A stretch of DNA of 64,000 bases, taken from contig JAKQEM010000024.1 of the NCBI GenBank assembly GCA_029558515.1, positions 57,164-121,163 of the forward strand, read 5' to 3'. The stretch's first letter is position 1. Each line of letters begins with the position of its first letter. The notes beneath the pieces were generated by a model. That model ran no database searches and had not been told where the DNA came from. It saw nothing but the letters and a program-made list of their open reading frames with translations. Positions 1 to 64,000 of this stretch are shown one piece after another. The DNA comes from a bacterium. GTDB taxonomy: Bacteria; Patescibacteriota; Gracilibacteria; Peribacterales; Peribacteraceae. The translations under genes were made by a program, and so were the position numbers.

Positions 1-402
1 ATTTCCACGACGCCGGAATCGACGATCGCAGGACTCGATGCTCTGGACGATCGTGTCACGACCATCATTCTGGGGGGCCAAGACCGCGGCTACGATTTCA
101 CGGCATTGGCAAAACGCCTCGCGACATCTTCCGTACGCACCGCCATCCTCTTCCCCGGCTCCGGCCCCCGCATCCGCGCAGCGATCGAACAGCAAAAAGC
201 AGAAATCCGACTCTTCGACGCCCCATCGATGGAAGAAGCCGTCTTCATTGCCAAACGAGAAACAAACAACGAGCAACGAAGAACGCATGCGCGAGCACCG
301 ATCGTTCTGCTATCGACTGCGTCTCCCAGCTACGGCATGTTCAAGAATTTTGAGGAGAAGGGGGATGCATTTCAAAAGTGTGTACGAGGAGTAACGGAAT
401 AA
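1..402 (+). CDS. murD: UDP-N-acetylmuramoylalanine--D-glutamate ligase MurD, C-terminal part (5' end outside window)
   Basis: Frame 1 is open from base 1 to TAA at 400-402. ILGGQDRGYDF ... VLLSTASPSYGMFKNFEEKGDAF is the MurD C-terminal signature. It contains an AACGAA-word insertion (KRETNNEQRRT, 253-287), and the last 4 codons lie in repeat words. Confidence 0.8.
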   Translation: MSTTPESTIAGLDALDDRVTTIILGGQDRGYDFTALAKRLATSSVRTAILFPGSGPRIRAAIEQQKAEIRLFDAPSMEEAVFIAKRETNNEQRRTHARAPIVLLSTASPSYGMFKNFEEKGDAFQKCVRGVTE

Positions 403-521
403 CGGAATATCGGAATATAGGAGTAACGGGAGCGAAAAACCCACGCAGCACATCCCTGTTATTCCGTTACTCTGTTCCTCTGTTATTCCCCTGATCCTTC
501 GTCCCTCGTCCTTCGTCCTCC
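388..521. repeat. Inverted pair of 8/7-nt word arrays between convergent murD and grpE
   Basis: Left arm is TAACGGAA TAACGGAA TATCGGAA TATAGGAG TAACGGGA. Right arm is TGTTATTC CGTTACTC TGTTCCTC TGTTATTC followed by TCGTCC words. GTAACGGAATAAC (391-403) is a perfect reverse complement of 458-470. Both stop codons (400-402, 467-469) lie inside the arms. Confidence 0.85.
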
Positions 522-1066
522 GCCGCAGCGGCCCCGTCTCCCGCTCGCACTTTCGCCGGGCGCAGTACTTTTCCGTGCAACAGGTAGCCTTCCTCAAATA
601 CCTCCGTCACGATCCCCTCTTGTCCCGGGCCCATCGTGAGCACTTCGTGAAACTGCGGATCGACGACGGTCCCCATCGAGTCCATCCGCTTCAATCCGGC
701 GTCCGTCACCGTGCGCATCAATTCCTGCTCGATGACCGCCACGCCCTTCACCCATTCGTGCCCCTGCAAATCGTCCGGCACGTGCTGGAAGGCACGCTGA
801 AAGTTATCGAGTGTGGGGAGTAAACGGCGGATGATGGACTCCGTCGCAAACGCACGAATATCGGACGCTTCGCGCTCTGCCCGCGCCTTGGCATTCTGCA
901 AATCGGCCTGCGCCCTGCCCGCCAGATCCCGGAGTTTCTGCAGCTCCTCCTGCAAAGCGTTCCAATCCTGCTTGGCACCATCGTCGCTCGTCGATGCCTG
1001 CGCGACAGGGACGTCCTGCTGCGCCGCACCCTGCCCCGTGCCGTTCGTGTCATCCTGTTGCTGCAT
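467..1066 (-). CDS. grpE: Nucleotide exchange factor GrpE
   Basis: Coiled-coil N-terminus followed by IIRRLLPTLDNFQRA ... GTVVDPQFHEVL ... GYLLHGKVLRPAKV, typical of GrpE. Start is placed at the ATG at 1066 (MQQQDD). The C-terminal tail EDEGRGTKDQGNNRGTE is read from repeat words. Confidence 0.85.
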   Translation of the reverse strand: MQQQDDTNGTGQGAAQQDVPVAQASTSDDGAKQDWNALQEELQKLRDLAGRAQADLQNAKARAEREASDIRAFATESIIRRLLPTLDNFQRAFQHVPDDLQGHEWVKGVAVIEQELMRTVTDAGLKRMDSMGTVVDPQFHEVLTMGPGQEGIVTEVFEEGYLLHGKVLRPAKVRAGDGAAAAEDEGRGTKDQGNNRGTE

Positions 1067-1258
1067 GCACCCATGGTACTGAATCCAAGCCGCACGACAA
1101 GCGCAAGGCACGGATCCGACTCTCCCCGCCGGCCACATCATGAGGAGCAGATGCCGAAAACGGACACTCAAAACAGAGGGACCCGCTCCTTTGTGTGCAT
1201 TGCCCCGGAGAGGCAAACGCGGTATCGTCCACCGGCGCTACAAGAGATTTTTCTCATC

Positions 1259-1335
1259 GCCACGGTAGCTCAGTAGGTTAGAGCGCGGGACTCATAAGCC
1301 CGAGGTCGCCGGTTCAATTCCGGCCCGTGGCACCA
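1259..1335 (+). tRNA. tRNA-Met (anticodon CAT), elongator-type or lysidine-Ile2
   Basis: Acceptor GCCACGG/CCGTGGC, anticodon loop CTCATAA, T-arm GCCGG-TTCAATT-CCGGC, encoded CCA. G1-C72 is paired, so it is not an initiator. There is an A-G mismatch at 31-39. Confidence 0.9.
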
Positions 1336-1377
1336 CGTAAAACTGCGCGCAGCGAAGTGAGCAGCTGTTTTACGTGG
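1333..1377 (+). other. Hairpin starting in the tRNA-Met CCA end
   Basis: CCACGTAAAAC (1333-1343) pairs perfectly with GTTTTACGTGG (1367-1377) across a 23-nt loop. There is no T-run, so its role (processing or termination) is unknown. Confidence 0.35.
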
Positions 1378-1415
1378 GACGTGGCCGCGTAGCGGCTTTA
1401 CGTCCCTGCGCGCAG

Positions 1416-1463
1416 TCACGTGGCGCCGCCCCGTATAATGCGTCCGCATCACGTGGCGCCGCC
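1416..1463 (+). promoter_or_regulatory. TATAAT box flanked by a 15-nt direct repeat with a CACGTG core
   Basis: TCACGTGGCGCCGCC occurs at 1416-1430 and again at 1449-1463, bracketing TATAAT at 1434-1439. Further ACGTGG copies lie at 1373-1385. The site is upstream of the GIY-YIG ORF. Confidence 0.35.
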
Positions 1464-1490
1464 ATCAACATCACACTACAATCGTCCGCC

Positions 1491-1754
1491 ATGCACCACG
1501 TTTATCTCATCGAGAGCGAAATCACAGGCAAACAATACATTGGTTATACAACTGATCTAAAACGGAGACTGGCTGAACACAACAATCATAAGAATGTATC
1601 AACGTCAAAAGAACAGAAATGGAAACTCATCTACTGTGAAACCTACGTGAACAAGATGGATGCGCTTGGACGAGAGAAATTTCTGAAAAGCGGTTCTGGC
1701 TGGAGGTTTTTAAAAAAGCAACTGCAACACTATCTCAATGAGAATAATTGTTGA
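1491..1754 (+). CDS. Small GIY-YIG nuclease-domain protein (YhbQ/UPF0213-like)
   Basis: HHVYLIES..GKQYIGYTTDLKRRLAEHN ... matches the GIY-YIG core. It is AT-richer than its flanks and lies 155 nt downstream of tRNA-Met on the same strand. Confidence 0.75.
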   Translation: MHHVYLIESEITGKQYIGYTTDLKRRLAEHNNHKNVSTSKEQKWKLIYCETYVNKMDALGREKFLKSGSGWRFLKKQLQHYLNENNC

Positions 1755-1878
1755 CTATAAAATACTATTATATATTGCAAACCTATGCAATTAATAAGTA
1801 CAGACGCGAATCCCAGATAAAGGGATGGACGAGGGGGAAGGAGGTGCGGTATGGACGCAGTATGGCTACACTGACGGT

Positions 1879-2625
1879 ATGTCCCGCATCCTACTGTGTC
1901 TGCACGGCTGGGGAGGATCCAAAGAGTCCTTTCGGGAATTGCGCGACGCATTGAAGGAAACGGATCTGCTCATCCTGACACCGGATCTGCCGGGATTCGG
2001 AGACGAGCCGGAACCGGATCGTCCGTGGTCCGTGGATGAGTACGCCGACTGGGTGGAACAGTGGTACAAGAGGCAATCTGACACGAGCCAACAGCCAATA
2101 GCCCTACTGGGCCACTCCCACGGCGGCCGCATCGCCATCAAACTTGCCGCCCGCCACTCACCACTCACTACTCACAACTCACCACTTCTTATTTCTCACC
2201 TCTACCTTTGCGCCGCCGCAGGCATCCACCACCCGCGCGTGCTCCGACGATCTGTCGGTTTTCTCTTGGCTAAAATCGGCGCACTCGTTTTCCGTATCCC
2301 CGGCATCCGCGCACTGGAGCCACAGGGGAAAAAAGTGCTCTACCGCTTGATGCGCGTGCACGATTACGAGCGGGCGTCGCCGATCATGCGTGAGACGATG
2401 CGACGTGTTCGGAATGAAGATCTGACGACGCACCTCTCCTCCATCACCGTTCCCACCGATATCTTCTGGGGCACGGACGATACGATGACACCCCTGAAAG
2501 ACGGCCGCCTGATGCATCGGCTGATCAAAGGGAGTCACCTGCACGTCTTCCCGGGCATCCGCCACCGCGTCCACCGCGATAAGGCGCAGGACATTGCATC
2601 CGTGATTCGGTCACAGGTTGGGTAG
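1879..2625 (+). CDS. Alpha/beta-fold hydrolase
   Basis: ILLCLHGWGGS, nucleophile elbow GHSHGG, and a C-terminal H in GIRHRVH. The ORF opens at 1825 and the ATG at 1879 was chosen by typical N-terminal length. It contains an in-frame heptamer array. Confidence 0.7.
   Translation: MSRILLCLHGWGGSKESFRELRDALKETDLLILTPDLPGFGDEPEPDRPWSVDEYADWVEQWYKRQSDTSQQPIALLGHSHGGRIAIKLAARHSPLTTHNSPLLISHLYLCAAAGIHHPRVLRRSVGFLLAKIGALVFRIPGIRALEPQGKKVLYRLMRVHDYERASPIMRETMRRVRNEDLTTHLSSITVPTDIFWGTDDTMTPLKDGRLMHRLIKGSHLHVFPGIRHRVHRDKAQDIASVIRSQVG
2155..2203. repeat. In-frame heptamer array inside the hydrolase gene
   Basis: CACTCAC CACTCAC TACTCAC AACTCAC CACTTCT TATTTCT CACCTCT: seven phased 7-mers, translated HSPLTTHNSPLLISHLY. 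Confidence 0.85.
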
Positions 2626-2784
2626 CAGCACAAACATGTACACGAAGTACATGGATGCCAGAACGAAACCTGCGGCAGTCTGCTCGAATGCCGTCGGTGC
2701 GCGTCGCGTGAGCTTCATAGAGAAGGTGGGTATGTGCTGATATAATAACATAAATCAGTATTATATGCAATATCCTGATGCGCT

Positions 2785-4491
2785 ATGCTTCCCATCTTCA
2801 TGGCTTTGATCCTCTCGCTCCTCGTCCTCCTGGCCTCCCTCTCCCCTCTGCTCACGTTCAGCAGACTCTTTCAAATGAAAGAATGGCGCCTCGACCGCCT
2901 GCGTGAGCAACTTCGACAGGAAGGATGGAGCAATACTCTGCTCAGCAAAACCAGAATCTATGCCGGATTTGGATGGATGCTTTTCGTCCTCGTTGCGCTA
3001 CTCCTGCACGTCTTGCGTGTGACGGATATCTGGGAATATCGCATGATCAGTACGGGAAGCACCGCTCTCGTAGAACAATGGTACAAAGGGCTGCTCATCA
3101 TACTCTCGCTGACGGGACTCATGCAGTTCATACGAGGCAAACAGCACGTGCCCATTTTTACGAGGAAAGCGATGCTCATCCTGTGCGTGACTCTTGGCAT
3201 CAACCTGCTGATGGTGTACTTGCTCTCCGCATACACTCTGTGGGTACTCGATACACCGGGCAACCCGATACCGGTGCAACCGCTCCAATGGATGGTGATA
3301 TTCCTGCCCTTTGTGCAGCCATTCATCGTTCTTGTTGCTTGGATGCTACTCCTCCCTCTCGATCGCCTCCTCAAGAATCGTATCTTCGCACAAGCAAAAA
3401 CCTTGCGAGCGCAATGGAAGAATCCCATCGTCATCGGCATCGCGGGGAGCGTCGGGAAGACGACGGTGAAGGAATTGCTCGCAACGGTCCTCGCGGATCT
3501 GCACCCGCTGACCACGCCGGAACATGTGAACACGGAAATGGGTGTCTCCCAGTGGCTCATGAGGGAAATGAAAAACGAACAACGAACAACGAAAAACGAT
3601 GGTGTGCTCATCATCGAAATGGGTGCCTATCGCAGAGGAGAAATCGCGCTCCTCAGTTCGATCATCCGCCCGACTATCGGCGTCATCACGGCGCTGGGCT
3701 CGGATCACCTGGCGCTCTTTGGATCGGAAGAAGCCATCGTGCAGGCCAATGGAGAATTGATTGAAGCACTGCCACGAGACGGACACGCATTCCTCTACGG
3801 CGACAATACTGCCACCCGATCGCTGAAAAATCGTGCACCCTGCCCCGTCACCCTCGTGGGCACACAGCCTCACAACGATCAGCAAGCGAATGCAATCACA
3901 GAAAATGAACATGCTGTATCGTTTGAAACGAGGACACGAAATAACGAAATAACGATGTCTTCCATCTCCGTCCCCCTCCACGGCCTCCATAACGTAAACA
4001 ACATTCTCCTCGCCGTCGCCGTCGCCCGCCATCTCGGGATCACCGATGACCGCATCCGAGAGCTTCTCGCGGCACATCGTCCCCTCCGGACGACATTCCA
4101 TGTGCGGCATGAGCAAGGTGTTTGTCTCCTGGATGACACGTACAACATCAGTCCCTTGAGCCTGCGTGCCGCCATCGATTGGGCGGGGAATCAAACGCAA
4201 CGACCGCGTATACTGCTCACGAGCGGACTGCTGGAAACCGGCAACGCGGAGGATCGATTTCATGAGGAATCGGGTACATTCGCACAAGGGAAACTGGAAC
4301 ACGTCATCTTCACATCTGACCGCGGACGAACGGCATTTGCGCAAGGTTACGGCAAGGATGTGGAACGACTGACGGATGTGACGGAACGTGCGGTACCCGG
4401 TGCGCTGCTCCTCTGCGTCGGACGCATGTCTCCTGCAACCGTGCAGCGTCTGCTGCCCCACCCATCAACGAACAACGAAGTAACGAAATAA
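2785..4491 (+). CDS. murF: UDP-N-acetylmuramoyl-tripeptide--D-alanyl-D-alanine ligase (MurF-type Mur ligase) with an N-terminal multi-TM domain
   Basis: The P-loop is GIAGSVGKTT. Further Mur ligase signatures are IIEMGA, GVITALGSDHL, LHGLHNVNNILLAVAVA and DDTYNISPLS. The first ~200 aa are hydrophobic helices. Confidence 0.8.
   Translation: MLPIFMALILSLLVLLASLSPLLTFSRLFQMKEWRLDRLREQLRQEGWSNTLLSKTRIYAGFGWMLFVLVALLLHVLRVTDIWEYRMISTGSTALVEQWYKGLLIILSLTGLMQFIRGKQHVPIFTRKAMLILCVTLGINLLMVYLLSAYTLWVLDTPGNPIPVQPLQWMVIFLPFVQPFIVLVAWMLLLPLDRLLKNRIFAQAKTLRAQWKNPIVIGIAGSVGKTTVKELLATVLADLHPLTTPEHVNTEMGVSQWLMREMKNEQRTTKNDGVLIIEMGAYRRGEIALLSSIIRPTIGVITALGSDHLALFGSEEAIVQANGELIEALPRDGHAFLYGDNTATRSLKNRAPCPVTLVGTQPHNDQQANAITENEHAVSFETRTRNNEITMSSISVPLHGLHNVNNILLAVAVARHLGITDDRIRELLAAHRPLRTTFHVRHEQGVCLLDDTYNISPLSLRAAIDWAGNQTQRPRILLTSGLLETGNAEDRFHEESGTFAQGKLEHVIFTSDRGRTAFAQGYGKDVERLTDVTERAVPGALLLCVGRMSPATVQRLLPHPSTNNEVTK
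3571..3600. repeat. In-frame AACGAAC heptamer array in murF
   Basis: AACGAAC AACGAAC AACGAAA AACGAT, translated KNEQRTTKND. Confidence 0.8.
3926..3957. repeat. In-frame ACGAAATA octamer repeat in murF
   Basis: ACGAGGAC ACGAAATA ACGAAATA ACGATG, translated TRTRNNEITM. Confidence 0.7.
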
Positions 4492-4520
4492 CGAACTAAC
4501 GAAGTAACGAACTAACGAAC
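4466..4520. repeat. Tandem TAACGAAN octamer array filling the murF-DegT spacer
   Basis: CAACGAA CAACGAAG TAACGAAA TAACGAAC TAACGAAG TAACGAAC TAACGAAC. The murF stop (4489-4491) is one of the TAA copies. The array ends 1 nt before the ATG at 4522. Confidence 0.9.
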
Positions 4521-4521
4521 C

Positions 4522-5817
4522 ATGTCCCCCCCCATTCACCACACCTTCGGCCCCCTGGCAAATACGCGGCACATGCTGTCGGCGTCCGGGCTCATCCTGC
4601 GACCGTGGCGGTGGCGATCGGGACCGGCGACGGCAGCATTGGCCCGAGGTATGGAAACGTGCATGAATGCCGCCACATCCTCCCCAAAGCCCGCGGTCTC
4701 GTTATGGGGATCCGGCCGCGAGGCTCTGTTGGTCGCACTGCGGGCAATCCCTGCACAACCCGGCGACGAGGTGATCGTCCAGGGCTACACCTGCGTCGTC
4801 GTCGTCAATGCGATCCGCGCCGCGGGCCTTCTGCCCGTGTTCGTCGACATCGATCCGGACACCCTCAATCTCGATCCCGCTGAAGTGGAAATGGCCGTCA
4901 GCCCGAAAACGCGCGCGATTCTGTGCCAACACACCTTCGGCATCCCCGGCCCCTTGAGAGAACTCAAAGAAATCTGCGATGCACATCACATCCTGCTCAT
5001 CGAAGACTGCGCGCACATCCTCCCCGACGATGCAAGACCATCGGGCATCGGCAAAACGGGACACATGGCGTTCTTCAGCTTCGGCCGCGACAAAGCGATC
5101 TCCGGCGTCACGGGCGGCGCGCTGATCGTGCGGGAGGAAGCGTACAGGGCCGCCGTGCAGAAACAGGCGGAGGAAGCCAAACCCCTCCCCCGTTCCGTCA
5201 TCCTGCGACTGCTCTGCTACCCGCTGCTCTACGTACTCCTGCGCCCGCTCTACGGACTATGGATCGGCAGAGCGATGCTGGCGCTCGCGGGCAAGACCGG
5301 TGTGCTCGTGCCCATCCTGACCCGGCGAGAGAAAGAAGGATCGATGTCACCCGCAGTCACCACCATGCCGAATGCCTGTGCGCATCTCGCATTGAAACAA
5401 CTGCACACTATTCGCACCATCAACGATCATCGCCGCATGCTGACACGATTCTATCTGGAAGAGATCGACCGAAGAGAATGGAGGATTGCCTCAAAACCGG
5501 ACGATACTGCTCATCCATACATCCCCGGGCGCATCACATCCGATCTCCCCCTGCAGAAATTCCCCCTCTTTGTGCCCGGCGCCGAGCGCATCCGGCAGCA
5601 ACTCAAGAAACAAAACATCCACCTCCACGACGGTTGGACCGGCTGCGTGATTTGCCCGCCTGCCGTGGACGCATCCGCACTGGGCTACAAGGATGGCCAA
5701 GACCCCGATGCCGAACTCTGCGGCACACAGATTTTAAGTCTGCCAACGCATCCGGGGATGACACATCAGCAGGCATTGAAGCTGATTGAAGCGATTGAAC
5801 AACATCTGAACACCTAA
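4522..5817 (+). CDS. DegT/DnrJ/EryC1/StrS-family PLP-dependent aminotransferase
   Basis: GSGREALLVAL, GDEVIVQGYTCVVVVNAI, IEDCAH and FSFGRDKAISGVTGGA (the Schiff-base Lys region) are typical of the family. Confidence 0.8.
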   Translation: MSPPIHHTFGPLANTRHMLSASGLILRPWRWRSGPATAALARGMETCMNAATSSPKPAVSLWGSGREALLVALRAIPAQPGDEVIVQGYTCVVVVNAIRAAGLLPVFVDIDPDTLNLDPAEVEMAVSPKTRAILCQHTFGIPGPLRELKEICDAHHILLIEDCAHILPDDARPSGIGKTGHMAFFSFGRDKAISGVTGGALIVREEAYRAAVQKQAEEAKPLPRSVILRLLCYPLLYVLLRPLYGLWIGRAMLALAGKTGVLVPILTRREKEGSMSPAVTTMPNACAHLALKQLHTIRTINDHRRMLTRFYLEEIDRREWRIASKPDDTAHPYIPGRITSDLPLQKFPLFVPGAERIRQQLKKQNIHLHDGWTGCVICPPAVDASALGYKDGQDPDAELCGTQILSLPTHPGMTHQQALKLIEAIEQHLNT

Positions 5818-5894
5818 AAATATGCGATACTTTGAAATAGGTAACAAATCCGGTTCGATGAAAGCAAACGAACAAAACGTACACAACGTCTGGG

Positions 5895-6058
5895 GGCGCC
5901 GCCACAGGGGGTGAAGGGGGAGCCCCGCCACAAAGCGTTCGCGAGGCGATTGTGACTGAAGCCTTGGAAGGAGCAATCGCCGAGCCGCGGGGCGGGCGGA
6001 GGGGCATTGGCGGCGCCGTCCTTTCTTGGTCACTTCTTTGGACGGGCAAAGAAGTGAC
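5895..6058 (+). other. Nested-stem structured element plus a 12-bp hairpin upstream of the FemAB gene
   Basis: GGCGCCGCC (5895-5903) pairs with GGCGGCGCC (6009-6017). GGCGATTG (5945-5952) pairs with CAATCGCC (5974-5981). GTCACTTCTTTG (6029-6040) pairs perfectly with CAAAGAAGTGAC (6047-6058). Confidence 0.35.
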
Positions 6059-6092
6059 AAATAAAGAAACAACTTCCGCTATCATCCTCCCG

Positions 6093-7223
6093 ATGCACGT
6101 CCAACCCGCCACCGATGCTCAAGCTTGGGAATCGTTCCTGACGAACCGCCCTGATGCCCTCTTTCTGCAAAGCTGGACGATGGGCGAAGTGTACCGGGAC
6201 ATCGGGCAGGAGCCCGTGCGATTGGAAATACGGAACGACTCGGGTGCCATCAGCGGCATCTGCCAAGCCATCGTGGTCCCGGCCCGGCGCGGCAGACACC
6301 TGATGGTGCAGTACGGACCGGTGCTGGAAGATCCCGCCGCCCTCTCTCCTCTCCTCGATACACTGAAAGACATCGCTCGAGATCATCATTGCTCTTTCCT
6401 TCGCATCAGCCCATTCTGGCCGGAATCCCAAATCCCAAATCCCAAATCCCAAATCCCCGATTCTCTTCCCTCACCGCTCCATCTGCTCTCTGAGTACACC
6501 TGGTACATTCCCCTGAGACAAATTGATCCATGGGCGGAATTACGAACAAGCGAATCAATGCATCAACGAATCAACGACTATGCGGCCCCCGTCACAGAAG
6601 AATCCATCCTGAAGAACATGCGCAAAACGACTCGCAACCTGATCGGCAGGGCACAACGTGAAGGCGTCACCGTCGTCGCCTCCTCCCATCCATCGGCAGA
6701 TCTGAACATCTACTTTCGGCTGCAGAAGGAAACGACGCACCGGCATGGATTCGTCCCGTATCGCGACTCCTTCATCCGCGCACAGGTGGCGCACTTCGCA
6801 CCCAAAGGACAAGCCATCGTGTACATCGCACGGTACAAAGACGAACCGGTCGCCGCATCGGTCCACATGAGCTACGCAAGCATCACCAGCTACCATCACG
6901 GCGCCTCCACGCACAAGTACGCCAAAATCCCCGCAAGTTACCTGCTGCAATGGACCGCGATTCGTGAAGCCCTGCATCGCGGCGACTGTGTCTACAACTT
7001 CTGGGGCATCGCTCCGCCGAGTCATGAGTCTCGAGTCTTGAGTGATGAGCAACCGCTCAAAACTCACCGCTCCGGACACCCCTTCGCCGGCGTCACCACG
7101 TTCAAAACTGGATTCGGCGGAAAACCTCTCCCGCTGATGCACTGCCGCGATGTGCCCCTTTCCCGCACGTACCGATTCACGCGAGCATTTGAGACGGTGC
7201 GCAAGTGGAAACGAGGATTCTAG
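6093..7223 (+). CDS. FemAB-family peptidoglycan interpeptide-bridge aminoacyltransferase
   Basis: FLQSWTMGEVY, NMRKTTRNLIGRAQREGV, YHHGAST, YLLQW and FKTGFGG match the FemAB/lipid II peptidyltransferase pattern. Start is at the ATG at 6093 (MHVQP). Confidence 0.75.
   Translation: MHVQPATDAQAWESFLTNRPDALFLQSWTMGEVYRDIGQEPVRLEIRNDSGAISGICQAIVVPARRGRHLMVQYGPVLEDPAALSPLLDTLKDIARDHHCSFLRISPFWPESQIPNPKSQIPDSLPSPLHLLSEYTWYIPLRQIDPWAELRTSESMHQRINDYAAPVTEESILKNMRKTTRNLIGRAQREGVTVVASSHPSADLNIYFRLQKETTHRHGFVPYRDSFIRAQVAHFAPKGQAIVYIARYKDEPVAASVHMSYASITSYHHGASTHKYAKIPASYLLQWTAIREALHRGDCVYNFWGIAPPSHESRVLSDEQPLKTHRSGHPFAGVTTFKTGFGGKPLPLMHCRDVPLSRTYRFTRAFETVRKWKRGF
6424..6458. repeat. In-frame AATCCCA heptamer array in the FemAB gene
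   Basis: AATCCCA x4 followed by AATCCCC, translated SQIPNPKSQIP. Confidence 0.9.
7023..7050. repeat. In-frame NNTGAGT heptamer array in the FemAB gene
   Basis: CATGAGT CTCGAGT CTTGAGT GATGAGC. This is the reverse complement of the AAGACT/GAGACT word family seen at 30448-30468 and 50255-50310. Confidence 0.7.
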
Positions 7224-7239
7224 AAGGTACACTCTCTGC

Positions 7240-7725
7240 ATGCCTCGCAAAGTCACCACCTCCGAAGAAAAATCCGCTGCCACTCCTTCCGGCGGTCCGG
7301 CCCCGGCCTCCGCACCGAAGATCCCCGCCCCGGCTCCGGAAGCGTCGACCCTCGCCGTTTCCACCGGGCTTGGCGAAGTGCAGGACCGCTTGGATATGGT
7401 GCTCCTGTATCTGCACAACATGGACCGTCGCGACAAGTGGCGCACAAGAGGAGGATTCCTGCGGGGTCTCATTTCGATCATCCCCGTCCTCATCGCCGTG
7501 TGGGCCGCGTGGTACTTCTACATGTACGGCGACATCCTCATGAAGAAACTCACCATGGAAGTGGTGCGCCAGTCGGCCGCCTACTCCGAGAACACCATGG
7601 AGAATCGCATCCAACAGCTCGTGCCCCTCATTGAGAATTTGACCATTCCCGATGACCGGCTCCCTCCTGCATCACCCCCCGCCGACTCAGAGCCACCTGC
7701 AGAAGCAGTGTTGCCGGAGGAATGA
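7240..7725 (+). CDS. Hypothetical membrane protein (one TM, Pro/Ala-rich N-terminus)
   Basis: ATG at 7240. The TM segment is LISIIPVLIAVWAAWYFYMY. No family was recognised. Confidence 0.5.
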   Translation: MPRKVTTSEEKSAATPSGGPAPASAPKIPAPAPEASTLAVSTGLGEVQDRLDMVLLYLHNMDRRDKWRTRGGFLRGLISIIPVLIAVWAAWYFYMYGDILMKKLTMEVVRQSAAYSENTMENRIQQLVPLIENLTIPDDRLPPASPPADSEPPAEAVLPEE

Positions 7726-7865
7726 TCAGGCAATCAGCGCCTTCCACTCGCTCCACGAAAGTCCTCTCCCGGGATACGCGGAATTCTTGAAGGGCCACGC
7801 ATCGTGCATCCACTGTCACACAGGGCAATACAACACGTCCTTGAGCCCGCTTTTTCCCCTATCCC

Positions 7866-7910
7866 ACCTCCTTCGTCCCTAGTCCCTAGTCCCCCGTCCT
7901 CATCCCTCCC
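7866..7910. repeat. TCGTCCC/TAGTCCC heptamer array at the 3' end of a convergent gene
   Basis: TCGTCCC TAGTCCC TAGTCCC CCGTCCT CATCCCT. The stop codon of the 7900..9336 gene lies inside the array. Confidence 0.8.
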
Positions 7911-9336
7911 CCTTCGCAAATTTCACCACCTCCTCCGCCGTCATGGTGGGAAAGACGGCGAATGCAGGAATGCGGAGGAACTCGGAGCGCGAGAACGTGC
8001 GCTTGCCGCCGTCGGTGATGCCAAAGAGATAGCCGGCACCGGCGGAAAGCGTGGCGATGCGATCATTGGTACCGCCCGAGGGATACGCGACGGCGAAAAC
8101 CGTCCTGCCGGTGACCTGCTCCAACAGAGCCCGACTCTGCGTGAGTTCCAATTCCGCCTGCGCATTGGTCAGCGCGCGCAGATCATCGCCCGTGTGCGTA
8201 CCCGACTGCAAATCGAAACCATTGGCCAGAAGCGTCTGCACCGTTTTCTCCGTGATGCCCGTCAACCCCAAATATTTGGAACTGATGAAGAGCGTCGCAT
8301 CGATACTGAGCGCATTGAGCGTATCGGAAATGGCAGAAACGTTGACAGGCGTCACACCCGATACCGCCACGACGATGCGGTTCTCCGGCAAACGAACGTC
8401 ACGACCCTGCTGCTCCAGAAGGAGTGCGTGAAACTGCCGCAGAGTGATGAACGTGTACCCCGCCTGCTTGAGAGCACCGACGTGCGCACCCATCGATTGC
8501 AGCGCCTCCTCCGTCGCCCCGTCCAAACGATAGAGGAGCACGGGAAGCGTAAACGTATCCTGTCGAACGAGGAAGTTGGGACGGATGGCTGTCAGATAGG
8601 ACAGCGATACGAAGCCTGATTTGCCTTCGTGCGTCACTGCCGCCCAACCGTTTTCCACAGCCGTCGGGCGCAGGAGCGTCTGCCCGGGAATTTCTCCCAA
8701 TTTCGCACTCTGCTGACTGGGTTCACTGCGAAAGTTCACAAATCTGTAACTCACCACATACAGATTGTCATACGCCTTCTGTTCCTCCTCCAGTCGTTCT
8801 TCACTGACGACCCTGCCGATGTACCGATGCGCCACGAAGCCTTCCGTCCCGTCCGGTAAGCGCACCTTGGCCCACTCGCCGTCGACAAATTCCACCAGAT
8901 CGAGCGGATCCCCCCGATCCAATCGTCTCAAAAATGCACCCCGGGCGGAGGGAGCATTGCGAAAATTGAGGAACGTATTGGTGACCTGGAAACGTTTCTG
9001 ATCCGTCGTGGGAGTGGTGCGCATCGCATCGAAGGCCGCAGCATTCGATATATCCAACACCGCCGTCCGCTGCCCTCCCGTTCCCGTCACGATCATGCCG
9101 GTTCCTCCGGCAATCGATTCCAGATACGGAACGGGAAGCTCTGACCCTGACGCGGCATCCCCCCCTTCCGCCAGATCGCGGTACCGGGCAACATCATCCT
9201 CTGTGAAACTATAGACATCCTCGGGCAGTTCCGGAGGCGCACACCCTGCAAAGAGGATGCCGAATGCCGCAAGCAGTAAAAACGCAATGAGCGGGCGGCG
9301 CGAGGAACAGCGACGGTGGACGACGAAACGTGACAT
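7900..9336 (-). CDS. Lipoprotein with two SH3b-like domains and a polysaccharide-deacetylase (NodB)-like C-terminal domain
   Basis: Lipobox LFAGC. There are two FRNAPS/FRSEPS ... GWAKV/GWAAV SH3b-like units. The C-terminus follows the NodB order (ATLFISSKYLG ... GFDLQSGTHTGDDL ... FAVAYPSGG), but TFDDG is replaced by VAVSGV. Confidence 0.55.
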   Translation of the reverse strand: MSRFVVHRRCSSRRPLIAFLLLAAFGILFAGCAPPELPEDVYSFTEDDVARYRDLAEGGDAASGSELPVPYLESIAGGTGMIVTGTGGQRTAVLDISNAAAFDAMRTTPTTDQKRFQVTNTFLNFRNAPSARGAFLRRLDRGDPLDLVEFVDGEWAKVRLPDGTEGFVAHRYIGRVVSEERLEEEQKAYDNLYVVSYRFVNFRSEPSQQSAKLGEIPGQTLLRPTAVENGWAAVTHEGKSGFVSLSYLTAIRPNFLVRQDTFTLPVLLYRLDGATEEALQSMGAHVGALKQAGYTFITLRQFHALLLEQQGRDVRLPENRIVVAVSGVTPVNVSAISDTLNALSIDATLFISSKYLGLTGITEKTVQTLLANGFDLQSGTHTGDDLRALTNAQAELELTQSRALLEQVTGRTVFAVAYPSGGTNDRIATLSAGAGYLFGITDGGKRTFSRSEFLRIPAFAVFPTMTAEEVVKFAKGEG

Positions 9337-9353
9337 AGGAGAACGGGGAAAAA

Positions 9354-11054
9354 TTACATCCGGTCGGGAACGCGGATGGTGAGAAGGGAAGCCCCCGTCC
9401 GCAGCATATCCGCGACGGAAGCAGTGAGGACCAGACGCAGGTCACGCAGCGGTGCAGTGGCCTGCAGAATGGGGACGCTGTTGTAAAATGAATTGAACGA
9501 TTGGCAGAGTGCGTACAAATAATTGGTCAACTTATGCGGCATACGCGCGTCACGACTCTCCGCGAGGACTATGGGAAACCGCAGTAACATGAGCAAAAGC
9601 TTCCTGTCTTCCGGTTCCAACACATCGACTGCAGGCAACACCGGATCACCCGCGAGAGCGGCTTTCCGCAGCACCGATCGAGCACGCGCATGCGTGTACT
9701 GCAGATACGGCGCGCTGTTGCCCTCGAAGCTGAGCATCCGATCCCAATCAAACACGATGTCCATGGCGCGGTTCTGACTGAGGATACCGTACGCCACCGC
9801 ACCGACACCCATCATCTCTGCCAGATCCTTCGGATCATCAGCCTGGATGGCATCTCCGCGTTCCGTGATGATATCTCCCGCTCGTTTCACGGCTTCATCC
9901 AAGAGTTGCCTCATGCGCAGCGAAGTCCCCTTGCGCGTACTCATGGCCGCTCCGGAAAAACGCATCCGACCGAAGACCGTGTGCTCATGCTCGGGCATCT
10001 CCCATCCCAGCAGCGCCGCCGTCGCAAAGACCTGCTGAAAATGCAGGCGTTGCGCCACATCAACAACGTAATACATGGCCGATGGATGTGCCGTGTCGAT
10101 ACGGTAGCGAATCATCGCCAGATCGCGCGTGGCGTAAAGCGTCGCTCCATCCCCCTTGCGAATCAGAAGCGGCGGCATGCCGGTCTCCTCCGCAAACGGC
10201 ACGATGAGCGAACCACCCTCTCCCTCCTGAAAAACTCCCTTCGCGATACCTTCTTCGATGATCGGCTGCATTCTGTTTTCGTAGAAACTCTCTCCCGTCT
10301 CACGATCGATGTGCACATGGAGACGCACATAAATTTCGTCCAAATCCTTCTTTGTCACCGCGACGGTATCCGCCCAGAATGAACGCAGTGCCGCATCGCC
10401 TTCTTCAATCTTGCGAAACGCGGCACGTGCCGCATCATCCAGCGTTGCATCCTTTTCCGCCTCCTCGTGGAAGCGAACATAGAGAGCCAATAAGTCCTCG
10501 ACGGTAACATCCTTGAGAGATTTCTTCTTATCCCCCCAGCGATCGTATGCGACCCACAGCTTTCCAAACTGCGTCCCCCAATCACCGGGGTAACTCCAAC
10601 CGATGACGTGCGCTCCCGTATGACGATAGAGGTTGATGATCGCCTGTCCGATGATGTGAGAGCCCAAATGATGCGCTCCCAGCGGTTTGGCGATGTTCGG
10701 ACCGCAGAAATCCACGATAACGGGATTCTCGTCGCGCTCGGAAACGGGAGCGATCGCCGCATGGGCTTCCTTCCACGCCTCCAGGAGTCTCGCCACCGTC
10801 AGACGGATATTCACGTACCCCGGTCCCGCCACCTCAGCATGCTCCACAGAAGGTGAAAGACTGATGGCATCCGCAATGGATCGTGCAATCTCCTGCGGTT
10901 TCTTCCCAAGCCCACCGGCGATCTTCAGTGCGACGGATGTGGAGAGATCTCCTTGCGAAGAATCCGGCGGGAACACCCACGCCACATCCGCATCGGGCAG
11001 CCCGTAGAGTGATGCGATGATCTGCCGGGTTTCGGTGGAAAGGTGCGTGAACAT
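9354..11054 (-). CDS. argS: Arginine--tRNA ligase
   Basis: Class I HIGH-like AHHLGSHIIG. The C-terminal anticodon-binding motif SFEGNSAPYLQYTHARARS is typical of ArgS. Confidence 0.9.
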   Translation of the reverse strand: MFTHLSTETRQIIASLYGLPDADVAWVFPPDSSQGDLSTSVALKIAGGLGKKPQEIARSIADAISLSPSVEHAEVAGPGYVNIRLTVARLLEAWKEAHAAIAPVSERDENPVIVDFCGPNIAKPLGAHHLGSHIIGQAIINLYRHTGAHVIGWSYPGDWGTQFGKLWVAYDRWGDKKKSLKDVTVEDLLALYVRFHEEAEKDATLDDAARAAFRKIEEGDAALRSFWADTVAVTKKDLDEIYVRLHVHIDRETGESFYENRMQPIIEEGIAKGVFQEGEGGSLIVPFAEETGMPPLLIRKGDGATLYATRDLAMIRYRIDTAHPSAMYYVVDVAQRLHFQQVFATAALLGWEMPEHEHTVFGRMRFSGAAMSTRKGTSLRMRQLLDEAVKRAGDIITERGDAIQADDPKDLAEMMGVGAVAYGILSQNRAMDIVFDWDRMLSFEGNSAPYLQYTHARARSVLRKAALAGDPVLPAVDVLEPEDRKLLLMLLRFPIVLAESRDARMPHKLTNYLYALCQSFNSFYNSVPILQATAPLRDLRLVLTASVADMLRTGASLLTIRVPDRM

Positions 11055-11204
11055 ACCGGAAGAACAAAAGTTCTATTCAAGAGACACCGGAGGACTATAG
11101 CAGGTCCGATAAGCCCATACATTCGGACACACCATTTGTTCTTGCACCAGGAATGAACTAATGTTTTGAACACAAATCCGGCCCGTATTCGACTATGCGG
11201 CTAA

Positions 11205-11233
11205 TTGCTGCCAAATAGATTTCATGGTATAAT
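11205..11233 (+). promoter_or_regulatory. Sigma70-like promoter that would give a leaderless transcript
   Basis: TTGCTG (11205-11210), a 17-nt spacer, TATAAT (11228-11233), with the GTG start at 11240, 7 nt downstream. Confidence 0.45.
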
Positions 11234-11239
11234 TGTACT

Positions 11240-12082
11240 GTGAATCGGAAACTACGCTCAGCGGTCCTCACAGCGTTCGTCGGCCTCCTGCTCGCAAGTT
11301 GCGCGCACGATGACGAGGAAACGGCGGAGGCGCCCACGGTGGCCGGCGCCGCATCCGGCGTGGAATGGTCCTGGCAGATTGCGCACGACCCGATCAACGT
11401 GCGCCGGCTGCGACCGTCTGCGCTGCTGGGCACGTACACAGCGCAGTACATCATCCAGCTGTCCACGTTCGGCAGCGCACTGGATGGCATTCAGGCGTAC
11501 GTGGATCTGCGGGGAGACACGGAAGCGAATCGTGACGAGGATTTTGCACTGCTCGAAACGCTGGGAGCAGCTCTGCAAACCGACATTCCGGATATGCTCA
11601 ACCGCAGTCCCGTGCGTGCCACGGCCTTCGATGCGTACGTCGGCAGTTTGGCGGATGTCATGCGTCGTGCAAACGCGCGACTCGAACGGCTGGAACAGGA
11701 GCTGGAGACGATCAACGACGATCGCAGGACGAGACGGCAGGAAGCCGGCGTGATCCAGCGCGAACTCAATGCGGCGCTGCGTGAGGACAAGTACGCGCTG
11801 GCCAGTGAAATCCAGCAACGGCTGCTGGCGGCTGAAATCGCCCTCTCGGAAATCGAAGCCAAGGAGGACACGCAACGCAGCCTCATACGGCTCTACGAAA
11901 AACTGCTGACCCTGGGAGAACGCCGCCTCGTTTCCATGCACGAGAACCGCGAAATACTCATTGCGGGACTGAAAGTCATCGAATTGCCCGGCATCGACGC
12001 CCTGGGCATCCTGGAGCAGGGTGACACCCGGGCGCTGCGCAGGGACGGCGGTCCGTATGAATTCCTGTTTGACGGGCTGTAA
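11240..12082 (+). CDS. Hypothetical coiled-coil lipoprotein, probably co-transcribed with the VirB4-like ATPase
   Basis: GTG start, lipobox LLLASC, and a long heptad-like helical C-terminus. Its stop is 5 nt before the next ATG. Confidence 0.55.
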   Translation: MNRKLRSAVLTAFVGLLLASCAHDDEETAEAPTVAGAASGVEWSWQIAHDPINVRRLRPSALLGTYTAQYIIQLSTFGSALDGIQAYVDLRGDTEANRDEDFALLETLGAALQTDIPDMLNRSPVRATAFDAYVGSLADVMRRANARLERLEQELETINDDRRTRRQEAGVIQRELNAALREDKYALASEIQQRLLAAEIALSEIEAKEDTQRSLIRLYEKLLTLGERRLVSMHENREILIAGLKVIELPGIDALGILEQGDTRALRRDGGPYEFLFDGL

Positions 12083-12087
12083 CCAAA

Positions 12088-14031
12088 TTGAAGAATGCAG
12101 TGTTTTCTGCTATGATAAGAGGAAAGTCACTTATGCCAAACACACAGAACTCCCCGCCGGCCTCTCCCCGTCCCCGTGCCGCGAACCCCGCCATCGAGGC
12201 CATCGATGAATTACTGGGGCTCCATGGCAAACCGGGGAAAGAGAACGAGCACGACAATCAGCCGGAAGACAAAACATTGACGCCGGAAGAGCGCGAACAA
12301 ATCAGGCACTACGAGCAAGGACTCCAGAAGATGCTCGATCTCATCGCCCCTGCGGGCATGCAGGTCCGTTCAAAAGAAATCGCGATGAATGACCAGCTCG
12401 TCCGGACGCTCTACTCGTTCAACTGGCCGAATTTCATCTACCCCAACTGGATGAGCACGACCATCAACCAGGACGTCACGATGGACATCGCGCACTACAT
12501 CTACCCGTCATCGAACAAAGCGATCATGAAAATGCTGCGCAAGAAGGTGGCGGAACTGCGCAGTTCCATTCGCATGCTGGAGCAACGAGGCATCGTCCGC
12601 GACCCCACGTTGGAAGCCGCGCTCCAGGACGCCGAGGAATTGCGTGATCTGCTCGCGCGCGGACAGGAGAAACTCTTCCAGTTCGGCATGTACGTCACGC
12701 TGTACGCCGATGACGAGGAGCGCCTGAAGAAGATCCAGACGGACGTGGAATCCGTACTGGGAGGGAAATTGATCCTCACCAAACCGGCGTACTTCCAAAT
12801 GGAGCACGGATGGACTTCCACGCTCCCCATCTGCCAGGACGAACTGGAGATCAACCGCAACATGAACACATCGCCGCTGGCCGCCAGCTTCCCCTTCTCC
12901 AGCAGCGATCTCACCGACGACCACGGCATTCTCTACGGCATCAACCGACACAACGACTCCCTCGTGATTTTCGATCGATTCGACATGCCCAACGCCAACA
13001 GCAACATCTTCGCGACCTCCGGCGCGGGTAAGTCCTTCACGGCCAAGCTGGAACTGCTGCGGTATCTGATGCAGGGGACCGAAGTACTCGTCATCGATCC
13101 GGAGAACGAATACACCAATTTGTGCGAAGCCGTCAGCGGCTCATTCATTCCCCTCTCCATCCAGAGCCCCTTCCGCATCAACCCCTTCGATCTGCCCACC
13201 GCCATCCGCGGCGATGATGCGGAGACGGGCGAAGTGCTGCGTGCATCCGTCGTGAACCTCCACGGTCTCCTGCGTCTGATGCTCGGGCCCATCACGCCAT
13301 CGGAAGACGGTATTCTGGACAAAGCAATCCTCGATACCTACGCGCTCAACGGCATCTCACTGACGACGGAGAATCCCGGCGCCATCGAACCGCCCACGCT
13401 GGGGCAATTGGTCGATGTGCTGATGACGAGTGAAGGCGGCGAGAACATGGCTCGCATCCTGCAGAAGTACACGACGGGCAGCTTCGCGGGACTCTTTGAT
13501 CAAAAGACGAACGTGGAACTCGACCGGCAGATGATCGTCTTCCAGATTCGCGATTTGGAGGAGCAACTGCGCCCCATCGCCATTTACATCGTCCTGAATT
13601 TCCTCTGGAACCGCATCCGCTCCCAGATGCGCAAGCGCATCCTGGTGATCGACGAAGCCTGGAACCTGATGCAGCACGAGGACTCCGCGCGCTTCCTCTT
13701 CGGCATCGTGAAACGCGCACGCAAGTACTACCTGGGTGTCACCACCATCACGCAGGACGTGGACGACTTCGTGGAATCACCCTTCGGCAAAGCCATCATC
13801 ACAAACTCTTCGCTGCAAATCCTGCTCAAACAATCCCCCACCACTGTCGATAACCTGCAGAAACTCTTCTACCTGACGGACGGCGAGAAGAACGTCCTGC
13901 TCAATTCCGACGTGGGCCAGGGCATCATCTTCGCGGGATACAAGCACGTCGCGGTGCAGATCATCGCCGGGCCGGAGGAAGCCACGTTCATTACGACCAA
14001 GCCGTCGGAAATCATGAAGAAGAAAGAGTAA
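12088..14031 (+). CDS. VirB4/TraC (Tn916 Orf16/PrgJ)-like secretion ATPase lacking the N-terminal domain
   Basis: Middle domain is LIAPAGMQV ... YSFNWP ... DIAHYIYP. Walker A is TSGAGKSFT and Walker B is ILVIDEAW. YYLGVTTITQD is also present. Confidence 0.8.
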   Translation: MKNAVFSAMIRGKSLMPNTQNSPPASPRPRAANPAIEAIDELLGLHGKPGKENEHDNQPEDKTLTPEEREQIRHYEQGLQKMLDLIAPAGMQVRSKEIAMNDQLVRTLYSFNWPNFIYPNWMSTTINQDVTMDIAHYIYPSSNKAIMKMLRKKVAELRSSIRMLEQRGIVRDPTLEAALQDAEELRDLLARGQEKLFQFGMYVTLYADDEERLKKIQTDVESVLGGKLILTKPAYFQMEHGWTSTLPICQDELEINRNMNTSPLAASFPFSSSDLTDDHGILYGINRHNDSLVIFDRFDMPNANSNIFATSGAGKSFTAKLELLRYLMQGTEVLVIDPENEYTNLCEAVSGSFIPLSIQSPFRINPFDLPTAIRGDDAETGEVLRASVVNLHGLLRLMLGPITPSEDGILDKAILDTYALNGISLTTENPGAIEPPTLGQLVDVLMTSEGGENMARILQKYTTGSFAGLFDQKTNVELDRQMIVFQIRDLEEQLRPIAIYIVLNFLWNRIRSQMRKRILVIDEAWNLMQHEDSARFLFGIVKRARKYYLGVTTITQDVDDFVESPFGKAIITNSSLQILLKQSPTTVDNLQKLFYLTDGEKNVLLNSDVGQGIIFAGYKHVAVQIIAGPEEATFITTKPSEIMKKKE

Positions 14032-14165
14032 CCAGACGGGGAAAACGGAGTAACAGGACGGGAATAAGAGTAACAGAGTAACAGAGTAACAGAGTAACAG
14101 GTCTGTATTGAACGGGGCTTCCAACCCTGTTACTCAGTTATTCGGTTATTCCGATACTCCCTCCT
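14026..14165. repeat. Inverted octamer arrays between the convergent VirB4-like and DHH genes
   Basis: GAGTAACA occurs as 4 tandem copies (14068-14099). GAGTAACAGG (14092-14101) pairs perfectly with CCTGTTACTC (14126-14135). The right arm is TGTTACTC AGTTATTC GGTTATTC CGATACTC. Both stop codons (14029-14031, 14146-14148) lie inside the arms. Confidence 0.9.
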
Positions 14166-15135
14166 CCTCCTTCCGCTCCACCACTTTCCACCTGAGTTCC
14201 GGTCGAAGCTTCCCCGCCACGGCGAACCCCGCCGCTTTTTTGTGTCCGCCGCCCTGCAGTTTGCTCGCCATCTCGGAGACATCCACGTCGTCACGCAGCG
14301 TCCGAATGCTGCCCTTCACCAGCCCACCGCGCTCGGAGAGCACCATGGAGAAGCGCATTCCCGGCACCGCGTTCACGTAATCGATGGCACCGGCCAGCTC
14401 CGAGTAATCGGCACCCGTCGCGCGAAAGTCCCCCTCCGTCACGGCCGACACCGCTCCGCCCTCCTCGCTGACGGAAATTTTTTCCAGCACGCGCCCCCAC
14501 AGCTTAAGCGTGCTCAGTTGCGCCGTGCGGAACACTGCGGAAATGATAAGCTGATGACGTGCTCCCGCCCGCAAGAGCCGCGCCACCGTTCGATACACCT
14601 CTGCGCTCGTGTTGCTATGCAGCAGCCCTCCCGTGTCGGTGTACACGCCCGTGAGCAGCGCCGTGGCAATGTCCCCCTGCATCCCCCATTCCAGCAGATC
14701 GGCAATCTGCACAACCACCTCACACGACGAAGCCGCCTCCGGCGTCACGATGTTCACCGAACCAAAGCGCGTATTGCTGGGATGATGGTCAATGTTGATG
14801 AGCGGAAGAGAGCCGTCGAACAGTCGCGGATGACTCTCCTGCAGATTGGTAAGCTTTGGCTCCGCGGTATCGATGACCACGGCGACGTCTCCGTCACTGA
14901 GCACCGGCGGTTCAATGATACGATGGACGGGAGACAGGTACAGAAACGTCTCCGGGACGGGATCGATGCAGGAAAGAACGACGGGCTTCTTGAGATGCTG
15001 CTCGATGAGGAGTCCCATGCCGATGAGCGAACCGATGGCATCGCCATCCGGACCGCGATGGCAGATGCACACGACACGCTGCGCTTTCTCCAATGTGCGC
15101 AGGATGGCCTGTGCTTGATCGCGCGTCACGGGCAT
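14146..15135 (-). CDS. DHH/DHHA1-family phosphoesterase (NrnA-like)
   Basis: HRGPDGDAIGS, NIDHHPSN and GGGHKKAAGF motifs. Confidence 0.85.
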   Translation of the reverse strand: MPVTRDQAQAILRTLEKAQRVVCICHRGPDGDAIGSLIGMGLLIEQHLKKPVVLSCIDPVPETFLYLSPVHRIIEPPVLSDGDVAVVIDTAEPKLTNLQESHPRLFDGSLPLINIDHHPSNTRFGSVNIVTPEAASSCEVVVQIADLLEWGMQGDIATALLTGVYTDTGGLLHSNTSAEVYRTVARLLRAGARHQLIISAVFRTAQLSTLKLWGRVLEKISVSEEGGAVSAVTEGDFRATGADYSELAGAIDYVNAVPGMRFSMVLSERGGLVKGSIRTLRDDVDVSEMASKLQGGGHKKAAGFAVAGKLRPELRWKVVERKEEEGVSE

Positions 15136-15285
15136 AAAAAGGGAGTAATCCTAGAATGTCGACGCAGGGGACTCAATGAACTGACATTGATAGTTTTGCA
15201 CAGTGGGTGTGTGACGATGGAATGTGAAGGGGGCTACGCGCAAGCTGTATTCCTGCAGAGTGAACTGTAGAATACGAAACGTCAC

Positions 15286-16155
15286 ATGTCTGCTTCCGTC
15301 ATCTTCTGCGGCACGCCCGCCTTCGCTGTTCCGTCACTGGAAGCGCTCGCCGCCGATCCGGCATTTGACGTGTCGCTCGTCATCACCCAGCCCGATCGCC
15401 CGGTGGGTCGCAGCAAAGAACTCATTGCCTCTCCCGTGAAACAAGCAGCGCAACGATTGCATCTTCCCGTCGCACAACCGGAGAATATCAATCACATGCT
15501 CGCAGATACCCAATACCCAATCCCCAATCCCCAATTTCTCATCGTCGTCGCCTACGGCCAAATCCTCTCGCAACACATCCTCGACCTTCCGCAGATCGCC
15601 CCCGTGAATGTCCACGGTTCGCTGCTCCCGCGCTGGCGCGGCGCTTCTCCCGTCGAACATGCGATCCTCGCGGGGGACACCGAAACCGGCGTGACCATTC
15701 AGATCATGGAGACGACGCTGGACACCGGCCCCATCCTCGCGATGCGCAAGACACCGATTGGTCCGCGCGACACGACGCTCCAACTCAAGGAACGTCTGTG
15801 TGTGATCGGTGCAGATCTCTTGGTGCAGACACTGAAAGCACCTCTCCGGCCCATCCCACAACCGACTGAAGGTATCACCGTCTGTCGCAAGCTCTCGCGG
15901 GAAGATGGCAGAGCCGAGCCGCAAACTATGACTGCGCAGCAAATCGATCGCATGGTCCGCGCACTGGTCCCCTGGCCGGGCGTCACCTGCTTCATCAATG
16001 GTCAAGCACTCAAACTCATCGCAACGGCACTCGAACCGACGGACACGTCGATTCCCCTCCCCTGCGCGCAGGGGACGACACTGCATCTCGTCACCGTGCA
16101 GGAAGCGGGGAAGAGGGCAATGACGGGGCAGGAGTGGGAGAGAGGGCAGCGTTAA
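15286..16155 (+). CDS. fmt: Methionyl-tRNA formyltransferase
   Basis: VIFCGTPAFAVPSL, ITQPDRPVGR and NVHGSLLPRWRGASPVEHAI are classic Fmt motifs. Confidence 0.9.
   Translation: MSASVIFCGTPAFAVPSLEALAADPAFDVSLVITQPDRPVGRSKELIASPVKQAAQRLHLPVAQPENINHMLADTQYPIPNPQFLIVVAYGQILSQHILDLPQIAPVNVHGSLLPRWRGASPVEHAILAGDTETGVTIQIMETTLDTGPILAMRKTPIGPRDTTLQLKERLCVIGADLLVQTLKAPLRPIPQPTEGITVCRKLSREDGRAEPQTMTAQQIDRMVRALVPWPGVTCFINGQALKLIATALEPTDTSIPLPCAQGTTLHLVTVQEAGKRAMTGQEWERGQR
15508..15535. repeat. In-frame ACCCAAT/CCCCAAT heptamer array in fmt
   Basis: ACCCAAT ACCCAAT CCCCAAT CCCCAAT, translated TQYPIPNPQ. Confidence 0.9.
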
Positions 16156-16182
16156 CCGGCGATTTCAATTGCCGGAAATGAA

Positions 16183-16204
16183 AAACGACCGTCTCCGGCC
16201 GTTT
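16183..16204 (+). terminator. Possible intrinsic terminator after fmt
   Basis: AAACGACCG-TCTC-CGGCCGTTT: an interrupted stem (5+3 bp) followed by a short T-run. Confidence 0.35.
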
Positions 16205-16238
16205 CCCAATACTCATAACTCTCAACTCTCAACTCTTC
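16204..16238. repeat. ACTCTCA heptamer array at a convergent gene end
   Basis: ACTCATA ACTCTCA ACTCTCA ACTCTTC. The stop of the 16237..16542 gene lies in the last word. The word family is the same as at 50332-50373. Confidence 0.85.
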
Positions 16239-16542
16239 AAATATGCCCCTTCATCTCCTGCAGCGCAGCGATCATCTGATCGAGGTCCTCGACGTCGAAC
16301 ATGATGGTCGTCTTCTGGCCACCGCGGGACTTCTCGGAGATCTTCAGGAACTTGCCGTTCCCGGACTCCTTCAAGTCAACGTAGAACGTGCGCTGTCGAC
16401 CGTGGATCGTCACGGAATGGACATCTTGGGCAAAACCGCCGCGACCGCCGCCCTGACCGCCTTGAAACCCGTGCGCAGGTCGTGGTTGGGAAGAGGGAGC
16501 GGGCGAGGGAGAGCCCGTCAATTCGGACATGGGATCAAACAT
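16237..16542 (-). CDS. PUR-like nucleic-acid-binding protein (DUF3276-like)
   Basis: Gly-rich N-terminus followed by RQRTFYVDLKESGNGKFLKISEKSRGG, which matches the PUR-repeat pattern. Confidence 0.6.
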   Translation of the reverse strand: MFDPMSELTGSPSPAPSSQPRPAHGFQGGQGGGRGGFAQDVHSVTIHGRQRTFYVDLKESGNGKFLKISEKSRGGQKTTIMFDVEDLDQMIAALQEMKGHI

Positions 16543-16679
16543 ACGAATATGTGGAAAAGAATAGGATGCTCCTCTTCTGGCTTCGTGCAGTCCCGCGACC
16601 GAAACATACGAGGTCGGAACACGCTCCGTCGTTCAAAGTGAGAGCGGGGAGAGCGTAGCAAACAACATGCAAAATGCAA

Positions 16680-18215
16680 CTACCGGGTAAGCGGCGCAAA
16701 GAGGATCTCTGCCTCCCCCACCGATTGCCACTCCGGGCATCCGCCCCACTGCTTCAAATTTTCCGTGATGACAAAGTCCTTGGAAAGCATGTGCTGCGCA
16801 TAGGGAACATTGAGCTGCTTAGAAATACGATAGGCGGTATCCGGGATGAAGGGCAGGAGCATGAGGGAAATGTGGCGCAGATTCTCCGCCAGCGCGGAGA
16901 GGATTACGTGTTTGTCTTCCTCCGATGCGACCTTCCACGGCGCCCGGTCATTCATGAACTTGTTGCTCTCCTCAATCCAATCAAAAATCACATGAATCGC
17001 CTTCCATTGATCGAAACTGTCGAGTGCATCGGCGAACTGAGTCCAGACGGTGTCACCCGCAATCCATGTCGGATCAGACGATACGACAATCCTGCGGTCC
17101 ATCTTGCCGAGCATGACCAGAACACGATTGAGCAGATTGCCGAGCTTATTGCGTAATTGCGCATCGTACAATTCTTCCAACCGCTTCCAGCTGAAGTCGC
17201 CGTCGTTCCCCACCGGAATCTCATGACTGAGGAAGAAACGCAGCGGATCGGGATTGCCCGCAAACCGTTTGAGGACATCTTCGGGATCCACCACGTTACC
17301 GATGGTCTTGCTCATTTTCTGCCCTTCATTCGTGACAAACCCGTGCATCAGTAAACGGTCAGGCGTGCGCACTCCCGCCTGCTTGAGCATGGCCGGCCAG
17401 ATGAGCGCATGAAACCGTGCGATATCTTTGCCGATGACATGCGTCACTTCGGCATCATCCCAGAAAGAAAGATCTGCGTGATCGGTCAGCAGTCCCAATC
17501 CCGAAATGTAATTGGTGAGCGCATCGCACCAGACGTACATCACCTGATTAGGATCATCGGGCACGGGAATACCCCAGGAAAGACTGGTTTTGGGTCGTGA
17601 AAAAGACACGTCTTCCAGGCCCTGCTCGATGAGCGTCATCACTTCCTGCGCGCGTGCAGGAGGAACGATGCGGAAGCCGCCCGCATCTTTGGTCAAAAGA
17701 TTCTTGAGCCAGTCACCTTCACGTTTGAGCAGGAAAAACCAATTCTCCTCAGTCACCTCTTTGGGAGCAGCATTATGGATCTGACACTTGCCATCAATCA
17801 AATCGCGTTTCGTCATGAACCGCTCGCACCCCAAACAGTAGTATCCGGTATACGTCCGTTTTTCCAGCGCTCCGGCGGCCCGCAGTCTGTTCCACAGTGC
17901 AATGACGGTCGGCCAATGCATGACCGTATCCGTCGTGCGAATGAACCGATCGAAAGAAATGTTCAATCGCTCGTATAAATTGTGATAGATCGGCGCCATT
18001 TTCTCGACCAATGCCGCAGGGGAGATCTGTTGCCTCTCGGCCGTTTCCTGAATTTTGATGCCATGCTCGTCCATGCCGATCTGAAACAGGACGGAATCGC
18101 CGCGCAATCGAAACCATCTGACAATCGTATCTGCCATGATTTTTTCCATGACATGCCCCATGTGCGGAACCGCATTCGCATAATCAATCGCCGTGGTGAC
18201 GTACTGACGTGACAT
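16680..18215 (-). CDS. metG: Methionine--tRNA ligase
   Basis: YVTTAIDYANAVPHMGHVME (the HIGH region), KMSKTIGNVV and a CxxC knuckle. The ORF opens at 18254 and the ATG at 18215 was chosen. Confidence 0.9.
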   Translation of the reverse strand: MSRQYVTTAIDYANAVPHMGHVMEKIMADTIVRWFRLRGDSVLFQIGMDEHGIKIQETAERQQISPAALVEKMAPIYHNLYERLNISFDRFIRTTDTVMHWPTVIALWNRLRAAGALEKRTYTGYYCLGCERFMTKRDLIDGKCQIHNAAPKEVTEENWFFLLKREGDWLKNLLTKDAGGFRIVPPARAQEVMTLIEQGLEDVSFSRPKTSLSWGIPVPDDPNQVMYVWCDALTNYISGLGLLTDHADLSFWDDAEVTHVIGKDIARFHALIWPAMLKQAGVRTPDRLLMHGFVTNEGQKMSKTIGNVVDPEDVLKRFAGNPDPLRFFLSHEIPVGNDGDFSWKRLEELYDAQLRNKLGNLLNRVLVMLGKMDRRIVVSSDPTWIAGDTVWTQFADALDSFDQWKAIHVIFDWIEESNKFMNDRAPWKVASEEDKHVILSALAENLRHISLMLLPFIPDTAYRISKQLNVPYAQHMLSKDFVITENLKQWGGCPEWQSVGEAEILFAPLTR

Positions 18216-18298
18216 GACCACAGTGTATCCCAAATGATTCCCATCTCCCATCACGTATTCCCCCTGTCCTTTGCCCGAACTCTCCCATCCCTCTCCGC

Positions 18299-18682
18299 TC
18301 AGCTCAGCAGGCTGTGCAGAATGCCCACCACGAATGCAACGGCGACGAAGGCAATGAGCGCAAGAACCACCCCGAAGAGAGTGTACTGCACGATTTTCTT
18401 GGCTTCATCCCTCCCCTCTTCCCCACCGAGAATCAAACGAATGCCCGCGTACATGACGAGCCCGACCGCCAATGCCCCGATGATGGAAAAGGCAAATGTG
18501 ATGATGCGCGATGTGAAGAACGCCACCGCCTCCGACGGACTCTTACCGGAGAGAGAGAATTGACCGGTAATCATCTGCCACATCGCACTGACCCCCGCAC
18601 CCCGCGTTCCGACAGTATCGAGCGTATTGGCATGCGCGACGGAAGAGGACAGGAAAAGCCGGACGAGCGAAGCAATGAACAT
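18299..18682 (-). CDS. Small two-TM secreted protein, T4SS-pilin-like (third of a tandem trio)
   Basis: Signal-like N-terminus followed by two hydrophobic helices separated by GGEEGRDEAKK, the TrbC/VirB2-like architecture common in CPR. ATG at 18682. Confidence 0.6.
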   Translation of the reverse strand: MFIASLVRLFLSSSVAHANTLDTVGTRGAGVSAMWQMITGQFSLSGKSPSEAVAFFTSRIITFAFSIIGALAVGLVMYAGIRLILGGEEGRDEAKKIVQYTLFGVVLALIAFVAVAFVVGILHSLLS

Positions 18683-18690
18683 GGAAGAAA

Positions 18691-19296
18691 TCAGGGAAAG
18701 AGAACGGCAAGCGCGCGAAGAAGCGCGGGACCGAGGTTGATGGCAAGAGCGCCGAAGATGGCGCCGATGATCATCGTTTTGCCTTTGGTGAATTCCTCCT
18801 GCTTGCCCTGGGCGTACACCATGCGAATGCCGGCGATCACCGTCACGATGACGAAGGTGATATTGAGAATGACGCGCGCCGAAGTGATGAACGCAGCGAA
18901 GAGATTCCCGACGAGAGTCAGCGGATCGCCGGTCGCCTGTCCGAAATCGGTCGTCCCCACGACGCTCACGATGACCTGCGCCGAAATGACGAGCACGAGC
19001 CCCAGGAGCGCGTAGAGCACATTCCAACGCCCTTTGCTGATCTTGCTCTCATCACCCATGGAGAGCAGCATGGTGAACCCCGACCAGATGATGACTGCCA
19101 GGGCGATGGCCGTGGCGATGTTCAGCATCCACACGAGCACGATCGGCGCATTCTTGGCCACAATGTTCGCGGTGCCGCTCCCGCAACCGATGAGCGGATT
19201 ACATACGATCGTAGGAGGGGGCGGAATCGGCTGCGCCCACGCCGTCTCCGGCGCAAGGAATCGTACGAAGCCGTTGAAAACCGATGCGATCGTCAC
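18691..19296 (-). CDS. T4SS-pilin-like membrane protein (second of the trio; longer, four hydrophobic segments)
   Basis: GTG start at 19296 overlaps the upstream TGA (GTGA). Signal-like VTIASVFNGFVRFLAPETAWA. SMGDESKISKGR lies between helices. Confidence 0.55.
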   Translation of the reverse strand: MTIASVFNGFVRFLAPETAWAQPIPPPPTIVCNPLIGCGSGTANIVAKNAPIVLVWMLNIATAIALAVIIWSGFTMLLSMGDESKISKGRWNVLYALLGLVLVISAQVIVSVVGTTDFGQATGDPLTLVGNLFAAFITSARVILNITFVIVTVIAGIRMVYAQGKQEEFTKGKTMIIGAIFGALAINLGPALLRALAVLFP

Positions 19297-19733
19297 GGAG
19301 CGTCGATGTAGAAAATCGGATTGAGCGTACTCAGGATGATATCGGCAAGGCCGATGATGAGGAGCCCGGCGAGCGCCCACAGGAGCCGTTCCTGCCCCGC
19401 GCTCCGCATGGTCGTGTTATCACCCGAGAGCATGATCTGGATGCCGCCGATGAGCGCCCACAGCACCGCGATGCCCGCCGCGCTCCCCAGCACCCACGGC
19501 CAAGTCGCATTGAAGTACTGAAAGAGCATGTTCATGCCGGCTGACGGCGGAAACTGCGTCACGTTCGGATCGACGGGCTCCAGCAGAATGAGGTTGGTGG
19601 GCGGCACGAATCCGGCGGATTGCGCGGACACTTGCAGCGACAGAGAACAGGTTCCGAATGCAATGACAAGTGAGAGAACACCGATGGAGAGCAATCGGGT
19701 CACCATCCGTTGGTGGTGCGGGTGTATGTGCAT
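19293..19733 (-). CDS. T4SS-pilin-like membrane protein (first of the trio)
   Basis: Signal peptide ...LQVSAQS followed by two helices flanking LSGDNTTMRSAGQER. Confidence 0.6.
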   Translation of the reverse strand: MHIHPHHQRMVTRLLSIGVLSLVIAFGTCSLSLQVSAQSAGFVPPTNLILLEPVDPNVTQFPPSAGMNMLFQYFNATWPWVLGSAAGIAVLWALIGGIQIMLSGDNTTMRSAGQERLLWALAGLLIIGLADIILSTLNPIFYIDAP

Positions 19734-19840
19734 TCCGACTATTGTACCACAGATTGCGATAAAACGGTAGATTCAGATGAGGGTATTATTTGGGAGATAT
19801 TGCATGCGGAAGCGATTCTCCGTAGGATACCTCCGCTCCT

Positions 19841-19917
19841 GCGGATGTAGCTCAATTGGCTAGAGCGACGCCTTGCCATGGCGTAGGTTGCGGGTTCGAG
19901 TCCCGTCATCCGCTCCA
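19841..19917 (+). tRNA. tRNA-Gly (GCC)
   Basis: Acceptor GCGGATG/CATCCGC, anticodon stem ACGCC/GGCGT with loop TTGCCAT, T-loop TTCGAGT, encoded CCA. Confidence 0.92.
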
Positions 19918-20050
19918 CAGGCGCATTGCAGACGAACGAGGAGTCTGCCGCAGCTGACGACGAGGCGAGTCGCAAGATCCTGTATCCCACATCAGTCTAA
20001 GCACAGTGGAGGCTTGATGCGGGGCAACCTGTACCGGCTCTTTCCACTTT

Positions 20051-20124
20051 GCGGGATTAGTACAGTGGTAGTACGCGAGCTTCCCAAGCTTGAGACGCGG
20101 GTTCGATTCCCGTATCCCGCTCCA
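20051..20124 (+). tRNA. tRNA-Gly (CCC)
   Basis: Acceptor GCGGGAT/ATCCCGC, anticodon loop TTCCCAA, T-loop TTCGATT, encoded CCA. Confidence 0.9.
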
Positions 20125-20192
20125 TGCACTTAGCCAAGTCTGCATTGCATGCACAATGGTCTGTTCCTCATAAGCTCCAGTATCCCGATCGA

Positions 20193-20220
20193 TTGACAGA
20201 TTGATTAAAAAGAATAAAAT
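20193..20220 (+). promoter_or_regulatory. Promoter-like site that would give a leaderless transcript
   Basis: TTGACA (20193-20198), a 16-nt spacer, TAAAAT (20215-20220), with the ATG at 20227, 7 nt downstream. Confidence 0.4.
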
Positions 20221-20226
20221 ACTCAT

Positions 20227-20544
20227 ATGCGTATCGATGATATTGAAGAGGGAACAGTTGATGATGCACAGGATCAAGCAAGTGGATCCCCTTCATTCCC
20301 CGGCAGTGGCACTCTCGAAAATCCATTTCTTCCGGCAGCATTCGATGACAATTTTCGCTACATTGCAGATCTGGCGCAGCAGAGGGGAGAACCTCAGTAT
20401 TGTGAGTTCGAAATATCACGGTTTCGGATCTCGCCCGATGGAAAAGTGGAGTGGGGGCACAACATGCCTCCCCTGCGCGACAACATTGCATCAATCATTG
20501 AAACGGCGCTGCAACAGTGGCGAGAACAATTGCAGCAATCGTAA
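20227..20544 (+). CDS. Hypothetical protein (AT-richer segment after the tRNA-Gly pair)
   Basis: 105-aa ORF, acidic N-terminus, no recognised family. Confidence 0.4.
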   Translation: MRIDDIEEGTVDDAQDQASGSPSFPGSGTLENPFLPAAFDDNFRYIADLAQQRGEPQYCEFEISRFRISPDGKVEWGHNMPPLRDNIASIIETALQQWREQLQQS

Positions 20545-20571
20545 GAGATAGCCGTGTCGAAAAGATGACAA

Positions 20572-21894
20572 TTACATCGCCGCGCAGTTCTCCGGACGCC
20601 GGAAACTCGGCATGGCCGCGTACGTCGGCGCGTAGTTGTTCCCCGCGCTCCACACTTGGAAACCGCAGACGCCCGCATCGGTGAGCGCCTGCATCTGATC
20701 TTTCATGTTCTGCGTGGTGACGCCGTACCCCTGGATCCACGGACGAATCTTCTTGCTGTGCTCGGGACCCAGCAATTCCTGATAGCCCGTCATCGTGCGA
20801 TACACCAGCCAGTACATGCGGCTGCCGGGATTGCGGCCGGGCACGTAGTACTCGGGACTCGTGAAGGTGGCCGGATACGCCATGGGGGAAATGATGTCGA
20901 CCATCGGCGCGAACGCCACGATGTCCTGTCCGAGCGTCTCCAGATTCACGGGGTAATTCCATCCGAGAATGGCGTATGAGCTCATACCAAAGAGCGTCTT
21001 CGGGCCGCACTCGTCGATGGTCGCGCGCGTCATCTCCACGAATTTTCGCACCTTCTCCGCTTTCTCCTGCCCGGTCCAGACCTTGAGCGCGCCGAAGTTC
21101 GCCGTGGAGAAGCGAATGTAATCGAGGTTGATTTCATCGATGCCCATCTTGGCCAGCGAACAGATCACCTCGCGGTTGTACTGCAGCGCCAGTTCATTGG
21201 ACGGATCGATCCAACCGTAACTGAGGACCGCATTGGACACGGGATGCCGCACGAGCGTTTCGGGAGCACGGGACGTGATGCCGTCATCCTTCACCGCGAT
21301 GAGACGACCCATGACGTACAACCCCTCCGCATGCGCTTTCTCGATGATCGCAGGCAGATCGTACATCGGCTGCACCAACTCATACTGATTGGCGAGCGAG
21401 GCGTCGGTGGAGAAGTACACGCGCGATCCTTTCACATCGATGATGATGGCATTGCCTCCGGCCGCCTTCACATCACGCATGGTATCATCCAGAAACTGCG
21501 CTCTCCCCGCGCTGCCGGATGTCAGGAAAACACCCGTCACATTCCGCATGATCTCCTGATGCGACGGTCCGGTGAAGACGGGAACAGGCGGCGTCTCGGG
21601 GGCAGGGGGCAATCCGGCCGCTTTTCTGCGCTGCATCATGCGTTCCAGAATGCGAGAAACTACTCCGGCTCTTTTGATGGAACCGGTCGCAGAAGCAGTC
21701 GAAGGCAGCGGGCCCTGCATAATGCCGGAGTTTTTGAGTTGTTGCTGCGCACGGGGAGAGATGACCGCCGCCTGCCCGAACTCGGCGAATGTTTCCATGC
21801 GGTACGCCAGCATCTCCACCGGCTCGGCATCCGCAATTTGGATGGCGGCAAAAGGAGCAAGGAGCAATGCGGGCACGGCAAGAGAGGCAAACAT
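20572..21894 (-). CDS. Secreted putative glycoside hydrolase-like TIM-barrel protein (DUF4015-like)
   Basis: The signal peptide is MFASLAVPALLLAPFAAIQIADA. GVFLTSGSAG..NAIIIDVKG..., LYVMGRLIAVKDD, WIDPSN and IDEINLDYIRF match the DUF4015 pattern. Confidence 0.65.
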   Translation of the reverse strand: MFASLAVPALLLAPFAAIQIADAEPVEMLAYRMETFAEFGQAAVISPRAQQQLKNSGIMQGPLPSTASATGSIKRAGVVSRILERMMQRRKAAGLPPAPETPPVPVFTGPSHQEIMRNVTGVFLTSGSAGRAQFLDDTMRDVKAAGGNAIIIDVKGSRVYFSTDASLANQYELVQPMYDLPAIIEKAHAEGLYVMGRLIAVKDDGITSRAPETLVRHPVSNAVLSYGWIDPSNELALQYNREVICSLAKMGIDEINLDYIRFSTANFGALKVWTGQEKAEKVRKFVEMTRATIDECGPKTLFGMSSYAILGWNYPVNLETLGQDIVAFAPMVDIISPMAYPATFTSPEYYVPGRNPGSRMYWLVYRTMTGYQELLGPEHSKKIRPWIQGYGVTTQNMKDQMQALTDAGVCGFQVWSAGNNYAPTYAAMPSFRRPENCAAM

Positions 21895-22075
21895 GGGACG
21901 GACGGAAAGAGAAAAAAAATCCTGCGAATGCGGGACGGAAGAATCGATCGGAGAAGCATCTTGGTGTCGACGCATACGGGCGCAGTGTAGGGAGTGTGGG
22001 AAGTGACCGCAACGCGCTCGACAATGACCGACGACTTTGCGCAAACACAAAATGCATGACACTATACGCCGCACA

Positions 22076-22150
22076 GCCCCCGTAGGTTAACGGATAGACC
22101 GCTGGCCTCCGAAGCCGGAAACGCAGGTTCGATTCCTGCCGGGGGCACCA
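22076..22150 (+). tRNA. tRNA-Arg (CCG)
   Basis: Acceptor GCCCCCG/CGGGGGC, anticodon loop CTCCGAA, T-loop TTCGATT, encoded CCA. Confidence 0.9.
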
Positions 22151-22915
22151 TCATCGCATCAACCCGAAGAACTCCACCGCATTCCGGGTCGTCACCTCCT
22201 CGACTTCCTCCACACTGACCCCTTTGAGCTTGGCGACGAGACGCAGCACCTCCGCGACGAATGCGGGTTCATTGCGCTTGCCGCGATGCACAGCGGGGGC
22301 CAGATACGGACTGTCCGTCTCGATCATGATCTGCGTGAGAGGCGTTTGCTCAATTGTGCGACGAATAACCTTCGCATCCGGATAGGTGGCAATGCCGGTG
22401 AAGGAAAGAGAATGACCCAGCTCGATCAACCACGCAATGTCCTCCCACTTTTCCGTGCAACAGTGCAGCACCATCTGCAGAGGTTCCACCTCGCGCACGA
22501 TCGTCTCGATATCCTTGATGGCCTCTCTGCAATGCACCACCGCCGGCAATCCGATCTCACGACTCAACGTGAGTTCTTCCAGAAAGACACCGCGCTGCAC
22601 GCTCTTCGGGGAGTGGTTGTAGTGATAATCAAGCCCGATCTCCCCGATGGCACGCACTTTCTTCGACTGCATGACCATTTCCTTCAGACGTTCCGCATCC
22701 CCCGGTTTCCAATCTTTGGCATTGTGCGGATGCACCCCGACGGTACAAAACACGTCCGCAAACGTATCCGCAATCGCAATGCACGCTTCGGCTTCGTCCA
22801 TGGAATCAGCAATCGTGATCATCCGCTCGACTCCCGCTTCCTTCGCTCGCGCGATGACTGCGGGAAGATCTTTCTCAAACTTTATATCCGCCAGGTGACA
22901 GTGGGTGTCGATCAT
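22151..22915 (-). CDS. tatD: TatD-family metal-dependent hydrolase
   Basis: MIDTHCHL start motif, GEIGLDYHY, and HCREA...HC. The stop codon abuts the tRNA-Arg CCA end. Confidence 0.9.
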   Translation of the reverse strand: MIDTHCHLADIKFEKDLPAVIARAKEAGVERMITIADSMDEAEACIAIADTFADVFCTVGVHPHNAKDWKPGDAERLKEMVMQSKKVRAIGEIGLDYHYNHSPKSVQRGVFLEELTLSREIGLPAVVHCREAIKDIETIVREVEPLQMVLHCCTEKWEDIAWLIELGHSLSFTGIATYPDAKVIRRTIEQTPLTQIMIETDSPYLAPAVHRGKRNEPAFVAEVLRLVAKLKGVSVEEVEEVTTRNAVEFFGLMR

Positions 22916-22968
22916 GTGAGGAGGATAGCATGTGAACATGATCCCGTCGTATTTCCTCCATCCCCCTT

Positions 22969-23041
22969 CCCCTTCCTCCAATGGAGGAAGGGGTGTCTGC
23001 GTCCGGTACCCGCTCTCCCCCTCCTCCCCCGGAGGAGGGGG
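22969..23041. repeat. Two GC-rich perfect palindromic hairpins after msrA
   Basis: CCCCTTCCTCCA-A-TGGAGGAAGGGG spans 22969-22993. CCCCCTCCTCC-CCC-GGAGGAGGGGG spans 23017-23041. Neither is followed by a U-tract. Confidence 0.8.
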
Positions 23042-23056
23042 CCGGGGGTGGAGGAA

Positions 23057-23593
23057 TCAATGCTCTGAATGGAGCAATTCCGGCAACTTCTCCCTGAGCT
23101 TTTTCACCTTCGGATCAATCACAATCTGACAGTACGCCGGCTGCGGATTCTTCCGATAATACTCCCGATGCTCCTCTTCGGCTTCTGTGAACGAGGCATA
23201 GGGCTGCACCTCCGTCACGATGGGATTGCGGAACTGTGTCCGGATCTCCTCGATGAAATCAACCGCCTCCTTCTCCTGCCGCGCATTCGTCGCGAGGATG
23301 ATCGATCGATACTGCGTCCCCGTGTCCGCACCTTGGACATTGAGCGTGGTCGGATCATGCGTGGCAAAGAACACCGTGAGAAGATCCTTGTAGGAAACGG
23401 TATCCGCATCAAACCGCACCCGCACCACCTCTGCGTGCCCCGTGGTCCCCGTGCTGACGGTGAAGTACGTGGGACGATCCGTCACCCCGCCCGCATACCC
23501 CGGCGTCACCTCCAAAACGCCACGCACCATCCGGAAGATCGCCTCCGTGCACCAGAAGCACCCGCCGCCGACGTAAGCAACCTGTTCGTTCAT
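23057..23593 (-). CDS. msrA: Peptide-methionine (S)-S-oxide reductase
   Basis: GGGCFWCTEAIF, GYAGG, HAEVVRV and TQYRS motifs. ATG at 23593 overlaps the msrB stop (ATGA). Confidence 0.9.
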   Translation of the reverse strand: MNEQVAYVGGGCFWCTEAIFRMVRGVLEVTPGYAGGVTDRPTYFTVSTGTTGHAEVVRVRFDADTVSYKDLLTVFFATHDPTTLNVQGADTGTQYRSIILATNARQEKEAVDFIEEIRTQFRNPIVTEVQPYASFTEAEEEHREYYRKNPQPAYCQIVIDPKVKKLREKLPELLHSEH

Positions 23594-23970
23594 GCGGCTT
23601 GATCGCGCGGTACAAAGCGCAGGGAAAGCGAATTCACGCAGTGTCGCGTATCTTTGGCTGTCATGTTCTCTCCCGCAAAAACGTGCCCCAAGTGCCCGTC
23701 GCAACTTGCGCAGCGAATCTCCGTCCGCAGACCGTCTCTGTCCGGAATCCTCGTAACCGCACCCGGCATTTCCTCATCGAAACTGGGCCACCCGCACCCG
23801 GCATCAAACTTCGCTTTCGCGTCAAAGAGGGGCGCAGAGCACCGCCGGCACACGTACATCCCATCCGCGAAGAACGCATCGTACTCTCCGCTCCCGGGCG
23901 GCTCCGTCCCCCCATGGACGATCACGCGCTCCTCCTCCGGCGTCAGTGGATGAAAATGCGTGGAAGACAT
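23590..23970 (-). CDS. msrB: Peptide-methionine (R)-S-oxide reductase
   Basis: The zinc cysteines sit in YVCRRCSAPLF and RCASCDGHLGHVF. GWPSF and RHCVNS are also present. The ORF stays open upstream to 24117. Confidence 0.9.
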   Translation of the reverse strand: MSSTHFHPLTPEEERVIVHGGTEPPGSGEYDAFFADGMYVCRRCSAPLFDAKAKFDAGCGWPSFDEEMPGAVTRIPDRDGLRTEIRCASCDGHLGHVFAGENMTAKDTRHCVNSLSLRFVPRDQAA

Positions 23971-24117
23971 GATCGACCAGTATACCACCGACGAAATAAG
24001 CGCATGACTTTTTGGTCGATGCTCTTGCAGTCTTCTCTGCAGATTATTGGTGTGACCCACATAGTACGATCCATTGTCCAGCTCGAGAATGTATACATGA
24101 AACATGCGGCTTGCCAT
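23971..24117 (-). pseudogene. N-terminal GIY-YIG domain remnant, in-frame with msrB
   Basis: MFHVYILELDNGSYYVGHTNNLQRRLQEH covers only the first half of a GIY-YIG domain. It lies 36 nt downstream of tRNA-Lys on the same strand, and no stop separates it from the msrB ATG. Confidence 0.6.
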
Positions 24118-24153
24118 GAGGAGCCATGAACCGAACAGGTTTATGGCGACGAA

Positions 24154-24228
24154 TGGTGGGTCGGGAGGGATTCGAACCCTCGGCCAATGCCTTAAAAGGG
24201 CACTGCTCTACCGCTGAGCTACCGACCC
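24154..24228 (-). tRNA. tRNA-Lys (TTT)
   Basis: The reverse complement gives GGGTCGG..GTGCC-CTTTTAA-GGCAT..GAGGG-TTCGAAT-CCCTC-CCGACCC-A-CCA. Confidence 0.9.
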
Positions 24229-24267
24229 GTGTGCGTTCGTGTCAACAGTGTAGCAAAAGAAATCAGA

Positions 24268-24681
24268 TCAACGAATTTTTTGTATATCCTCAAAAATTAC
24301 CGTCGGACGCATGGCTTCGATTTCTGGACGAATCAGTGCGATATCGGGAATCGGATTCCAGAGGTAGATTTTCTGACCGAGCACGTGCGCGAAGCCGAGT
24401 TCCAGAAACGTGTTCCCGCCGATGTAGTTCTTGATCCCGTTGCGCTCCAGGTTCATGCAGAGCACCGCATCAGCGTCCTGCATCAGCCCCCAAAATTCCC
24501 TGATGGCATCGCGATGCATTTGATCCTCGATCTTGCGATGCTGTTTCTGCTCGTCATCTAACCCGACATACGGCTCCGCCAGCGTCGTCGCAAATGCATC
24601 GTGTCCCATCGCACGCAGCTGATCGCGTACGTCCAACATCTTTTCGGTGAAGTGCATGCTTCCGATAACACCAATTTTCAT
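24268..24681 (-). CDS. Nucleoside 2-deoxyribosyltransferase-like protein
   Basis: MKIGVIGS ... IGGNTFLELGFA resembles the NDT-like Rossmann family. The assignment is tentative. Confidence 0.45.
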   Translation of the reverse strand: MKIGVIGSMHFTEKMLDVRDQLRAMGHDAFATTLAEPYVGLDDEQKQHRKIEDQMHRDAIREFWGLMQDADAVLCMNLERNGIKNYIGGNTFLELGFAHVLGQKIYLWNPIPDIALIRPEIEAMRPTVIFEDIQKIR

Positions 24682-24732
24682 ATTGGTATTGTAGCAGATG
24701 ATGTGCACCACTCACGATTAATCGTTCACGGC

Positions 24733-25035
24733 CTACGCTGCTTGCTGCAACGAATAATCCAGAGGTTCATCAAATATTACGGGCAAAGGACTGGTTCCAC
24801 CTGCTTTCAACAAATCTTGAATTTTGCTTTGAATATGCAAATTTAATTGTGATAAATCAGCGCAATAATATGCTGGATCAATCTCAATATGCTGTCCTCT
24901 CCAAATAAATACTCCATTATCCGCTCTGTAGCCCAATGCAATTAAATTTTTATCAAGTGCACGGAAAATATCTTGAGATCCAGTTTGAGCTTGATCAGGC
25001 TGTTCACCAGCTATGCGTTCTGCAAGTATTTTCAT
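24733..25035 (-). CDS. Hypothetical protein (AT-rich)
   Basis: 100-aa ORF in an AT-rich stretch, where stop codons should be frequent. No family recognised. Confidence 0.4.
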   Translation of the reverse strand: MKILAERIAGEQPDQAQTGSQDIFRALDKNLIALGYRADNGVFIWRGQHIEIDPAYYCADLSQLNLHIQSKIQDLLKAGGTSPLPVIFDEPLDYSLQQAA

Positions 25036-25187
25036 AGAGCAAAAATGGGGAAATTCCCGCGCACTCTACCCCACTTCATTTATACGTCAATACCTCACGC
25101 ACACCAAAATTGATCGCGGAGCACACATCGGGCAACCTCGAGCATCACTCCCATGAAGTGTGATAGTCGCCCGAATGCAAGTGCGGC

Positions 25188-25193
25188 TACAAT
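25188..25193 (+). promoter_or_regulatory. -10-like box 6 nt upstream of the GT4 start codon
   Basis: TACAAT at 25188-25193 with the ATG at 25200. No convincing -35 element. Confidence 0.3.
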
Positions 25194-25199
25194 GCCCGC

Positions 25200-26387
25200 A
25201 TGAAAGTCGCTCTCGTCCATGAACTCCTCACTATGCGCGGCGGCGCCGAGCGCGTGCTGCGCGTCTTCGCACGACTATTTCCCGATGCGCCCATCTTTAC
25301 GCTCCTATATGACGAGAAGAAACTGGGCGACTGGTTTCCGCGAGAGCGCATCCGCACCAGCCCGCTGCAATCCAGAGCCCGCTTCCTGAATCATTTCGCA
25401 TTTCGCATTTCGCATTTCGCATTCGATCATCATCTCTACCTCCGCAGATTCCCCGCCGCAGTGGAATCCTGGGACTTCTCCGACTTCGATCTGGTCATTT
25501 CCAATTCATCCGCCTTCACCCACGGCATCCTGACCAACGGCAAACCCAAACACCTCTGCTTCGTGCAGTCTCCCGCCCGCTATCTGTGGGATCGGACGCA
25601 TGATGTGCTCTGGCAAGCGAGCACCGGTCCCTTTGGCCCGCTCAAGCGGTTCTATCTCTCACGCACATTCCATGACCTGCGCGTGTGGGATGCGGAAGCC
25701 GCCCCCCGCCCCGACGTGCTGCTGACATCCTCGCGCACGGTGCAACGTCGCATCCAATTGTACTGGAATCGCGAGAGCACGGTGCTCTATCCTCCCATTG
25801 ATGATTTCTGGTTTGAAAAGAAGCGAACAACGAACAACCCATTCGACACGCTCAGGGCAAGCGAACAACGAACAACATCGCCATTCCTCGTCGTCTCCAC
25901 CCTCGTTCCCTACAAGCGCATCGACATCGCCGTGGAAGCGTGTACGAGGGGGAACATTCCCCTGCTCATCGCCGGCGACGGGCCGGACCGGAAGAGACTG
26001 GAAAGAATAGCGGGACCGACCGTGCGGTTCCTCGGCTATCAACACAGTGAACAACTGAAGGAGCTGTATACGGAAGCCACGGCAACTCTCTTCGTCGGAC
26101 AGGAAGACTTCGGACTGGTCCCGCTGGAATCGATGGCATGCGGAACACCTGTGATCGCCTATCGTGCGGGAGGAGCGTTGGAAACGGTGATGGAGGGGGA
26201 AACGGGCACATTCTTTGATGAGCAAACGGCGGAAAACCTTCTGCGCACCATCCTCAACTTTGATCACAAAATATACTCAAAAGAAAAGTGCATAAAGAAC
26301 GCTGAAAAGTTCAGAGAATCAACGTTCGAACAACAATTGTTATCAAATATTGATGCATTGATGCATTCCGACGCCCGCAAAGGCTGA
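25200..26387 (+). CDS. GT4-family glycosyltransferase
   Basis: KVALVHELLTMRGGAERV is at the N-terminus. EDFGLVPLESMACGTPVIA..GGALETV is the E(x7)E region. Confidence 0.8.
   Translation: MKVALVHELLTMRGGAERVLRVFARLFPDAPIFTLLYDEKKLGDWFPRERIRTSPLQSRARFLNHFAFRISHFAFDHHLYLRRFPAAVESWDFSDFDLVISNSSAFTHGILTNGKPKHLCFVQSPARYLWDRTHDVLWQASTGPFGPLKRFYLSRTFHDLRVWDAEAAPRPDVLLTSSRTVQRRIQLYWNRESTVLYPPIDDFWFEKKRTTNNPFDTLRASEQRTTSPFLVVSTLVPYKRIDIAVEACTRGNIPLLIAGDGPDRKRLERIAGPTVRFLGYQHSEQLKELYTEATATLFVGQEDFGLVPLESMACGTPVIAYRAGGALETVMEGETGTFFDEQTAENLLRTILNFDHKIYSKEKCIKNAEKFRESTFEQQLLSNIDALMHSDARKG
25392..25426. repeat. In-frame CATTTCG heptamer array in the GT4 gene
   Basis: CATTTCG x4 followed by CATTCGA, translated HFAFRISHFAFD. 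The reverse complement of this word (GCGAAAT) recurs at 59357-59384. Confidence 0.9.
25821..25876. repeat. Two copies of AAGCGAACAACGAACAAC inside the GT4 gene
   Basis: An 18-nt direct repeat at 25821-25838 and 25859-25876, translated KRTTNN ... SEQRTTS. Confidence 0.85.
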
Positions 26388-26494
26388 TTTTGGCTAGACA
26401 ACAATCCACATTCGCATGCGTACCGCCTTGTATACATTTATTCTACAGGATAAGGTGTGCTGTGCTTGCTCACTCCGAATCTCCCTTCAGACGT

Positions 26495-26755
26495 ATGACA
26501 CATATTCTCCGTCGCATCGTCCTCACTTCCCTCACCCTGGCTTCGCTCGCACTGCCCCTGTCATCGGCTGCGTTCGGCGGAGAAATGAGCTGGGATCCCG
26601 CCGATACGGGCGGCGTGTTTCAAACTCCCGTTCGCATGCGCGGAGCGTATCTCTGGGTCACTCCTCTCTCCCGACGTGCCCATAGGATGCAACTGCGGCA
26701 GGAAAGACAAACGCGTCGCATGCTTCTCATGCACACAGCATTCCAAAGAAAATGA
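26495..26755 (+). CDS. Hypothetical small secreted protein
   Basis: Signal-like ILRRIVLTSLTLASLALPLSSAA. Weak call. Confidence 0.3.
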   Translation: MTHILRRIVLTSLTLASLALPLSSAAFGGEMSWDPADTGGVFQTPVRMRGAYLWVTPLSRRAHRMQLRQERQTRRMLLMHTAFQRK

Positions 26756-26789
26756 CTACGGGGAAACAACGGAGGTAAGTGCTACGCAG

Positions 26790-27176
26790 TCAGAGAACAA
26801 CCTCCGGATCGGGCATCGCTCTTTTTTTCTTTCGACGTGCGATCTGTTCACGAAACGCAGCGCAATATGTGTCTCCCTCATAACCCAATAACATGGAAAC
26901 GGCCGCATGTACGGCAAAAAGATCCAGAGTATCTTGTGAATCATGGGGTTTTGCCATTGTGCCAGTGATATCCAGTATCCTCTGTCTAACTGCCAGAGAT
27001 GTAGCCCATTGAGCATCCGAGCAACACCCCACCTTCCCAATGCCTATCCTATGCAATCCTTCCGCTACTGCTGCTGCCAATCCTCGCATGCGCTCAGTCA
27101 CGTCACAACCACAAGCGCCAATTTTATCGAGGATGGCCTGTGGTGTTAACTGATCCGGTAACTCCTGAGTGGGCAT
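26790..27176 (-). CDS. Hypothetical protein
   Basis: 128-aa ORF in an AT-richer segment. No family recognised. Confidence 0.4.
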   Translation of the reverse strand: MPTQELPDQLTPQAILDKIGACGCDVTERMRGLAAAVAEGLHRIGIGKVGCCSDAQWATSLAVRQRILDITGTMAKPHDSQDTLDLFAVHAAVSMLLGYEGDTYCAAFREQIARRKKKRAMPDPEVVL

Positions 27177-27265
27177 GATGCATACATTGAAGCATGCTAT
27201 ACATAGATGTCAATATCCGGTGACGCAGAACGAACTGATGAACAAACCAAAACCGGAGCATGTCG

Positions 27266-28351
27266 TCACAGCATCGCCTCCTGCACTCCCCCGGGCATCT
27301 GTCTGCCCAATTTTTCGTACGCACGCTTGGCGGCCATGCGGCCCTTCGGCGTGCGATGCACGTACCCGCGTTGCAGGAGGAACGGCTCGTACACGTCTTC
27401 GATCGTCTCCTGTTCCTCGGCCAACATCGCGGCGAGTGTGGAAAGCCCCACGGGCCCGCCTCCAAAGGTATCCACGATGATCGAGAGCAACTTGCGATCG
27501 GTGGCATCCAGCCCGTCGAAATCGATATCCAGAGAGGCAAGCGTCGATTCCACGCAGGCCAGATCGATGTGACTCTCTCCGCGAACTTGAGCGAAATCGC
27601 GAACAGCGCGCACCAGTCGGTTGCCGATGCGTGGCGTGGCGCGGCTTGCTCCGGCAATCAGGCGGGAAGCATCGTGATGCAACGCCGCTCCCAAAATGGA
27701 AGCGGACCGATCGACGATCTGCTTCATGTCGTCATCATCGTAAAATGCCAGCTTGAACGTGTGCAGGAAGCGGTCTCTGAGCGGCGCGGACACCGCCCCC
27801 GCTTTCGTGGTGGCGGCGACGAGCGTGAAGGGCTTGATGGTGAGACGCACGGACCGCGCGGTCGGCCCCTTGCCGATCATGATATCGAGGAGAAAATCTT
27901 CCATCGCGCCGTACAGCACTTCCTCAATGGCGGGGCGCAGGCGATGCACTTCATCGATGAAGAGTACGTCTCCCTCCGAAAGATTGGTGAGGATGGAAGC
28001 GAGATCCCCGGGCTTCTCGATGGCGGGGCCGCTGGTAACGCGAATCTGCGCATTCATCTCACTCGCGATGATGTTGGCGAGCGTGGTCTTCCCCAGGCCC
28101 GGCGGACCATGGAGGAGCGTATGCCCGAGCGGCTCACCCCTCAGGCGGGCAGCCTGCACGTGCACCAGAAGATGCTCTTTGATTTTGCTCTGTCCGACGT
28201 ATTCCTGCATGGAACGGGGGCGGAGGGATTGTTCCAACGCATCGCTCTCGTGCGGGAGTTTCGTCGGCTGCACCACGGTGGCTGCGTGAGCGGATTGCTG
28301 TCGCTGGATGACCATGGAGAGGAGCATACCAGAGAACGGTCGTGCACCCAT
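27266..28351 (-). CDS. ruvB: Holliday junction branch migration helicase RuvB
   Basis: LRPRSMQEYVGQ, LLHGPPGLGKTTLA and VLFIDEVHRL. The ORF opens at a TTG at 28366 and the ATG at 28351 was chosen. Confidence 0.9.
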   Translation of the reverse strand: MGARPFSGMLLSMVIQRQQSAHAATVVQPTKLPHESDALEQSLRPRSMQEYVGQSKIKEHLLVHVQAARLRGEPLGHTLLHGPPGLGKTTLANIIASEMNAQIRVTSGPAIEKPGDLASILTNLSEGDVLFIDEVHRLRPAIEEVLYGAMEDFLLDIMIGKGPTARSVRLTIKPFTLVAATTKAGAVSAPLRDRFLHTFKLAFYDDDDMKQIVDRSASILGAALHHDASRLIAGASRATPRIGNRLVRAVRDFAQVRGESHIDLACVESTLASLDIDFDGLDATDRKLLSIIVDTFGGGPVGLSTLAAMLAEEQETIEDVYEPFLLQRGYVHRTPKGRMAAKRAYEKLGRQMPGGVQEAML

Positions 28352-28436
28352 CGATAAGATTGACAAAATAGATGTTTAAATATTTAATAGTAATCCATCC
28401 GATGAGCCAGCGCTTCCCACGGCGCAATCTGACGGT

Positions 28437-29159
28437 ATGATGGAATCCTTCCCTTCTCCCTCCATGCACCCCGCTACCAAACTCTCCGTCACCCTCCTGC
28501 TCCTCGTCCTCCTCGGCGGGCTGGGAGCGGCGGATTACTTGCTGGCCGGCGGACGACTGACGGCGGATGTGACGACGGAAGAAACCGAGGGGACCGAGAG
28601 GACCGAAGTTCTCGAAGAGATCGAACCCACCGGGGATACCCGACAAAATGAGGTACCTGAGGAAACCGGGGCGACAACCCCGGGCGCTGAGACGGGAGAG
28701 ACGGTCCTCGCCCCCGCGGGAGCCGTCGCGAAAAATCAGGGAATCACGGTGGAACAAGCCGCGCAGCAGGAAGGATTCACCATGCAGGATACCGCTGAAC
28801 TGACACTGCTCTCGCAGATCATCACGGAGAACGTGCGCATCCGATCCGCGGTGCTCCTGAAGGATGGCGACCGTGCGGGCTCCGTGGCCTGGGTGGAATC
28901 CCCCGATGTCAAAAACATCTTCGTCGTACTGAAAGACTCGCTGATCACCGCGTTCTCGCCGCAGATGCGGGATCTGCGGGATGAGACGCTCCAGGAAACC
29001 GGCGCACCCGTCCGCAATATTCTCACCTTTCTCGATCCATCGCTCAGCGAAGAGCGCATCCTCTTCGTCCGTGTGCGCGAACGGCTCTTCGAATTCCACA
29101 TCGCATCCAAACAGGAGGAAGCCATGCAAACATTCGTCGACAGGTTGACGACGAGATGA
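28437..29159 (+). CDS. Hypothetical membrane-anchored protein
   Basis: N-terminal TM segment LSVTLLLLVLLGGLGAADYLL followed by an acidic Thr/Glu-rich linker. Confidence 0.5.
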   Translation: MMESFPSPSMHPATKLSVTLLLLVLLGGLGAADYLLAGGRLTADVTTEETEGTERTEVLEEIEPTGDTRQNEVPEETGATTPGAETGETVLAPAGAVAKNQGITVEQAAQQEGFTMQDTAELTLLSQIITENVRIRSAVLLKDGDRAGSVAWVESPDVKNIFVVLKDSLITAFSPQMRDLRDETLQETGAPVRNILTFLDPSLSEERILFVRVRERLFEFHIASKQEEAMQTFVDRLTTR

Positions 29160-29210
29160 GAACACACTACTCTGCGCCGCACCTCCGTTCGTTCCATCCC
29201 AGCGTCTCCT

Positions 29211-29633
29211 ATGGCAAAAGCGATCAAAAAAGTCATCAAAGTCATGGCAAAAGGCGGACAGGCGAACCCCGCCCCCCCGTTGGGACCTGCCCTCGGCCAA
29301 GCCGGCGTGGACATTCAGGGCTTCTGTACGCAATTCAACGCGGAAACCAAAGATCGCATGGGACAGCAGGTGCCCGTCGTGATCACCGTCTACGAGGATC
29401 GGAGTTTCTCCTTCGTCACCAAACAGCCGCCCGCATCGGAACTCATCAAGGAGAAAGCAAAAATCCAGAGCGGCAGCGGCGTTCCCAATAAAACGAAAGT
29501 CGGATCCATCTCCAAAGCGCAACTCCGTGAGATCGCTCAAACCAAGATGTCCGATCTCAACACGACGGATTTGGAGGCGGCGATGCAGTCCCTTGCCGGT
29601 ACCGCGCGGAGCATGGGAGTGACGGTGGAGTGA
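29211..29633 (+). CDS. rplK: 50S ribosomal protein L11
   Basis: [17 protein letters not shown] and [13 protein letters not shown] are the L11 signature. Confidence 0.95.
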
Positions 29634-29704
29634 GACGACGACAGAAGATAATTTTTATTTGTGGGAGCCCTTCGGGCATTTGCACCACATCCCCCCCATC
29701 CCCT

Positions 29705-30415
29705 ATGGCAGGAAACACCCGGAAGAGAAAAGCGAACGAACGGCCTCGTGGCAAGCAGTACCGCGAGAAAGCGGCACTCATCACGCAGGAGTGCTACCCG
29801 ATCGAGGAAGCAACGACGTTGCTCACGAAGCTTTCGACGACGAAATTCGACGCGACCGCAGAAGCCCACATCCGCATCAACGCCGATACCACCCAGGCCG
29901 ATCAGCTGGTGCGCACAACGGTCAACCTGCCTCATGGAACGGGTAAATCCGTTCGCATCGCCGCGTTTGTTCCGGATGATCAAATCAACGATGCCAAGAA
30001 AGCAGGCGCCGATCTGGCGGGCAGCGAGGAACTGATCAAAGCCATCGAGAGCGGTGAGATCAACTTCGACGTCGCCATCGCAATCCCCGCCATGATGAAG
30101 AGCTTGGGAAAGATCGCTAAAATCTTGGGGCAGAAAGGCATGATGCCAAACCCCAAGGCCGGCACGGTGACGGACAATATCGCCCAATCCATCGGCGAAC
30201 TCAAGAAGGGCCGCATCGAATGCCGCATGGACAAGTTCGGCATCATCCACGTTCCCTTCGGCAAGCTCTCTTTTGGCGGACAGAAACTGAAGGAGAATCT
30301 GGAAGCACTGCTTTCCGCGCTGGAGGAAGCCAAACCTTCCGGCATCAAGGGCACCTACATCCGCTCCCTCTCCATCGCCCCCACCATGGGACCGGGAGTG
30401 AAGGTGCAGATGTGA
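29705..30415 (+). CDS. rplA: 50S ribosomal protein L1
   Basis: The L1 pattern is KFDATAEAHIRIN, VNLPHGTGKSVRIAAF and MMPNPKAGTVT. ATG at 29705. Confidence 0.9.
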   Translation: MAGNTRKRKANERPRGKQYREKAALITQECYPIEEATTLLTKLSTTKFDATAEAHIRINADTTQADQLVRTTVNLPHGTGKSVRIAAFVPDDQINDAKKAGADLAGSEELIKAIESGEINFDVAIAIPAMMKSLGKIAKILGQKGMMPNPKAGTVTDNIAQSIGELKKGRIECRMDKFGIIHVPFGKLSFGGQKLKENLEALLSALEEAKPSGIKGTYIRSLSIAPTMGPGVKVQM

Positions 30416-31424
30416 GTGGAGAGTTGAGAGTGGAGAGTTTGATAGAACAAGACTCAAGACTCAAGACTTTCGTCACTTCCGCAAGCGTCTCCACCCGCAC
30501 CAACTTCTGCCGCAACTCTGCCGCGCCATCGAATCCTTTGACGTAACTCGCCAAGTGCCGGCGCATTTCCATCATGCCCCGCTTCTCCCCCTTCGTGGCG
30601 ACCGCGAGCGCGCAGTGCTCCAGTATAAGGGGGATTTTCTCCTGAAACGTGAGCCGATCCCTGCTTGAGACGGGATCTGCGTGTCCGCTCGCAAAGGCAT
30701 CGGCGACGTCCCGCAGGAGCCATGGATTGCCAAAGGTCGCGCGCCCCACCATGACGCCGTCGAGGTTGCCGATTTTTGCAAGAGCATCCGCCCCCGTCGC
30801 AATGTCACCGTTGCCGATGACGGGAATGGTACTGTGCCGCTTGAGTGCGTAGATCGGCTCCCAGTTCGCCGCGCCCCTGAATTGTTGTTGATACGTCCTG
30901 CCGTGGACGGAGAGCGCCTTCGCCCCGGCTTGCTCCAGAAGCGCGCCAAAGGAGAGCAATGTCTCCGCGCTGTCCCACCCCAACCGCGTTTTCACGCTGA
31001 CAGGGATGGAAACAGCCTGCACCGTGGCATGGACGAGTTCAGCCGCGAGCTCCGGTTGCCGGATGAGCGCCGCTCCATGACAGGAGGAGACAACTTTCGC
31101 CGCGGGACACCCCATGTTGATGTCAATCCCGTCAACACCCATCTGCTCGATCACCTTGGCGGCCTCCAGAAAATGCTCGGGCTTCTTCCCGAAGATCTGC
31201 ACGATGAACGGCCGTTCAACTACGGGATCGAAAGACAGCATGTGCATCGTCTTCTTCCCTTTGTGCGCGAGCGCATCCGTACTGAGGAGCTCCGTAAAGA
31301 CGACCGTCTGCGGTGCAAGACGCTTGATGAGCTGCCGATACGACGCATCCGTATAGCCGGCCATCGGCGCGAGCGCGAGGATGGGACGGGGGAGATCACC
31401 CCAGGAGAAGGAGGAAGTATGCAA
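30345..31424 (-). CDS. tRNA-dihydrouridine synthase with a repeat-derived C-terminal extension
   Basis: LAPMAGYTD and GIDINMGCPAAKV match the Dus family. The last ~40 codons run through a heptamer array and antisense into the rplA 3' end (71-nt overlap). Confidence 0.85.
   Translation of the reverse strand: MHTSSFSWGDLPRPILALAPMAGYTDASYRQLIKRLAPQTVVFTELLSTDALAHKGKKTMHMLSFDPVVERPFIVQIFGKKPEHFLEAAKVIEQMGVDGIDINMGCPAAKVVSSCHGAALIRQPELAAELVHATVQAVSIPVSVKTRLGWDSAETLLSFGALLEQAGAKALSVHGRTYQQQFRGAANWEPIYALKRHSTIPVIGNGDIATGADALAKIGNLDGVMVGRATFGNPWLLRDVADAFASGHADPVSSRDRLTFQEKIPLILEHCALAVATKGEKRGMMEMRRHLASYVKGFDGAAELRQKLVRVETLAEVTKVLSLESCSIKLSTLNSPLTSAPSLPVPWWGRWRGSGCRCP
30413..30468. repeat. Heptamer array between convergent rplA and dus
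   Basis: TGAGTGG AGAGTTG AGAGTGG AGAGTTT GATAGAA CAAGACT CAAGACT CAAGACT: 8 phased words starting at the rplA TGA. The first half is the reverse complement of the CACTCTC/AACTCTC family. Confidence 0.9.
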
Positions 31425-31513
31425 CGGAATAATGCGGAAAAAAAGCGAGCGTAAAACGCGTCACTCCCCTCCTAGAATAGCATGGGTATGCGTATCCTCG
31501 CAGATGAAAACCT

Positions 31514-31885
31514 ATGATGCGCTTTCGTTCTCTCATCGCGCTCCCCTCCCTGCTTGTTGCCCAAATGGCCTCTGCGCAACCGCTTCCTTCTGTAATCACG
31601 AACAAATGGGGAAACACCTGCGACTTCACCACGGGCAACCTCGATCCCTCCTGCATCCCCCTCTTCATCGGTCATCTCATTCAATTGGTGATGGGACTGG
31701 TCGGGACGTTCTTCCTGTTCAACATCATGTTCGCCGGTTATCAGATCGCCATCGGCGCGTGGAGCGGCGAGAAATCCAAGGGCAAGGACCGCTTGCTGTG
31801 GTCCGTCATCGGCCTGATCATCTGCGCCAGTGCGTTCCTGATCCTGGATGTCATACTGACAGTCGTGCTCGTTTCTCCCATCTGA
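31514..31885 (+). CDS. T4SS-pilin-like two-TM secreted protein
   Basis: Signal peptide ...AQMASAQ, followed by two helices flanking AWSGEKSKGKDR. Same architecture as 18299..19733. Confidence 0.6.
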   Translation: MMRFRSLIALPSLLVAQMASAQPLPSVITNKWGNTCDFTTGNLDPSCIPLFIGHLIQLVMGLVGTFFLFNIMFAGYQIAIGAWSGEKSKGKDRLLWSVIGLIICASAFLILDVILTVVLVSPI

Positions 31886-31898
31886 TCCCCCCGCTTCC

Positions 31899-33152
31899 AT
31901 GCCGAAGAAAAAAGATTCCGATTCGTTCACGTCCTTCCGCATCATCGGCAGAAAGGCACAGCAACTCCTGGAGCGAGCCGCGGAGTTGCGACAGAAAGAC
32001 ACAAGCGGAACCTCAACGCCGCCGCCCGTCGACCGGAAAGATACGCGAGAAGAGGTGACCGTACGCTTCTCCCTGGTCAACATTGCAGAAGTCGCGCTTC
32101 TGCTGCTGGCCATCGGCGTGGGCGTGACGCTGGTGGTGGTGCTCCGGGACAATATCATCGTGCTGCTGCTCGCTTTCTTTCTGGCAGCCATCATCGACCC
32201 GGGCGTACGCATGCTGGAGCGCAACGGTTTTCCCCGCGGCATCGCCGTGCTGCTCCAGTTTCTCCTCGCGATCTTCGTCTTCCTCTTCCTGCTGATCTCC
32301 CTCATTCCGATCCTCGCCTCGCAGTTGCAGCAAATCGCCATCCTCATCAATGACAGCGTCAACGCCTTCCTTCTTAATCCTCAAATCCATTTGCCGCTCG
32401 TCAGCGCCGAGCTGAACGTCCGTCTGACCACCTTGGTGGAAGCGACGCTGGCGAATCTCGCCATCACGCAATTCACGGACGCTCTACAGATCCTCAGCCA
32501 GAATATGTCCTCCGTCGCGCAGGGCTCCGTGCTCGTCCTCTCGCGCATCGCGGGCTCCGTCGGCAACTTCTTCATCACTCTCATCATCGTGCTGGTGCTG
32601 GCTTTCTTCATCCAGATCGAAAAAGAGCACATCCGCCAGTGGATCCGCAGCTTCTTCACTGCGCGCGGTCGCGCCTACATGGACCTGAAGGCGGATGCCA
32701 TCGGCGTGAAAATCGGACAGTGGGCGCGGGGACAGATACTGCTCGGAGTAGCCGTTGGCTTGCTCGTCTTCATCGCGCTCGCGATCCTCCGCATCCCGTA
32801 CGCCGCCACTCTCGCGGTGCTCGCGGGCTTCACGGAATTCATCCCGTACGTCGGCCCCCTCATCGCAGCCGTGCCCGCCGTGCTCATCGCGCTCACGGAA
32901 GGCGGCATTTTCTGGGCTCTCATCGTCATGGGCATCTACTACGTCATCCAGTGGTGTGAGAACAATCTGCTGGTACCGCTCATCATGAAACGCGCCGTCG
33001 GCCTCTCGCCCATCGCCATCATCTTCGCGATGCTCACGGGTCTCAGCTTCCCCTCCCTCATCCACCCCGTCCTCGGCCTCCTCCTCGCCGTTCCCGTCAC
33101 CACCATCATCGCCATCTTCCTGGATGATTACCGAGTGACGAAGAAAATTTGA
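31899..33152 (+). CDS. AI-2E family transporter (PerM-like permease)
   Basis: Multi-TM protein with GFTEFIPYVGPLIAAVPAVLIAL and NLLVPLIMKRAVGLSP motifs. Confidence 0.8.
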   Translation: MPKKKDSDSFTSFRIIGRKAQQLLERAAELRQKDTSGTSTPPPVDRKDTREEVTVRFSLVNIAEVALLLLAIGVGVTLVVVLRDNIIVLLLAFFLAAIIDPGVRMLERNGFPRGIAVLLQFLLAIFVFLFLLISLIPILASQLQQIAILINDSVNAFLLNPQIHLPLVSAELNVRLTTLVEATLANLAITQFTDALQILSQNMSSVAQGSVLVLSRIAGSVGNFFITLIIVLVLAFFIQIEKEHIRQWIRSFFTARGRAYMDLKADAIGVKIGQWARGQILLGVAVGLLVFIALAILRIPYAATLAVLAGFTEFIPYVGPLIAAVPAVLIALTEGGIFWALIVMGIYYVIQWCENNLLVPLIMKRAVGLSPIAIIFAMLTGLSFPSLIHPVLGLLLAVPVTTIIAIFLDDYRVTKKI

Positions 33153-33323
33153 GTGTTCCCAATGCAAATGTTGCGAATATATGACATTCCCCAATAAAAA
33201 CACTTTTTTAAGTTGCAGGAACTTCCCTTCTTTCGTCTCACTGTGGTAGAGTGCTACGAACTATCGTATGATTTATCACTCAAGAGAAATGAGTGACAAC
33301 GATAGCCTCTTTCTCCCCCCTTC

Positions 33324-35930
33324 ATGCATCCGTTCGATCGATTCACGCCAAACGCCAAACTCGCTCTGCAGATCGCCGAGCAGGAGGCCAAGGCCATGCA
33401 GAGCAGTTACATCGGGACCGAGCATCTGCTACTGGGGCTCCTGAGCATCCCGAAGTCTCTGGCCTTTTCCATTTTCACGGGCGCGGGCGTGACGCTCGAG
33501 AACGTACGAATCTTGCTGAAGGCATCCAAAAACTCCGCGATGGAAGGCAAGCATGTGAAGCACGGCCTCTCCACCTTCCTGCATGCGATCATCGAACAAT
33601 CGGTCGTCACGGCACACAAGTTCCGTCACGCCAACGTCGGCACGGAGCATCTGCTCTATGCCTTGGTCTCCACGGAGAGAAACGGCGCCACGATGCTGCT
33701 GGAGAGCATGCAGGTGGACCCGGCGGACCTGAAATTGCACATCGAAGAAATGTTCGGACAAATCAGTCAGTTCAGGCAACAGAACCGCAACGTGGAACAG
33801 TCGCTCGAAGCCTTCTTCCACGGCCTGCAGGGCGCGATTGCCGGTCTGCAGCAGGGGGGTATCGCCGGAGAGCCGGAAGGACTCAAGAGGCGGCGCTCCG
33901 AAGGCGCGAGCAAAACACCGGCCCTCGATTACTTCACGGATGACCTCGTCGCGCGCGCCAAGGAAGGCAAAATCGATCCGATCATCGGACGCGATACGGA
34001 GATCGAACGAATGATCCATATCCTCAATCGCAAAACGAAGAATAACCCCGTGCTCATCGGAGAACCCGGCGTCGGCAAGACCGCCATCGTGGAAGGGCTG
34101 GCGCAGCGCATCGCCGATGGCAAAGTACCCGAATCACTCCGAACCAAGCGGGTGCTGGTACTGAACATGGGATCGATGGTGGCGGGCACCAAGTATCGCG
34201 GCGAATTCGAGCAACGGTTCGAAGATATCATCAAGGAAGCGACCCAGAGCGAGAAGCAAATCATTCTCTTCATCGACGAAATCCATACGGTGGTGGGTGC
34301 GGGGGCGGCGGAGGGATCGCTGGATGCAGCCAATATCCTGAAACCGGCGCTCAGCCGCAGCTCCATCCAGGTCATCGGAGCCACGACGCTCAGCGAGTAC
34401 CGCACCGTGGAGAAAGATCGCGCTCTGGAACGCAGATTCCAGTCGGTCGCCGTGGAACCGTCCACCGTGCAAGATTCCATCTTGATTCTCAAAGGGGTAA
34501 AACAATCCTTCGAGCACTTCCATCACATCGCAATCAGCGATGAAGCGATCGAAGCAGCGGTGCAGATGAGCGACCGCTACCTGTCGGAACGCTTCCTGCC
34601 GGACAAAGCCATTGACGTTTTGGATGAAGCCGCGGCGGGAAAGAGCCTGCAGCACGCGCACGTCTCGCCCGAATTGCGGAAGGTCGAGGACGCACTCACT
34701 GAATTGGCGCGCAAGCAGCAGGACGCCGTGAAGGATCAGAAGTATCATCTGGCGCTGCGCCTCAAGCAGGAGCAGCAAGAACTGAAGGAGAAGCGGGAAA
34801 AATTGCTGGAGGAATCAGACGGTGACACGCGCTCCCCCGTCGGCATCACCTCCGATGACATCGCAACCGTCATCGCCCGTATGACCGGCGTACCCGTGAC
34901 CAAACTCCTCAAACCCGAGGCGCGACGACTCGCCAACTTGGAGCAGGTGCTGCGCAAGTTCGTCATCGGCCAGGACGAAGCGGTCCACAAAGTCGCGCGG
35001 GCCGTTCGTCGCTCGCGCGTGGGCATCGGCAATACCAAGCGGCCGATCGGCTCTTTCCTCTTCCTGGGCCCGACGGGCGTCGGCAAGACGGAACTGGTGC
35101 GAACGCTCGCACGCGAAATCTTCAATCGTGAGGACGCACTCATCAAAATCGACATGTCCGAGTTCATGGAGCGCCACAACGTCTCGCGTCTCATCGGCAC
35201 CACGGCCGGCTACGTCGGCTATGAGGAGGGCGGTCAACTGACGGAATCCGTGCGACGCAAACCGTACTCCGTCGTCCTCTTTGATGAAGTGGAGAAAGCC
35301 CATCCGGAGTTCTTCAATCTCCTGCTGCAGATCATGGAAGACGGCACGCTGACCGACGGGCAGGGAAAAGCGGTCGACTTCCGCAATACGATCATCGTGC
35401 TCACCAGCAATATCGGCGCCGAGAAACTCACGAAGCAGGCGGCGAAGATCGGCTTCAAACTGGATGAAGAAGCGAGCAGAGAGGAAAACGAGTACGAGGA
35501 GAAACGCGCGGAAGTGCTGAAAGAATTGAAGGACCATTTCCGACCGGAGTTTCTCAACCGCATCGACCACATCATGGTATTCAATGCCTTAAATCAGCAG
35601 CACATCCGCAAGATCGTCCGCACGCAGCTGGTAGAATTGGAGGAGCGACTCGCGGAGCAGGGGTATCGGCTGGACGTCGACCAGAAAGCGATCAACGTGC
35701 TCGCCGCGGAGGGATTCGATCCGGAGTACGGAGCGAGACCCGTGCGCCGCGTCATCCAAAACCGCATTGAGGACGAGATCGCAGAGCACATCCTGAAGGG
35801 AGTTTTCCGGCCCGGCGACACCATCCGCGTCATCCGAAAGAGGGATGATACGCTCGAATTCCTGCACGGAGAGAAGAGCGCGCGGGAGACGCAGGAAGCG
35901 GAAGAGCACGAAACTGCGAAAACGGCTTGA
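33324..35930 (+). CDS. clpC: Clp/Hsp100 AAA+ chaperone, ClpC-like
   Basis: Clp_N repeats (YIGTEHLLLGLL, NVGTEHLLYAL). Two Walker A sites (GEPGVGKT, GPTGVGKT). A short coiled middle domain. RPEFLNRID is also present. Confidence 0.85.
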   Translation: MHPFDRFTPNAKLALQIAEQEAKAMQSSYIGTEHLLLGLLSIPKSLAFSIFTGAGVTLENVRILLKASKNSAMEGKHVKHGLSTFLHAIIEQSVVTAHKFRHANVGTEHLLYALVSTERNGATMLLESMQVDPADLKLHIEEMFGQISQFRQQNRNVEQSLEAFFHGLQGAIAGLQQGGIAGEPEGLKRRRSEGASKTPALDYFTDDLVARAKEGKIDPIIGRDTEIERMIHILNRKTKNNPVLIGEPGVGKTAIVEGLAQRIADGKVPESLRTKRVLVLNMGSMVAGTKYRGEFEQRFEDIIKEATQSEKQIILFIDEIHTVVGAGAAEGSLDAANILKPALSRSSIQVIGATTLSEYRTVEKDRALERRFQSVAVEPSTVQDSILILKGVKQSFEHFHHIAISDEAIEAAVQMSDRYLSERFLPDKAIDVLDEAAAGKSLQHAHVSPELRKVEDALTELARKQQDAVKDQKYHLALRLKQEQQELKEKREKLLEESDGDTRSPVGITSDDIATVIARMTGVPVTKLLKPEARRLANLEQVLRKFVIGQDEAVHKVARAVRRSRVGIGNTKRPIGSFLFLGPTGVGKTELVRTLAREIFNREDALIKIDMSEFMERHNVSRLIGTTAGYVGYEEGGQLTESVRRKPYSVVLFDEVEKAHPEFFNLLLQIMEDGTLTDGQGKAVDFRNTIIVLTSNIGAEKLTKQAAKIGFKLDEEASREENEYEEKRAEVLKELKDHFRPEFLNRIDHIMVFNALNQQHIRKIVRTQLVELEERLAEQGYRLDVDQKAINVLAAEGFDPEYGARPVRRVIQNRIEDEIAEHILKGVFRPGDTIRVIRKRDDTLEFLHGEKSARETQEAEEHETAKTA

Positions 35931-36016
35931 AAGGGCTTTTTGATTGATCACCGACCAATTCCTCTTGGCAGAAATTTACGTCATCGGTCACGATCGCCGA
36001 GCCGGTGTTCCATGCC

Positions 36017-36046
36017 TTGGCCATCAGACCGCTTTTATGCTATACT
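36017..36046 (+). promoter_or_regulatory. Extended -10 promoter for the prgI/virB4-N pair
   Basis: TTGGCC (36017-36022), an 18-nt spacer, TGC-TATACT (TG at 36038-36039, -10 at 36041-36046), with the ATG at 36071. Confidence 0.4.
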
Positions 36047-36070
36047 GAAAGGATTTCTTGATCCCCTGCC

Positions 36071-36721
36071 ATGCCCATCGAACCGATCAAAATCCCGCAG
36101 AACGTCTACATCGAGGATCGCATCGTCGGTCCGCTGACGCTCAAGCAACTGATCATCAGCACCATCGGCTGCGGATTCAGCTACGCACTGTTCGCGGTCC
36201 TGAGCAAGGCCATGGGCGGCACCCCGCCGCTTCCCGTAACGATACTGGTGTGGATACCGGGCGCGCTCTCCATTCTCTTCGCTTTCGTGCGCATCAACGA
36301 CTTGAGCATGCTCCACCTCCTCCTGCTGCTGGTGGAAAAAGCCAACAAGCCCGCCACCCGCATATGGGCGCCCCGCCGGGGCATCACCATCAACTTCCGC
36401 ACAACCATGATGGAGAAACCGAAAGCAGCGACTCCCCAAACACCCGAACACAGCATGCCGCGCATCGATGAACTCAGCTCCATTCTGGATCTTCCTTCGG
36501 CTGCATCCATCGCGCGGCACACGCACAAAGAGGAGGCGAACCTCCCGGGAAATGCGCAGGAGGAAGAAGCACCATCAACGCCCCGTCCCGTCGATCCGTC
36601 GCGCATCGCTGTGACTCCGCTGCAGGATACCGACCTGATGGACATCACGCCCGCCAAGCCGGCTGCACCGACCGCAGGCACCGTCTCCATCTTCCGAGAT
36701 CTCTCCCCCCGCCGGGCATGA
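36071..36721 (+). CDS. PrgI-family (VirB3-like) membrane protein
   Basis: IPQNVYIEDRIVGPLTLKQLIISTIGCGFSYALF followed by a second TM segment is the PrgI pattern. The C-terminus is long and disordered. Confidence 0.7.
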   Translation: MPIEPIKIPQNVYIEDRIVGPLTLKQLIISTIGCGFSYALFAVLSKAMGGTPPLPVTILVWIPGALSILFAFVRINDLSMLHLLLLLVEKANKPATRIWAPRRGITINFRTTMMEKPKAATPQTPEHSMPRIDELSSILDLPSAASIARHTHKEEANLPGNAQEEEAPSTPRPVDPSRIAVTPLQDTDLMDITPAKPAAPTAGTVSIFRDLSPRRA

Positions 36722-37434
36722 GTACGCCAAAACTGACCGGCACCGTGCGCACACGCAAGAGGAGCGTCACCACCGCCACCCAGCGGTTCCTGCCGATTGC
36801 CGAAATCCGCAACGATTCCGTCATCCTGAAGAACGGGGGTCTGCGCGCCGTCATCGAGGTGGAAGCACTGAACTTCAACTTGAAGAGCGAAACGGAACAG
36901 CAGGCCATCATCGCCGGATACGGCGCATTCATGAATACCCTCACCTTCCCGCTGCAGATCGTCATTCGTTCCACCAAGACAAACATCGATGACTACCTGA
37001 CGACGATCCGCACGCTGGGGGAGAAACAGGACAATGTGCTGCTGAAGAATCAAACGTTGGCCTACGCCGACTTCATGCAGCGGCTCATTGAAGTCGCCGA
37101 AATCATGCAGAAGCGCTTCCTGATCGTCGTTCCCATGGACCATGGGATGCGCAAAAAGACACTCATCGAGCAATTCTTCGACTGGCTCAATCCCGATGAC
37201 ACGGCCTCCAAAGCAACGGTCCGACGCCGAGATTTCAACAGCGGCATCAAGCTCCTCAATGAGCGCGTCGAACTCGTTTCCTCGGGACTGAGCAACATCG
37301 GTCTGCATCTCAAGCGCCTCTCCACCCGTCAGCTCATCGAACTCTACTATCAGATCTACAACCCGAAGAACGCCCAGACGCAAAAGATCCCGAACAATGA
37401 GGAGCAGCTGCAGATGCAGGGGATGACATTGTGA
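36718..37434 (+). CDS. Stand-alone N-terminal domain of a VirB4/TraC (Orf16/PrgJ)-type ATPase
   Basis: QRFLPIAEIRNDSVILKNGGLRAVIEVEALNFNLKSETEQQAIIAGYGAFMNTLTFPLQIVIRS matches the N-terminal domain pattern of Gram-positive VirB4 proteins. There are no Walker motifs. The start overlaps the prgI stop (ATGA). Confidence 0.65.
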   Translation: MSTPKLTGTVRTRKRSVTTATQRFLPIAEIRNDSVILKNGGLRAVIEVEALNFNLKSETEQQAIIAGYGAFMNTLTFPLQIVIRSTKTNIDDYLTTIRTLGEKQDNVLLKNQTLAYADFMQRLIEVAEIMQKRFLIVVPMDHGMRKKTLIEQFFDWLNPDDTASKATVRRRDFNSGIKLLNERVELVSSGLSNIGLHLKRLSTRQLIELYYQIYNPKNAQTQKIPNNEEQLQMQGMTL

Positions 37435-37596
37435 AGAAGGGGCGAAAGGGTACGGGCGGGAACCGGGGTTTTGGGGAAATACCCTGATTCTTTTGACAAG
37501 TTCACTTCCCACTGGCAGAGTACTCGTCCCGGATACGGTTGCTCGTGCAAGGGCCGTATGCGCTTTCTATCTCTTCCGCTTGCACCCCCTCTTTCT

Positions 37597-39006
37597 ATGA
37601 CCAAACAACAATCCCGGACAACCGGCACAACCATCCTCATGGATCAACTGATGAAAGACTCCCCGCAAATTTTCCGGGCCCGCCCGGGAGAGCTGGTGGA
37701 TGGAACGGTCGTCTTCAGGGGAAAGAACAAGTTGCTCTTGGATATCCGCGGCGTCTCCACCGGCATCATTTCGGGTCGGGAACTGCGCGATTCCTTCAAC
37801 ACATTCCACGAACTGCAGGCCGGCGACATCGTCTCCGCGATGGTGCTGGAAGAGGAGAACGACGAAGGTCTGGTCGTGATGAGCCTCCGGATGGCCAGCC
37901 AGCGCAAGGCATGGGATAAGTTCCATAAGCTGATCGAGCAGGACGGCACCATGAAGTTCACGGCGCAGGAAGCCAATAAGGGCGGACTCATCACGAACAT
38001 CGACGGCATCCGCGCCTTCCTGCCCGTCTCGCAACTTGCACCCGTCAACTACCCGCGCGTCAGCAACGCCGACTCCACGGAAATCATCGGCCGCCTGCAG
38101 AAATTCGTCGGACACACGTTCACGGTGAAGATCGTCACGATGGATGAAGAGGCGGGAAAGATCGTCGTCTCCGAGCGCGATGCGATGGCCGAAGAACGGT
38201 CGAAGTCGTTGGAATTGCTCAAGATCGGCGACGTCAAGGACGGCGTGGTCTCCGGCGTCGTGAAGTTCGGTCTCTTCGTCACCTTCGACGGTCTGGAAGG
38301 ACTGGTGCACATCTCCGAGATCGCCTGGGGCCACGTGAAGAATCCCGCGGAGTTCGCGCAGATCGGCGACAGAGCGCGCGTGAAAGTCATCGGCGTGGAC
38401 GGCGATAAGCTCAGCCTCTCCATCAAGCAGCTCACGCAGGACCCGTGGGAAGAGGTGGCGGAGCGCTATCCCGTCGGCAAGAAGGTCACCGGCACCATCG
38501 TCCGATTCGCCGATTACGGCGCCTTCCTGAAGCTGGAGAAAGATATCAACGGACTCGTGCACCTCTCAGAAATCGCCCACCACAAAGTGACCGACCCGTC
38601 CGAAGTCCTCACCATCGGCCAGAAGATCGATGCGCAAGTCATCAACATCGATATCGACGAGCGCCGCATCGGACTTTCCATCAAGGCCCTCAAACCCATC
38701 GACCGGGAGACGATGGAACGAATTAAGAAAGAAGCGGCGGAAGCGAAGGGGGCGAAGGAAGTGAAGGAAGTGAAAGAGTCCGATGCAGACACGCCCAAAG
38801 CAAAGAAAGTTTCCAAGAAGGGAGAATCGTCGGTTGCCTCGGAATCATCTGCTGCTTCGGTTGCCCCGCAGGAAGGTTTTGTCGCTTCCAAATCCGGGAA
38901 GAAGTACTACCCGGCAGATTCCGCGGCAGGCAAGAAGATCGCTGAGGAGAACCGCGTGCACTTCAAGACGATGGAGGAAGCGGAGAAGGCGGGGTATGCG
39001 GCGTAG
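37597..39006 (+). CDS. rpsA: 30S ribosomal protein S1 (four S1 domains) with a Lys/Glu-rich C-terminal tail
   Basis: Repeated S1 OB-fold motifs (GELVDGTVV, GDIVSAMVL, GDVKDGVVSGVVKFGLFV, GKKVTGTIVRFADYGAFL). The tail ends KYYPADS..NRVHFKTMEEAEKAGYAA. The ORF opens at 37471. Confidence 0.85.
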   Translation: MTKQQSRTTGTTILMDQLMKDSPQIFRARPGELVDGTVVFRGKNKLLLDIRGVSTGIISGRELRDSFNTFHELQAGDIVSAMVLEEENDEGLVVMSLRMASQRKAWDKFHKLIEQDGTMKFTAQEANKGGLITNIDGIRAFLPVSQLAPVNYPRVSNADSTEIIGRLQKFVGHTFTVKIVTMDEEAGKIVVSERDAMAEERSKSLELLKIGDVKDGVVSGVVKFGLFVTFDGLEGLVHISEIAWGHVKNPAEFAQIGDRARVKVIGVDGDKLSLSIKQLTQDPWEEVAERYPVGKKVTGTIVRFADYGAFLKLEKDINGLVHLSEIAHHKVTDPSEVLTIGQKIDAQVINIDIDERRIGLSIKALKPIDRETMERIKKEAAEAKGAKEVKEVKESDADTPKAKKVSKKGESSVASESSAASVAPQEGFVASKSGKKYYPADSAAGKKIAEENRVHFKTMEEAEKAGYAA

Positions 39007-39116
39007 GGATTGGGAATTGGTCTATTGGGGATTGGGACGGATCTGAGCATGAACGAACCCTTTTAGATCGTCCTCTTCCCAATTCCAAATCCCAAACCCC
39101 GAATCCCCAATCCCCC
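39007..39116. repeat. Inverted heptamer arrays filling the rpsA-HAD spacer
   Basis: The left arm is GGGATTG GGAATTG GTCTATT GGGGATT GGGACGG. The right arm is CCCAATT CCAAATC CCAAACC CCGAATC CCCAATC CCCC. GGGGATTGGGA (39028-39038) is the perfect complement of TCCCAATCCCC (39105-39115). Confidence 0.9.
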
Positions 39117-39785
39117 ATGCACGCCTTCCTCTTCGACTTCGACGGGGTGATCGTGGACTCCGAGCGACACTGGGCGCAAGCGGATACGACGTTCTTTCCG
39201 ACGATCGCACCGGGGTATGACGCATCCGATGTGCGCAACATGATGGGATTGGGACTGCGATCGGGGTATGACTACCTGCGGAAACGACGAGGATTGTCAT
39301 TGTCTTTTGAGGAATACTCAACGGTAGTGGAGGCAGAAGTCGGCGACATCTACACGCAAAAGGCACAACTGCTCCCGGGAGCGGGCGCATTGATTGCGCG
39401 CATGCAGTCTCCGGAGATGCGCATCGGGATCGCCTCTTCGTCCAAGCGCGCCTGGATCGACGCCGCGCTGACCCGACTGGGCCTGGTTGATGCATTCCCC
39501 GTCATCGCCACCGCAGACGACGTGAACGGCCGCACCAAGCCCGATCCCGCCGTCTACCTGCACGCGGCGGACGCATTGCATGTGGAGCCGACGACTTGCA
39601 TCGCCCTGGAAGATTCCGACAACGGCATTGCGGCAGCCCTCAGCGCCGGCATGACTTGCATCGCACTCAGGACAGACATGAATCCGACGCAGACACTCAC
39701 ACAGGCGCACCACACTGTCTACGGCCTCGATGAGGTAACCGACGCACTACTGAAAAACCTTTCCCGGTCCATCCTCCGTCCGTAA
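39117..39785 (+). CDS. HAD-IA family hydrolase (beta-phosphoglucomutase-like)
   Basis: FLFDFDGVIVDSE (motif I), IASSS (motif II) and EDSDNGIAAA (motif IV). Confidence 0.85.
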   Translation: MHAFLFDFDGVIVDSERHWAQADTTFFPTIAPGYDASDVRNMMGLGLRSGYDYLRKRRGLSLSFEEYSTVVEAEVGDIYTQKAQLLPGAGALIARMQSPEMRIGIASSSKRAWIDAALTRLGLVDAFPVIATADDVNGRTKPDPAVYLHAADALHVEPTTCIALEDSDNGIAAALSAGMTCIALRTDMNPTQTLTQAHHTVYGLDEVTDALLKNLSRSILRP

Positions 39786-39795
39786 TCCGTCCGCC

Positions 39796-40140
39796 CTAGT
39801 TCTTCGCACCCTCCTCCACCATTTTCTCCTGCGAAAGGAAATGCAGATGCAGATAGTAGATTTCCTGTCCCCCGCCGCGGCCCACGTGGTAGACCAACTT
39901 ATACCCGTCGATACGATGAGCGGTGGCGAATTCTTTGGCTTTCAGGATGAGCATGCCGGGAATGTGCGCCGTCTCCGGCGTCAGTTCGGCGATGGATGCG
40001 ACGTACTGCTTGGGGACAAACAGTAGGTGCGTGGGCGCTTTGGGTCGGATATCCTTGAATGCCACCACGTCACCATCCTCATACACGATGTCTGCGGGCA
40101 ACTCATGGGCAATGATGCGGTGGAAAATAGTGCGCTCCAT
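39796..40140 (-). CDS. HIT-family (histidine triad) protein
   Basis: IFHRII..ELPADIVYEDGDVVAFKDI.PKAPTHLL and the triad HLHLHFL. ATG at 40140. Confidence 0.85.
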   Translation of the reverse strand: MERTIFHRIIAHELPADIVYEDGDVVAFKDIRPKAPTHLLFVPKQYVASIAELTPETAHIPGMLILKAKEFATAHRIDGYKLVYHVGRGGGQEIYYLHLHFLSQEKMVEEGAKN

Positions 40141-40258
40141 AGGCCTGTATTCTAGGAGAGAACGAGCGATCATCCAAGTAATGCCGGATTCAAAAAGAAG
40201 CGCCATTTCTGCTTGCATAAGCGATAAAACATTGAAATGTAGGCGAAATAAGCGCATA

Positions 40259-40765
40259 ATGGTACCCGGCATGGCCACACCGGAGCACAACAACGGGCAA
40301 CCCCGTTCTCCATCCGCACTCCCCGAGCGCGTGGTACAACCGACCATGCGATTGGATTTGAGCAATTCATTGGGCATGATCCTGGAAGAGGTCAATCGCA
40401 TCAGTGAATCGGCGGCTGCCGGACCCGGCGAACAGTGGAACGGTGGTGGTACGGCTGCTGCTGCAGCAAGCGGTGGATCTGCTGCGGCCGTCTCGGCCAG
40501 ACAACAGGCCATCGCCCGCCTCCCCGCGCCGCAAGTCATGCAGAAGCAATTGGAGAAGCACATCACGACCGAAGTGAAGAAACTCCGAAAGGAAGCAATG
40601 CACATCGCACGCCTGTCACGTCCCGGCGCCGCACATCGCCTCAATGTCCTCTATGCGCGCATCCGCAACCTCAACAGCCTCCTCAGTGAGCTGCTGCAGG
40701 CTTCCTACGACATCATCCAGCGATTCTTCATCCGCGTGTTCATCGATAAACAGCAAATACTGTAA
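40259..40765 (+). CDS. Hypothetical protein
   Basis: The ORF is open from 39923 but its 5' part is antisense to the HIT gene. The start is uncertain (40181, 40259 or 40271). The C-terminus is helical. Confidence 0.35.
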   Translation: MVPGMATPEHNNGQPRSPSALPERVVQPTMRLDLSNSLGMILEEVNRISESAAAGPGEQWNGGGTAAAAASGGSAAAVSARQQAIARLPAPQVMQKQLEKHITTEVKKLRKEAMHIARLSRPGAAHRLNVLYARIRNLNSLLSELLQASYDIIQRFFIRVFIDKQQIL

Positions 40766-40794
40766 ACAAGCGACGACGCCACGGCAGCCCCCTG

Positions 40795-41046
40795 TCACTT
40801 CTCTTTCTTCGTGTGATGCTTTTTGGCTTTCTCCTGCAAAAAAGATTGCATCCATTCCAACGCGCTGTCCGTCATGCTGAGAGGCTTCATGATCACCGTT
40901 TCGATCTCCCGCGTGACCCGCTCGACGCGCCTGGCCACCTTGCGCGCATCCACGGCAATGAAGATGATGTGATACAATGCGACGATGAGCATCACGGCGA
41001 CCGCGATGTACAGTCCCATCATGATGTCCTGCGGTGCCCACGTCAT
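40795..41046 (-). CDS. Hypothetical small single-TM protein
   Basis: The ATG is at 41046 and the product is 83 aa. The TM segment is MMGLYIAVAVMLIVALYHIIFIAV and the C-terminus is basic. Confidence 0.4.
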   Translation of the reverse strand: MTWAPQDIMMGLYIAVAVMLIVALYHIIFIAVDARKVARRVERVTREIETVIMKPLSMTDSALEWMQSFLQEKAKKHHTKKEK

Positions 41047-41073
41047 GTCACACAGTCTACCTACTCTCCGCGC

Positions 41074-41358
41074 ATGCGCAATCCGATCCGCACCATCATC
41101 GCGCTTCCACGCAACACCATACTGGCGTTCCTCACGCTGTACCAAGCCACGCTCTCCCCCGATCACGGCCCGCTCAAGCACCTGCATCCCTACGGGTACT
41201 GCCGTCATCATCCGACCTGCTCGCAGTACGCAAAAGAACAGATTGCATCCCGCGGCCTCCTCATCGGCGGGCTGCAAGGGCTGCGACAACTCCTCACCTG
41301 CCACCCGTGGCGCAAGCCCGATGAGGAGAGGATCCGAAAGGCACTGGACCGATTGTGA
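41074..41358 (+). CDS. yidD: Membrane protein insertion efficiency factor YidD
   Basis: LYQATLSP ... CRHHPTCSQYAKEQI ... LLTCHPW is the YidD signature. Confidence 0.8.
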   Translation: MRNPIRTIIALPRNTILAFLTLYQATLSPDHGPLKHLHPYGYCRHHPTCSQYAKEQIASRGLLIGGLQGLRQLLTCHPWRKPDEERIRKALDRL

Positions 41359-41457
41359 TGCACCGCATGCCGGTGGTGAACATGGAAAAATCATTTCTCT
41401 GTTACCCGGCTACTCTGTTATTCTGTCGCTTTGTTCCACTGTCATCCCCCCTCTCCC

Positions 41458-41823
41458 ATGCTCAAAGAATTCCGCGACTTCGCCATGAAAGGCAACGTAC
41501 TGGATCTTGCGATAGCCGTCATCATCGGTACCGCATTCGGCAAAATCGTCTCATCGCTGGTGGGAGATGTCATCATGCCGACGTTCGGACTACTGCTCGG
41601 CAAACTCGATTTTTCATCTCTCGCGCTGAACATCGGAGATGCGAGCATCAAGTATGGCATGTTCCTGCAATCCGTGGTGGATTTCATCATCATCGCCTTC
41701 TGCATCTTCCTGATGGTGAAGGCCCTGCGGCGCTTCAAGAAACCGGAACCCCCTCCCACGCCCGCAGCGCCGTCGGAGGAAGTGCGCCTCCTCACGGAGA
41801 TACGGGATGCATTGAAGAGATGA
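41458..41823 (+). CDS. mscL: Large-conductance mechanosensitive channel
   Basis: [41 protein letters not shown] is the canonical MscL N-terminus. Confidence 0.9.
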
Positions 41824-41950
41824 AATTCGATTGGCAAAATACCTGCGAGCTGGGATGAAAAGCATGGCGCAATCCACATCGTTGCGATGATTCCATCGGG
41901 AACCTTTTTCCAACTCACAAACATTCCAAACGCAACGATCCCCGCTCCGG

Positions 41951-42385
41951 CTACTTTGCAGCCTCTGCCTCCCTCTCCGCACACCGCTTGAAGGAATCCA
42001 AAATCGCCTGCCAGCCCTGCCGCTGCATTTCCACCGAATTCTCCTCTTCGGCATCAAACGTTTCGGTGATTGATGTTTCGCCTTCCCGATCCTCAAACTC
42101 CACGGTAACCGTCCGCCCGTCGTCCATGGTGTACGCAAGGCGCTGCTGCGGAATGACTTCCGTAAAGGTACCGGCAAAATCGAAGCCCTCACTCCCATCC
42201 TTCGCCTCCATCCGACTCATGAACGTGCCGCCTTCCCGCAAATCCGTCGTGGCGCGGGGCGTGTGCCAATCGTCGGATGCGGCGTTCCACCGCATGATAT
42301 GTTTGGGTTCCGTCCAGAATTTCCAAGCGGTTTCCACGGGAACGGCAACAGCGGTTTTGACGGTGATGCGGGTACGTTCAGTCAT
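41951..42385 (-). CDS. SRPBCC/AHSA1-like domain protein
   Basis: ITVKTAVAVPVETAWKFWTEPKHIMRWN ... GWQAILDSFK matches the Aha1/START-like fold pattern. Confidence 0.7.
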   Translation of the reverse strand: MTERTRITVKTAVAVPVETAWKFWTEPKHIMRWNAASDDWHTPRATTDLREGGTFMSRMEAKDGSEGFDFAGTFTEVIPQQRLAYTMDDGRTVTVEFEDREGETSITETFDAEEENSVEMQRQGWQAILDSFKRCAEREAEAAK

Positions 42386-42484
42386 CGGGAATAATGACGC
42401 ACACAGAGGGAAATCGTATACGAGAATCGTAAGGAAACTGCGGGCACTACGTCCTAGAATCATCGTTTTTCTCCCCCCTTTCCC

Positions 42485-42856
42485 ATGCGTTACGTTGATG
42501 GATTCGTCCTCGCGGTTCCCAGAAACAAGCTCGATGCGTACAAGAAAATGGCCGGCGACGGCGGCAAATTGTGGATGAAGCACGGCGCCCTGGAGTACGT
42601 GGAAGCCGTGGGTGATGACATGGAGCCGGACATGGGCGGCATGAAGGCACTGACATTCCCCAAGCTCACGAAGCTGCAGGATGACGAAGTCCCGATCTTC
42701 TCATTCATCGTGTATCGTTCCAAAGCGCACCGCGACCGTGTGAATGCGAGAGTCATGGAGGAAATGCAGGGTCAACCTCCTCCCGACATGCCCTTCGACA
42801 TGCAGCGCATGGCGTACGGCGGGTTTCAGGCGTTCGTAGATAAGGCACAGAAATAA
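42485..42856 (+). CDS. DUF1428-family protein
   Basis: MRYVDGFVLAVPRNKLDAYKKMA...WMKHGALEYVE...FSFIVYRSKAHRDRVN matches the DUF1428 pattern. Confidence 0.8.
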   Translation: MRYVDGFVLAVPRNKLDAYKKMAGDGGKLWMKHGALEYVEAVGDDMEPDMGGMKALTFPKLTKLQDDEVPIFSFIVYRSKAHRDRVNARVMEEMQGQPPPDMPFDMQRMAYGGFQAFVDKAQK

Positions 42857-42993
42857 CCTGCATCACCGCACCTCCCTTGCGCCGGCGGCGCGTGCGGCCC
42901 GGGTGAATATTGAAATATTTGGAGCGGGTTACTGGAAAGTATTACAACTATGGTGTTCCACGATAAGGTCTGTTCTTACAGTGGGCGATGCCG

Positions 42994-44106
42994 TTAGGTG
43001 CCGTATGAATCTTCTTGAATTTTTTGTATTCTCTCTAGCTCTTTCAGTAAAGTTTCCCGCGCTGCTGCCTCTAAGTTCATTGTGAGCAATCGCAAGATAT
43101 AGTGAGGCATAATTTTTGCTGCCGAGCATGTATTAAAACTCGGATCCCTTCGCATTACGCCACGAGTGTATTTGCGATCGTGACCCTCGGGTTCTCGGCC
43201 CCATGCAATTCCATTTGCATGTTCTAATGCTGCTGGCATGTGTTCGGATGTGACAAGCTCTTCGTTCTCTAAATATTCCCCAATAATTTTTTCCGCAGAT
43301 GCTTTGTGTTCTTCTGGTATTAATAATACGATGTTGTCATATCGTCGCGGAATATAATAGGGTTCAGAAGCTTTGCCAGTTACGGGAATCCCAGCATTCT
43401 TTAGTAGATTAATAAGTGCAATAAAATGGATACCCACATCATTTCTGTGTTCCGTATTCAGTGTGATATATAATCTCAAAACATTCGAATTACGCCAGAA
43501 ATCTACATTCTCCGGTTTATCAATATGCAGAAAGGAAAACCCTGATAACGTTGGATCGCAGATAAAGTGTTCTTCCGATCGAAACTGACCTGCCATTGCC
43601 TCAAGATTCGATGCAAACTCTTGAGTGTATACAGGAGGAAAAGAGGCATTGGTATTTCGGATTTCTTCAGCTCGTCTCTGAGCTTTCTCAATTGCCTCTT
43701 TCCGTAACGAAGCCCTTTGTGATTGATCTGGTTTCTCAGATGTGGGGCGTTCTACAAGCTGGTTATAGACATGATCCGCAATTCCCAAATGAGGAATTTC
43801 AAAACCTAAGCACTCTCGAACATCATCAATACTAAGGCCTACAAACTCTTTTGGAGTCTTCAGTTGCTCTGCAGGTATCGGGAAACTCATTGCCAGATCA
43901 TGATACTTTATCTCTTCTCCCTTTGGTTTAGAGCCGAGAAGATGATCAATATTGACTGTGAAATGAGTAGTGTTCACCCCGTCGGATGTGGGTGACATTG
44001 TATCTTTCGAGACGTCCTTGTCCGAATCTTGGTATTCGTTGTGCACTTGAATATTATAACATATATAAATATTATTACAATGGATCGGGTAACCCATTGT
44101 GTGCAC
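42994..44106 (-). CDS. Hypothetical protein in the AT-rich island
   Basis: A 370-codon ORF in AT-rich DNA. The LRLYITLN ... RRYDNIVLLIPEE segment is faintly reminiscent of HopA1-type effector-family proteins (unverified). The start is uncertain. Confidence 0.55.
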   Translation of the reverse strand: MHTMGYPIHCNNIYICYNIQVHNEYQDSDKDVSKDTMSPTSDGVNTTHFTVNIDHLLGSKPKGEEIKYHDLAMSFPIPAEQLKTPKEFVGLSIDDVRECLGFEIPHLGIADHVYNQLVERPTSEKPDQSQRASLRKEAIEKAQRRAEEIRNTNASFPPVYTQEFASNLEAMAGQFRSEEHFICDPTLSGFSFLHIDKPENVDFWRNSNVLRLYITLNTEHRNDVGIHFIALINLLKNAGIPVTGKASEPYYIPRRYDNIVLLIPEEHKASAEKIIGEYLENEELVTSEHMPAALEHANGIAWGREPEGHDRKYTRGVMRRDPSFNTCSAAKIMPHYILRLLTMNLEAAARETLLKELERIQKIQEDSYGT

Positions 44107-44114
44107 GATGCCCT

Positions 44115-44351
44115 CTATAAATGTTTCTTCGCGAATGCCCGGCCAGAGTGTGACTTGAGATACCGTTCGAACTTCTCTGCTCGTTTGCGATCTGTAAATG
44201 CGGTTAAGCTTTTCAGGTGCCAGGGTTTGTATTGATTCGTGTGGATTGACTTCCCATCATTATGCTCTGATAAGCGACACCGGACATCGTCAGTGATTCC
44301 TACATACCAGTGAATGCCGTCTTCGGAGTCGAGGGAGTAGACGAAAAACAT
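44115..44351 (-). CDS. Small GIY-YIG nuclease-domain protein (YhbQ/UPF0213-like)
   Basis: MFFVYSLDSEDGIHWYVGITDDVRCRLSEHN ... RKRAEKFERYLKS. ATG at 44351. Confidence 0.75.
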   Translation of the reverse strand: MFFVYSLDSEDGIHWYVGITDDVRCRLSEHNDGKSIHTNQYKPWHLKSLTAFTDRKRAEKFERYLKSHSGRAFAKKHL

Positions 44352-44487
44352 AGTGGTTGAGTATGCCCGGCTTCGTCCGATTTTGCCACGCAAAATCGAG
44401 ACTCCGCCGTGGCACCCTCGGTTTTTTGGGAAGACGTGGCAGCAGAAACCGCGGCGTAGTGCGACGAACGGAGTGAGTCGCACGGAA

Positions 44488-45051
44488 CTAAAATTCTTCA
44501 GAAAATCTCCTTCTTTGTTCTGCCACGATAACATTGATATTTTCAGTGGGTCTGACCAGAGTTCCGTCTGCGTACATAGTCCTTTCCATCTGTGCAACCT
44601 GTGTATGCACCTTCCTGAGAGTTGCAGGGTCTATACCATCCAAACCTTCATTGTAAACATCATCGGCATTTACCCCCGAAGGCAATTTTCCCTTCTGTTT
44701 GGAATAATCACGAAAATGAAACAGTTCCACCCCCTCAAAGCTCACACGAAATGTACCCGCCAAATCATCTGTAGATTTTGTTACTTCAATAGTCATAAAT
44801 GGAGGATTCTTTCTGTCATAAGCTGTCGCATTATCAGATACTTTTTTAATGATCGTGATCTCACCTCCATCAGGTGCATATCTTGTAACAATTCTTCTTG
44901 GATTTAATATATAAATGTAATTTTCATCTTCAATTCTTGTTCTATCCTTCGCTTTCAAAAGGTCACAAAGAATTGAATTTTGCAACAAAGATACGGTCTT
45001 CCTACGTTCTACAAGTTGGTCTGGTACTGATAAATTCGAGGGAGTATTCAT
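44488..45051 (-). CDS. Hypothetical protein in the AT-rich island
   Basis: ATG at 45051 (MNTPSNL). The longer ORF upstream is only the translated tRNA antisense. No family recognised. Confidence 0.5.
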   Translation of the reverse strand: MNTPSNLSVPDQLVERRKTVSLLQNSILCDLLKAKDRTRIEDENYIYILNPRRIVTRYAPDGGEITIIKKVSDNATAYDRKNPPFMTIEVTKSTDDLAGTFRVSFEGVELFHFRDYSKQKGKLPSGVNADDVYNEGLDGIDPATLRKVHTQVAQMERTMYADGTLVRPTENINVIVAEQRRRFSEEF

Positions 45052-45086
45052 GAAAATATAATAAACCTTATTACCTAATTTGTCAA

Positions 45087-45160
45087 TGGAGCGGGTAACG
45101 GGAATCGAACCCGTATCCTCAGCTTGGAAGGCTGATGTACTACCACTGTACGATACCCGC
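45087..45160 (-). tRNA. tRNA-Gly (TCC)
   Basis: The reverse complement gives GCGGGTA..TCAGC-CTTCCAA-GCTGA..ACGGG-TTCGATT-CCCGT-TACCCGC-T-CCA. Confidence 0.9.
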
Positions 45161-45243
45161 TGGGAGAAAGACCGAACGGACCAAAAAAACACCACATCCG
45201 ACCAAAGTATACGGCGTCCGGCCGTTCCTGTGAAGAATACAAA

Positions 45244-45501
45244 TCACCCCACACCCTTCGCCTCAGTCTGTTCCTGTCGCCAAAGCAGATATCCCCGTAC
45301 ATTCAGCAACGACAACCCGACATTGGCAATCAGTAAACCCGACGATTGGATCATCAACCCAATAACCAGCCACAGTATGTTGCCTACCAACGTACAAAGA
45401 AAACCTACCTTATATTTGTTACCCAATAGCCAAATGCCTGCGAACGTCACCGCCGTCGCGAGGAGATCGATCCCGTAGTACTGACTGAACCAAGAGAGCA
45501 A
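45244..45501 (-). CDS. 85-aa three-TM protein resembling the first repeat of a PnuC transporter
   Basis: TTG start. The pattern LLATAVTFAGIWLLGNKYKVGF..LVGNILW....LLIANVGLSLLNVRGYLLW mirrors the PnuC N-terminal three helices. Confidence 0.4.
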   Translation of the reverse strand: MLSWFSQYYGIDLLATAVTFAGIWLLGNKYKVGFLCTLVGNILWLVIGLMIQSSGLLIANVGLSLLNVRGYLLWRQEQTEAKGVG

Positions 45502-45510
45502 GCGCCTGCA

Positions 45511-45786
45511 TTATACAATTCCCTTCGCCTCTTCGTACACCGTGGAACGATGACCAAAGAGAAGGATCTCCACAACATCGCCGTGGAGGCGGTAGATAAT
45601 ACGATAATCGCCGACACGAAGTGCGCGACAGCCGCGCAGAGACTGCTGAAGCGGCTTGCCATAGTGCAGTGGGTCAACGGCCACCTTCTGCTCAAGAGCA
45701 TGCAGCAAACGCTTTTTGTCGTGCAGAGACAACTTCTCGAATCGCTTCCAATCGACAAACTCGCTATAGAGCAGACGGTACTTCAT
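45511..45786 (-). CDS. relE: Type II toxin, RelE/ParE family
   Basis: LRGCRALRVGDYRIIYRLHGDVVEILLFGHRSTVY is the RelE/ParE C-terminal signature. Confidence 0.8.
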   Translation of the reverse strand: MKYRLLYSEFVDWKRFEKLSLHDKKRLLHALEQKVAVDPLHYGKPLQQSLRGCRALRVGDYRIIYRLHGDVVEILLFGHRSTVYEEAKGIV

Positions 45787-46013
45787 AGCACTTGAGCCCA
45801 GAATTCCTCATGCGACAACCACTTGGTGGTTTTCTCCACTCTTTCATCGGCAATGGCACTGAAGTAGGCGTCCTCCTCGATCTCCAATGCTTTCTCAATG
45901 AGTTCCAACGCCTTCGCAGACTGCGAAACATCATCGCGCAACGCCATCTTCTCCAAGAATATCGCAGTATCATGCGGAAGAGTCAGGTTCAGTCGCTTCT
46001 TCTTTGTAGGCAT
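45783..46013 (-). CDS. Cognate antitoxin (ribbon-helix-helix-like)
   Basis: KKKRLNLTLPHDTAIFLEKMA is an RHH-like strand-helix start. Its stop overlaps the toxin ATG (ATGA). Confidence 0.65.
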   Translation of the reverse strand: MPTKKKRLNLTLPHDTAIFLEKMALRDDVSQSAKALELIEKALEIEEDAYFSAIADERVEKTTKWLSHEEFWAQVL

Positions 46014-46225
46014 GGGATCGGGGGAAAACTGCGATAAGTGTAACACCGGTGTTACACCTTTACAAGGTGCAAAGAGTCCACATCCCTCTCCCGATCCCCT
46101 ACACTCTCCCCGTGGTCATTTCTCATTTTGCATTTTTTACCCTGAGCGAGTCAGCCGCAGATGACGAGTCGAAGGGCGCATTTCTCCTCATCAATTATCA
46201 ATTTTCCATTATCCATTCCTCTCCG

Positions 46226-46864
46226 ATGCTCCTCACCCTCTTTTTCTCCCTCAATCTTTTCCTGACACCTTCCGTCTCCGCGCAGGAAGCCGCCTGCCTG
46301 CCGAGGATCACCGATGCCGTGCCTTCTTCTATTCAAATAGACCGAGTGGAGCGCGTGTGGCTCAGTTGGAACAATCGCCTCCGCCGCAGACTGAAACTGA
46401 CACCCTATGCACCCCATGCCGCCCTCACTGCCACGGCGACGGAGTGGTCTTTGCAAGCCAAGCAAAATGGCACCATCGACCATAAACGCTCTCCCGATGC
46501 CGCCTACTACGATTACACGATGATCGAGCAATGGTTTGCCGACCGCGGTTTGACGTTCGCCAATGTCAATCGTACCACCTTCACCGAAAATATCGGCTGG
46601 GGAACCTACACATGCACGACGGATGATTGCACGAGGTCGCTGATTCGCGCCGTGCGCAAGACCTTCAATTTTTACATGGCCGAGCGCTTGAAACCATCGC
46701 AGCCGCACTGGAAGAGTCTGGTGAATCCGGAGTTCCGACAGATCGGACTGGGGATTGCTGTGGACGAAGCGGCAGGACGCTACTACCTGACGGTTCACTA
46801 CGCCACGGAGATCACGTCGACTCCTCAGAGCTGCGCAGCGATGACTTATCGCACGGAGATATAA
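46226..46864 (+). CDS. Secreted CAP/SCP/PR1-like domain protein
   Basis: Signal peptide MLLTLFFSLNLFLTPSVSAQEA, followed by NIGWG and HWKSLVNPEFRQIGLGIA, which are CAP motifs. Confidence 0.7.
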   Translation: MLLTLFFSLNLFLTPSVSAQEAACLPRITDAVPSSIQIDRVERVWLSWNNRLRRRLKLTPYAPHAALTATATEWSLQAKQNGTIDHKRSPDAAYYDYTMIEQWFADRGLTFANVNRTTFTENIGWGTYTCTTDDCTRSLIRAVRKTFNFYMAERLKPSQPHWKSLVNPEFRQIGLGIAVDEAAGRYYLTVHYATEITSTPQSCAAMTYRTEI

Positions 46865-47960
46865 TCTTCTGTCGGCTTCTTGCTGAGGACGATTTGCCAC
46901 AATTGAATGCTACGCGCGCGAAACACCCCGGCGCAGGAGAGCAAGTAGTACCGCCACATGCGGCGGAAGCGCTCTCCGTATCGATCGGCAAACCGCGGCC
47001 AGGCGGCTTCGAAATTCCGATTCCACGCGAGAAGGGTTTGGTCGTAGTGCGCTCCGAAATTGTGCCAGTCTTCCAAGATAAAGAGACCCTCCGCAGCCCG
47101 CGTGATCTGCGCAGCGGACGGAAGATGGCTGTTGGGAAAGATGTAACGATTCAACCAACGATCTCCTGTCCGATGCATGACATTCGATCCGATGGTATGG
47201 AGTAGAAAGAGTCCTCCGTCACGCAGGCTGCGATGGGCGATCTCCATGAACGTGCGATAATTCCGGGAACCGACATGCTCAAACATCCCGACGGAGACGA
47301 CCGCGTCGAACATGCCCTGCACGTCACGGTAATCCTGCTGCACAATCTCCACGGGCAATCCCTTTGTCCGCCCCCGCGCGAACGCAATCTGCTCCCGGGA
47401 GATGTTGATACCCGTGACACTGCACCCGGCCTGCTCCGCCATGTACTGCGCCAATCCCCCCCCCACCCGCAACCGATATCCAACAAATGCATGTCGGAAG
47501 TAAGCTGTAATTTCCGCCGGATGAGATCGAGCTTCCGACGTTGTGCCTCCGCCAGATTGTCGGTATCCCGAAAGTAACCGCAGGAATACTGCATCAGAGG
47601 ATCGAGCATCGCGGAGTAGAAATCATTGCCCAGATCGTAGTGCCGCTCCGCCACTGCTTTCGACCGGTGCCGGCTTTGAGTGTTGCGAAGCAACGAAAGA
47701 CCAACTCGAAGCACTATCCGCCAATCCAAGCCCAGATGCGCATACAGATCCGCCCGCAACAACCGATCGATCAACTCATCGATGCACTCACACTCCCACC
47801 ATCCGTCCATGTATGCTTCACCGAAACCAAGTGTCCCCTGCGAGAGAACACGGTCGATCCACCGATCGTCCCGCACGGCTATATCCCACGGACGGACGCC
47901 GTCGAGTCGAATGTCAGCGGCATCCAAGAGGGATTGGAAGGGGGCGGGAAGGGCGCGCAT
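46846..47960 (-). pseudogene. cfa: Cyclopropane-fatty-acyl-phospholipid synthase interrupted by a frameshift in a G9 run
   Basis: The N-terminal ORF (to 47151) ends ...LLDIGCGWGG. The C-terminal ORF (46846..47472) continues LAQYMAEQAGCSVTGINIS...FEHVG. The frames meet at the C9 run at 47456-47464 (G9 on the coding strand). Confidence 0.8.
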
Positions 47961-48296
47961 GCCAAGGACGCAGTATACAGAAATTGCCCCCATTATCATA
48001 CTTCCGATCTTCACCGGCCTTCGTATGACAAGAATATTGTACTGACCAAATAGATATTACATCATATTTACGCAAAATTTTATGAAAGGAGTGAGTGTGT
48101 ACGACATGACAGAAATCAGCGCATGTATCTGTTATATGAACACACAATGTATTCAGAACAGAAATGTGGATATTCAGAAATGCGGAAGAGTTGCAGCCAT
48201 TTCTACCTTGAGTATGATGACACGATTTGCTTCAGGCAGATCAACACAGAGAACAAAGACAAACACGATCTTTTCTCACCAACGACAATCAGAAGA

Positions 48297-48708
48297 GAGA
48301 GCGGTGGTCATCGGAGCATCCTTGCTCGTTCCTCCCGGCCACTCACACGCCTCCTTGTGCAACCTCTGGGTATAGGATACGTGATCATTGGTTCTCCCCT
48401 GCGGGTGACTACCGCTCTCTCTGCTCTGCAATGATTCGTACGGAGAAGAGAGGTCAGCTCTCCGTGCGCATCCCCCTTTCTTCCCAGTGTCCGCCTCCGC
48501 CCTCATGGGTGTTGCGCTGGACCGGTCCGGGAACTTCGGCTGGTCCCGAGGAGAAACAAGAGACCGGAGCACGGCAGAGAATCGAGGGCTCCTCCCCTCA
48601 GTCTTCCTCCAGGCATGATCAGCGGCTCAATGGTCTTTGCACCATCGATAGTCGCGGAGGCAGACGAAACACCCAAACAAAAAGGCACCGAGGAGGTGTC
48701 TTTTTGTC
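48297..48708 (+). ncRNA. Candidate structured non-coding RNA (family unknown) ending in an intrinsic terminator
   Basis: There is no credible ORF. A 14-bp long-range stem pairs 48297-48310 with 48406-48419, and several GC hairpins follow. The element ends in the terminator at 48684-48708. The strand is inferred from the terminator T-run. Confidence 0.3.
48684..48708 (+). terminator. Intrinsic terminator, copy 1 of an identical 25-nt repeat
   Basis: AAAAA-GGCACC-GAGGA-GGTGTC-TTTTTGTC. The A-run upstream makes it potentially bidirectional. Confidence 0.6.
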
Positions 48709-48849
48709 ATGCAAAGATACTGTGCGAAGCGCGGGTCTCGTGGGTTCCCGCGCTGGAGCACTCCCGAAAGGAAGGGTGGGTTCACGGGAGGGAAACCATC
48801 GGTTTCCATCCCGTGCATCAAATTGGCACCGAGGAGGTGTCTTTTTGTC
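48709..48849 (+). ncRNA. Second candidate structured RNA or leader ending in the same terminator
   Basis: One hairpin is GCGCGGG-N11-CCCGCGC (48729-48753). A nested hairpin, CACGGGA-G-GGAAACC-ATC-GGTTTCC-A-TCCCGTG, spans 48783-48815. The terminator follows at 48825-48849. Confidence 0.3.
48825..48849 (+). terminator. Intrinsic terminator, copy 2 (identical 25 nt)
   Basis: GGCACCGAGGAGGTGTCTTTTTGTC is identical to 48684-48708. Confidence 0.6.
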
Positions 48850-48965
48850 GAAGCAAAAAATCCCAGTAAAAATGCGCATTCCTCATTAAGGAAATACATT
48901 GCAACACACTCAGACTATTTTGAAAGACCTGTGGATGGCAGGAAAATGGCTTTTTTGCTAGAATC

Positions 48966-48974
48966 AATAGATTA
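48966..48974 (+). promoter_or_regulatory. Extended -10 promoter element upstream of the glycogen cluster
   Basis: TGC-TAGAAT (TG at 48966-48967, -10 at 48969-48974), 25 nt before the ATG at 48999, in an AT-rich spacer. Confidence 0.4.
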
Positions 48975-48998
48975 ATTGACACAAAAAAACTAACACTC

Positions 48999-50243
48999 AT
49001 GTCTCTCCACACCCTCATGTTCGGATGGGAGTATCCCCCGCTTCACTCGGGAGGATTGGGGGTGGCCTGTCAGGGGCTGGTGAAGGGACTCTTGAAGAAC
49101 GGCACACGCGTCACACTGGTCCTGCCGATGAACGCATCGCATGACGAAGGAGCGCAGCTTGCCATGCGCGGACCGGGACAAGGCATGGACGGCGACGAGC
49201 CCGATATTCGGTTCATCGAGAGTGCGTTGCAACCCTACGAGGGAACGGCGGAGTATGAAGAGCGTATGATTGCGGCGGCGACTGCAAACGGCCAACCGTT
49301 CATCGATCTCTACGGACCGGATCTCGGTCAGGCAGTCGAGCGATTCACGGCCATGAGCATCGAAAAGACGAAAGACGTGCAAGCGGACGTCGTCCACTGC
49401 CACGATTGGATGACCTACGATGCTGGAATCCGCGCGGCAACATACCATCGTAAACCGCTGGTTGCACACATCCATGCCACGGAACTCGATCGTACGGACT
49501 TCCATCCCAATCAGTGGATCGCCGAGCGCGAACGATCGGGCTTCCTGCAAGCGGATCGCATCATTGCCGTCAGCCAGTACACAAAAAATATTCTGGTACG
49601 ACACTACGGCATCGCCGCGGACAAGATCAGCGTGGTCCACAACGGCCACAACGTATCCGCGCCCGTCGCGCATCACAACACCATCGTGTCCTCTGCCATC
49701 CACAAGCGTGCGCCGCTCGTGCTCTTTGTGGGACGTCTCACGCTGCAGAAGAACCCGCGACAATTTTTGGACACGGCGAAGATCGTGCACGAGCTGCGTC
49801 CTGATGTGCAATTCGTGATGGCCGGCGACGGCCCGATGCTCCCCGAACTCATGGACCACGCCTGCGCGCTGGGCCTCACCGACTGCGTGTCCTTCACGGG
49901 CACGGTCACTCGCAAGGAAGTCGATCAGCTCTATAAATCGGCGGACTGCTTCGTGATGCCCTCCTTGAGTGAACCCTTCGGATTGGTTGCACTGGAAGCC
50001 ATCGCCCAAGGGACGCCCGTCATTCTCAGCAAACAATCCGGTGCGGCGGAAGTCATCGAACACGGATTCAAAGTCGATTTCTGGGACACGGATAAATTCG
50101 CCGACTGCATCCTCACAATCCTGCGGGAGCAACCGCTGGCCGAACAGCTCATCGCCGAAGCTCCGTCCATACTCCACCGCCTCAACTGGCAAAACCAAGC
50201 GAACAACGTGATGTCGATCTATAGAGACTTACTGAAGACGTGA
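48999..50243 (+). CDS. Glycosyltransferase, glycogen-synthase-like (GT4/GT5 GT-B fold)
   Basis: FGWEYPPLHSGGLGVACQGL is at the N-terminus. Other motifs are HCHDWMT and PSLSEPFGLVALEAIAQGTPVI. Confidence 0.75.
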   Translation: MSLHTLMFGWEYPPLHSGGLGVACQGLVKGLLKNGTRVTLVLPMNASHDEGAQLAMRGPGQGMDGDEPDIRFIESALQPYEGTAEYEERMIAAATANGQPFIDLYGPDLGQAVERFTAMSIEKTKDVQADVVHCHDWMTYDAGIRAATYHRKPLVAHIHATELDRTDFHPNQWIAERERSGFLQADRIIAVSQYTKNILVRHYGIAADKISVVHNGHNVSAPVAHHNTIVSSAIHKRAPLVLFVGRLTLQKNPRQFLDTAKIVHELRPDVQFVMAGDGPMLPELMDHACALGLTDCVSFTGTVTRKEVDQLYKSADCFVMPSLSEPFGLVALEAIAQGTPVILSKQSGAAEVIEHGFKVDFWDTDKFADCILTILREQPLAEQLIAEAPSILHRLNWQNQANNVMSIYRDLLKT

Positions 50244-50422
50244 GTGATGACTTATGAGACGTGAGATATGAGACATAAGACGTAAGACACAAGTAACCAG
50301 ATACGAGACAACGAGATAACGAACTAACGAATTCTCTCCACTCTCAACTCTCAACTCTCCACTCTCAACTCCCCCGTCCTTCGTCCTTCGTCCCTCGTCC
50401 TTAGTCCTTCCTCCCCCGTCCC
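50241..50422. repeat. 26 phase-locked heptamer words filling the whole spacer
   Basis: The sequence parses without a phase slip from the TGA at 50241 to the base before the ATG at 50423 (word list in the findings). Confidence 0.95.
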
Positions 50423-51817
50423 ATGCCCGCCGTCTGCTTCTACTTCCAGGTCCATCAGCCCTACCGCCTCAAAGATCTGCGCATTCGACACATGGACTGT
50501 GAGCACCCTGCGTACTTCGACGAAGAGAAGAACCGACAGATCTTCCGGAAAGTCGCGGAGAAGTGCTATCTGCCGACCAACAAGCTGATGCTGGATCTGC
50601 TGAATCGACACAAGGATTTCCACATCGCATACTCGCTCTCCGGCGTCTTCCTCGACCAATGCAAGGAATACGGACCCGACGTACTGGCATCCTTCCAGGA
50701 GTTGGCAAAGACAGGCAAAGTAGAATTCCTCGCGGAAACCTATTACCACTCGCTCTCCGCCGTCGCATCGATCGGTGAATTCGCCGAACAAGTGGGCATG
50801 CACGTGCGTGCCATGGAAGAACTCTTCGGCCAAACCCCGCGCACCTTCCGCAATACCGAACTCATCTTCAACAATGAAATAGCCCAGATAGCGCGGCTCA
50901 TGGGCTTCTCCGGCATCATCGCCGAAGGCACTGACCATCTGCTGCGTGGCCGCAGTCCCAATAACCCCTTCCGCATCCCGCAGTTCCGCGTCAGCCGCGG
51001 CCAGGAGCGCGCCATCGGCACCAAGCGTCCTCTGGCGGAACGGGCGAAAGACATCACGGTCCTCTTGAAGAACTATCGCCTCAGCGATGACATCGCCTTC
51101 CGTTTCTCCGACCGCAACTGGTCCGGGCATCCCCTCTCCGCGGAAACGTACGCCGACTGGGTGCAGCACAATGACGGCCACACGGTCAATCTCTTCATGG
51201 ACTACGAAACCTTCGGCGAACATCAATGGGCCGATACGGGTATCTTCGATTTTTTGGAAGCATTGCCGCGCATACTGGGAGCGCGTGGCATCCCCTTCTT
51301 TACACCCGCACAAGCCATTGATACCTGGAAAAACAAACACCGTGACCTCTACGACGTTCACTCCACCATTTCCTGGGCGGATACCGAACGCGATCTCTCC
51401 GCGTGGACCGGAAATCGCATCCAGCAGAGCGCCCTGCATGCGGCATTCGCATTGGAACACGCCATCAAAGCATCGGAGGATGCAGAACTCCTGAACGTTT
51501 GGCGCAAACTCCTCACCTCAGACCACCTCTATTACATGAGCACCAAGTACTGGAATGACGGCGACGTACACAAATACTTCAGCCCGTACGAATCCCCCTA
51601 CGAAGCCTACCGCCGTTTCAGTCACGCGCTGTGCGACCTGAGGGAGCGCGTAACGATCGGCGCAACGAGTGCGGTGAAAACGAAACAACGCACCAAGAAA
51701 CACGCGACCATAAGCACGGGGCGGAAGATACAAGACGCAAGACACAAAAATGCGACGAAACGAGAAACGAATAAACGAAATAACGAAATAACGAACAAAC
51801 GAACTTCTATCTCCTGA
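50423..51817 (+). CDS. GH57-family glycoside hydrolase with a repeat-derived C-terminal tail
   Basis: VCFYFQVHQPYRL, and a GH57-like FMDYETFGEHQW region. The last ~30 codons are read from a heptamer array. Confidence 0.8.
   Translation: MPAVCFYFQVHQPYRLKDLRIRHMDCEHPAYFDEEKNRQIFRKVAEKCYLPTNKLMLDLLNRHKDFHIAYSLSGVFLDQCKEYGPDVLASFQELAKTGKVEFLAETYYHSLSAVASIGEFAEQVGMHVRAMEELFGQTPRTFRNTELIFNNEIAQIARLMGFSGIIAEGTDHLLRGRSPNNPFRIPQFRVSRGQERAIGTKRPLAERAKDITVLLKNYRLSDDIAFRFSDRNWSGHPLSAETYADWVQHNDGHTVNLFMDYETFGEHQWADTGIFDFLEALPRILGARGIPFFTPAQAIDTWKNKHRDLYDVHSTISWADTERDLSAWTGNRIQQSALHAAFALEHAIKASEDAELLNVWRKLLTSDHLYYMSTKYWNDGDVHKYFSPYESPYEAYRRFSHALCDLRERVTIGATSAVKTKQRTKKHATISTGRKIQDARHKNATKRETNKRNNEITNKRTSIS
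51727..51817. repeat. 13-word heptamer array forming the 3' end of the GH57 ORF
   Basis: GATACAA GACGCAA GACACAA AAATGCG ACGAAAC GAGAAAC GAATAAA CGAAATA ACGAAAT AACGAAC AAACGAA CTTCTAT CTCCTGA. Confidence 0.85.
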
Positions 51818-51833
51818 TTCAATCCCCTTCTTC

Positions 51834-53882
51834 ATGCCCCGTTCTCTCGTCCTCGGCAACGGCTCACTCCTCTGCACGTTCGACGCGAACATGGAGATGC
51901 GCGATCTCTACTTCCCGTTCGTGGGCATGGAGGATCACACGACCTACGGCAACGTCCATCGCATGGGCTTCTTCGTGGAACACAAAGGCTTCTCCTGGGT
52001 CAGCGACGGTACATGGCAAATCACACCGGGATACAAGCTGGATACGCTGGTGGGACAATCGACACTGCGCAATGACCGATTGGGACTCAGCATCGTGCTG
52101 GAAGACTGCGTTCACCCGGTGCACAACGTGCTGCTGCGACGCATGCGCATCTCCGCCACCGATGGAGAGGAAAAGGTCGTGAAGTGTTTCTTCCATCACA
52201 ATGTACACATCTACGGAGACAACCAGAAGGACACGGCGTTCTACGAACCCTACACCAATGCAGTCATTCATTTCCGCGAGCGACGGTACTTCCTGATCGG
52301 CGGCGTCACCAACCGCGCCATGGAATGCCGGATGCCCGTGAACGCAGGCAGCGCGGAATCCGTGCTGCACAGCAAGAGAAATCTCCTGAGCTCCGGCCTC
52401 AGTTCCTACTCCATCGGCAAGGCCAACTACCGCGGACTGGAAGGAACGTGGCGCGACGCCGAAGACGGAGAACTGAGCCGCAATCCCATCGAGCAGGGCT
52501 CCGTGGATTCCACCGTGGCCATCCATTGCCGCGTGAGTCCCGCGGAACCGACGGATGTGACACTGATGGTCTGCGTCGGACGCTCGCTGGATGAAGTCAT
52601 CAATCTGGAACAGATTGTGCTGGAGGAAACACCCGACCGCCTCTTCCGCAACTGCGCCAACTACTGGAAGAGCTGGGTGAACAAACTACCCCTCCCCGAA
52701 CAAGACATCGAAGCCGATATCCTCCATCTCTTCCGGAGAAGTCTCTTCATGATGCGCGCCCACGCAGATGCCAATGGCGGCATTCTGGCAGCGGCAGACA
52801 GTGATATCATGGCATTCAACCGCGACACCTACACCTACGTTTGGCCGCGCGACGGTGCATTCATCAGCCTCGCTCTGGATCAAGCGGGTTACAGCGAAGT
52901 CTCCCGGCGTTTTTTCGAATTCTGTCGACAGATTCAAACGCCTGACGGGTATCTGATGCACAAGTATAACCCCGATGGCTCCGTGGGTTCTTCGTGGCAC
53001 CCGTGGTTCCGACGAGGCGAACTGCAATTGCCCATTCAGGAAGATGAGACGGCGTTGGTGCTGGTCGCCCTCCTGCACCATTTCGAACACACGAAAGACT
53101 TTGAATTTTTGCAGAACATGTACGAGAGCTTCATCAAGAAAGCCGCGCAGTTCCTCTGCGACTATCGGGAAGATGAGACGGGGCTGCCGCTCCCCAGTTA
53201 CGACCCGTGGGAGGAGCACCGCGGCATCTTCACCTACACCAGCGCCACCACCATCGCCGGCCTCTCCGCCGCCGCGCAGATCTCGCAGATGCTGGGACAT
53301 GTCACGCATTCCGAAAAGTATCAGACTGCCGCAGACAACATGAAGCAAGCGATGCTCTTCCATCTCTTCGATGAGGAGACGAAGCGCTTTGTGAAGAAAA
53401 TCCAACGTCGCGACGGTCACACGATCGAAATCGACCGCACGCCCGATGCCAGCTTGGGAATCATCTGGAAGCTGGGTGTCCTGCCTCCGGATGACCCGCG
53501 CGTCATCTCCACCATGAACCAACTGAGAGACACCCTGACGGTACGCACATCGATCGGAGGTTTGGCCCGATTCACCAATGATTGGTACCACGCCGCCGTC
53601 ACCCCTTCCGCCGAAGTACCGGGCAATCCCTGGATCATCACGACGCTCTGGGACGCACAGTGGCGCATCGCCTTGGCCAGGAAACCGGAAGATCTGGCGC
53701 CCGCACGTGAAATCTTGGAATGGGCCGTCAGCCGCGCCTCCGTCGCAGGGCTCCTGCCCGAGCAAGTCCATCCATTCGACGGCACTCCCCTGTCCGTTTC
53801 TCCTCTCACCTGGAGCCACGCAGTCTTTGTGGAAACGGTACTGCAGTATGCGGAGAAATCTCAAGAATTCTCACATAAATAG
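51834..53882 (+). CDS. GH15-family glycoside hydrolase (glucoamylase/glucodextranase-like)
   Basis: LGNGSLLCTFD is at the N-terminus. YVWPRDGAFISLAL and DPWEE also fit. The length and domain order are typical of bacterial/archaeal GH15. Confidence 0.85.
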   Translation: MPRSLVLGNGSLLCTFDANMEMRDLYFPFVGMEDHTTYGNVHRMGFFVEHKGFSWVSDGTWQITPGYKLDTLVGQSTLRNDRLGLSIVLEDCVHPVHNVLLRRMRISATDGEEKVVKCFFHHNVHIYGDNQKDTAFYEPYTNAVIHFRERRYFLIGGVTNRAMECRMPVNAGSAESVLHSKRNLLSSGLSSYSIGKANYRGLEGTWRDAEDGELSRNPIEQGSVDSTVAIHCRVSPAEPTDVTLMVCVGRSLDEVINLEQIVLEETPDRLFRNCANYWKSWVNKLPLPEQDIEADILHLFRRSLFMMRAHADANGGILAAADSDIMAFNRDTYTYVWPRDGAFISLALDQAGYSEVSRRFFEFCRQIQTPDGYLMHKYNPDGSVGSSWHPWFRRGELQLPIQEDETALVLVALLHHFEHTKDFEFLQNMYESFIKKAAQFLCDYREDETGLPLPSYDPWEEHRGIFTYTSATTIAGLSAAAQISQMLGHVTHSEKYQTAADNMKQAMLFHLFDEETKRFVKKIQRRDGHTIEIDRTPDASLGIIWKLGVLPPDDPRVISTMNQLRDTLTVRTSIGGLARFTNDWYHAAVTPSAEVPGNPWIITTLWDAQWRIALARKPEDLAPAREILEWAVSRASVAGLLPEQVHPFDGTPLSVSPLTWSHAVFVETVLQYAEKSQEFSHK

Positions 53883-53900
53883 CCCTTCCCCCATTCATCA

Positions 53901-54962
53901 ATGCAACCCAAAGAAAACAACGAAACATTTTCACCGAATCGAGTGGTCGAATATGTCCGTAACCATGTGCAGGAATTCTCTCCGACAGAAGCAAAGGAAC
54001 TAATTGCTTTACTCCAGACAATAATCGAAGCAACAAACAATACGACGACAGCCACTCCTATATTGACGAGATCCCCACCCACAGAAATGCCGATTGATAC
54101 TATTCAAAAAGCGATCCACGACAAGCTACCCAACATAACGGATGAGAAAATTTGGAATGCATGGAGCAATGAACCACTGAAAATTGCGATAGGAACATTA
54201 AGTAACGAAGAAAAAAAGATCATTGAGAGTATGGCAGCCGCCCTGGTCCGTGATTGCAGCAACTTTACTATTACAGCGAGTAAGCCTATTGGGGACCCCA
54301 AAACACCCGACCATTTCGACCATTGCAGTTTCCGAATACGGGAAACATCCCAAGAACACACCCTCTCAGAACTTTCCGAATCTCTCAAAAAATGTCTGCC
54401 TAATGATGCACAACTACTCATGAATCATGGAGGAGATATGAGCACGGCGCGATCAATACTTCTCCTGAATCACCCGAATGATCCGAGTAAAACAATTATT
54501 TTATATCGGATGCTCAACCCCGGAGGAGCAAGTAGCTTGTGTCAACAACAGGATTCTAGGAAAAGTACACAAGCAGCAACCATCGTCATTGATTCTCATA
54601 GTCCCTTTTGCGATTTTTTGCGCAGTGGCAGCTACGGGAAACTCATTTCATTCATTTTGCGACATGCTGCAGTGCAAATGCATCCAAAGGCATTGGGATA
54701 TTTTGATGCAACACTGGAAGGATACCGAGCATACGGAAAAGAAAATCCACTCGTCATTTTGGATCAGGCACAACATAATGGCTACAGTTTCCTATGCACT
54801 GAGAATGAAAAAGATGCATGCAAAATAATTAAGAATGCCGATGCATCGCAGCTAGTCATTTTTGGAAAGAGTGCAGGCCTCAGATATGCGCAATTAGAAT
54901 ATAATCCACCCACTGTTGCGCCCAGATGGAGAGAATACATTCCGAATGTGAGCATACAATGA
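53901..54962 (+). CDS. Hypothetical protein (AT-rich orphan appended to the glycogen cluster)
   Basis: A 353-codon ORF in clearly AT-richer DNA. No motif recognised. Confidence 0.5.
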   Translation: MQPKENNETFSPNRVVEYVRNHVQEFSPTEAKELIALLQTIIEATNNTTTATPILTRSPPTEMPIDTIQKAIHDKLPNITDEKIWNAWSNEPLKIAIGTLSNEEKKIIESMAAALVRDCSNFTITASKPIGDPKTPDHFDHCSFRIRETSQEHTLSELSESLKKCLPNDAQLLMNHGGDMSTARSILLLNHPNDPSKTIILYRMLNPGGASSLCQQQDSRKSTQAATIVIDSHSPFCDFLRSGSYGKLISFILRHAAVQMHPKALGYFDATLEGYRAYGKENPLVILDQAQHNGYSFLCTENEKDACKIIKNADASQLVIFGKSAGLRYAQLEYNPPTVAPRWREYIPNVSIQ

Positions 54963-55010
54963 TCATCCCCTCGTTGTCTGTCATAAGAAGAAGGATAGTA
55001 ACCCATCCTA

Positions 55011-55346
55011 TCACGCCTTCCGCGCACTCTTCGCAAAGGCCAGAAAATACCGATCCAGAGAATCGGCTGTCGAATGGTACTCATTCTCCTCCACCAAGAA
55101 ATCGCAGAGCACCTCCCGCATCCGGCAGAGTTCCCGCAAACGACCGCGATGGCGGGGGTCACTGATCGTCAGATCCAATAATTCCAACGCGCGATGAAAC
55201 GCAGGCTCAAATCGAACGGAATGCTGTTCCCGTGCCCGTAGCGCACGACTCACTTCGCTTCCCACATTCCCCAGCTGCTCACTCAATGAGAGTGTCCGCC
55301 ACCGTCCCGCCGCGAGATCGTCGTGTACGGGTGTCATGTGATCCAT
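55011..55346 (-). CDS. Hypothetical all-helical protein
   Basis: 111 aa. LSLSEQLGNVGSEVSRAL faintly recalls MazG-like all-alpha NTP-pyrophosphohydrolase helices (unverified). It overlaps the upstream gene by 13 nt. Confidence 0.45.
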   Translation of the reverse strand: MDHMTPVHDDLAAGRWRTLSLSEQLGNVGSEVSRALRAREQHSVRFEPAFHRALELLDLTISDPRHRGRLRELCRMREVLCDFLVEENEYHSTADSLDRYFLAFAKSARKA

Positions 55347-55680
55347 TGGGAAACGACTGCGCGAATCCGTTGCTGCAACAAAGGATCCTCAACCGATCGG
55401 GAACGATTCCCCTGTCCGGGGCGAATATTGATCATGGAATCAAACTCCAGCCATTCCTCCCCTTTTTCCCGGGGATAGAGATTGATACCTCCACATCCGA
55501 TTGCGCAGACCCATCCTCCAATGGCAATTGCTCCGCATCCGCATGCAATTCACAGCCCACCGCCACAAGTTCACGCTTACAATCCACGACCGCCTTCACC
55601 ATATCGCCGAATCTCTCCTCCGCAAGTATACGCAAGTCATCGCGACGGAGACGATCCCGAAGAATGTGCAACGGCGACAT
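55334..55680 (-). pseudogene. Small conserved protein (I believe DUF5674-like) with a 1-nt frameshift
   Basis: Frame A reads MSPLHILRDRL...FGDMVKAVVDCKRELVAVGCELHADAEQLPLEDGSAQSDV. Frame A-1 continues GINLYPREKGEEWLEFDSMINIRPGQGNRSRSVEDPLLQQRIRAVVSQWIT. The switch lies near 55485-55492. Confidence 0.5.
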
Positions 55681-55756
55681 CGGCGGAATCAAAACAGGAA
55701 CATTGCACCTCGTCCCCCATTCCGTCATTCTGTTCTCCGCCATTCCCACCGTCTGC

Positions 55757-56620
55757 ATGCAGCACACGTTTCTCACCATCCTCCTCATTCTCGCATCCCT
55801 CACGGTCGTGCCGATGACGACATTGGCGCAGGAAACGACGGAAACGGGAAGCGGCATGACGGTGGAAGAAAGCGGATCGGGCAGAACGCTCAGAGATATG
55901 CTCGATGCCATACAAACGACACTGGGAACGCCGAAGGACGCTACACCCTCCACGATCGCCGTCGATGAGAAACTGCTGCAGGAATGGCAGACGGAATCCG
56001 TGCGTATGCGCAAGCGTATCACACAGAATCGACAGGACTGCGCCGAAGCGATACGTCGCGCAAACCGCGATACGCTGATGGAAACGGCCGCACGCTGCGT
56101 CCGCAACGATCTCCTGCAGGAAACGGCGTTGCTGCGTGCGCATCAGGAAGTGCTCGATGCCACTCCGCTCAGCAGTGAGGCGACACGCCTAAAGGTGCAG
56201 GAGGCGATGACCGCCTTCACCGATGCCTCGACCGCCATTCTCAACGCCATCGATGCGGGACTCTTCCGGCAGATGGACACGCTGCGACAGGCCACCCGCA
56301 ATCTCCACACGCAGTACCGACAAACGCTGCATAGCCAGTACACGCTCCTGCGCCTGGAACGGGAGAGGACGTGGATGCTCTCCCTGCGCGACAGGATGTC
56401 TGCGCTGCGCGAAGCCGATCCTGCCGCCGACGCGCTGCTTCTGCCCGGCGCCCTCTGTCTGGCAGACGCAGCCACCCTGCTGCAGGGGAAAAGCGGGACT
56501 GGCTACGGCATCGGATCCACCGATCATTTACAAATCGTGCGCATCCAAAACAACGAGTGTCGAATTTTGATGCAACAGGCTGTTTCTGCGGCGCGTACAC
56601 CCGAAAAACCGCTAGAGTAA
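55757..56620 (+). CDS. Hypothetical secreted helical protein
   Basis: Signal peptide MQHTFLTILLILASLTVVPMTTLAQE. The upstream part of the 55232 ORF is antisense to other genes. Confidence 0.5.
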   Translation: MQHTFLTILLILASLTVVPMTTLAQETTETGSGMTVEESGSGRTLRDMLDAIQTTLGTPKDATPSTIAVDEKLLQEWQTESVRMRKRITQNRQDCAEAIRRANRDTLMETAARCVRNDLLQETALLRAHQEVLDATPLSSEATRLKVQEAMTAFTDASTAILNAIDAGLFRQMDTLRQATRNLHTQYRQTLHSQYTLLRLERERTWMLSLRDRMSALREADPAADALLLPGALCLADAATLLQGKSGTGYGIGSTDHLQIVRIQNNECRILMQQAVSAARTPEKPLE

Positions 56621-56733
56621 GCCATGTGTGTGCCCATCAAAGAATCCGCTATTTTATAGTATTCTGAAACATTTTTTGGAAATAGAACACTTCCAGTCCC
56701 CCGTTTGGGAGCCTACGATCTGTGACCCCTCTC

Positions 56734-57432
56734 ATGGCAGACCGCAGTTTCCGCCACCGGGTTGAACACACGAGAAACAAGCATTCTCGCGCAATTTGCA
56801 AGGGCGATACCATCATCATCCGCTTGGCACGCAATCTCTCCCGCACCGAGGAGCAGGAACACATCCAAAACCTCCTCCGGCGCATGACGCACCTGGTCCT
56901 CCAAGAACGGCAGAAAACCATGATCAATCCCTTCGATCATCTGCTGAATGGCGGCCAGACGCAGACGGTGCGATTGGCCAGCGGGCGCAGAATGCATCTC
57001 TCGATGACCCCCGGACTGCGCACAAAAGCCGAGCGCACCGCGCGCGGCTGGAACATCGCCGTGAGTCCGCAGATTCGCCGCAAGGCTTTGCATCGCTTCC
57101 TCTGGTCTCTCGTCGCCAAGGCGGAGGAGGAGCGCATCGAAAAACTCGTCTGCAGCATCAACCAAGCGACGCTCCGCGTCCCCGTGCGAGAGGTGCGTCT
57201 GCGCTTCGCATCCACGCAGTGGGGCAGCTGCTCTCCCAAGGGCGTCCTGACGCTCAATGTCGCGCTTCTCTTCCTGCCGTCGTCGCTCCTGCGCTACGTG
57301 ATTATCCACGAACTGGCCCACCGCATCCATGCCAACCACTCCCCCGCCTACTGGCGCGAAGTCGAGCGCGTGCTGCCGCAGTACCGTCGCGCGTACAAGG
57401 CGCTGCAGGAGTACAGACTCCCGCAAGCGTAG
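56734..57432 (+). CDS. YgjP-like (DUF45/M48-related) zinc metallopeptidase
   Basis: QWGSCSPKGVLTLNVALLFLP..LRYVIIHELAHRIHANHSPAYW contains HExxH. The ORF opens at a GTG at 56722. Confidence 0.8.
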   Translation: MADRSFRHRVEHTRNKHSRAICKGDTIIIRLARNLSRTEEQEHIQNLLRRMTHLVLQERQKTMINPFDHLLNGGQTQTVRLASGRRMHLSMTPGLRTKAERTARGWNIAVSPQIRRKALHRFLWSLVAKAEEERIEKLVCSINQATLRVPVREVRLRFASTQWGSCSPKGVLTLNVALLFLPSSLLRYVIIHELAHRIHANHSPAYWREVERVLPQYRRAYKALQEYRLPQA

Positions 57433-57753
57433 GCAAGTGAATAATGCAAAACGAAACGTGACGATGGACTGAGGAACTATCTCCAATGAACATTGCACAT
57501 GTAGTACTTTGGATGTCGCATTTGCCACGCATCTTCGTTGTCAGACCGACAAGAATGGCAGTATACTGATCCGGCATGCTGAGCTCCATCTCCTCCACCG
57601 GCAGACGCGACGGCGACGACGATGACGAGAACGGCACCAAAGACAATCCTCTCCAGGGAACGGATACCGGTGTGGAAAGCGGTGAGTACAAACACCCTGT
57701 CGATCTCAATATCCCGGGAGATCCGGCAGAAGACAATTCGCAGCTCTGACTGC

Positions 57754-58332
57754 TCACAGAGCAATTGCCAATCCCACCTTCCGAGCAAGCTCCCCGAAGA
57801 GAAACACCGGGAATCCGACGATGCTCGTAAAGTCTCCTTCGATGCGTTCGATCATGAGTTGGCCGAGTCCGTCGATCTGAAAGGCGCCTGAGCGTCCCCG
57901 CCACAGGTCCGTACGCAACCACCAATCGATCTCATCGGCGGAGAGAGATTTGAAGGTGACGGACGATGAGCTGAGACCATCCATCATCACCCCTGCGGGA
58001 CTCAACACTGCAAGACCGGAATGCACGATCGATGTGCCGCCGCTCTGGAGCACAAGCATCCTGCGCGCGTCCGCTTCATCCAACGGTTTTTCCAAAAGAG
58101 AGCCATCCGGCGCAACCACGAGCGTATCGCACCCGATGATCCACTCGCCGCGATGGCGCTCCCCCACCTCCTGCGCCTTCTCCCGCGCCAACCGGACCGC
58201 ACGCTGCGCGGGATCCCTCTCCGTACACATTTCCTCTTCTATGCGACTGGGAATGGCGGAGAACGTCAGCCCCAGACCTGCGAGAAGCGCTGCACGCTGC
58301 GGACTGGCGGAGGCGAGAATGAGGGGATGCAT
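57754..58332 (-). CDS. maf: Maf-family nucleoside triphosphate pyrophosphatase
   Basis: LILASASPQRAALL, GCDTLV and GAFQIDG motifs. An alternative GTG at 58362 overlaps the trpS stop. Confidence 0.85.
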   Translation of the reverse strand: MHPLILASASPQRAALLAGLGLTFSAIPSRIEEEMCTERDPAQRAVRLAREKAQEVGERHRGEWIIGCDTLVVAPDGSLLEKPLDEADARRMLVLQSGGTSIVHSGLAVLSPAGVMMDGLSSSSVTFKSLSADEIDWWLRTDLWRGRSGAFQIDGLGQLMIERIEGDFTSIVGFPVFLFGELARKVGLAIAL

Positions 58333-58358
58333 GGAAAGAGGAGAAGAGGGCGCACAGT

Positions 58359-59339
58359 TCACTCCAACCCCACCGCCTTCATCACCCGCTCCAGCGTGAC
58401 ATCGGCGATCGCACGAGCCTTCGCCGCTCCTTCCGCAACAATCTTCGCAACGGCATCGGGTTTGGAAGCCAGCTCTTCGCGACGCAGGCGCATGGGAGCA
58501 AAGAAATCCATGTACGTCGTCAGTAAACGTTTTTTTCCTTCACCATACGGCAGGCCGCTCCTGTACTCGTCGGCCAGCGCCTTCTGATCGCCCTCGTCCA
58601 AAAACAGTTTGTGCATCTGATAGACGATGCACCCCTCGGGATTCTTGGGATCATGCACCGCGCAGGAATCCGTCACGATCCCCATGATCGCTTTCTTGAT
58701 GGCGGCATCGGACCCGAAGAGCGGAATCGTATTGCCATAGCTCTTGCTCATTTTTTGCCCGTCCGTCCCCGGCACCACCGCCGTACTCTCCCGGATCACC
58801 GGCTCGGGCATCGTGAACGTCTCACCGAATGTACCGTTGAATTTCCCTGCCAGATCCCGCGCGATCTCCACGTGCTGCTTCTGATCTTTGCCGACGGGCA
58901 CATGCGTCGCATCGTAGAGGAGAATATCCGCCGCCATGAGGACCGGATAAGTGAAGAGTCCGACGGACGCGGCGATCCCTTTCTCCACCTTCTCCTTGTA
59001 ACTCACCGCCCGCTCCAAAAGTCCCATCGGAGCGATGGTGGAGAGAATCCACAAGAGCTGTGCGTGAGCGGGAACGTGCGACTGGTAGAAGAGAATGGAT
59101 CGTTCCGGATCAAATCCGCACGCCAGATAGTCAAGAATAATGTCTGCACGGGCTCTCTCCAGCGCCGCGCGATCCTGCATGGTCGTCATCGCATGCAGAT
59201 CGGCAATGAAAAAAATGTTCTCGCCCCGTCCCGCCATCGCCAGATTTGGCTGAATGGCACCGAAGTAATTCCCAAGGTGTAACTGACCGGAGGGCTGGAT
59301 GCCCGAAAGAACGCGCTGGGGATGTGTGGAAGCAGCCAT
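58359..59339 (-). CDS. trpS: Tryptophan--tRNA ligase
   Basis: SGIQPSGQLHLGNYFGA (the HIGH-type region) and KMSKSYGN. ATG at 59339; the ORF upstream is translated repeat array. Confidence 0.9.
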   Translation of the reverse strand: MAASTHPQRVLSGIQPSGQLHLGNYFGAIQPNLAMAGRGENIFFIADLHAMTTMQDRAALERARADIILDYLACGFDPERSILFYQSHVPAHAQLLWILSTIAPMGLLERAVSYKEKVEKGIAASVGLFTYPVLMAADILLYDATHVPVGKDQKQHVEIARDLAGKFNGTFGETFTMPEPVIRESTAVVPGTDGQKMSKSYGNTIPLFGSDAAIKKAIMGIVTDSCAVHDPKNPEGCIVYQMHKLFLDEGDQKALADEYRSGLPYGEGKKRLLTTYMDFFAPMRLRREELASKPDAVAKIVAEGAAKARAIADVTLERVMKAVGLE

Positions 59340-59349
59340 ACCGATGCAT

Positions 59350-59566
59350 GATAAATGCGAAATGATAAATGCGAAATGCGAAAATGAATAATAGTGACAA
59401 GGACTGCAAGGATGACAAAGACTACAAGGAATACAAAAATGACGTCGATAACAATATTCCTCCTTCATTACACATACATACATATATCCTTGTCTTCTTT
59501 GTAATCTGTTCCCCTCATTATTTTCTACCCCCTACAACCTACCCCCAACCCCCTGCCCCCTTCATC
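59350..59566. repeat. Long low-complexity word array in the trpS-rluA spacer
   Basis: GATAAAT GCGAAAT GATAAAT GCGAAAT GCGAAAA ... then CAAGGA-type words ... then CTACCCC CTACAAC CTACCCC CAACCCC CTGCCCC. Both ends are 7-phased; the middle is less regular. Confidence 0.8.
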
Positions 59567-60248
59567 GTCCCCGCAACTCCTGCAACACCTCCTCAAACGC
59601 CTTGGGAAGCGGCGCATGGATGGTGAGGGGTGTGCCCGTGACGGGATGCGGCAGCGTGAGCGAAAACGCATGGAGGAAGAAGCGACGGTAATGGTGCGTG
59701 CGCTTGAAGACGCGATCGAGGCGCGGATCGCCGTAGAGCGCATCGAGCAGGAGCGGATACCCGATCATCTGCATATGCTTGCGAATTTGATGCTTTCGGC
59801 CCGTGCCGATGACGAGTTCCACGAACGACGCTTTGGGAAAGACGGCGAGTGTGCGAAAGTGCGTCACGGCATGCACTGGTTCCCCGGATGCCCGAGCCGG
59901 GAGTGCGCGCTCGATGACTCCTTCCTTCCGGTCCATCTTCCCCGTCACGATGGTGCGGTACGTCTTCTTCCACTCCGTAAAACCGCGCGCGCGGATCGCC
60001 GTGACGATAGCCGCGCTCTTGGCAAACACCAGCACGCCGGAGGTGGCGTAGTCCAATCGGTGCACCACGCGCAGGCCGGGATACGATTTGTGGAGGAAAT
60101 CATAGAGCGCTTCCTTGGACTTGCCTCCACTCCCGCCCTTCTTCAGCGGCCCATCGGCGCCGGCGACGGACAGTTCGCCGCATAGCTTATTGACGACGAG
60201 CAGGGCGTCATCCTCAAAGAGTATCCTATCGGGCGCGATGGTCTTCAT
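59562..60248 (-). CDS. RluA-family pseudouridine synthase
   Basis: LLVVNK and the catalytic VHRLDYATSGVLVFAKS. An alternative GTG at 60275 overlaps the upstream stop. Confidence 0.85.
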   Translation of the reverse strand: MKTIAPDRILFEDDALLVVNKLCGELSVAGADGPLKKGGSGGKSKEALYDFLHKSYPGLRVVHRLDYATSGVLVFAKSAAIVTAIRARGFTEWKKTYRTIVTGKMDRKEGVIERALPARASGEPVHAVTHFRTLAVFPKASFVELVIGTGRKHQIRKHMQMIGYPLLLDALYGDPRLDRVFKRTHHYRRFFLHAFSLTLPHPVTGTPLTIHAPLPKAFEEVLQELRGR

Positions 60249-60271
60249 GCGGGGAGTGTACAGCAAAAACG

Positions 60272-61135
60272 TCACGCATCGATGCCAAACGCCTGCCGCA
60301 CGGCAAATCCTATCCCGAAGTTCACCAGGGCGACTGTCAGACTGATGAGCGCCATCTGCAGGAAACGCGTGCGGAAAGACGTTCCCTTGGCAACGGACGT
60401 GTAGAACGTGAAGAGGAAGACGATGAGGATGGCAACGATCAGCGTGGCACCCAGCGCCTCAAAGGGATTGGCAACGAAGAAATAGGGCGAAATAAGCAGA
60501 ACAACCGTGATGAGGTACGAAATACCCGTCATGACCCCGGCCTGCATCGCATTCTTCCCTTCTTCCTCCTGCGTGGACAAGTATTCGGCCGCCGCCATGG
60601 ACATTGCCGCGGCGATGCCGGTAATCAATCCCACCATCGCAATCAATCGCGTATCGGCCAGTGCCAGCGTAAGACCCGCCAGCGCACCCGTCAGCTCGAC
60701 CAACGCATCATTGAGGCCGAGCACGAAGGAACTCACATACTGCAGAAACCTTTCATCGATCAATCCCAATAACTCCCGCTCATGTTTCTGCTCATCCTCC
60801 ATGATGGCCAGCGCCCCGCGGTCCTCCTCGCCGATCTTCGCGTAGGCTTGCTGCGCCATCTCTTCCCCGCGCTCCATCAAACGCAACGCAAAACTCAGAC
60901 CGAAGACGGATGCCAGGAAGGAATACCAACGAATCCTCCAATGCGAAGGAGCCACATCTTCATCGAGAAGAGCCGTCCAATGTGCGTAGTGCCACTTCTC
61001 CTGCTCCGCAATCTTCTCCAAAATGGCGCGATTCCCCGCATGCTTCGTCCGCGCGGCGATACGCCTGTAAATATGGTATTCGGTAATTTCGTTGCGTGCG
61101 GCGACCCGGACCCGTGAGCGAAGAGCGGCATCCAT
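60272..61135 (-). CDS. VIT1/CCC1-family iron/manganese transporter with an N-terminal ferritin-like domain
   Basis: EITEYHIYRRIA...EKWHY is the ferritin-like part. GLNDALVELTGALAGL and the C-terminal TM helices are the VIT part. Confidence 0.7.
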   Translation of the reverse strand: MDAALRSRVRVAARNEITEYHIYRRIAARTKHAGNRAILEKIAEQEKWHYAHWTALLDEDVAPSHWRIRWYSFLASVFGLSFALRLMERGEEMAQQAYAKIGEEDRGALAIMEDEQKHERELLGLIDERFLQYVSSFVLGLNDALVELTGALAGLTLALADTRLIAMVGLITGIAAAMSMAAAEYLSTQEEEGKNAMQAGVMTGISYLITVVLLISPYFFVANPFEALGATLIVAILIVFLFTFYTSVAKGTSFRTRFLQMALISLTVALVNFGIGFAVRQAFGIDA

Positions 61136-61192
61136 ACGATGGATGGTAACACAGAAAAAGAGCAGACACACCTCGAGTGCGATGGGACCGCT

Positions 61193-61453
61193 CTACCCCT
61201 CTGTTCCCAAACCCTGTAAAAGCTTCTGCATGCTCTCATGATACAAATCCTGCAACGAAATCGCTTCAGGATGATCCGATGCGGTAGCGGTCGGAGAATC
61301 TACGGTATTGGGAACGACTGTTTCCACATCAGCATGAAATTTCTTCTGCCATCCGCATAGTGCTGCCAAAATGAGCATGGCAGGAACCGCAAAGTTTTTT
61401 GCATAGGTAGAAGGAGAGAATACACCGGGGTATTTCATATAAATATTGTACAA
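61193..61453 (-). CDS. Hypothetical small membrane protein
   Basis: 86 aa with one TM segment (FAVPAMLILAALCGW). Confidence 0.35.
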   Translation of the reverse strand: MYNIYMKYPGVFSPSTYAKNFAVPAMLILAALCGWQKKFHADVETVVPNTVDSPTATASDHPEAISLQDLYHESMQKLLQGLGTEG

Positions 61454-61520
61454 TATTTGTTAAATTATGTCAAAACCGCCCCCTCACCGGGAGCGGTTTG
61501 GAACGTACCGACAGGTACGA

Positions 61521-61646
61521 TTACAGGGCGGGCGTCTCGGGAGTCGGCTCGGCGGGAGCGGCAGGAGCAGGCTCGGCGGGAGCGGCAGGAGCATCCGGCG
61601 TAGGAGCAGAAGTTGGCGTGCCCTCTTCATCAATGAACGTGAACAT
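61521..61646 (-). CDS. Possible 41-aa Pro/Ala-rich peptide
   Basis: The product is MFTFIDEEGTPTSAPTPDAPAAPAEPAPAAPAEPTPETPAL. It is below the ORF-track size cut-off. A 24-nt tandem repeat encodes PAAPAEPA twice. Weak call. Confidence 0.2.
   Translation of the reverse strand: MFTFIDEEGTPTSAPTPDAPAAPAEPAPAAPAEPTPETPAL
61547..61594. repeat. Tandem 24-nt repeat (2 copies, 23/24 identical)
   Basis: GCTCGGCGGGAGCGGCAGGAGCAG followed by GCTCGGCGGGAGCGGCAGGAGCAT. Confidence 0.9.
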
Positions 61647-61805
61647 AGGAAACAGGGGAAAGAAATACATGCATCGACCATAGGGGTGCATCTATCTCGC
61701 CGCAATAATTTACAAGTTGCGCAAATCCCGAGATGTCCTGGGATGACCCATTGGCATCAACTTCATTGCGCATAGAGATGAGGTTTGCTTCAATGTGCGG
61801 GCTTT

Positions 61806-61882
61806 GGACGATTAGCTCAGCTGGTTAGAGCGTGCGATTCACATTCGCAAGGTCACTGGTTCGAATCCAGTATCGTCCACCA
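61806..61882 (+). tRNA. tRNA-Val (CAC)
   Basis: Acceptor GGACGAT/ATCGTCC, anticodon stem TGCGA/TCGCA with loop TTCACAT, T-loop TTCGAAT, encoded CCA. Confidence 0.92.
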
Positions 61883-62042
61883 TTCGACTCGCTTCGCTCG
61901 CTCATGGTGAACCGACTGCAACTCCGAGCCATTTGTTGCAGTTCGAAGAGTCGAATGACAGTGAGCGAGGCCGCAGCCGAGTCGAACTGCCTCGTTCGTT
62001 CGGGTTCGAACGACATCCACTAACTTCCACCATTCGACTCGC
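61876..62042. repeat. 17-nt direct repeat that duplicates the tRNA-Val 3' end
   Basis: TCCACCATTCGACTCGC occurs at 61876-61892 (the last 7 nt of the tRNA plus 10 nt) and again at 62026-62042. The 133 nt between the copies is rich in GAGTCGAA/TTCGACTC words in both orientations. Confidence 0.85.
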
Positions 62043-62051
62043 AACTCGCAC

Positions 62052-62663
62052 TCACTTCCTCGCAAACTCCGGATCCACGGAGAGTCTGCTCTCCTCGGGC
62101 AGCACCTGCCCCTGGTACTTGCTGTTGGGCTTGACGTTGTACGGGGTCTCCGCAGGACTGCTCATGATTTCAAACGCGAGCTGACACACACGCATGCCGG
62201 GATACAGCGCCACGGGAAGGCGGTTTAAATTGCTGATTTCCAGCGTAATGGTGCCCGAGAAACCCGGATCCACGAACCCCGCCGTCGAGTGCACGATGAT
62301 GCCGAGGCGGCCCAGCGAACTCCTCCCCTCCACCCGCACCACCAGATCATCCGGGACGGTGATCTTCTCCATGGTGACGCCCAAGACAAATTCTCCCGGC
62401 TGTACGATGAACGGGTCGCCGTCCGGCACCGTGATGATCCGCATGTTCCCCGCAAAACTCTCCGGCTTCTTGGGATCGAGGACGGCGAACTTGCTGTGCT
62501 CGTAGAGCTTGAACGTGGAGCCCAGGCGCAGATCCATGGAACTGGCGTGAATGTGCATGAACGCGGTGACTTGCTCAGGCGTGGAGAGGTCAGGTTGATC
62601 TGATTCGATCTTCACATGGCCCGACTCGATGGCTTTGCGGATGTCGCGATCGGAGAGGATCAT
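62052..62663 (-). CDS. dcd: dCTP deaminase
   Basis: MILSDRDIRKAIESG, GRSSLGRLGI and PGFSG.ITLEI match Dcd. Confidence 0.9.
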   Translation of the reverse strand: MILSDRDIRKAIESGHVKIESDQPDLSTPEQVTAFMHIHASSMDLRLGSTFKLYEHSKFAVLDPKKPESFAGNMRIITVPDGDPFIVQPGEFVLGVTMEKITVPDDLVVRVEGRSSLGRLGIIVHSTAGFVDPGFSGTITLEISNLNRLPVALYPGMRVCQLAFEIMSSPAETPYNVKPNSKYQGQVLPEESRLSVDPEFARK

Positions 62664-62724
62664 AGAAACCGGAGGAAAAGAACGAGCAGAGAATAGTTTG
62701 AAATGAGCGGCGGGAGAAGGGATA

Positions 62725-64000
62725 ATGAATCACCCTCTGATGCGACCTTCCTCTCCTCCCCATTTTCCCCGCATAGCTTCTCCGCATCGTCCGGGGGACA
62801 TGGATGTCGATGGGGAGATCTCAGAGCATGAAAAACAAGCGCGACTGGAAGAACGACGTGAGAAGATCATCCGACAAGTACGCGAATTCGCGCACGAAAC
62901 ATTTCACAAACTGGGCGCGGCATCCAGACAGGAAACGGAGACCTTGCTGCAGGGCGTGGAATACCTGAAACTCGATGAGCAGGAAATCACCGGATGGGAA
63001 CAGTTCTGCGATGAACGCTTAACCGCCATGCTGGAATCAGCCCAGCAACTCTATTTCGACCAATTTATGGATCCCTTGCTGGGAGAACTGGGGAAAACGA
63101 TCTCCACGCGTGTCATTGAAGACTTGAACAGGAAATTTAAAGATGAGAATGTCGATTACAAGGCAAAGGAACAGTACATCCGCTTCACGCTACCCAAGCG
63201 CATCAAGGAATGGCGGGCATTGAAAACACGACGGGACGAACTCAAGAATAAACCGCTCTTCACGTCACTCACTACCACGCTTGTGCCACGTTTGGAAGAC
63301 TTTTTGAAAGAGGAAAAATTCATCGATCTGAAGTATCCCGATCGAAAAGGACTCACAGATCAGGTGGAAGCGGCAATGAATGCATTGAAAAGGCATCAAG
63401 AGAAGCAGTATGCAGATATACACGCGGAACTCACCACCTATGCGCAGGAAGAAGAAATCATGCACGCATCAAAAGTGGGCATGTGGCTCAAGCGCATTTT
63501 TGATGGCAAACGAACGCCCGAGGAAATCAATACCTATATGGAACAAGTGGTGCGTCCTTTTGTTCGCAACTGGCGGGAAGCCATGTATGGATCAGAGAAG
63601 TACAAAGGATTTATGGATTTGGAGGAAGCATTCGACATGCATGGCGTGCCCCGTGGCCTGCAGCGCAAGTCAAAGGACCAATTTCTCCTGATGAGCTATA
63701 AACAGAAAACGAGTTATCTGGCTCTCGCATGGACACGAATACACGACCCCGACGGATCACTGGAGAAAAACAAAGAACTCTCCACGCTGAAATTGCGGAT
63801 CCGACATAACCTGGATACCGAAGACTGGGAAGGCGCCGAACAGGAACTTGTCAGTGCTCAACGAATAGCACCCGACGATTCCGAACTCCGATCCATGCAG
63901 ACATTCCTGAACGATCACCGCCCCGATGAAAAGCAAGCTGAGAAGCAGGAACAACCCGAGCCGCACGCACTGTTGCAGGAAATGCGAGAAATCATCACTG
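62725..64000 (+). CDS. Hypothetical helical protein, 3' end outside the window
   Basis: I translated it manually and found no stop from the ATG at 62725 (alternative start at 62800) to base 64000. It is absent from the ORF track because it has no stop in the window. It is Lys/Glu-rich and helical. Confidence 0.55.
   Translation, partial: MNHPLMRPSSPPHFPRIASPHRPGDMDVDGEISEHEKQARLEERREKIIRQVREFAHETFHKLGAASRQETETLLQGVEYLKLDEQEITGWEQFCDERLTAMLESAQQLYFDQFMDPLLGELGKTISTRVIEDLNRKFKDENVDYKAKEQYIRFTLPKRIKEWRALKTRRDELKNKPLFTSLTTTLVPRLEDFLKEEKFIDLKYPDRKGLTDQVEAAMNALKRHQEKQYADIHAELTTYAQEEEIMHASKVGMWLKRIFDGKRTPEEINTYMEQVVRPFVRNWREAMYGSEKYKGFMDLEEAFDMHGVPRGLQRKSKDQFLLMSYKQKTSYLALAWTRIHDPDGSLEKNKELSTLKLRIRHNLDTEDWEGAEQELVSAQRIAPDDSELRSMQTFLNDHRPDEKQAEKQEQPEPHALLQEMREIIT

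Follow-up and report, generated by a model that had tools for sequence, protein, structure and literature searches.

Introduction

A 64,000-nt stretch of DNA from Candidatus Peribacteria (candidate phyla radiation), called the window here, carries short words that recur in tandem at many loci and in both orientations. A sequence-only reading had described seven families of these 7/8-nt words as a dispersed set of tandem oligomers with no single consensus, apparently native to the host genome and outside every standard feature type. In this study, we asked whether the arrays are real, what generates them and why their vocabulary is so limited.

Enrichment and shared vocabulary

TRF detected 56 non-overlapping arrays in the window, against 10.9-13.2 expected from order-1/3/5 Markov simulations. 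Arrays of period 7/8 numbered 28, compared with 3.2-3.6 (maximum 7) in the same simulations, and 8 further TRF arrays have periods that are multiples of 7/8. Our own tally comprises 34 arrays at about 22 loci, covering 1188 nt (1.9% of the window). Sequence reading and TRF found the seven word families where they had been reported, and every locus listed earlier proved to be a tandem array of 7/8-nt units.

In 52 array pairs the two arrays have an exact 8-mer in common, against 0.7 (maximum 4) for units drawn from the window's own sequence and 11.3 +/- 3.1 (maximum 20) when columns were permuted within each array, which keeps composition and degeneracy. Composition explains part of the word sharing, not most of it. 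The window holds exactly two copies of the 18-nt match CTCTCCACTCTCAACTCT noted earlier, one at 50334-50351(+) and the other at 30420-30437(-); 0 were expected from 100 shuffles. The reverse-complement relations also held: 25394-25423 and 59354-59383 (family E) are 93% complementary, and 30414-30437 and 50334-50357 (family B) are 96% complementary. The word families also appear in a further 9.5 kb of this genome's sequence and are present in the closest relative found, L087 (FemAB identity 76%); they were not found in 1.3 Mb of other loci. These observations support the view that the vocabulary is a property of the lineage.

Could the arrays be an artefact of base composition, codon bias or assembly? 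The composition-keeping null does reproduce 11.3 of the 52 pairs. However, composition and codon bias failed as a full explanation, since arrays are four- to eightfold scarcer in Markov shuffles up to order 5. Away from the arrays, the words are found at the order-3 Markov frequency; they are no commoner than expected there and the excess is therefore purely tandem. The same sequence, with identical arrays, is present in four independent assemblies and thus does not depend on assembly. The enrichment, the word-sharing nulls, the word frequency away from arrays and the sample comparison refute this explanation, which retains virtually no probability.

The AT-rich segments, from whose lack of these words a host-native process had been argued, indeed contain no arrays. 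That argument has no statistical power, as about 1.7 arrays are expected in these 3.3 kb and the chance of zero is about 0.17.

Place among known repeats

A dispersed set of tandem words with no one consensus was borne out, and neither CRISPR, a single-consensus REP nor an ordinary MITE accounts for the arrays. We found no support for the view that the arrays fit no standard feature type: over-represented heptamer simple-sequence repeats are already a described class. Examples are the long SSRs of Mrazek et al. 2007, as summarised in PMC4679880 and PMC4692102, the cyanobacterial STRR, the GGGAATC/GGGGATT repeats and the TAACTGA repeats. Slippage has likewise been invoked for members of this class in other phyla (PMC4692102, PMC4679880). 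The window arrays resemble this class in their intergenic bias, inverted pairs between convergent genes, all-frame stop codons at gene ends and missing ribosome-binding sites. Read on the opposite strand, the CCCAAT/AATCCCC family gives the Nostoc word GGGGATT. The class to which the arrays belong is known but poorly understood. We consider it probable that the arrays are of this heptamer long-SSR or STRR type, driven by slippage and template switching and partly co-opted.

Arrays at gene ends and in spacers

The arrays lie in intergenic spacers, C-terminal tails and in-frame loops. They cover 5.7% of non-coding DNA compared with 1.09% of coding DNA, and several spacers consist of arrays over 60-100% of their length. 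The arrays at gene ends and in spacers, other than the hairpin arms, are as follows.

495..522, +: family C, TCCTTCG/TCCCTCG, antisense to the GrpE coding sequence at its 3' end
4467..4520, +: 8-nt form of family A, TAACGAAN x6.9; provides the Mur ligase stop codon and occupies the entire 30-nt spacer up to the DegT ATG
5866..5889, +: degenerate family A, DegT-FemAB spacer
7857..7899, +: TCCTTCG / TCCCTAG, family C plus CCCTAGT, immediately following the minus-strand SH3-deacetylase stop codon; TAG every 7 nt on the sense strand
16217..16236, +: family B, AACTCTC x2.9, spacer after Fmt
30414..30438, -: GAGTGGA/GAGTTGA, reverse complement of family B, where the ends of the L1 (+) and Dus (-) genes overlap
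30448..30468, +: family G, CAAGACT x3.0, perfect
50226..50293, +: family G, GAGACNT/AAGACNT, rich in stop codons, spanning the GT4 stop codon
50294..50331, +: 8-nt form of family A, ACGAGACA to TAACGAAC
50332..50371, +: family B, CTCTCCA/CTCTCAA x5.4
50372..50422, +: family C, CGTCCTT/CGTCCCT x5.7, reaching to the GH57 ATG; arrays make up 100% of the 179-nt spacer 50244-50422
59348..59383, -: ATGATAA/ATGCGAA, reverse complement of family E, upstream of the tRNA synthetase gene on the minus strand
59395..59437, +: 9-nt units GACAAGGAC/TACAAGGAA x4.4, in the same spacer
59525..59561, +: CTACCCC x5.3, immediately following the minus-strand RluA stop codon; TAG in three frames on the sense strand

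Hairpins from inverted array pairs

At gene ends, inverted array pairs form long hairpins, with predicted folds of -38 to -47 kcal/mol (z = -3.7 to -4.0, apart from z = -2.1 for the fold of 39000-39120).

387..429, +: family F, GGAGTAAC/GGAATAAC, left arm, containing the MurD stop codon (400-402)
456..487, -: family F reverse complement, GTTATTCC/GTTACTCT, right arm, containing the GrpE stop codon (467-469); fold of 380-495, -38.5 kcal/mol, z = -4.0
14023..14100, +: family F, GAGTAAC arrays, left arm after a TraG/VirB4-like gene; polymorphic, with perfect AGAGTAAC x4.2 at 14067-14100
14129..14160, -: family F reverse complement, right arm, overlapping the minus-strand DHH stop codon
39006..39036, -: GGGATTG, reverse complement of family D, left arm after the preceding ORF
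39078..39117, +: family D, CCCAATC/CCAAATC, right arm, running into the ATG at 39117; fold of 39000-39120, -43.2 kcal/mol, z = -2.1

These pairs, and perhaps the arrays generally, might be small mobile fold-back elements of REP or MITE kind, spread by a putative nuclease or transposase, in which the tandem words would be internal structure of the arms. A 76-nt hairpin (78% identity, E = 9e-9), matched by BLAST between the window genome and L087, lies at non-orthologous convergent gene pairs in the two genomes, the different gene pairs sharing an exact 18-mer. Two family F hairpins of the window are alike in their arm words and have the same inner stem, GTAACAGGG/CCCTGTTAC, the hairpin types at the MurD/GrpE junction differ between the window genome and L087, and the families are clade-specific. 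However, most arrays have a single orientation and many lie in coding loops without length change. Neither terminal structures nor target-site duplications are apparent in the window, a single consensus is absent, and the window's gene calls include no RAYT/IS200-type gene. Template switching, which was observed directly in the sample comparison, can yield inverted copies without a transposase. We regard mobile elements as an improbable explanation.

Variation between samples

Near-identical assemblies were compared pairwise over about 107 kb, and isolated single-base substitutions were absent from this comparison. In sample 3300025859, the sole difference in 21,054 nt is one extra 8-nt AGAGTAAC unit at 14067; whole-unit array change thus occurs between near-identical populations. 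This intergenic change is the only unit-number polymorphism seen directly. Only two other differences separate these assemblies: a 141-nt unit is present in 1.2 or 3.2 copies depending on the sample, and one clustered patch creates a perfect 20-nt inverted repeat. The copy change and the patch are signatures of replication slippage and intra-strand template switching.

Arrays inside coding sequences

Many arrays sit within real coding sequences, a point that the sequence-only reading overlooked. They lie in frame in variable loops of real enzymes (MurD, Mur ligase, FemAB, Fmt and a glycosyltransferase), with net length unchanged; the arrays in coding regions are listed below.

254..285, +: MurD, family A, AACGAGA/AACAAAC/AACGAGC/AACGAAG, in frame, encoding KRETNNEQRRT
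2154..2186, +: alpha/beta hydrolase loop, CCACTCA x4.7, in frame, RHSPLTTHNSPL
3566..3599, +: Mur ligase middle domain, family A, AAACGAA x4.9, in frame, EMKNEQRTTKND
3936..3955, +: Mur ligase, 8-nt form of family A, ACGAAATA x2.5, in frame
6424..6457, +: FemAB loop 1, family D, AATCCCA x4.9, perfect, in frame, ESQIPNPKSQIP; G-quadruplex motif on the minus strand
6542..6577, +: FemAB loop 2, ACGAATCA-type, in frame
7018..7043, -: FemAB loop 3, GAGTCTN, reverse complement of family G, in frame
15506..15535, +: Fmt, family D, ATACCCA/ATCCCCA x4.3, in frame, DTQYPIPNPQF; length unchanged relative to E. coli Fmt
25392..25423, +: glycosyltransferase, family E, CATTTCG x4.6, perfect, in frame, HFAFRISHFAF
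25821..25876, +: same glycosyltransferase, family A, two AAGCGAACAACGAACAAC copies 38 nt apart, in frame
46117..46217, +: N-terminal region of a CAP-domain protein, family E-like CATTTCT/CATTTTG (46117-46135) and ATCAATT x4.0 (46190-46217)
51725..51747, +: GH57 C-terminal tail, family G, AAGAYAC x3.3
51758..51803, +: GH57 C-terminal tail, family A, AAACGAAA/TAACGAAA, forming the tail KRETNKRNNEITNKRT

The perfect non-triplet arrays in FemAB and the glycosyltransferase might be contingency loci for phase variation, these cell-envelope genes being turned off or on whenever one 7-nt unit is gained or lost. Both envelope-related genes hold perfect 7-nt arrays of 4.6-4.9 copies, one-unit variation does occur in an intergenic array, and the FemAB site of L087 is equally perfect with a different word. 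Ends of Logan contigs fall within each of the three most perfect arrays (6428, 14096 and 25394), one ending at 6428 in the FemAB array and one starting at 25394 in the glycosyltransferase array, and the contigs of one run break exactly at these two. On the other hand, the coding arrays agree across all assemblies, and neither the assemblies nor the recorded proteins include length variants of them or frameshifted products of these genes. Housekeeping enzymes such as MurD and Fmt hold similar arrays, and switching these off would harm. Phase variation is therefore very doubtful.

Comparison with L087 and other Peribacteria

At 5 of 7 coding sites, L087 has an array where the window genome has one, and its corresponding spacers hold arrays too. 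Each of these is internally homogeneous and made of other words, as concerted evolution of arrays predicts. It carries AAGGACA/AATGTCA at the MurD site (254..285), AACGAAG x4.4 at the alpha/beta hydrolase site (2154..2186), GAGAAATGCAAAAT at the Mur ligase site (3566..3599), AACGAATT x3.9 in the DegT-FemAB spacer, CCCTACT x6.9 plus TCGTCCT at the SH3-deacetylase site (7857..7899), and AAATGCA x4.6 in FemAB loop 1, where the conserved flanks are the same. At the GH57 gene junction, other Peribacteria carry other arrays.

Word families are nevertheless shared with L087 at non-orthologous sites, irregular unit orders included, which pure slippage leaves unexplained. At least nine array-to-array BLAST matches between the two genomes have E below 1e-3, and none at that level was found against 1.3 Mb of other loci. 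The CAP-domain array region (46117..46217) has an exact 19-nt match to the Mur ligase loop array of L087, and the family C array at 50372..50422 matches a non-orthologous array of L087 at 93% identity over 28 nt. Four-fold sites are 49% identical between the genomes, and composition alone gives 34%.

This conservation of families and irregularities at non-orthologous loci, with neutral sites near saturation, would be expected if the words were sequence-specific functional sites and slippage varied only their copy number. They might be recognised by a protein that binds RNA or DNA, or serve as modular punctuation, in which stop words would mark 3' ends, C-rich words would form leaders before start codons, and inverted pairs would work as terminators or as hairpins for translational coupling. 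For TAACTGA repeats at such positions, MacGregor put forward a role in translational regulation (PMC4679880). In line with such a role, arrays adjoin start codons although the genome lacks Shine-Dalgarno sites, stop-containing words lie at gene ends on the sense strand in both gene orientations, the MurD/GrpE junction hairpins are retained in both genomes despite different words, and arrays at the GH57-GH15 junction recur across Peribacteria. However, stop-containing words survive only at gene ends and their placement needs no positive function. The same word is found sense and antisense, coding and non-coding; family C lies upstream of one + strand gene, whereas in two minus-strand genes it is antisense to the 3' end, which argues against a single RNA-level role. 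Array orientation tracks the DNA strand rather than the gene, successive sites spaced 7-8 bp apart would lie on different helix faces, and orthologous sites carry unrelated words. Functional sites as the source of the vocabulary thus appear rather unlikely.

Proposed origin and strand asymmetry

Under the slippage and template-switching origin that we favour, 7-8-nt units would be repeatedly duplicated and deleted, and template switching would place an opposite-orientation array copy nearby, giving reverse-complement copies and hairpins with the same words in both arms. Selection would purge arrays except where they are tolerated, in intergenic spacers, around the last codons and stop codon, and in protein surface loops. 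In loops, the A/C-rich sense orientation would give hydrophilic peptides, and unit gains and losses would cancel, leaving the length of the loop unchanged. Co-option of some arrays is probable, to judge by their position. Inverted pairs may serve as gene-end stem-loops, words containing TAA, TGA or TAG may supply stop codons in every frame, and G-poor, C-rich words may form a leader before start codons in this genome without Shine-Dalgarno sites.

Copying or homogenisation of clade-specific array families between loci may account for part of the limited vocabulary, and the A+C-rich composition of the strand for another part. On the + strand, 27 of the 34 arrays are A+C-rich (p = 4e-4), and 13 of the 14 arrays within coding sequence lie in + strand genes (p = 0.007). 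At third codon positions, genes of either orientation have C>G and A>T when read along the + strand, and across the 64 kb this skew has the same sense as the asymmetry of the arrays.

Results

Tandem arrays and their words

Every locus listed in the sequence-only reading was found, by TRF and by direct reading, to hold a head-to-tail array of 7/8-nt words, which belong to families A (AACGAAC), B (CACTCTC/AACTCTC), C (TCGTCC), D (CCCAAT/CCAAAT), E (CATTTCG), F (GAGTAAC) and G (AAGAC). After overlap removal, TRF returned 56 arrays in the window, compared with 10.9-13.2 in Markov simulations of orders 1, 3 and 5. Twenty-eight had a period of 7 or 8 and a further 8 had multiples of it, as against 3.2-3.6 (maximum 7) in the simulations. 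Arrays of these periods comprise 2.1-6.9 copies with 66-100% matches, and their units abut without spacer. Curation left 34 arrays, which are spread over about 22 loci and occupy 1188 nt (1.9% of the sequence).

The recurrence of words between arrays, also claimed from the sequence alone, was confirmed: 52 array pairs have an exact 8-mer in common, whereas 0.7 (maximum 4) are expected when units are drawn randomly from the window. Under a stricter null, in which the columns of each array were permuted so that composition and degeneracy were kept, 11.3 ± 3.1 pairs (maximum 20) were obtained. Composition therefore accounts for only about a fifth of the word sharing, and the array excess likewise surpasses the Markov models of all three orders. 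Because the words occur outside arrays at the frequency that an order-3 model predicts, the excess is purely tandem. Reverse-complement relations between arrays were upheld at 93-96%, and the 18-nt match reported for family B is exact and confined to the two places in which it had been seen. Two similarities were discarded: the 14-nt super-period common to family B arrays is no proof of copying, since one two-state variable position makes such matches likely, and the 12-nt flank identity beside family A arrays in two different genes (CTCATCATCGAA) is a coincidence that involves native coding sequence in both.

The same families appear again in 9.5 kb of new sequence left of the window, which holds arrays of TCGTCCTTG, AATGACC with an inverted partner, ATGCAAC and CCTACAACC. 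The two AT-rich segments are both free of arrays, as had been noted, but the conclusion drawn from this, that the process is native to the host, does not follow, since only about 1.7 arrays are expected there.

Contigs identical or near-identical to the window were present in three JGI metagenomes (3300010356, 3300009690 and 3300025859) and one Logan assembly (SRR5007133), so the arrays are not an accident of assembly. The best species-representative relatives of the GH57 protein (50423-51817) are Candidatus Peribacteria MAGs (59-68% identity). By the gene calls of these contig records and Pfam, the window carries an ordinary small-genome set: MurD, a second Mur ligase, DegT, FemAB, Fmt, tRNA synthetases, ribosomal proteins L11 and L1, ClpB, RuvB, glycosyltransferases, GH57/GH15, T4SS-like pilins and seven tRNAs. 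These tRNAs were the only Rfam matches in the window at gathering thresholds, and none fell on the arrays.

Spacers, gene ends and protein loops

Arrays cover 5.7% of the non-coding and 1.09% of the coding nucleotides. Nine spacers carry them, and several consist of arrays to 60-100%.

Spacers rich in arrays (coordinates in the window; share occupied by arrays)
4492-4521: 97%
14032-14145: 75%
39007-39116: 63%
50244-50422: 100%

Many arrays cross a stop codon and thus supply the last residues of the protein, as in MurD (...RGVTE*), the Mur ligase (...STNNEVTK*) and GH57 (...KRETNKRNNEITNKRTSIS*). Words with TAA, TGA or TAG are found at the 3' ends of + and minus-strand genes alike, in each case on the sense strand. 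For TAACTGA repeats, gene 3' ends were described as the sole place where such stop words survive (PMC4679880).

Thirteen arrays are situated well within genes, where the reading frame is kept despite the non-triplet unit. They include arrays in MurD, an alpha/beta hydrolase, the Mur ligase (two), FemAB (three), Fmt, a GT1 glycosyltransferase (three) and a CAP-domain protein. The alignment of Fmt with E. coli Fmt is gap-free across the array. When 16 FemAB homologues were aligned, the three arrays coincided with the three hypervariable loops, and loop 1 is neither longer nor shorter than in homologues that lack arrays. The gap-free Fmt alignment and the retained length of FemAB loop 1 indicate that the arrays replace loop sequence and are not simply inserted.

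The arrays are also asymmetric between the strands. On the + strand 27 of the 34 are A+C-rich (p = 4e-4), and the exceptions are mostly inverted partners in hairpins. At third codon positions the + DNA strand shows a strong excess of C over G and of A over T, whichever the orientation of the gene (absolute skews 0.11 to 0.24). On the sense strand the skews are opposite (GC -0.15 and AT +0.14 in + genes, GC +0.11 and AT -0.24 in minus-strand genes), so the asymmetry is a property of the DNA strand and not of transcription. Family C keeps one orientation throughout, upstream of a + gene (50372-50422) and antisense at two minus-gene 3' ends (495-522 and 7857-7899). Thirteen of 14 coding arrays are in + strand genes, which hold 59% of the coding DNA (p = 0.007). 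We infer that arrays originate A/C-rich on the + strand. In + genes the resulting peptides would be hydrophilic (N, E, Q, R, T, K, P, S), while arrays in minus-strand genes would give V, F, L and C and would be removed.

Long hairpins are predicted where arrays of one family occur as inverted pairs.

Predicted hairpins (coordinates in the window; context; folding energy; z)
380-495: convergent MurD/GrpE; -38.5 kcal/mol; z = -4.0
14020-14165: convergent TraG-like/DHH genes; -46.9 kcal/mol; z = -3.7
39000-39120: -43.2 kcal/mol; z = -2.1

The two family F hairpins have arm words and an inner stem (GTAACAGGG/CCCTGTTAC) in common. Palindromic loci number only 3-4, among at least seven unrelated word families.

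Changes between near-clonal populations

Pairwise alignment of the window with the other assemblies, over about 107 kb, revealed exactly three differences and no isolated point substitution. The first, which is the single direct case of unit-number variation between populations, was seen in sample 3300025859, where the perfect array 14067-14100 is longer by one 8-nt unit (AGAGTAAC); it is the sole difference in 21,054 nt. The second concerns a 141-nt unit at 48684-48850, inside a hypothetical gene, which is present in 1.2 copies in the window and 3.2 copies in sample 3300010356 (contig L081, 7980-8435). This unit has internal hairpin-like segments, and Rfam gave no match there. The third lies about 8.9 kb left of the window, where two samples of one population (contigs L208 and L209, 19996-20008) differ by eight clustered changes in 13 nt. 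In L209, CATCCTGCGCGAAGGTCGGT has become CATCCTCCGTGGAATCCTCT, the exact reverse complement of AGAGGATTCCACGGAGGATG 21 nt upstream. The two now make up a perfect inverted repeat of 20 nt (AGAGGATTCCACGGAGGATG / CATCCTCCGTGGAATCCTCT), with 21 nt between its arms. This patch is a textbook signature of intra-strand template switching at a quasi-palindrome.

The SRR5007133 contigs terminate within the three most perfect arrays (6428, 14096 and 25394), which is very unlikely by chance, as arrays make up so little of the sequence. These breaks suggest length heterogeneity in that sample. Since only such events separate the near-clonal assemblies, and contigs break in perfect arrays, the mutational regime visible in this population is one of slippage and template switching.

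Same sites and other words in relatives

The closest relative found was contig CAYZGJ010000007.1 of GCA_964478005.1 (L087 hereafter), which is syntenic with the window and richer in arrays. FemAB is 76% identical between the two and five proteins span 62-77%, while four-fold sites are 49% identical, compared with 34% from composition alone. The strict array density per 10 kb was 3.0 in the window, 7.1 in L087, 0.66 in 16 other Peribacteria/Peregrinibacteria loci (15 from Peribacteria plus locus L030) and 0.45 in 64 unrelated loci. Orthologous places are occupied by arrays in both genomes, mostly with different words.

Words at orthologous sites (site; window; L087)
FemAB loop 1, between the conserved flanks GGCCGGA and ATTCTCTTCC: AATCCCA x4.9 (35 nt); AAATGCA x4.6 (32 nt)
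Mur ligase loop: AAACGAA; GAGAAATGCAAAAT
Hydrolase loop: CCACTCA; AACGAAG
MurD internal site: AACGAGA/AACAAAC; AAGGACA/AATGTCA
MurD/GrpE hairpin arms: GGAATAAC; CCAATGA
SH3-deacetylase 3' end: GTCCCTA + TCGTCC; CCCTACT x6.9 + TCGTCCT

Only one of 10 orthologous array pairs has an exact 7-mer in common, a share no higher than that of random inter-genome pairs (0.084). Several of the word changes amount to two substitutions per unit (AAATCCC to AAATGCA; AAAACGA to AAAATGC), which would be the expectation of in-place concerted evolution at the divergence between the window and L087. In the spacer between the Mur ligase and DegT, L087 (8371-8507) has a 39-nt unit x3.5 followed by C-rich arrays (CTCTACCCCCTCCACCC, and TCCTCTCC x5), and the window has only a 30-nt array of TAACGAAC.

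Between two closer comparison loci (L004 and L005; GH57 87% identical), an orthologous array is almost unchanged, its irregular unit included, and its inverted partner is missing in one genome. Arrays occur at the GH57-GH15 junction in most Peribacteria examined, often as inverted pairs that span the stop codon and the next start codon; the words there are GAAAATG/ATTTTCA, ACATTCG, GTGGAAA/ACTTTCA or TAACGAAG/CTTCGTTA.

A vocabulary shared between unrelated loci

The window genome and L087 have word families in common at non-orthologous loci, sometimes in the same irregular unit order. One case is a 76-nt hairpin, which separates an SMC-like gene from RuvC in the window genome and lies at the MurD/GrpE junction of L087. 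Its two copies align at 78% identity (E = 9e-9) and contain the same exact 18-mer, TTGGTCATTGGGATTTGG. The two genomes also agree at 93% over 28 nt in TTCGTCCTTCGTCC(T/C)TCGTCCTTAG, exactly over the 19 nt of AAATGCAAAATGAGAAATG, and at 88-91% in several 8-nt family A arrays. The same searches detected no array-to-array match in 252 kb of other Peribacteria or in 1.06 Mb of unrelated loci. Because the words are shared with L087 at non-orthologous loci and with none of the other loci, the vocabulary is clade-specific and better conserved than neutral DNA. A vocabulary specific to each genome was not supported: the 7-mer sharing between window and L087 (0.084 of array pairs) is close to that within the genomes (0.125 and 0.098).

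A metagenome scan for AACGAA x3 gave heterogeneous matches, many of them eukaryotic-looking among those listed, and no further contig of the window genome was among them. The scan revealed the same architecture in other organisms, represented by contigs L103 and L159, the latter from Anaerolineae by its RecG (87-92% identity). Several different 7/8-nt words, often in inverted pairs, occur in L159 at 3113-9051 and in L103 at 483-3198; examples are AACGAATG/TTATTCGT, AGGGATC/ATTCCCTG, GTTCGTTA/GAACTAAC and AAGGTAA/GCCTTTA.

Discussion

Relation to known repeats

To our knowledge, heptamer arrays have been known for more than 30 years in scattered bacterial lineages, with no agreed mechanism or function. 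The interpretation first offered for the window was right in that the arrays are real and a property of the lineage. The further statement that no standard feature type explains them is not tenable, as they belong to the heptamer-type long SSRs (STRR/LSSR, 5-11-nt units). Abutting units, excess over composition, bias to non-coding DNA and gene ends, variation in unit number and sporadic abundance among lineages were all observed; since these are the defining features, the arrays are members of this class and not a new kind of element. Reportedly, Calothrix has the STRR words CCCCA(A/G)T, TTGGTCA and CAACAGT, the first two of which are presumably the CCCCAAT and AATGACC/TTGGTCA words of the window genome. 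As relayed in PMC4679880 and PMC4692102, the cyanobacterial STRR (short tandemly repeated repetitive sequences) and the long SSRs of Mrazek, Guo and Shah (2007) resemble the window arrays in having several heptamer words per genome, a strong excess in scattered lineages and a mainly non-coding location, and their period was explained by how much DNA the polymerase holds. Units of SSRs in coding regions are usually multiples of three (PMC4679880), so the non-triplet units inside essential enzymes of the window are unusual for the class.

The positional habits of the arrays match two described cases. Rehm et al. (2015) reported heptameric G-rich repeats, GGGAATC in Xanthomonas and GGGGA(T/C)T in Nostoc PCC 7120, and proposed polymerase slippage as their origin (PMC4692102). 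Like the window arrays, these are tandem 7-nt units, mainly intergenic and near start or stop codons, with inverted pairs between convergent genes and with length and sequence that vary at the same gene pairs among related species (PMC4692102). Family D (AATCCCC / CCCAAT; GGGGATT and GGGATTT on the minus strand) is the Nostoc word itself and fits the G-quadruplex pattern; here it is one of at least seven families, in a CPR host. The quadruplex motif (four or more G3+ runs, loops of 1-7 nt) was found only in the family D arrays 6427-6458, 15509-15532 and 39091-39116, on the minus strand, so the notion that every C-rich family is of the quadruplex type was rejected. In most other families (AACGAAC, GAGTAAC, CACTCTC, CATTTCG, AAGAC) no quadruplex is possible, unlike in the Nostoc and Xanthomonas repeats.

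The second case is that of the TAACTGA direct repeats of marine Beggiatoaceae, cyanobacteria and Bacteroidetes (MacGregor 2015; PMC4679880). They stand in 2-6 copies a few nucleotides from start codons, usually with the ribosome-binding site missing; they often overlap the upstream stop codon, the word giving stop codons in three frames, and occasional copies lie within ORFs at the protein periphery (PMC4679880). The TAACGAAC and GAGTAAC arrays of the window behave in the same way. On the other hand, TAACTGA is a single dominant word whose related heptamers are seldom repeated (PMC4679880), whereas the window has many words, often pairs them in inverted orientation and also carries arrays in internal loops of proteins. 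Altogether, the differences from the described heptamer cases are of degree: many word families against one to three, 7-nt units mixed with 8-nt ones, a high frequency of fold-back pairs, direct evidence of mutational events, and one third of the arrays inside conserved enzymes despite the non-triplet period. A literature search on Peribacteria and other CPR found no mention of such arrays.

That the arrays are not REP, MITE or CRISPR was correctly anticipated. The hairpins share with REP/BIME an extragenic, clade-specific and dispersed occurrence as imperfect palindromes, often between convergent genes, with stable stem-loops. However, they have no single consensus, as REP do; their arms are tandem 7-8-mers, most arrays are non-palindromic, and the few palindromic loci among so many unrelated families exclude single-consensus REP. 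No RAYT (IS200/IS605-like) Pfam family was present in the gene calls over the window, with about 74 kb of the genome covered. MITE were rejected because the arrays mostly keep one orientation and those in coding regions replace loop sequence without length change; the hairpin loci, read in the sequence, showed no evident target-site duplication of flanking bases. CRISPR is excluded too: the units of 7-8 nt abut, in contrast to the 24-48-nt CRISPR repeats with unique spacers of similar length, and no cas gene was called in the window.

Phase-variable contingency loci are SSRs in Haemophilus, Neisseria and Helicobacter. With them the window has in common perfect non-triplet repeats in envelope-related genes and a change of unit number between populations, but its arrays are also found in housekeeping genes and in every kind of spacer. 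No frame-switching unit-number variant was seen, all assemblies being in agreement at the coding arrays, and the protein clusters of the genes concerned contained start-codon variants only and no length variants of the coding arrays; the contig breaks at 6428 and 25394 are only suggestive. Phase variation of FemAB and the glycosyltransferase is possible.

Mechanism and significance

The best account of the arrays, in which we have moderate confidence, is that slippage and template switching generate them, that selection then leaves those in tolerated positions, and that some were probably co-opted. Template switching would offer a direct route to reverse-complement copies and could thereby generate hairpins with both arms made of the same words. 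Slippage alone does not explain word families shared at non-orthologous loci. The vocabulary could have arisen if arrays are copied from locus to locus or homogenised, if the words themselves are under selection, or if the replication machinery has an intrinsic preference for such words. An intrinsic component is favoured because the GGGGATT word recurs in Nostoc and Xanthomonas relatives (PMC4692102) and because L159 and L103 have the same architecture with related words.

A bolder reading, which we regard as unlikely, is that the arrays are clade-specific, sequence-constrained modular elements, actively copied between loci, that serve as gene punctuation in a genome without Shine-Dalgarno sites. 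If so, words with stops in all frames would close genes, C-rich and G-poor words would act as translation leaders, hairpins of inverted word pairs would serve as terminators or in translational coupling, and the same machinery would overwrite enzyme surface loops. This would explain why the words, their irregular orders and the 76-nt hairpin are conserved at non-orthologous sites despite the low four-fold identity. The limited vocabulary conserved across species at unrelated loci is the only point at which the window might go beyond the ordinary.

The case adds a candidate-phyla-radiation lineage to the hosts of heptamer arrays and provides clean material, with near-clonal populations separated only by slippage and template-switch events and a sister genome for site-by-site comparison. 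As the non-triplet arrays lie in conserved enzymes, protein alignments can date and delimit them. Public reads and complete genomes can be used to ask whether arrays are a by-product of a particular replication and repair make-up, whether their orientation tracks the replication fork, and whether copying or selection keeps the vocabulary limited. In practice, arrays break assemblies, give spurious C-terminal extensions and change loop sequences in annotated proteins.

Other features of the window

Outside the arrays, five G-quadruplex-pattern motifs are present on the + strand (16107-16146, 16488-16509, 37439-37476, 47930-47953 and 48774-48792), compared with 0.17 expected under an order-3 Markov model; this strand is otherwise G-poor. 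The window also has several small T4SS-pilin-like genes, one PrgI-like gene and one TraG/VirB4-like ATPase at dispersed positions (12133-14031, 18299-19706, 31514-31885 and 36071-36721). An AT-rich block of hypothetical genes (42994-46013, GC 0.43) adjoins tRNA-Gly(tcc) at 45087-45160, is followed by a ParE toxin/antitoxin pair and looks like an integrated island; a second AT-rich gene is at 53901-54962. The longest inverted repeat of the window is the tRNA-Gly pair 20051-20125 / 45086-45160 (ccc and tcc anticodons, opposite strands, 80% complementary over 75 nt), which represents ordinary paralogy.

Shine-Dalgarno-like sites were nearly absent, being seen in 7 of 69 genes when the 30 nt upstream of 66-69 start codons were inspected over the whole window. 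Candidatus Peribacter riflensis is likewise SD-scarce and lacks CCUCC (PMC10783764). Positions -12 to -1 before the start codons are pyrimidine-rich and G-poor on both strands (C 33-50%, G 6-27%), and the leader is often TCCCCC or CTCC in genes of either strand. This C-rich leader may merit study in its own right.

Follow-up and report, generated by a model that had tools for sequence, protein, structure and literature searches.

Cyanobacterial STRR heptamers, reportedly described by Mazel and colleagues in 1990 with units CCCCAGT, TTGGTCA and CAACAGT, are said to be mainly intergenic, and the housekeeping proteins of Plasmodium falciparum carry slippage-driven, fast-evolving and hydrophilic low-complexity insertions that separate conserved blocks in essential enzymes. 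The long simple sequence repeats of bacteria have units of 5-11 bases, heptanucleotides being the most abundant in the survey of Mrazek et al. (2007) as cited in PMC4679880 and PMC4692102; the same papers relate that repeats within coding regions were mostly of multiple-of-three units, and PMC4679880 that 7 bases was proposed by Mrazek et al. to be the stretch that the polymerase holds. G-rich heptamers, GGGAATC in Xanthomonas and GGGGA(T/C)T in Nostoc, are reported to be under-represented within coding sequence (Rehm et al. 2015, PMC4692102). TAACTGA heptamers of Beggiatoaceae, Cyanobacteria and Bacteroidetes form arrays of 2-6 copies that immediately precede start codons and overlap upstream stops; where copies occasionally fall inside ORFs, they encode peptides of 7-residue periodicity, mostly at the termini of proteins (MacGregor 2015, PMC4679880). 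The tandem repeats of Borgs, which are extrachromosomal elements, are fast-evolving and lie both between and within ORFs; selection acts on those within ORFs, which encode disordered segments and have frame-compatible units that yield perfect amino-acid repeats, and the elements also have conserved hotspots of repeats (PMC9879509).

The window analysed here is a stretch of 64,000 nucleotides from the genome of a groundwater bacterium of the Peribacteraceae (Peregrinibacteria, CPR). Arrays were located with Tandem Repeats Finder (TRF) and with a separate detector (score of at least 11), which gave the counts, with 20 dinucleotide-preserving shuffles of the window as the null; gene calls past 36.4 kb are our own rough calls, and the comparison sample came to about 120 kb, drawn from four related genomes. 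The excess over composition that characterises long simple sequence repeats was found at period 7 (16 arrays against 0.05 expected) and period 8 (7 against 0.0), while the other periods from 2 to 15 were at chance level in the window, with the exception of 14, which is twice 7. Perfect two-copy duplications were likewise in excess at periods 7 (23 against 3.7 expected) and 8 (7 against 1.1), and showed no excess over expectation at periods 4 and 5. Non-coding sequence holds 13 arrays in 13.4 kb and coding sequence 12 in 50.6 kb, an approximately fourfold higher density outside genes; about ten are in frame, within murD, an alpha/beta hydrolase gene, murF, a FemAB-family gene, fmt and a GT4 glycosyltransferase gene (Table 1). 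Dozens of distinct units are represented and most arrays have their own; heptamer units common to different loci reach just 2-3 times the null, inside the range of random samples. One unit family, AACGAA/TAACGAA, has at least nine loci in the window and is also found in relatives A, B and C and in L009, and the murF site 2 array matches a distant array at 51764-51794 in 28 of 31 bases; both observations lie outside what purely local slippage predicts.

An earlier note on this DNA had placed such arrays in frame inside conserved housekeeping genes, and in this it was borne out: TRF finds an array at every place named, from 254-285 through 7018-7043, 25824-25838 and 25862-25876, Pfam domains identify the hydrolase, murF (Mur ligase M and C), FemAB, fmt and GT4 genes, synteny and a full-length gene in L005 identify murD, and every array-bearing ORF examined is intact. 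All of the peptides it quoted were reproduced, except that TRTRNNEITM begins at 3928 and not 3926. Two of the arrays, 3936-3955 and 6554-6577, are built of 8-base units and are not heptamers, and the arrays at 254-285 (TRF period 7/14) and 7019-7043 are weak, with 73-83% matches. The encoded peptide has a period of 7 residues only where the array exceeds three units.

Table 1. Arrays in and between genes of the window, with the peptides they encode.
Array	Position	Strand	Gene and place	Peptide
AACGAGC/AACGAAG-type, weak	254..285	+	murD (1-402), site D, C-terminal domain	KRETNNEQRRT
GGAATAAC, 8-base	388..422	+	gives murD TAA stop	
Inverted array, partner of 388..422	458-484		gives GrpE stop (minus strand)	
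CGAAGGA (sense strand)	495..519	-	GrpE, C-terminal tail	EDEGRGTKD
CCACTCA x4.7	2154..2186	+	alpha/beta hydrolase gene (1825-2625)	HSPLTTHNSPL
A(A/C)AACGA x4.9	3566..3599	+	murF (2785-4491), site 1	EMKNEQRTTKND
ACGAAATA x2.5, 8-base	3936..3955	+	murF, site 2	RNNEIT
AACGAANT x6.9	4467..4520	+	murF, C-terminal tail	STNNEVTK
AATCCCA x4.9, perfect	6424..6457	+	FemAB-family gene (6093-7223), site 1	SQIPNPKSQIP
ACGAATCA, 8-base	6542..6577	+	FemAB, site 2	SMHQRIND
GAGTC(T/A)(T/C) x3.6	7019..7043	+	FemAB, site 3	SHESRVLSD
AGAGTAAC x4.25	14067..14100	+	intergenic	
ATACCCA/ATCCCCA x4.3	15506..15535	+	fmt (15286-16155)	DTQYPIPNPQ
CATTTCG x4.6, perfect	25392..25423	+	GT4 gene (25200-26387), site 1	HFAFRISHFAF
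AGCGAACAACGAACAAC, two copies in different reading frames	25822-25838 and 25860-25876	+	GT4, linker between the two domains	KRTTNN and SEQRTT

The arrays resemble long simple sequence repeats in their short head-to-tail arrangement, strong period-7 excess, proposed origin by slippage and scatter across phyla, control loci also being positive in Calothrix, a Chloroflexi MAG and a Verrucomicrobia MAG, but differ in that 7- and 8-base units lie within core enzymes. As among the heptamers of Rehm et al., the units AATCCCA, ATCCCCA and GGGATTG form arrays with four to five G/C tracts, and inverted pairs lie between convergent genes, although most window units are not G-rich. Arrays of that quadruplex type would be mostly intergenic, with four units or more that each hold a G3-4 tract. 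At least four C3 tracts are present in three arrays (6427-6450, with five on the FemAB sense strand, 15509-15532 and 39091-39116), two of which are inside genes, and four G tracts were read by eye in the inverted partner at 39006-39036; most window arrays are without G/C tracts. Two inverted pairs fold well in prediction, the hairpin at 380-500 at -43.2 kcal/mol (z = -4.3) and, between convergent genes, the array at 14067..14100 with its partner at 14129-14151 (z = -3.8).

With the TAACTGA repeats the window shares arrays before start codons and over upstream stops: 8-base arrays supply the TAA stop of four genes, and the AACGAANT array, which gives that of murF and is also delimited as 4474-4520, stops two bases short of the DegT ATG (start codon 4522). 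TAAC-containing 8-base arrays were found both where genes end and immediately ahead of start codons. In both systems survival of insertions only at the protein periphery is suggested, but one unit dominates there, related heptamers being seldom repeated, whereas dozens occur here, and arrays lie at orthologous loops within conserved domains; no tandem TAACTGA occurs in the window. The STRR heptamers are likewise genome-dispersed heptanucleotide tandem arrays and differ in phylum; none of their three reported units forms tandems in the window in any rotation on either strand. Like the Borg repeats, the arrays are fast-evolving, occur in genes, where they are subject to selection and encode disordered segments, and between them, and occupy conserved hotspots, but they are short, lie in chromosomal housekeeping genes and have units of 7 or 8 bases, which are not multiples of three, and the frame-compatible units with perfect amino-acid repeats seen in Borgs were not found. 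The insertions of P. falciparum are similarly hydrophilic segments between conserved blocks of enzymes, but these belong to a eukaryote, are much longer and derive from codon-based, AT-driven repeats.

In-gene arrays are confined to sequence-tolerant stretches, namely variable loops, domain linkers and protein ends. All seven segments tested fell within the lowest 0.4-5.6% of equal-length windows by identity to orthologs, and in AlphaFold models the arrays coincide with pLDDT minima and form the lowest-confidence coils: the fmt array is the only low-confidence stretch of its model, residues 69-72 at GT4 site 1 have pLDDT <50 and the GT4 linker averages 55. In the hydrolase the array at 2154..2186 comes after the KLAAR helix, itself downstream of the GHSHGG nucleophile motif, and before the strand that follows. 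The arrays encode mainly hydrophilic residues, with a hydrophobic share of 18% compared with 41% for the proteome. No in-gene array uses a stop in frame. The words inside genes had all been described as stop-free, which does not hold strictly, since three units carry stop codons that are kept out of frame: ACGAAATA in murF includes TAA yet ends after 2.5 copies, the FemAB site 3 unit GAGTCTT includes TGA, and the third is AGTCTTG in the Dus tail. Stop avoidance itself is evident from substitutions exactly where stops would be in frame, as the sole FemAB site 3 unit that would place TGA in frame reads GAGTCTC and the third AGCGGTA unit of L009 murF has TTA where TAA would be in frame.

The same loops are array-encoded across related species, with other units and often at unchanged length. 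In relatives at 48-74% identity, arrays occupy the same loops with differing units that are sometimes in register, and in four or five species it is the same small set of loops that arrays encode. At the hydrolase site, AACGAAG occurs in relative A and CAACGAA in relative B; at murF site 1, relatives A, B and L009 have arrays of other units; at murD site D, L009 and L012 also have arrays and L003 is 3 residues shorter. FemAB site 1 has AAATGCA in relative A, in which AAATGCA-type units are also found in murL, murD and murF, while site 2 varies in length, with a AGGAGAGG array in relative A and 10 fewer residues in L003. The fmt loop has 24 codons in the window, in relative A (TCTCACA) and in relative B (ACACCTA). 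At GT4 site 1, ATTATCC of relative A is in register with ATTTCGC, with the same three differences per unit, and the linker is variable in length and array-encoded in several orthologs, for example by PTPYALRPTPYALRPTPYAL in P0144, an ortholog with a PTPYAL unit at both GT4 sites. Among orthologs, 7-residue peptide periodicity is restricted to these loops, with 8 hits at lag 7 and 0 at lags 5, 6, 8 and 9 for GT4 and 3 against 0 for fmt. The TCTCACG array that relative A has at murD site C matches the non-repetitive TCTCGTCTCAC found there in L003. The recurrence of arrays with different units at the same loops therefore identifies these loops as long-lived hotspots at which units are replaced in concert.

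The array segments had been taken for insertions, which holds for hydrolase site 2 and murF site 2 but not for many others. The array at 2154..2186 adds 8 residues relative to L003, murF site 2 inserts 7 residues that most orthologs lack, and the GrpE tail encoded by an array is missing from L003. However, fmt aligns without gaps to E. coli Fmt across its array, the murF site 1 loop, though variable, is equal in length to that of relative A, the closest relative, and murD sites A and C are as long as in array-free relatives. The arithmetic by which three heptamers add seven codons is right, but indels do not come in multiples of 21 nucleotides, the length differences being +8, +10 and +12 residues at hydrolase site 2 and +7, +5 and +3 at murF site 2.

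Whole units are gained and lost much faster than point substitutions accumulate. The JGI contig L005 equals window 1-14483 plus one 8-base AGAGTAAC unit at 14067..14100 and is otherwise identical, L008 reproduces 15200-36387 exactly, and no further differences separate these contigs from the window over 35.7 kb. In relative A, L091, itself identical to L090, differs from L001 by one 7-base unit of an intergenic array and by nothing else over 8.4 kb. Whole-unit copy-number change, the hallmark of bacterial long simple sequence repeats, was thus found in two assembly pairs. Five of 12 Logan contig ends lie within arrays, L007 ending inside 14067..14100 and both L006 and L007 breaking inside FemAB site 1. 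Among the compared assemblies no coding array was directly observed to vary in copy number, this FemAB break being the sole hint; it is compatible with a longer allele and has the same signature as the break at the polymorphic array 14067..14100.

These data are probably best explained by slippage-prone 7- and 8-base repeats that are filtered by selection into tolerant loops, with units replaced in concert at hotspots. Strand slippage in replication or repair would make and reshape the arrays, and a single step of 7 or 8 bases would be a frameshift in an essential gene, so that only in-frame outcomes would survive. Such outcomes could be net three-unit changes or an expansion with a nearby compensating deletion; the three-unit (21-base) step is an assumption, and the loop-length differences between relatives are not multiples of seven residues. 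Repeated rounds may allow one variant unit to displace the rest, loop length being constrained throughout. The earlier note had proposed that arrays arise everywhere, are filtered by selection and generate lineage-specific low-complexity loops; the higher intergenic density, placement in the least conserved loops, low-confidence coils, stop avoidance and peptides that vary between lineages uphold wide production and filtering, but the same few loops recur across species.

Units such as AACGAAC could alternatively spread by inter-locus copying, through ectopic recombination, gene conversion or templated 'repeat-writing', with the in-gene arrays imported. The AACGAA family at its at least nine window loci and in relatives A, B, C and L009, the likeness of murF site 2 to 51764-51794, the PTPYAL unit at both GT4 sites of P0144 and the four genes with AAATGCA-type units in relative A all point this way, but copying is unlikely to be the explanation, as heptamer sharing is within the range of random samples, most arrays have their own unit, the murD site C unit fits the local ancestral sequence and selection alone would make hydrophilic, stop-free units recur. 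It is highly unlikely that the arrays are contingency loci at which one-unit slippage toggles, for example, the FemAB-family transferase or GT4 to give phase-variable cell-wall chemistry: arrays are found also in murD, murF and fmt, of which murD and murF belong to the essential peptidoglycan precursor pathway, they are short (2-5 units), they lie in variable loops away from 5' ends, and all recovered alleles, from assemblies only, are in frame. Single-unit changes are seen in populations, and a Logan contig does break at the longest perfect coding array, in FemAB, with the signature seen at 14067-14100; the genes hit are mainly envelope enzymes, but this gene set mirrors the sampled loci (mur cluster).

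Maintenance of the arrays, in genes too, by a function of the nucleic acid, be it a G-quadruplex or i-motif, a protein binding site or a translation signal, is very unlikely. Units at a given site are wholly different between species, so no sequence-specific function is conserved, and most coding units (AACGAAC, CCACTCA, CATTTCG) are unable to form quadruplexes, although the FemAB, fmt and 39076-39115 arrays have at least four C3 tracts and fmt has a Nostoc-type GGGGATT unit (PMC4692102). Inverted intergenic pairs with stable predicted hairpins, and TAAC-containing 8-base arrays at the ends of genes and immediately preceding start codons, make such a function plausible for intergenic arrays; for coding ones it is unnecessary.

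The heptamer excess itself was already known, mostly from intergenic sequence, and what is new here is that orthologous loops keep their arrays while the units change. If slippage filtered by selection repeatedly replaces the units at these hotspots, the loop peptide would then be set by the DNA-level dynamics of the array and not by selection on the peptide.

The arrays of this stretch are best explained as products of slippage that selection has limited to permissive segments, where they form long-lived hotspots of concerted unit turnover. Tandem Repeats Finder recovered an array at every position listed in an earlier note made from sequence alone (one start was 2 bases off), translation reproduced the peptides quoted there and the ORFs are all intact. 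A self-match detector found 16 period-7 and 7 period-8 arrays in the window vs 0.05 and 0.0 in dinucleotide-preserving shuffles; across periods 2-15 all others were at chance level except 14, i.e. 2x7. The preference for 7 and 8 is evident already at two copies, since perfect two-copy duplications number 23 against 3.7 expected for period 7 and 7 against 1.1 for period 8, with periods 4 and 5 as expected. The description of the arrays as heptameric fits most of them, although two in-gene arrays (3936-3955 and 6554-6577) have 8-base units; two of the in-gene arrays are weak. Assembly artefact and pseudogenes are rejected because assemblies made independently (JGI, NCBI, Logan) share the arrays, the reading frames are intact and motifs are conserved: GSVGKTT (murF) and HGSLLPRWRG (fmt) are invariant or nearly so in aligned orthologs, and GHSHGG of the hydrolase is conserved in 4/4 genomes.

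The closest protein relatives of the window's genes are named Candidatus Peribacteraceae, Peribacteria or Peregrinibacteria, and the 164-kb contig containing the window was found in NCBI, JGI, ENA and Logan. Syntenic DNA was fetched from relatives A (GCA_964478005.1), B (from SRR26784071) and C (from SRR33086890), whose murF genes are 58%, 59% and 53% identical to that of the window, and from further-off Peribacteria including L009 (48% identical). The genome scan yielded only six Peregrinibacteria loci, the remaining loci being used as controls. A and B are comparable to the window in array richness and C has few arrays; L009 also counts as heptamer-rich, and L010, L013 and L014 as heptamer-poor. 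Further population samples were sought in a metagenome scan with murF, which gave one distant match at 30% identity, and by an exact-protein look-up of P0001, which gave no match.

Arrays of A, B and L009 lie at the window's own loops, with units that differ (Table). The fmt loop comprises 24 codons in 3/3 species, yet is built from ATACCCA in the window, TCTCACA in A and ACACCTA in B. At GT4 site 1, four copies of ATTTCGC in the window face four copies of ATTATCC in A, in register and between identical flanks, and the three differences are identical in every unit; such a pattern is beyond independent point mutation, and the units were exchanged together. Where A has a TCTCACG array at murD site C, the equivalent position in C reads non-repetitive TCTCGTCTCAC, which points to a local seed that grew and overwrote its neighbours. 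Among aligned orthologs, peptides with a 7-residue period are confined to these loops: for GT4 orthologs, lag 7 gave 8 matches whereas lags 5, 6, 8 and 9 gave none, and the corresponding counts for fmt orthologs were 3 and 0.

Genes of the window (gene map, 1 to 26.4 kb), stop codons within arrays, inverted array pairs and Chloroflexi control genes
Feature	Coordinates	Strand	Remarks
murD, 3' end	1-402		Shared array loops: sites A to D
murD stop codon	400-402		Inside TAAC-containing 8-base array
GrpE	467-1066	minus	
GrpE stop codon	467-469		Inside TAAC-containing 8-base array
tRNA-Met			Listed between GrpE and GIY-YIG gene
GIY-YIG gene, small			Listed between tRNA-Met and hydrolase
Alpha/beta hydrolase	1825-2625		Shared array loops: sites 1 and 2
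murF, putative membrane domain at N-terminus	2785-4491		Shared array loops: sites 1 and 2
murF stop codon	4489-4491		Inside TAAC-containing 8-base array
DegT aminotransferase	4522-5817		
FemAB-family gene	6093-7223		Shared array loops: sites 1 to 3
DHH-family gene stop codon	14146-14148		Inside TAAC-containing 8-base array
fmt	15286-16155		Shared array loop: fmt loop
GT4 glycosyltransferase	25200-26387		Shared array loops: both sites
Hairpin pair	388-484		-43.2 kcal/mol, z = -4.3; convergent genes
Hairpin pair	14067-14151		-41.7 kcal/mol, z = -3.8; convergent genes
Hairpin pair	39006-39115		-43.8 kcal/mol, z = -2.3; two genes, one strand
L036 MurD (MAG K_DeepCast_250m_m2_317)	10559-12010		Long in-frame array(s) in Mur ligase domain
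L036 MurC (MAG K_DeepCast_250m_m2_317)	15642-17168		Long in-frame array(s) in Mur ligase domain

The shared loops are the least conserved parts of their proteins. When windows of equal length are ranked by their identity to orthologs, all seven array segments tested come in the bottom 0.4-5.6%, and the AlphaFold models agree, placing array segments in low-confidence coils. In the GT4 model, whose mean pLDDT is 83.9, confidence reaches its minima at both array sites (residues 61-80, mean 60-64; residues 211-220, the lowest internal block, 55), with one more low block away from the arrays (121-130, pLDDT 61), and the sole low block of the fmt model (mean 94.4) is a coil at residues 71-80. Together with a greater density of arrays outside genes (12 in 50.6 kb of coding sequence vs 13 in or straddling 13.4 kb of non-coding sequence), this makes the earlier proposal of a selective filter largely right. 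Several coding arrays lie in protein tails (Dus, class I tRNA synthetase, CAP-domain protein and GH57). Array-encoded residues are 18% hydrophobic vs 41% in the proteome, partly because of unit composition, as intergenic units would encode 25%.

The general label of insertions applies only to some sites. At hydrolase site 2 the window does carry an insertion, of 8 residues compared with L003 (relative C), the two closest relatives having 12 and 10 extra, and murF site 2 has 7 residues inserted relative to most of the 24 orthologs aligned. Meanwhile, murF site 1 (KNEQRTTKND) is a variable loop equal in length to that of the closest relative, the fmt array aligns without gaps to E. coli Fmt (1FMT), and 31 Peribacteraceae orthologs have a loop at least as long, and GT4 has variable-length segments at both sites (29 orthologs). 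Growth by quanta of seven codons, also suggested, is contradicted by the hydrolase differences of 8, 12 and 10 residues, none of them a multiple of seven codons, and no 21-base length steps are visible among the available relatives.

Slippage has direct evidence in the gain and loss of whole units at intergenic arrays. Over 14.5 kb, a JGI assembly from a different sample departs from the window only by an additional AGAGTAAC unit at 14067-14100, and over a further 21.2 kb it shows no difference at all; this AGAGTAAC copy-number polymorphism (21283-21324 of the JGI copy L005) thus amounts to one 8-base unit between assemblies otherwise identical over 35.7 kb. In relative A, the NCBI contig (L001, near 19978) and an independent Logan assembly (L091) differ by one intergenic 7-base unit only. 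Furthermore, 5/12 Logan contig ends lie in arrays, and contigs from the window's own population end with one flanking base plus 30 array bases at the polymorphic array 14067-14100 and at the FemAB array. No 31-mer occurs twice in a 34-base array, and we infer from assembler behaviour that exactly such a branch would form in the assembly graph if the sample also contained a longer allele. No length variants of coding arrays were seen in the assemblies, as would be the case were one-unit changes lethal or strongly deleterious.

An alternative is that units are copied between loci, and an AACGAA unit family does recur across loci and species; however, heptamer sharing among loci exceeds the null only 2-3 fold, inside the spread of null samples, and copying is therefore kept as a rival and not taken as the main explanation. 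A mobile mini-element in the GT4 linker, modelled on the small dispersed elements of Nostoc that insert into heptamer arrays, was rejected: the 21-22 bases between two CGAACAA mini-arrays have no second copy in the window at up to 3 mismatches. Slippage under selection, with concerted turnover of units, is the preferred reading.

The idea that in-gene words are all stop-free needs correcting, as three in-gene units include a stop codon. The murF array of 8-base unit ACGAAATA halts at 2.5 copies, right before TAA would enter the frame, the sole unit at FemAB 7019-7043 in which TGA is due in frame reads GAGTCTC, not GAGTCTT, and in the murF of a distant relative the third AGCGGTA unit carries TTA where an in-frame TAA would stand. 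Every intergenic or gene-terminal 8-base unit includes TAAC. Four genes (murD, murF, GrpE and a DHH-family gene) take their TAA stop from such arrays and therefore have array-encoded C-terminal tails of lineage-specific length; that of murF runs into the array at 4467-4520, the source of its stop codon. At 4474-4522 a AACGAANT array finishes two bases 5' of the DegT start codon with no Shine-Dalgarno-like sequence between them, resembling the repeat-bearing leaders of the Beggiatoaceae TAACTGA repeats. On the minus strand, at 59348-59437, AAATGCG heptamers and an 18-base repeat form the 5' end of a class I (Trp/Tyr-type) tRNA synthetase ORF; they precede the Pfam domain start, and the real start codon may lie downstream.

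Inverted pairs of intergenic arrays, two of them between convergent genes and one between genes on a single strand, are predicted to fold into long, stable hairpins and look like terminators built from repeats. A GT4/GT5-like gene and a GH57 gene are separated by a ~200-base spacer (50226-50422) made almost wholly of 4-5 different arrays in series, with units TGAGACG, ACGAGATA, CTCTCAA and CGTCCTT. Elsewhere in the window, which has a G+C content of ~56% and negative GC skew throughout, the stretch 42000-46000 has 46-49% G+C vs ~57% in the rest, few confident gene calls and a tRNA-Gly (45087-45160), and may be foreign DNA. The only Rfam matches were tRNAs, and the G+C-rich non-coding region between DegT and FemAB (5818-6092) had none; its motif GAGCCGCGGGGCGGGCGGAGGGGC recurs in relative B (L002 3' end). 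Just 3' of tRNA-Met and 5' of the GIY-YIG gene, 1336-1490 holds two CACGTGGCGCCGCC copies and the inverted repeat CACGTAAAAC...GTTTTACGTG. In this clade murF has an N-terminal extension of ~200 residues (2785-3400), membrane-domain-like in appearance, with a conserved LSPLLTF..LFQxKEWRLDRL motif common to 23/23 Peregrinibacteria orthologs aligned.

Among the long simple sequence repeats of many bacteria, those with heptanucleotide units are the most frequent, and a polymerase-contact explanation has been proposed for the 7-base step, according to Mrazek et al. (2007) as relayed in PMC4679880. G-rich heptamers of Xanthomonas and Nostoc are under-represented in genes (PMC4692102), the TAACTGA repeats of Beggiatoaceae adjoin start and stop codons and are rare inside ORFs, where they fall at protein ends (PMC4679880), and Borg elements carry frame-compatible repeats giving disordered regions (PMC9879509). 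The named units of these systems are absent from the window, save for a GGGGATT-type stretch in fmt. In-gene heptamers are not unique to this lineage, since a Chloroflexi MAG used as control (L036) has heptamer and octamer arrays within conserved domains of MurD and MurC (AATCTCA x6.7, CAAGCGG ~x15 and GGGAGCAG ~x9); the arrays of a Calothrix control locus are all intergenic. We found no account of such arrays recurring at orthologous loops while their units are replaced.

Since every slippage step shifts the frame, non-triplet units would be expected to disappear from essential genes, yet the arrays persist in enzymes that build the cell wall or serve translation initiation, and do so at the same loops in species sharing about half their residues, with units replaced wholesale. 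A bolder, tentative proposal, which we consider less likely than not, is that a lineage-specific process acting in 7-8-base steps continually rewrites permissive loops in essential enzymes, exchanging all units of an array together and in register at constant loop length, so that in Peribacteraceae the loops of MurD, MurF, Fmt, the FemAB-family protein and GT4 would be set by DNA repeat dynamics and not by peptide selection, and that AACGAAC-type units may spread between loci by an undescribed templated or recombinational mechanism. In practice, the arrays cause breaks in assemblies, displace the predicted ends of genes (an array supplies the stop codon of four genes here) and inflate apparent divergence in CPR protein alignments. 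The arrays also raise the question of frameshift load in a small-genome bacterium, and provide a testable case in which a mutational process, not selection on the protein, may drive loop turnover in conserved proteins.

Follow-up and report, generated by a model that had tools for sequence, protein, structure and literature searches.

VirB4 is encoded as two separate genes in the chromosomal T4SS of a Candidatus Peribacteria genome

Results

The DNA analysed here, called the window throughout, is a 64-kb stretch of a Candidatus Peribacteria genome (GTDB class Gracilibacteria, phylum Patescibacteria). The T4SS genes found in it all lie between 11.2 and 37.4 kb with housekeeping genes interleaved, and include a lipoprotein gene, the gene for a VirB4 core, three pilin genes (18.3-19.7 kb), a fourth pilin gene (31.5 kb), and a prgI-trsD pair. 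This is probably the chromosomal T4SS typical of Patescibacteria, which is related to the conjugation machinery of monoderms (MPF-FATA class). A Pfam scan of 34 ORFs of the window turned up neither a relaxase nor a VirD4-type coupling protein, which fits the non-conjugative, host-interaction role that has been proposed for the Patescibacteria system.

An earlier note on this DNA singled out two ORFs, 12088..14031 and 36718..37434, both on the forward strand, as the halves of a split VirB4. Both are present at these coordinates and on this strand, and every motif that it quoted was recovered, namely LIAPAGMQV...YSFNWP, the Walker A motif TSGAGKSFT, the Walker B motif ILVIDEAW, and the QRFLPIAEIRNDSV... 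stretch. The virB4 core gene lies upstream of the TrsD-like gene, 22,687 bp away, and a scan within the 64-kb window found each piece in single copy. The DNA between the two loci contains tRNA genes and GC dips.

The longest ORF of the core begins with a TTG at 12088 and would encode 647 aa. A ribosome-binding site, AAGAGGAAA, is found 8-13 nt 5' of an ATG at 12133, and the public gene call for the identical core protein is 632 aa, so the likely start is this ATG and not the TTG. Of the lengths originally proposed for the two products (238 + 647 aa), the first stands and the second is probably 632 aa. In order, the product of the VirB4 core gene (12133..14031, forward strand) has a disordered leader, then the second half of the VirB4 N-terminal domain, and lastly the ATPase domain at the C-terminus. 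The product of 12088..14031 scores above the curated cut-off of the NCBIfam model for CD1110-family VirB4 (NF045971; 346.6 bits against 325) while covering only positions 183-732 of 752, and in VirB4_plasma, a model of 894 positions, it matches 282-874. The core lacks what corresponds to ~180 residues at the start of full-length relatives and so has no complete N-terminal domain on its own polypeptide, the CD1110 match beginning at 183. Pfam identifies P-loop_TraG, AAA_10 and DUF87 in the core, residues 272-636 match the C-terminal domain of VirB4 in PDB 4AG5 (1.8e-46), and both Walker A (GAGKS) and Walker B (ILVIDEAW) are in place. Core residues ~165-250 correspond to the end of the Pfam N-terminal-domain models, that is, positions 283-374 of 375 in TraC_F_IV and 123-196 of 204 in CagE_TrbE_VirB (PF03135). 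From these Pfam, CD1110 and 4AG5 matches, the core is made up of its leader, followed by the second half of the classical N-terminal domain and then by the ATPase domain.

The second gene (36718..37434, forward strand) is coupled to prgI and encodes a TrsD-like protein of 238 aa, which corresponds to the first sub-domain of the VirB4 N-terminal domain, detached from the rest. The protein matches positions 99-213 of VirB4_plasma (1.5e-11) and the TrsD/TraD model NF041427 of NCBIfam (8.4e-8, but with 32 bits against a curated cut-off of 200). Precomputed Pfam annotation assigns PF26593 'TraC-like' to the identical database protein and to each of its 120 listed homologues; this family is absent from the local Pfam scan of the small protein and from all of the 120 nearest core homologues listed. 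The 238-aa protein is probably a member of the TrsD-like family (PF26593 'TraC-like'), and the HMM searches on the two products, which had been suggested as a check, returned CD1110 VirB4 for the large one and VirB4_plasma and TrsD/TraD for the small one. The claim that the small gene encodes the missing N-terminal domain is right for the first sub-domain of the classical domain, which is all that it carries, and wrong for the second half, which stays on the core in the PF03135 and TraC_F_IV regions given above.

An AF2 model of the small protein, built from a 45-sequence alignment, reached a pLDDT of 86.2 and a pTM of 0.76. When this model was compared with the PDB by Foldseek, the top 14 matches were all TrwK/VirB4 chains of R388 (probability 0.97-1.00), with a best E of 1.7e-3, TM 0.42-0.48 over ~185-218 columns and an rmsd of 5-8 Å, the match being at the level of the chain. 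The predicted fold is therefore like that of a VirB4 N-terminal domain, by a match that is specific yet moderate. A PDB sequence search with the single 238-aa sequence gave chance TetR matches only, and a PDB search with the 45-sequence profile gave nothing, so that it is the fold comparison alone that ties the small protein to a solved VirB4. An earlier AF2 model, for which 16 close relatives had been aligned, had a pLDDT of 66 and TrwK matches with E of 0.018 or worse, and was replaced by the 45-sequence model.

The gene prgI (36071..36721, forward strand) encodes a PrgI/VirB3-like membrane protein of 216 aa (PF12666, 41.9 bits against a cut-off of 27), as the earlier note proposed, with predicted hydrophobic membrane helices at residues 26-44 and 52-70 and a long disordered C-terminal tail. 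A hydrophobic helix was found in neither the TrsD-like protein nor the core. The TGA of prgI and the ATG of the TrsD-like gene overlap as ATGA at 36718-36721, and the small gene does occupy the place where virB4 normally follows prgI. The TrsD-like gene is not situated between the virB3-like gene and virB4; it comes after prgI, and virB4 is 22.7 kb upstream. A promoter-like site is located at 36017-36046, 5' of prgI.

The gene named as the partner of the large piece, at 11240..12082 (forward strand), does encode a lipoprotein of 280 aa with a signal peptide, an L-A-S-C lipobox and a coiled-coil region. This protein matches no Pfam or NCBIfam family, has only 15 homologues (34-65% identical), and is fast-evolving. 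Its gene also lies directly upstream of the virB4 core in the Peribacteria genome CP082927 and in the SRR26784071 relative, and I regard it as a candidate T4SS accessory protein. Three VirB2-like pilin genes lie on the reverse strand downstream of metG (18299..19733, comprising 19293..19733, 18691..19380 and 18299..18682), with PF18895 T4SS_pilin matches of 3.1e-6, 3.6e-10 and 2.8e-7, and the array is homologous to a three-pilin array of CP082927. The fourth VirB2-like pilin gene (31514..31885, forward strand; 123 aa), found between dus and an AI-2E transporter gene, encodes a product 61% identical to that of a PF18895-annotated 130-aa gene at the same position in the relative L089.

Complementary pieces and natural fusions

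Complementarity can be gauged from proteins in which the two pieces are naturally joined. In a 1344-aa fusion protein encoded on a Rubrobacter marinus plasmid, residues 14-209 of the small piece align to 114-313 (2e-11) and residues 82-639 of the core to 375-955 (6e-53). P0386, a metagenomic fusion protein of 898 aa, is matched by the small piece over residues 10-217 at 32% identity (3e-37) and by the core over residues 263-890 at 46% identity, and its Pro/Ala-rich linker lines up with the leader of the window's core. P0386 is a single ORF without internal stop, is present on several contigs, and directly follows and overlaps prgI. No homologue of the other genes in the compact P0386 cluster (1241, 309, 465 and 1428 aa) is found in the window. 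Since both fusion proteins align in this way and a TrsD-family HMM finds no match in the core ORF, the two pieces are in order and do not overlap. Together with the HMM positions, the two fusions establish the products as complementary parts of VirB4, as originally claimed. A three-way fusion of VirB3, TrsD and VirB4 finds no support, as no alignment was obtained between PrgI and the extension at the N-terminus of the Rubrobacter protein. Finally, residues 64-83 of the core align to residues 16-32 of short VirB4s from Firmicutes plasmids, which places the break at the same point, and the small protein weakly matches the N-terminal part of pCF10 PrgJ (E 0.027 in a search of 7 sequences).

Conservation and gene order

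Close homologues of the small protein number 848, and those listed, the best 120, are 233-243 aa long. An exhaustive search of cluster representatives found 3,031 relatives of the small protein, and among the best 150 of these all but one are standalone, mostly 200-440 aa. The core is 75-89% identical across Peribacteria, and the close VirB4 core homologues listed are all from Peribacteria or Peregrinibacteria. Against the SRR26784071 relative, dN/dS is 0.09 for the trsD-like gene, 0.044 for the core, 0.15 for prgI and 0.11 for the lipoprotein gene, as compared to 0.044 and 0.16 for the housekeeping genes clpC and fmt; these values are approximate because dS exceeds 1 in all comparisons. The trsD-like and core genes are under purifying selection.

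The arrangement is kept in relatives, a point that the earlier note had suggested be checked. CP082927.1, a closed Peribacteria genome of 1.24 Mb, has identical synteny with a gap of 27.4 kb, the core being flanked in the order argS-lipoprotein-virB4-DHH-fmt-metG-three pilins and the small gene in the order clpC-prgI-trsD-rpsA-HAD-HIT. The flanking genes are equally kept in a JGI contig and in a Logan relative. In a wider sample of TrsD-like loci from 80 species of Peribacteria, Peregrinibacteria and Gracilibacteria, prgI is directly upstream of the TrsD-like gene in 77, clpC and rpsA are neighbours in 54-55, and in none of the 80 does a VirB4 core occur in the flanks that were retrieved, which extend to 10 kb at most and reach 5 kb or more upstream in 61 loci and downstream in 44.

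These observations bear on two simple explanations of the split. The pieces could be the decaying remains of a VirB4 that broke apart, or the functional VirB4 could be a full-length one elsewhere in the genome; the visible part of the genome is 64 kb and the large piece does begin with a disordered leader. However, the dN/dS of 0.04-0.09 is similar to that of housekeeping genes, lengths are uniform over hundreds of homologues, the same synteny is found in a complete genome, and prgI-trsD without a nearby virB4 recurs across the 80 species. Moreover, a second VirB4 sits poorly with the 2,474 VirB4 homologues reported from 2,417 Patescibacteria assemblies, about one per genome (PMC12102498). I therefore consider this explanation very improbable; the pieces, both intact, are functional and not the decaying duplicates that the earlier note had named as a refutation. 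Alternatively, the separation of 23 kb could be an assembly artefact or a recent rearrangement specific to this strain. The same flanking genes in the closed 1.24 Mb genome, the JGI contig and the Logan relative, as well as the clpC and rpsA neighbours in most of the sampled species, leave this next to no credence. Thus selection and synteny are the grounds on which the pseudogene, artefact and recent-rearrangement readings are rejected.

A third alternative is that the TrsD-like protein is an independent T4SS subunit, such as a partner of PrgI or an assembly factor, which has a common origin with the VirB4 N-terminus but does not rebuild VirB4 in trans, the short VirB4 working alone. This would account for the gene staying with prgI and not with virB4 in 77 of 80 species, and for its evolving about twice as fast as the core (79% versus 89% identity in one relative). 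On the other hand, the fusions put the TrsD-like part exactly at the N-terminus of VirB4, with a linker that corresponds in the alignment to the core's leader, the predicted fold matches VirB4 chains only, and in most Patescibacteria and in Firmicutes plasmids the TrsD-like gene directly precedes virB4. An independent subunit is therefore unlikely, and a VirB4 rebuilt in trans from the TrsD-like protein and the core is, with a probability of about 0.8, the best explanation.

Discussion

Relation to known systems

The separation of a TrsD-like gene from virB4 has already been described. Quiñonero-Coronel et al. (2025; PMC12102498) report that TrsD is remotely homologous to the N-terminus of VirB4 and that no other T4SS component is as abundant in Patescibacteria, TrsD having 2,272 homologues in 2,221 assemblies. 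In most Patescibacteria classes trsD and virB3 are near virB4, 'near' being defined as within 20 coding sequences, whereas in Gracilibacteria the genes for TrsD and VirB3 are not near virB4, and VirB3 is near it in just 4.7% of cases (PMC12102498). The supplementary text of that study, in the portion available here, does not name Peribacterales, and their placement within the class Gracilibacteria is taken from PMC10469934; Guglielmini et al. (2014) do not use the name TrsD in their main text. Because Peribacterales belong to Gracilibacteria, the window is an instance of the published pattern, and the spacing of trsD and virB4 in Peribacteria falls just past the limit of 20 coding sequences. 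A recent relocation finds no support, the separation being the published rule for Gracilibacteria (PMC12102498), from which none of the 80 species examined departs in the flanks described above. The location of prgI-trsD apart from virB4, among housekeeping genes, is an ancient state of the class. For other Patescibacteria classes, adjacency is drawn from the literature and from the plasmid examples, as the 80-species sample comprises only Peribacteria, Peregrinibacteria and Gracilibacteria.

Nor is the split itself unusual, as had been supposed, since a TrsD-like protein separate from a short VirB4 is found in Gram-positive plasmids of the pGO1 type and in nearly all Patescibacteria, ~2,200 genomes. 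Gram-positive conjugative plasmids of the pGO1/pSK41 type (TrsD + TrsE, an MPF-FATA subclass) likewise have a separate TrsD-like protein of ~200-330 aa and a VirB4 of ~635-656 aa without the N-terminal ~180 residues, with the same break point and with the TrsD-like gene after a VirB3-like gene (TrsC/PrgI). In the Brevibacillus plasmid CP139434, prgI, a gene for a 332-aa TrsD-like protein and a 635-aa DUF87 gene are consecutive, and in the B. subtilis plasmid CP120574, CagC, a TrsC-like gene and an annotated trsD (199 aa) are followed by a 656-aa DUF87 gene. In such plasmids, however, trsD and virB4 are adjacent within a conjugation operon that has a relaxase, whereas in the window they are 22.7 kb apart on a chromosome. 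The form of VirB4 with two genes is probably older than this lineage.

Another close likeness is to the T4SS of the Patescibacteria clade, as in Southlakia epibionticum ML1 (Wang et al., 2023; PMC12102498), which is also chromosomal and derived from MPF-FATA, has PrgI, TrsD and a short VirB4, and comes with VirB2-like pilin arrays and usually without a nearby relaxase. It differs in that trsD and virB3 are near virB4 in most classes, to which the window, with the other Gracilibacteria, is the published exception. Full-length VirB4s share with the window the sequence of prgI and then the VirB4 N-terminus in overlapping genes. PrgJ of pCF10 (796 aa) has a homologous ATPase core (PrgJ 336-772), and TrwK of R388 (PDB 7O41, 8RTB) provides the fold that the prediction for the small protein matches, but each of these is one polypeptide where the window has two, encoded at separate loci. 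The P0386 and Rubrobacter marinus proteins differ in being fused and in lying in compact T4SS clusters. Finally, the rvh T4SS of Rickettsia is similar in that its genes are scattered over several chromosomal islands (cited in PMC12102498), but it is a diderm MPF-T system in which VirB4 is not split as it is here.

Proposed mechanism

VirB4 in this organism would consist of a TrsD-like protein of ~238 aa, with the fold of the first N-terminal sub-domain, and a core of ~632 aa, with the remaining N-terminal domain and the ATPase. The N-terminal domains of VirB4 in the R388 structure make contact with VirB3 and hold the hexamer at the membrane (PMC12857230). By analogy, the TrsD-like protein may be translated together with PrgI and bind it, as the R388 VirB4 N-terminal domain does with VirB3, and the TrsD-PrgI pair would then dock a soluble hexamer of VirB4 cores to the membrane, completing VirB4 in trans. 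A PrgI-TrsD membrane module of this kind, docking a soluble core, is in keeping with the conserved coupling of translation between prgI and the TrsD-like gene. With four pilin genes nearby, the machine probably builds a VirB2-like pilus and probably serves interaction with a host as opposed to conjugation.

Both loci have a promoter-like site of their own and are embedded in housekeeping operons. An unlikely but more novel suggestion is that uncoupling in Gracilibacteria makes TrsD-PrgI a separately regulated membrane receptor, which would control the time and place at which the ATPase hexamer is recruited. If so, this would be an assembly checkpoint that is impossible for a VirB4 made in one piece, or the uncoupling could allow TrsD-PrgI to serve a second partner.

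Conclusions

VirB4 is the one universal T4SS component known, and its existence as two genes in Peribacteria is real, functional, ancient and already described, while assembly of the two products in trans is what I infer from them. Given that TrsD, its likeness to the VirB4 N-terminus, and the separation in Gracilibacteria have all been published, the window adds an example and supporting analysis and not a discovery; what is added here are the natural fusions, the fold match, and the gene-order counts of 77/80 and 0/80. In the single species in which this has been tested, epibiotic growth requires the Patescibacteria system, and TrsD is on the essential list of Southlakia epibionticum (PMC12102498). 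A VirB4 that is naturally divided at a defined sub-domain boundary offers a ready-made means of studying the assembly of the N-terminal module with VirB3 and the ATPase core.

Natural fusions of the TrsD-like piece and the VirB4 core

The two VirB4 pieces that are separate genes in the window, the TrsD-like piece (36718-37434, +) and the ATPase core (12133-14031, +), occur elsewhere as one protein. In the Logan metagenomic locus L091 (DRR736425 contig, 6001-8697), a single ORF of 898 aa, also present on L092, encodes a TrsD-like domain, then a Pro/Ala-rich linker, then the VirB4 core. The fusion gene is directly preceded by prgI, and its compact cluster also includes genes for a 465-aa, a 1428-aa and an SLT-domain protein. 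The Rubrobacter marinus plasmid NZ_CP045122.1 likewise carries a fused TrsD-like region and VirB4 core in a 1344-aa ‘ATP-binding protein’ (L005, 4662-8696), with extensions of ~113 aa at the N-terminus and ~390 aa at the C-terminus. This N-terminal extension showed no alignment to PrgI.

Promoter-like sites and evolutionary rates of the two loci

In the window, a sigma-70-like match lies just 5' of the likely virB4 start (TTGAAG-17-TATGAT, in 12088-12135) and another just 5' of prgI (TTGGCC-18-TATACT, 36017-36046); both are consensus matches only, and both include an extended -10 TG. Because each locus has its own promoter-like match, the sequence suggests that virB4 and prgI are transcribed separately. 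The TrsD-like piece has evolved about two times faster than the core: compared with one and the same relative, it shows 79% amino-acid identity against 89% for the core, and a dN of 0.126 against 0.068.

Neighbouring T4SS components

PrgI (36071-36721, +) has 216 aa in the window whereas the pCF10 form has 117, the surplus being ~120 poorly conserved C-terminal residues rich in Pro, Ala, Thr and Glu; in relatives it is roughly 140-223 aa long. The window has four genes for VirB2-like T4SS pilins (PF18895), three as an array after metG (18299-19733, -) and a solitary fourth flanked by dus and the gene for an AI-2E transporter (31514-31885, +), with prgI 4.2 kb farther downstream. The corresponding positions are likewise filled in relatives.

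Always directly 5' of the VirB4 core is a lipoprotein gene (11240-12082, +) whose product contains a coiled-coil region and was assigned no family in Pfam or NCBIfam. Only 15 homologues were detectable, at 34-65% identity, whereas the adjoining ATPase retains 75-89%. The lipoprotein may be a rapidly evolving component of the T4SS, either at the surface or VirB7-like.

Other features of the window

GC is about 0.57-0.58 in most of the window and 0.46-0.49 at 42000-46000, a segment adjoining a tRNA-Gly gene (45087-45160, -) that may be an acquired island. Inside it, a 370-aa ORF (42994-44106, -) scored 22.3 bits (1.3e-4) against the HopA1 effector family, which is borderline given the cut-off of 22.7, and beyond it lies a CAP-domain protein gene (46049-46864). 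A second lower-GC stretch (0.50) holds two ORFs without a Pfam family, one of 353 aa (53901-54962, +) and one of 462 aa (55232-56620, +), and in the latter a single hydrophobic helix precedes a long helical region. Finally, the run of carbohydrate genes at 48999-53882 (+), encoding a GT4 glycosyltransferase, GH57 and GH15, is a gene cluster of storage-glucan type within a reduced genome.
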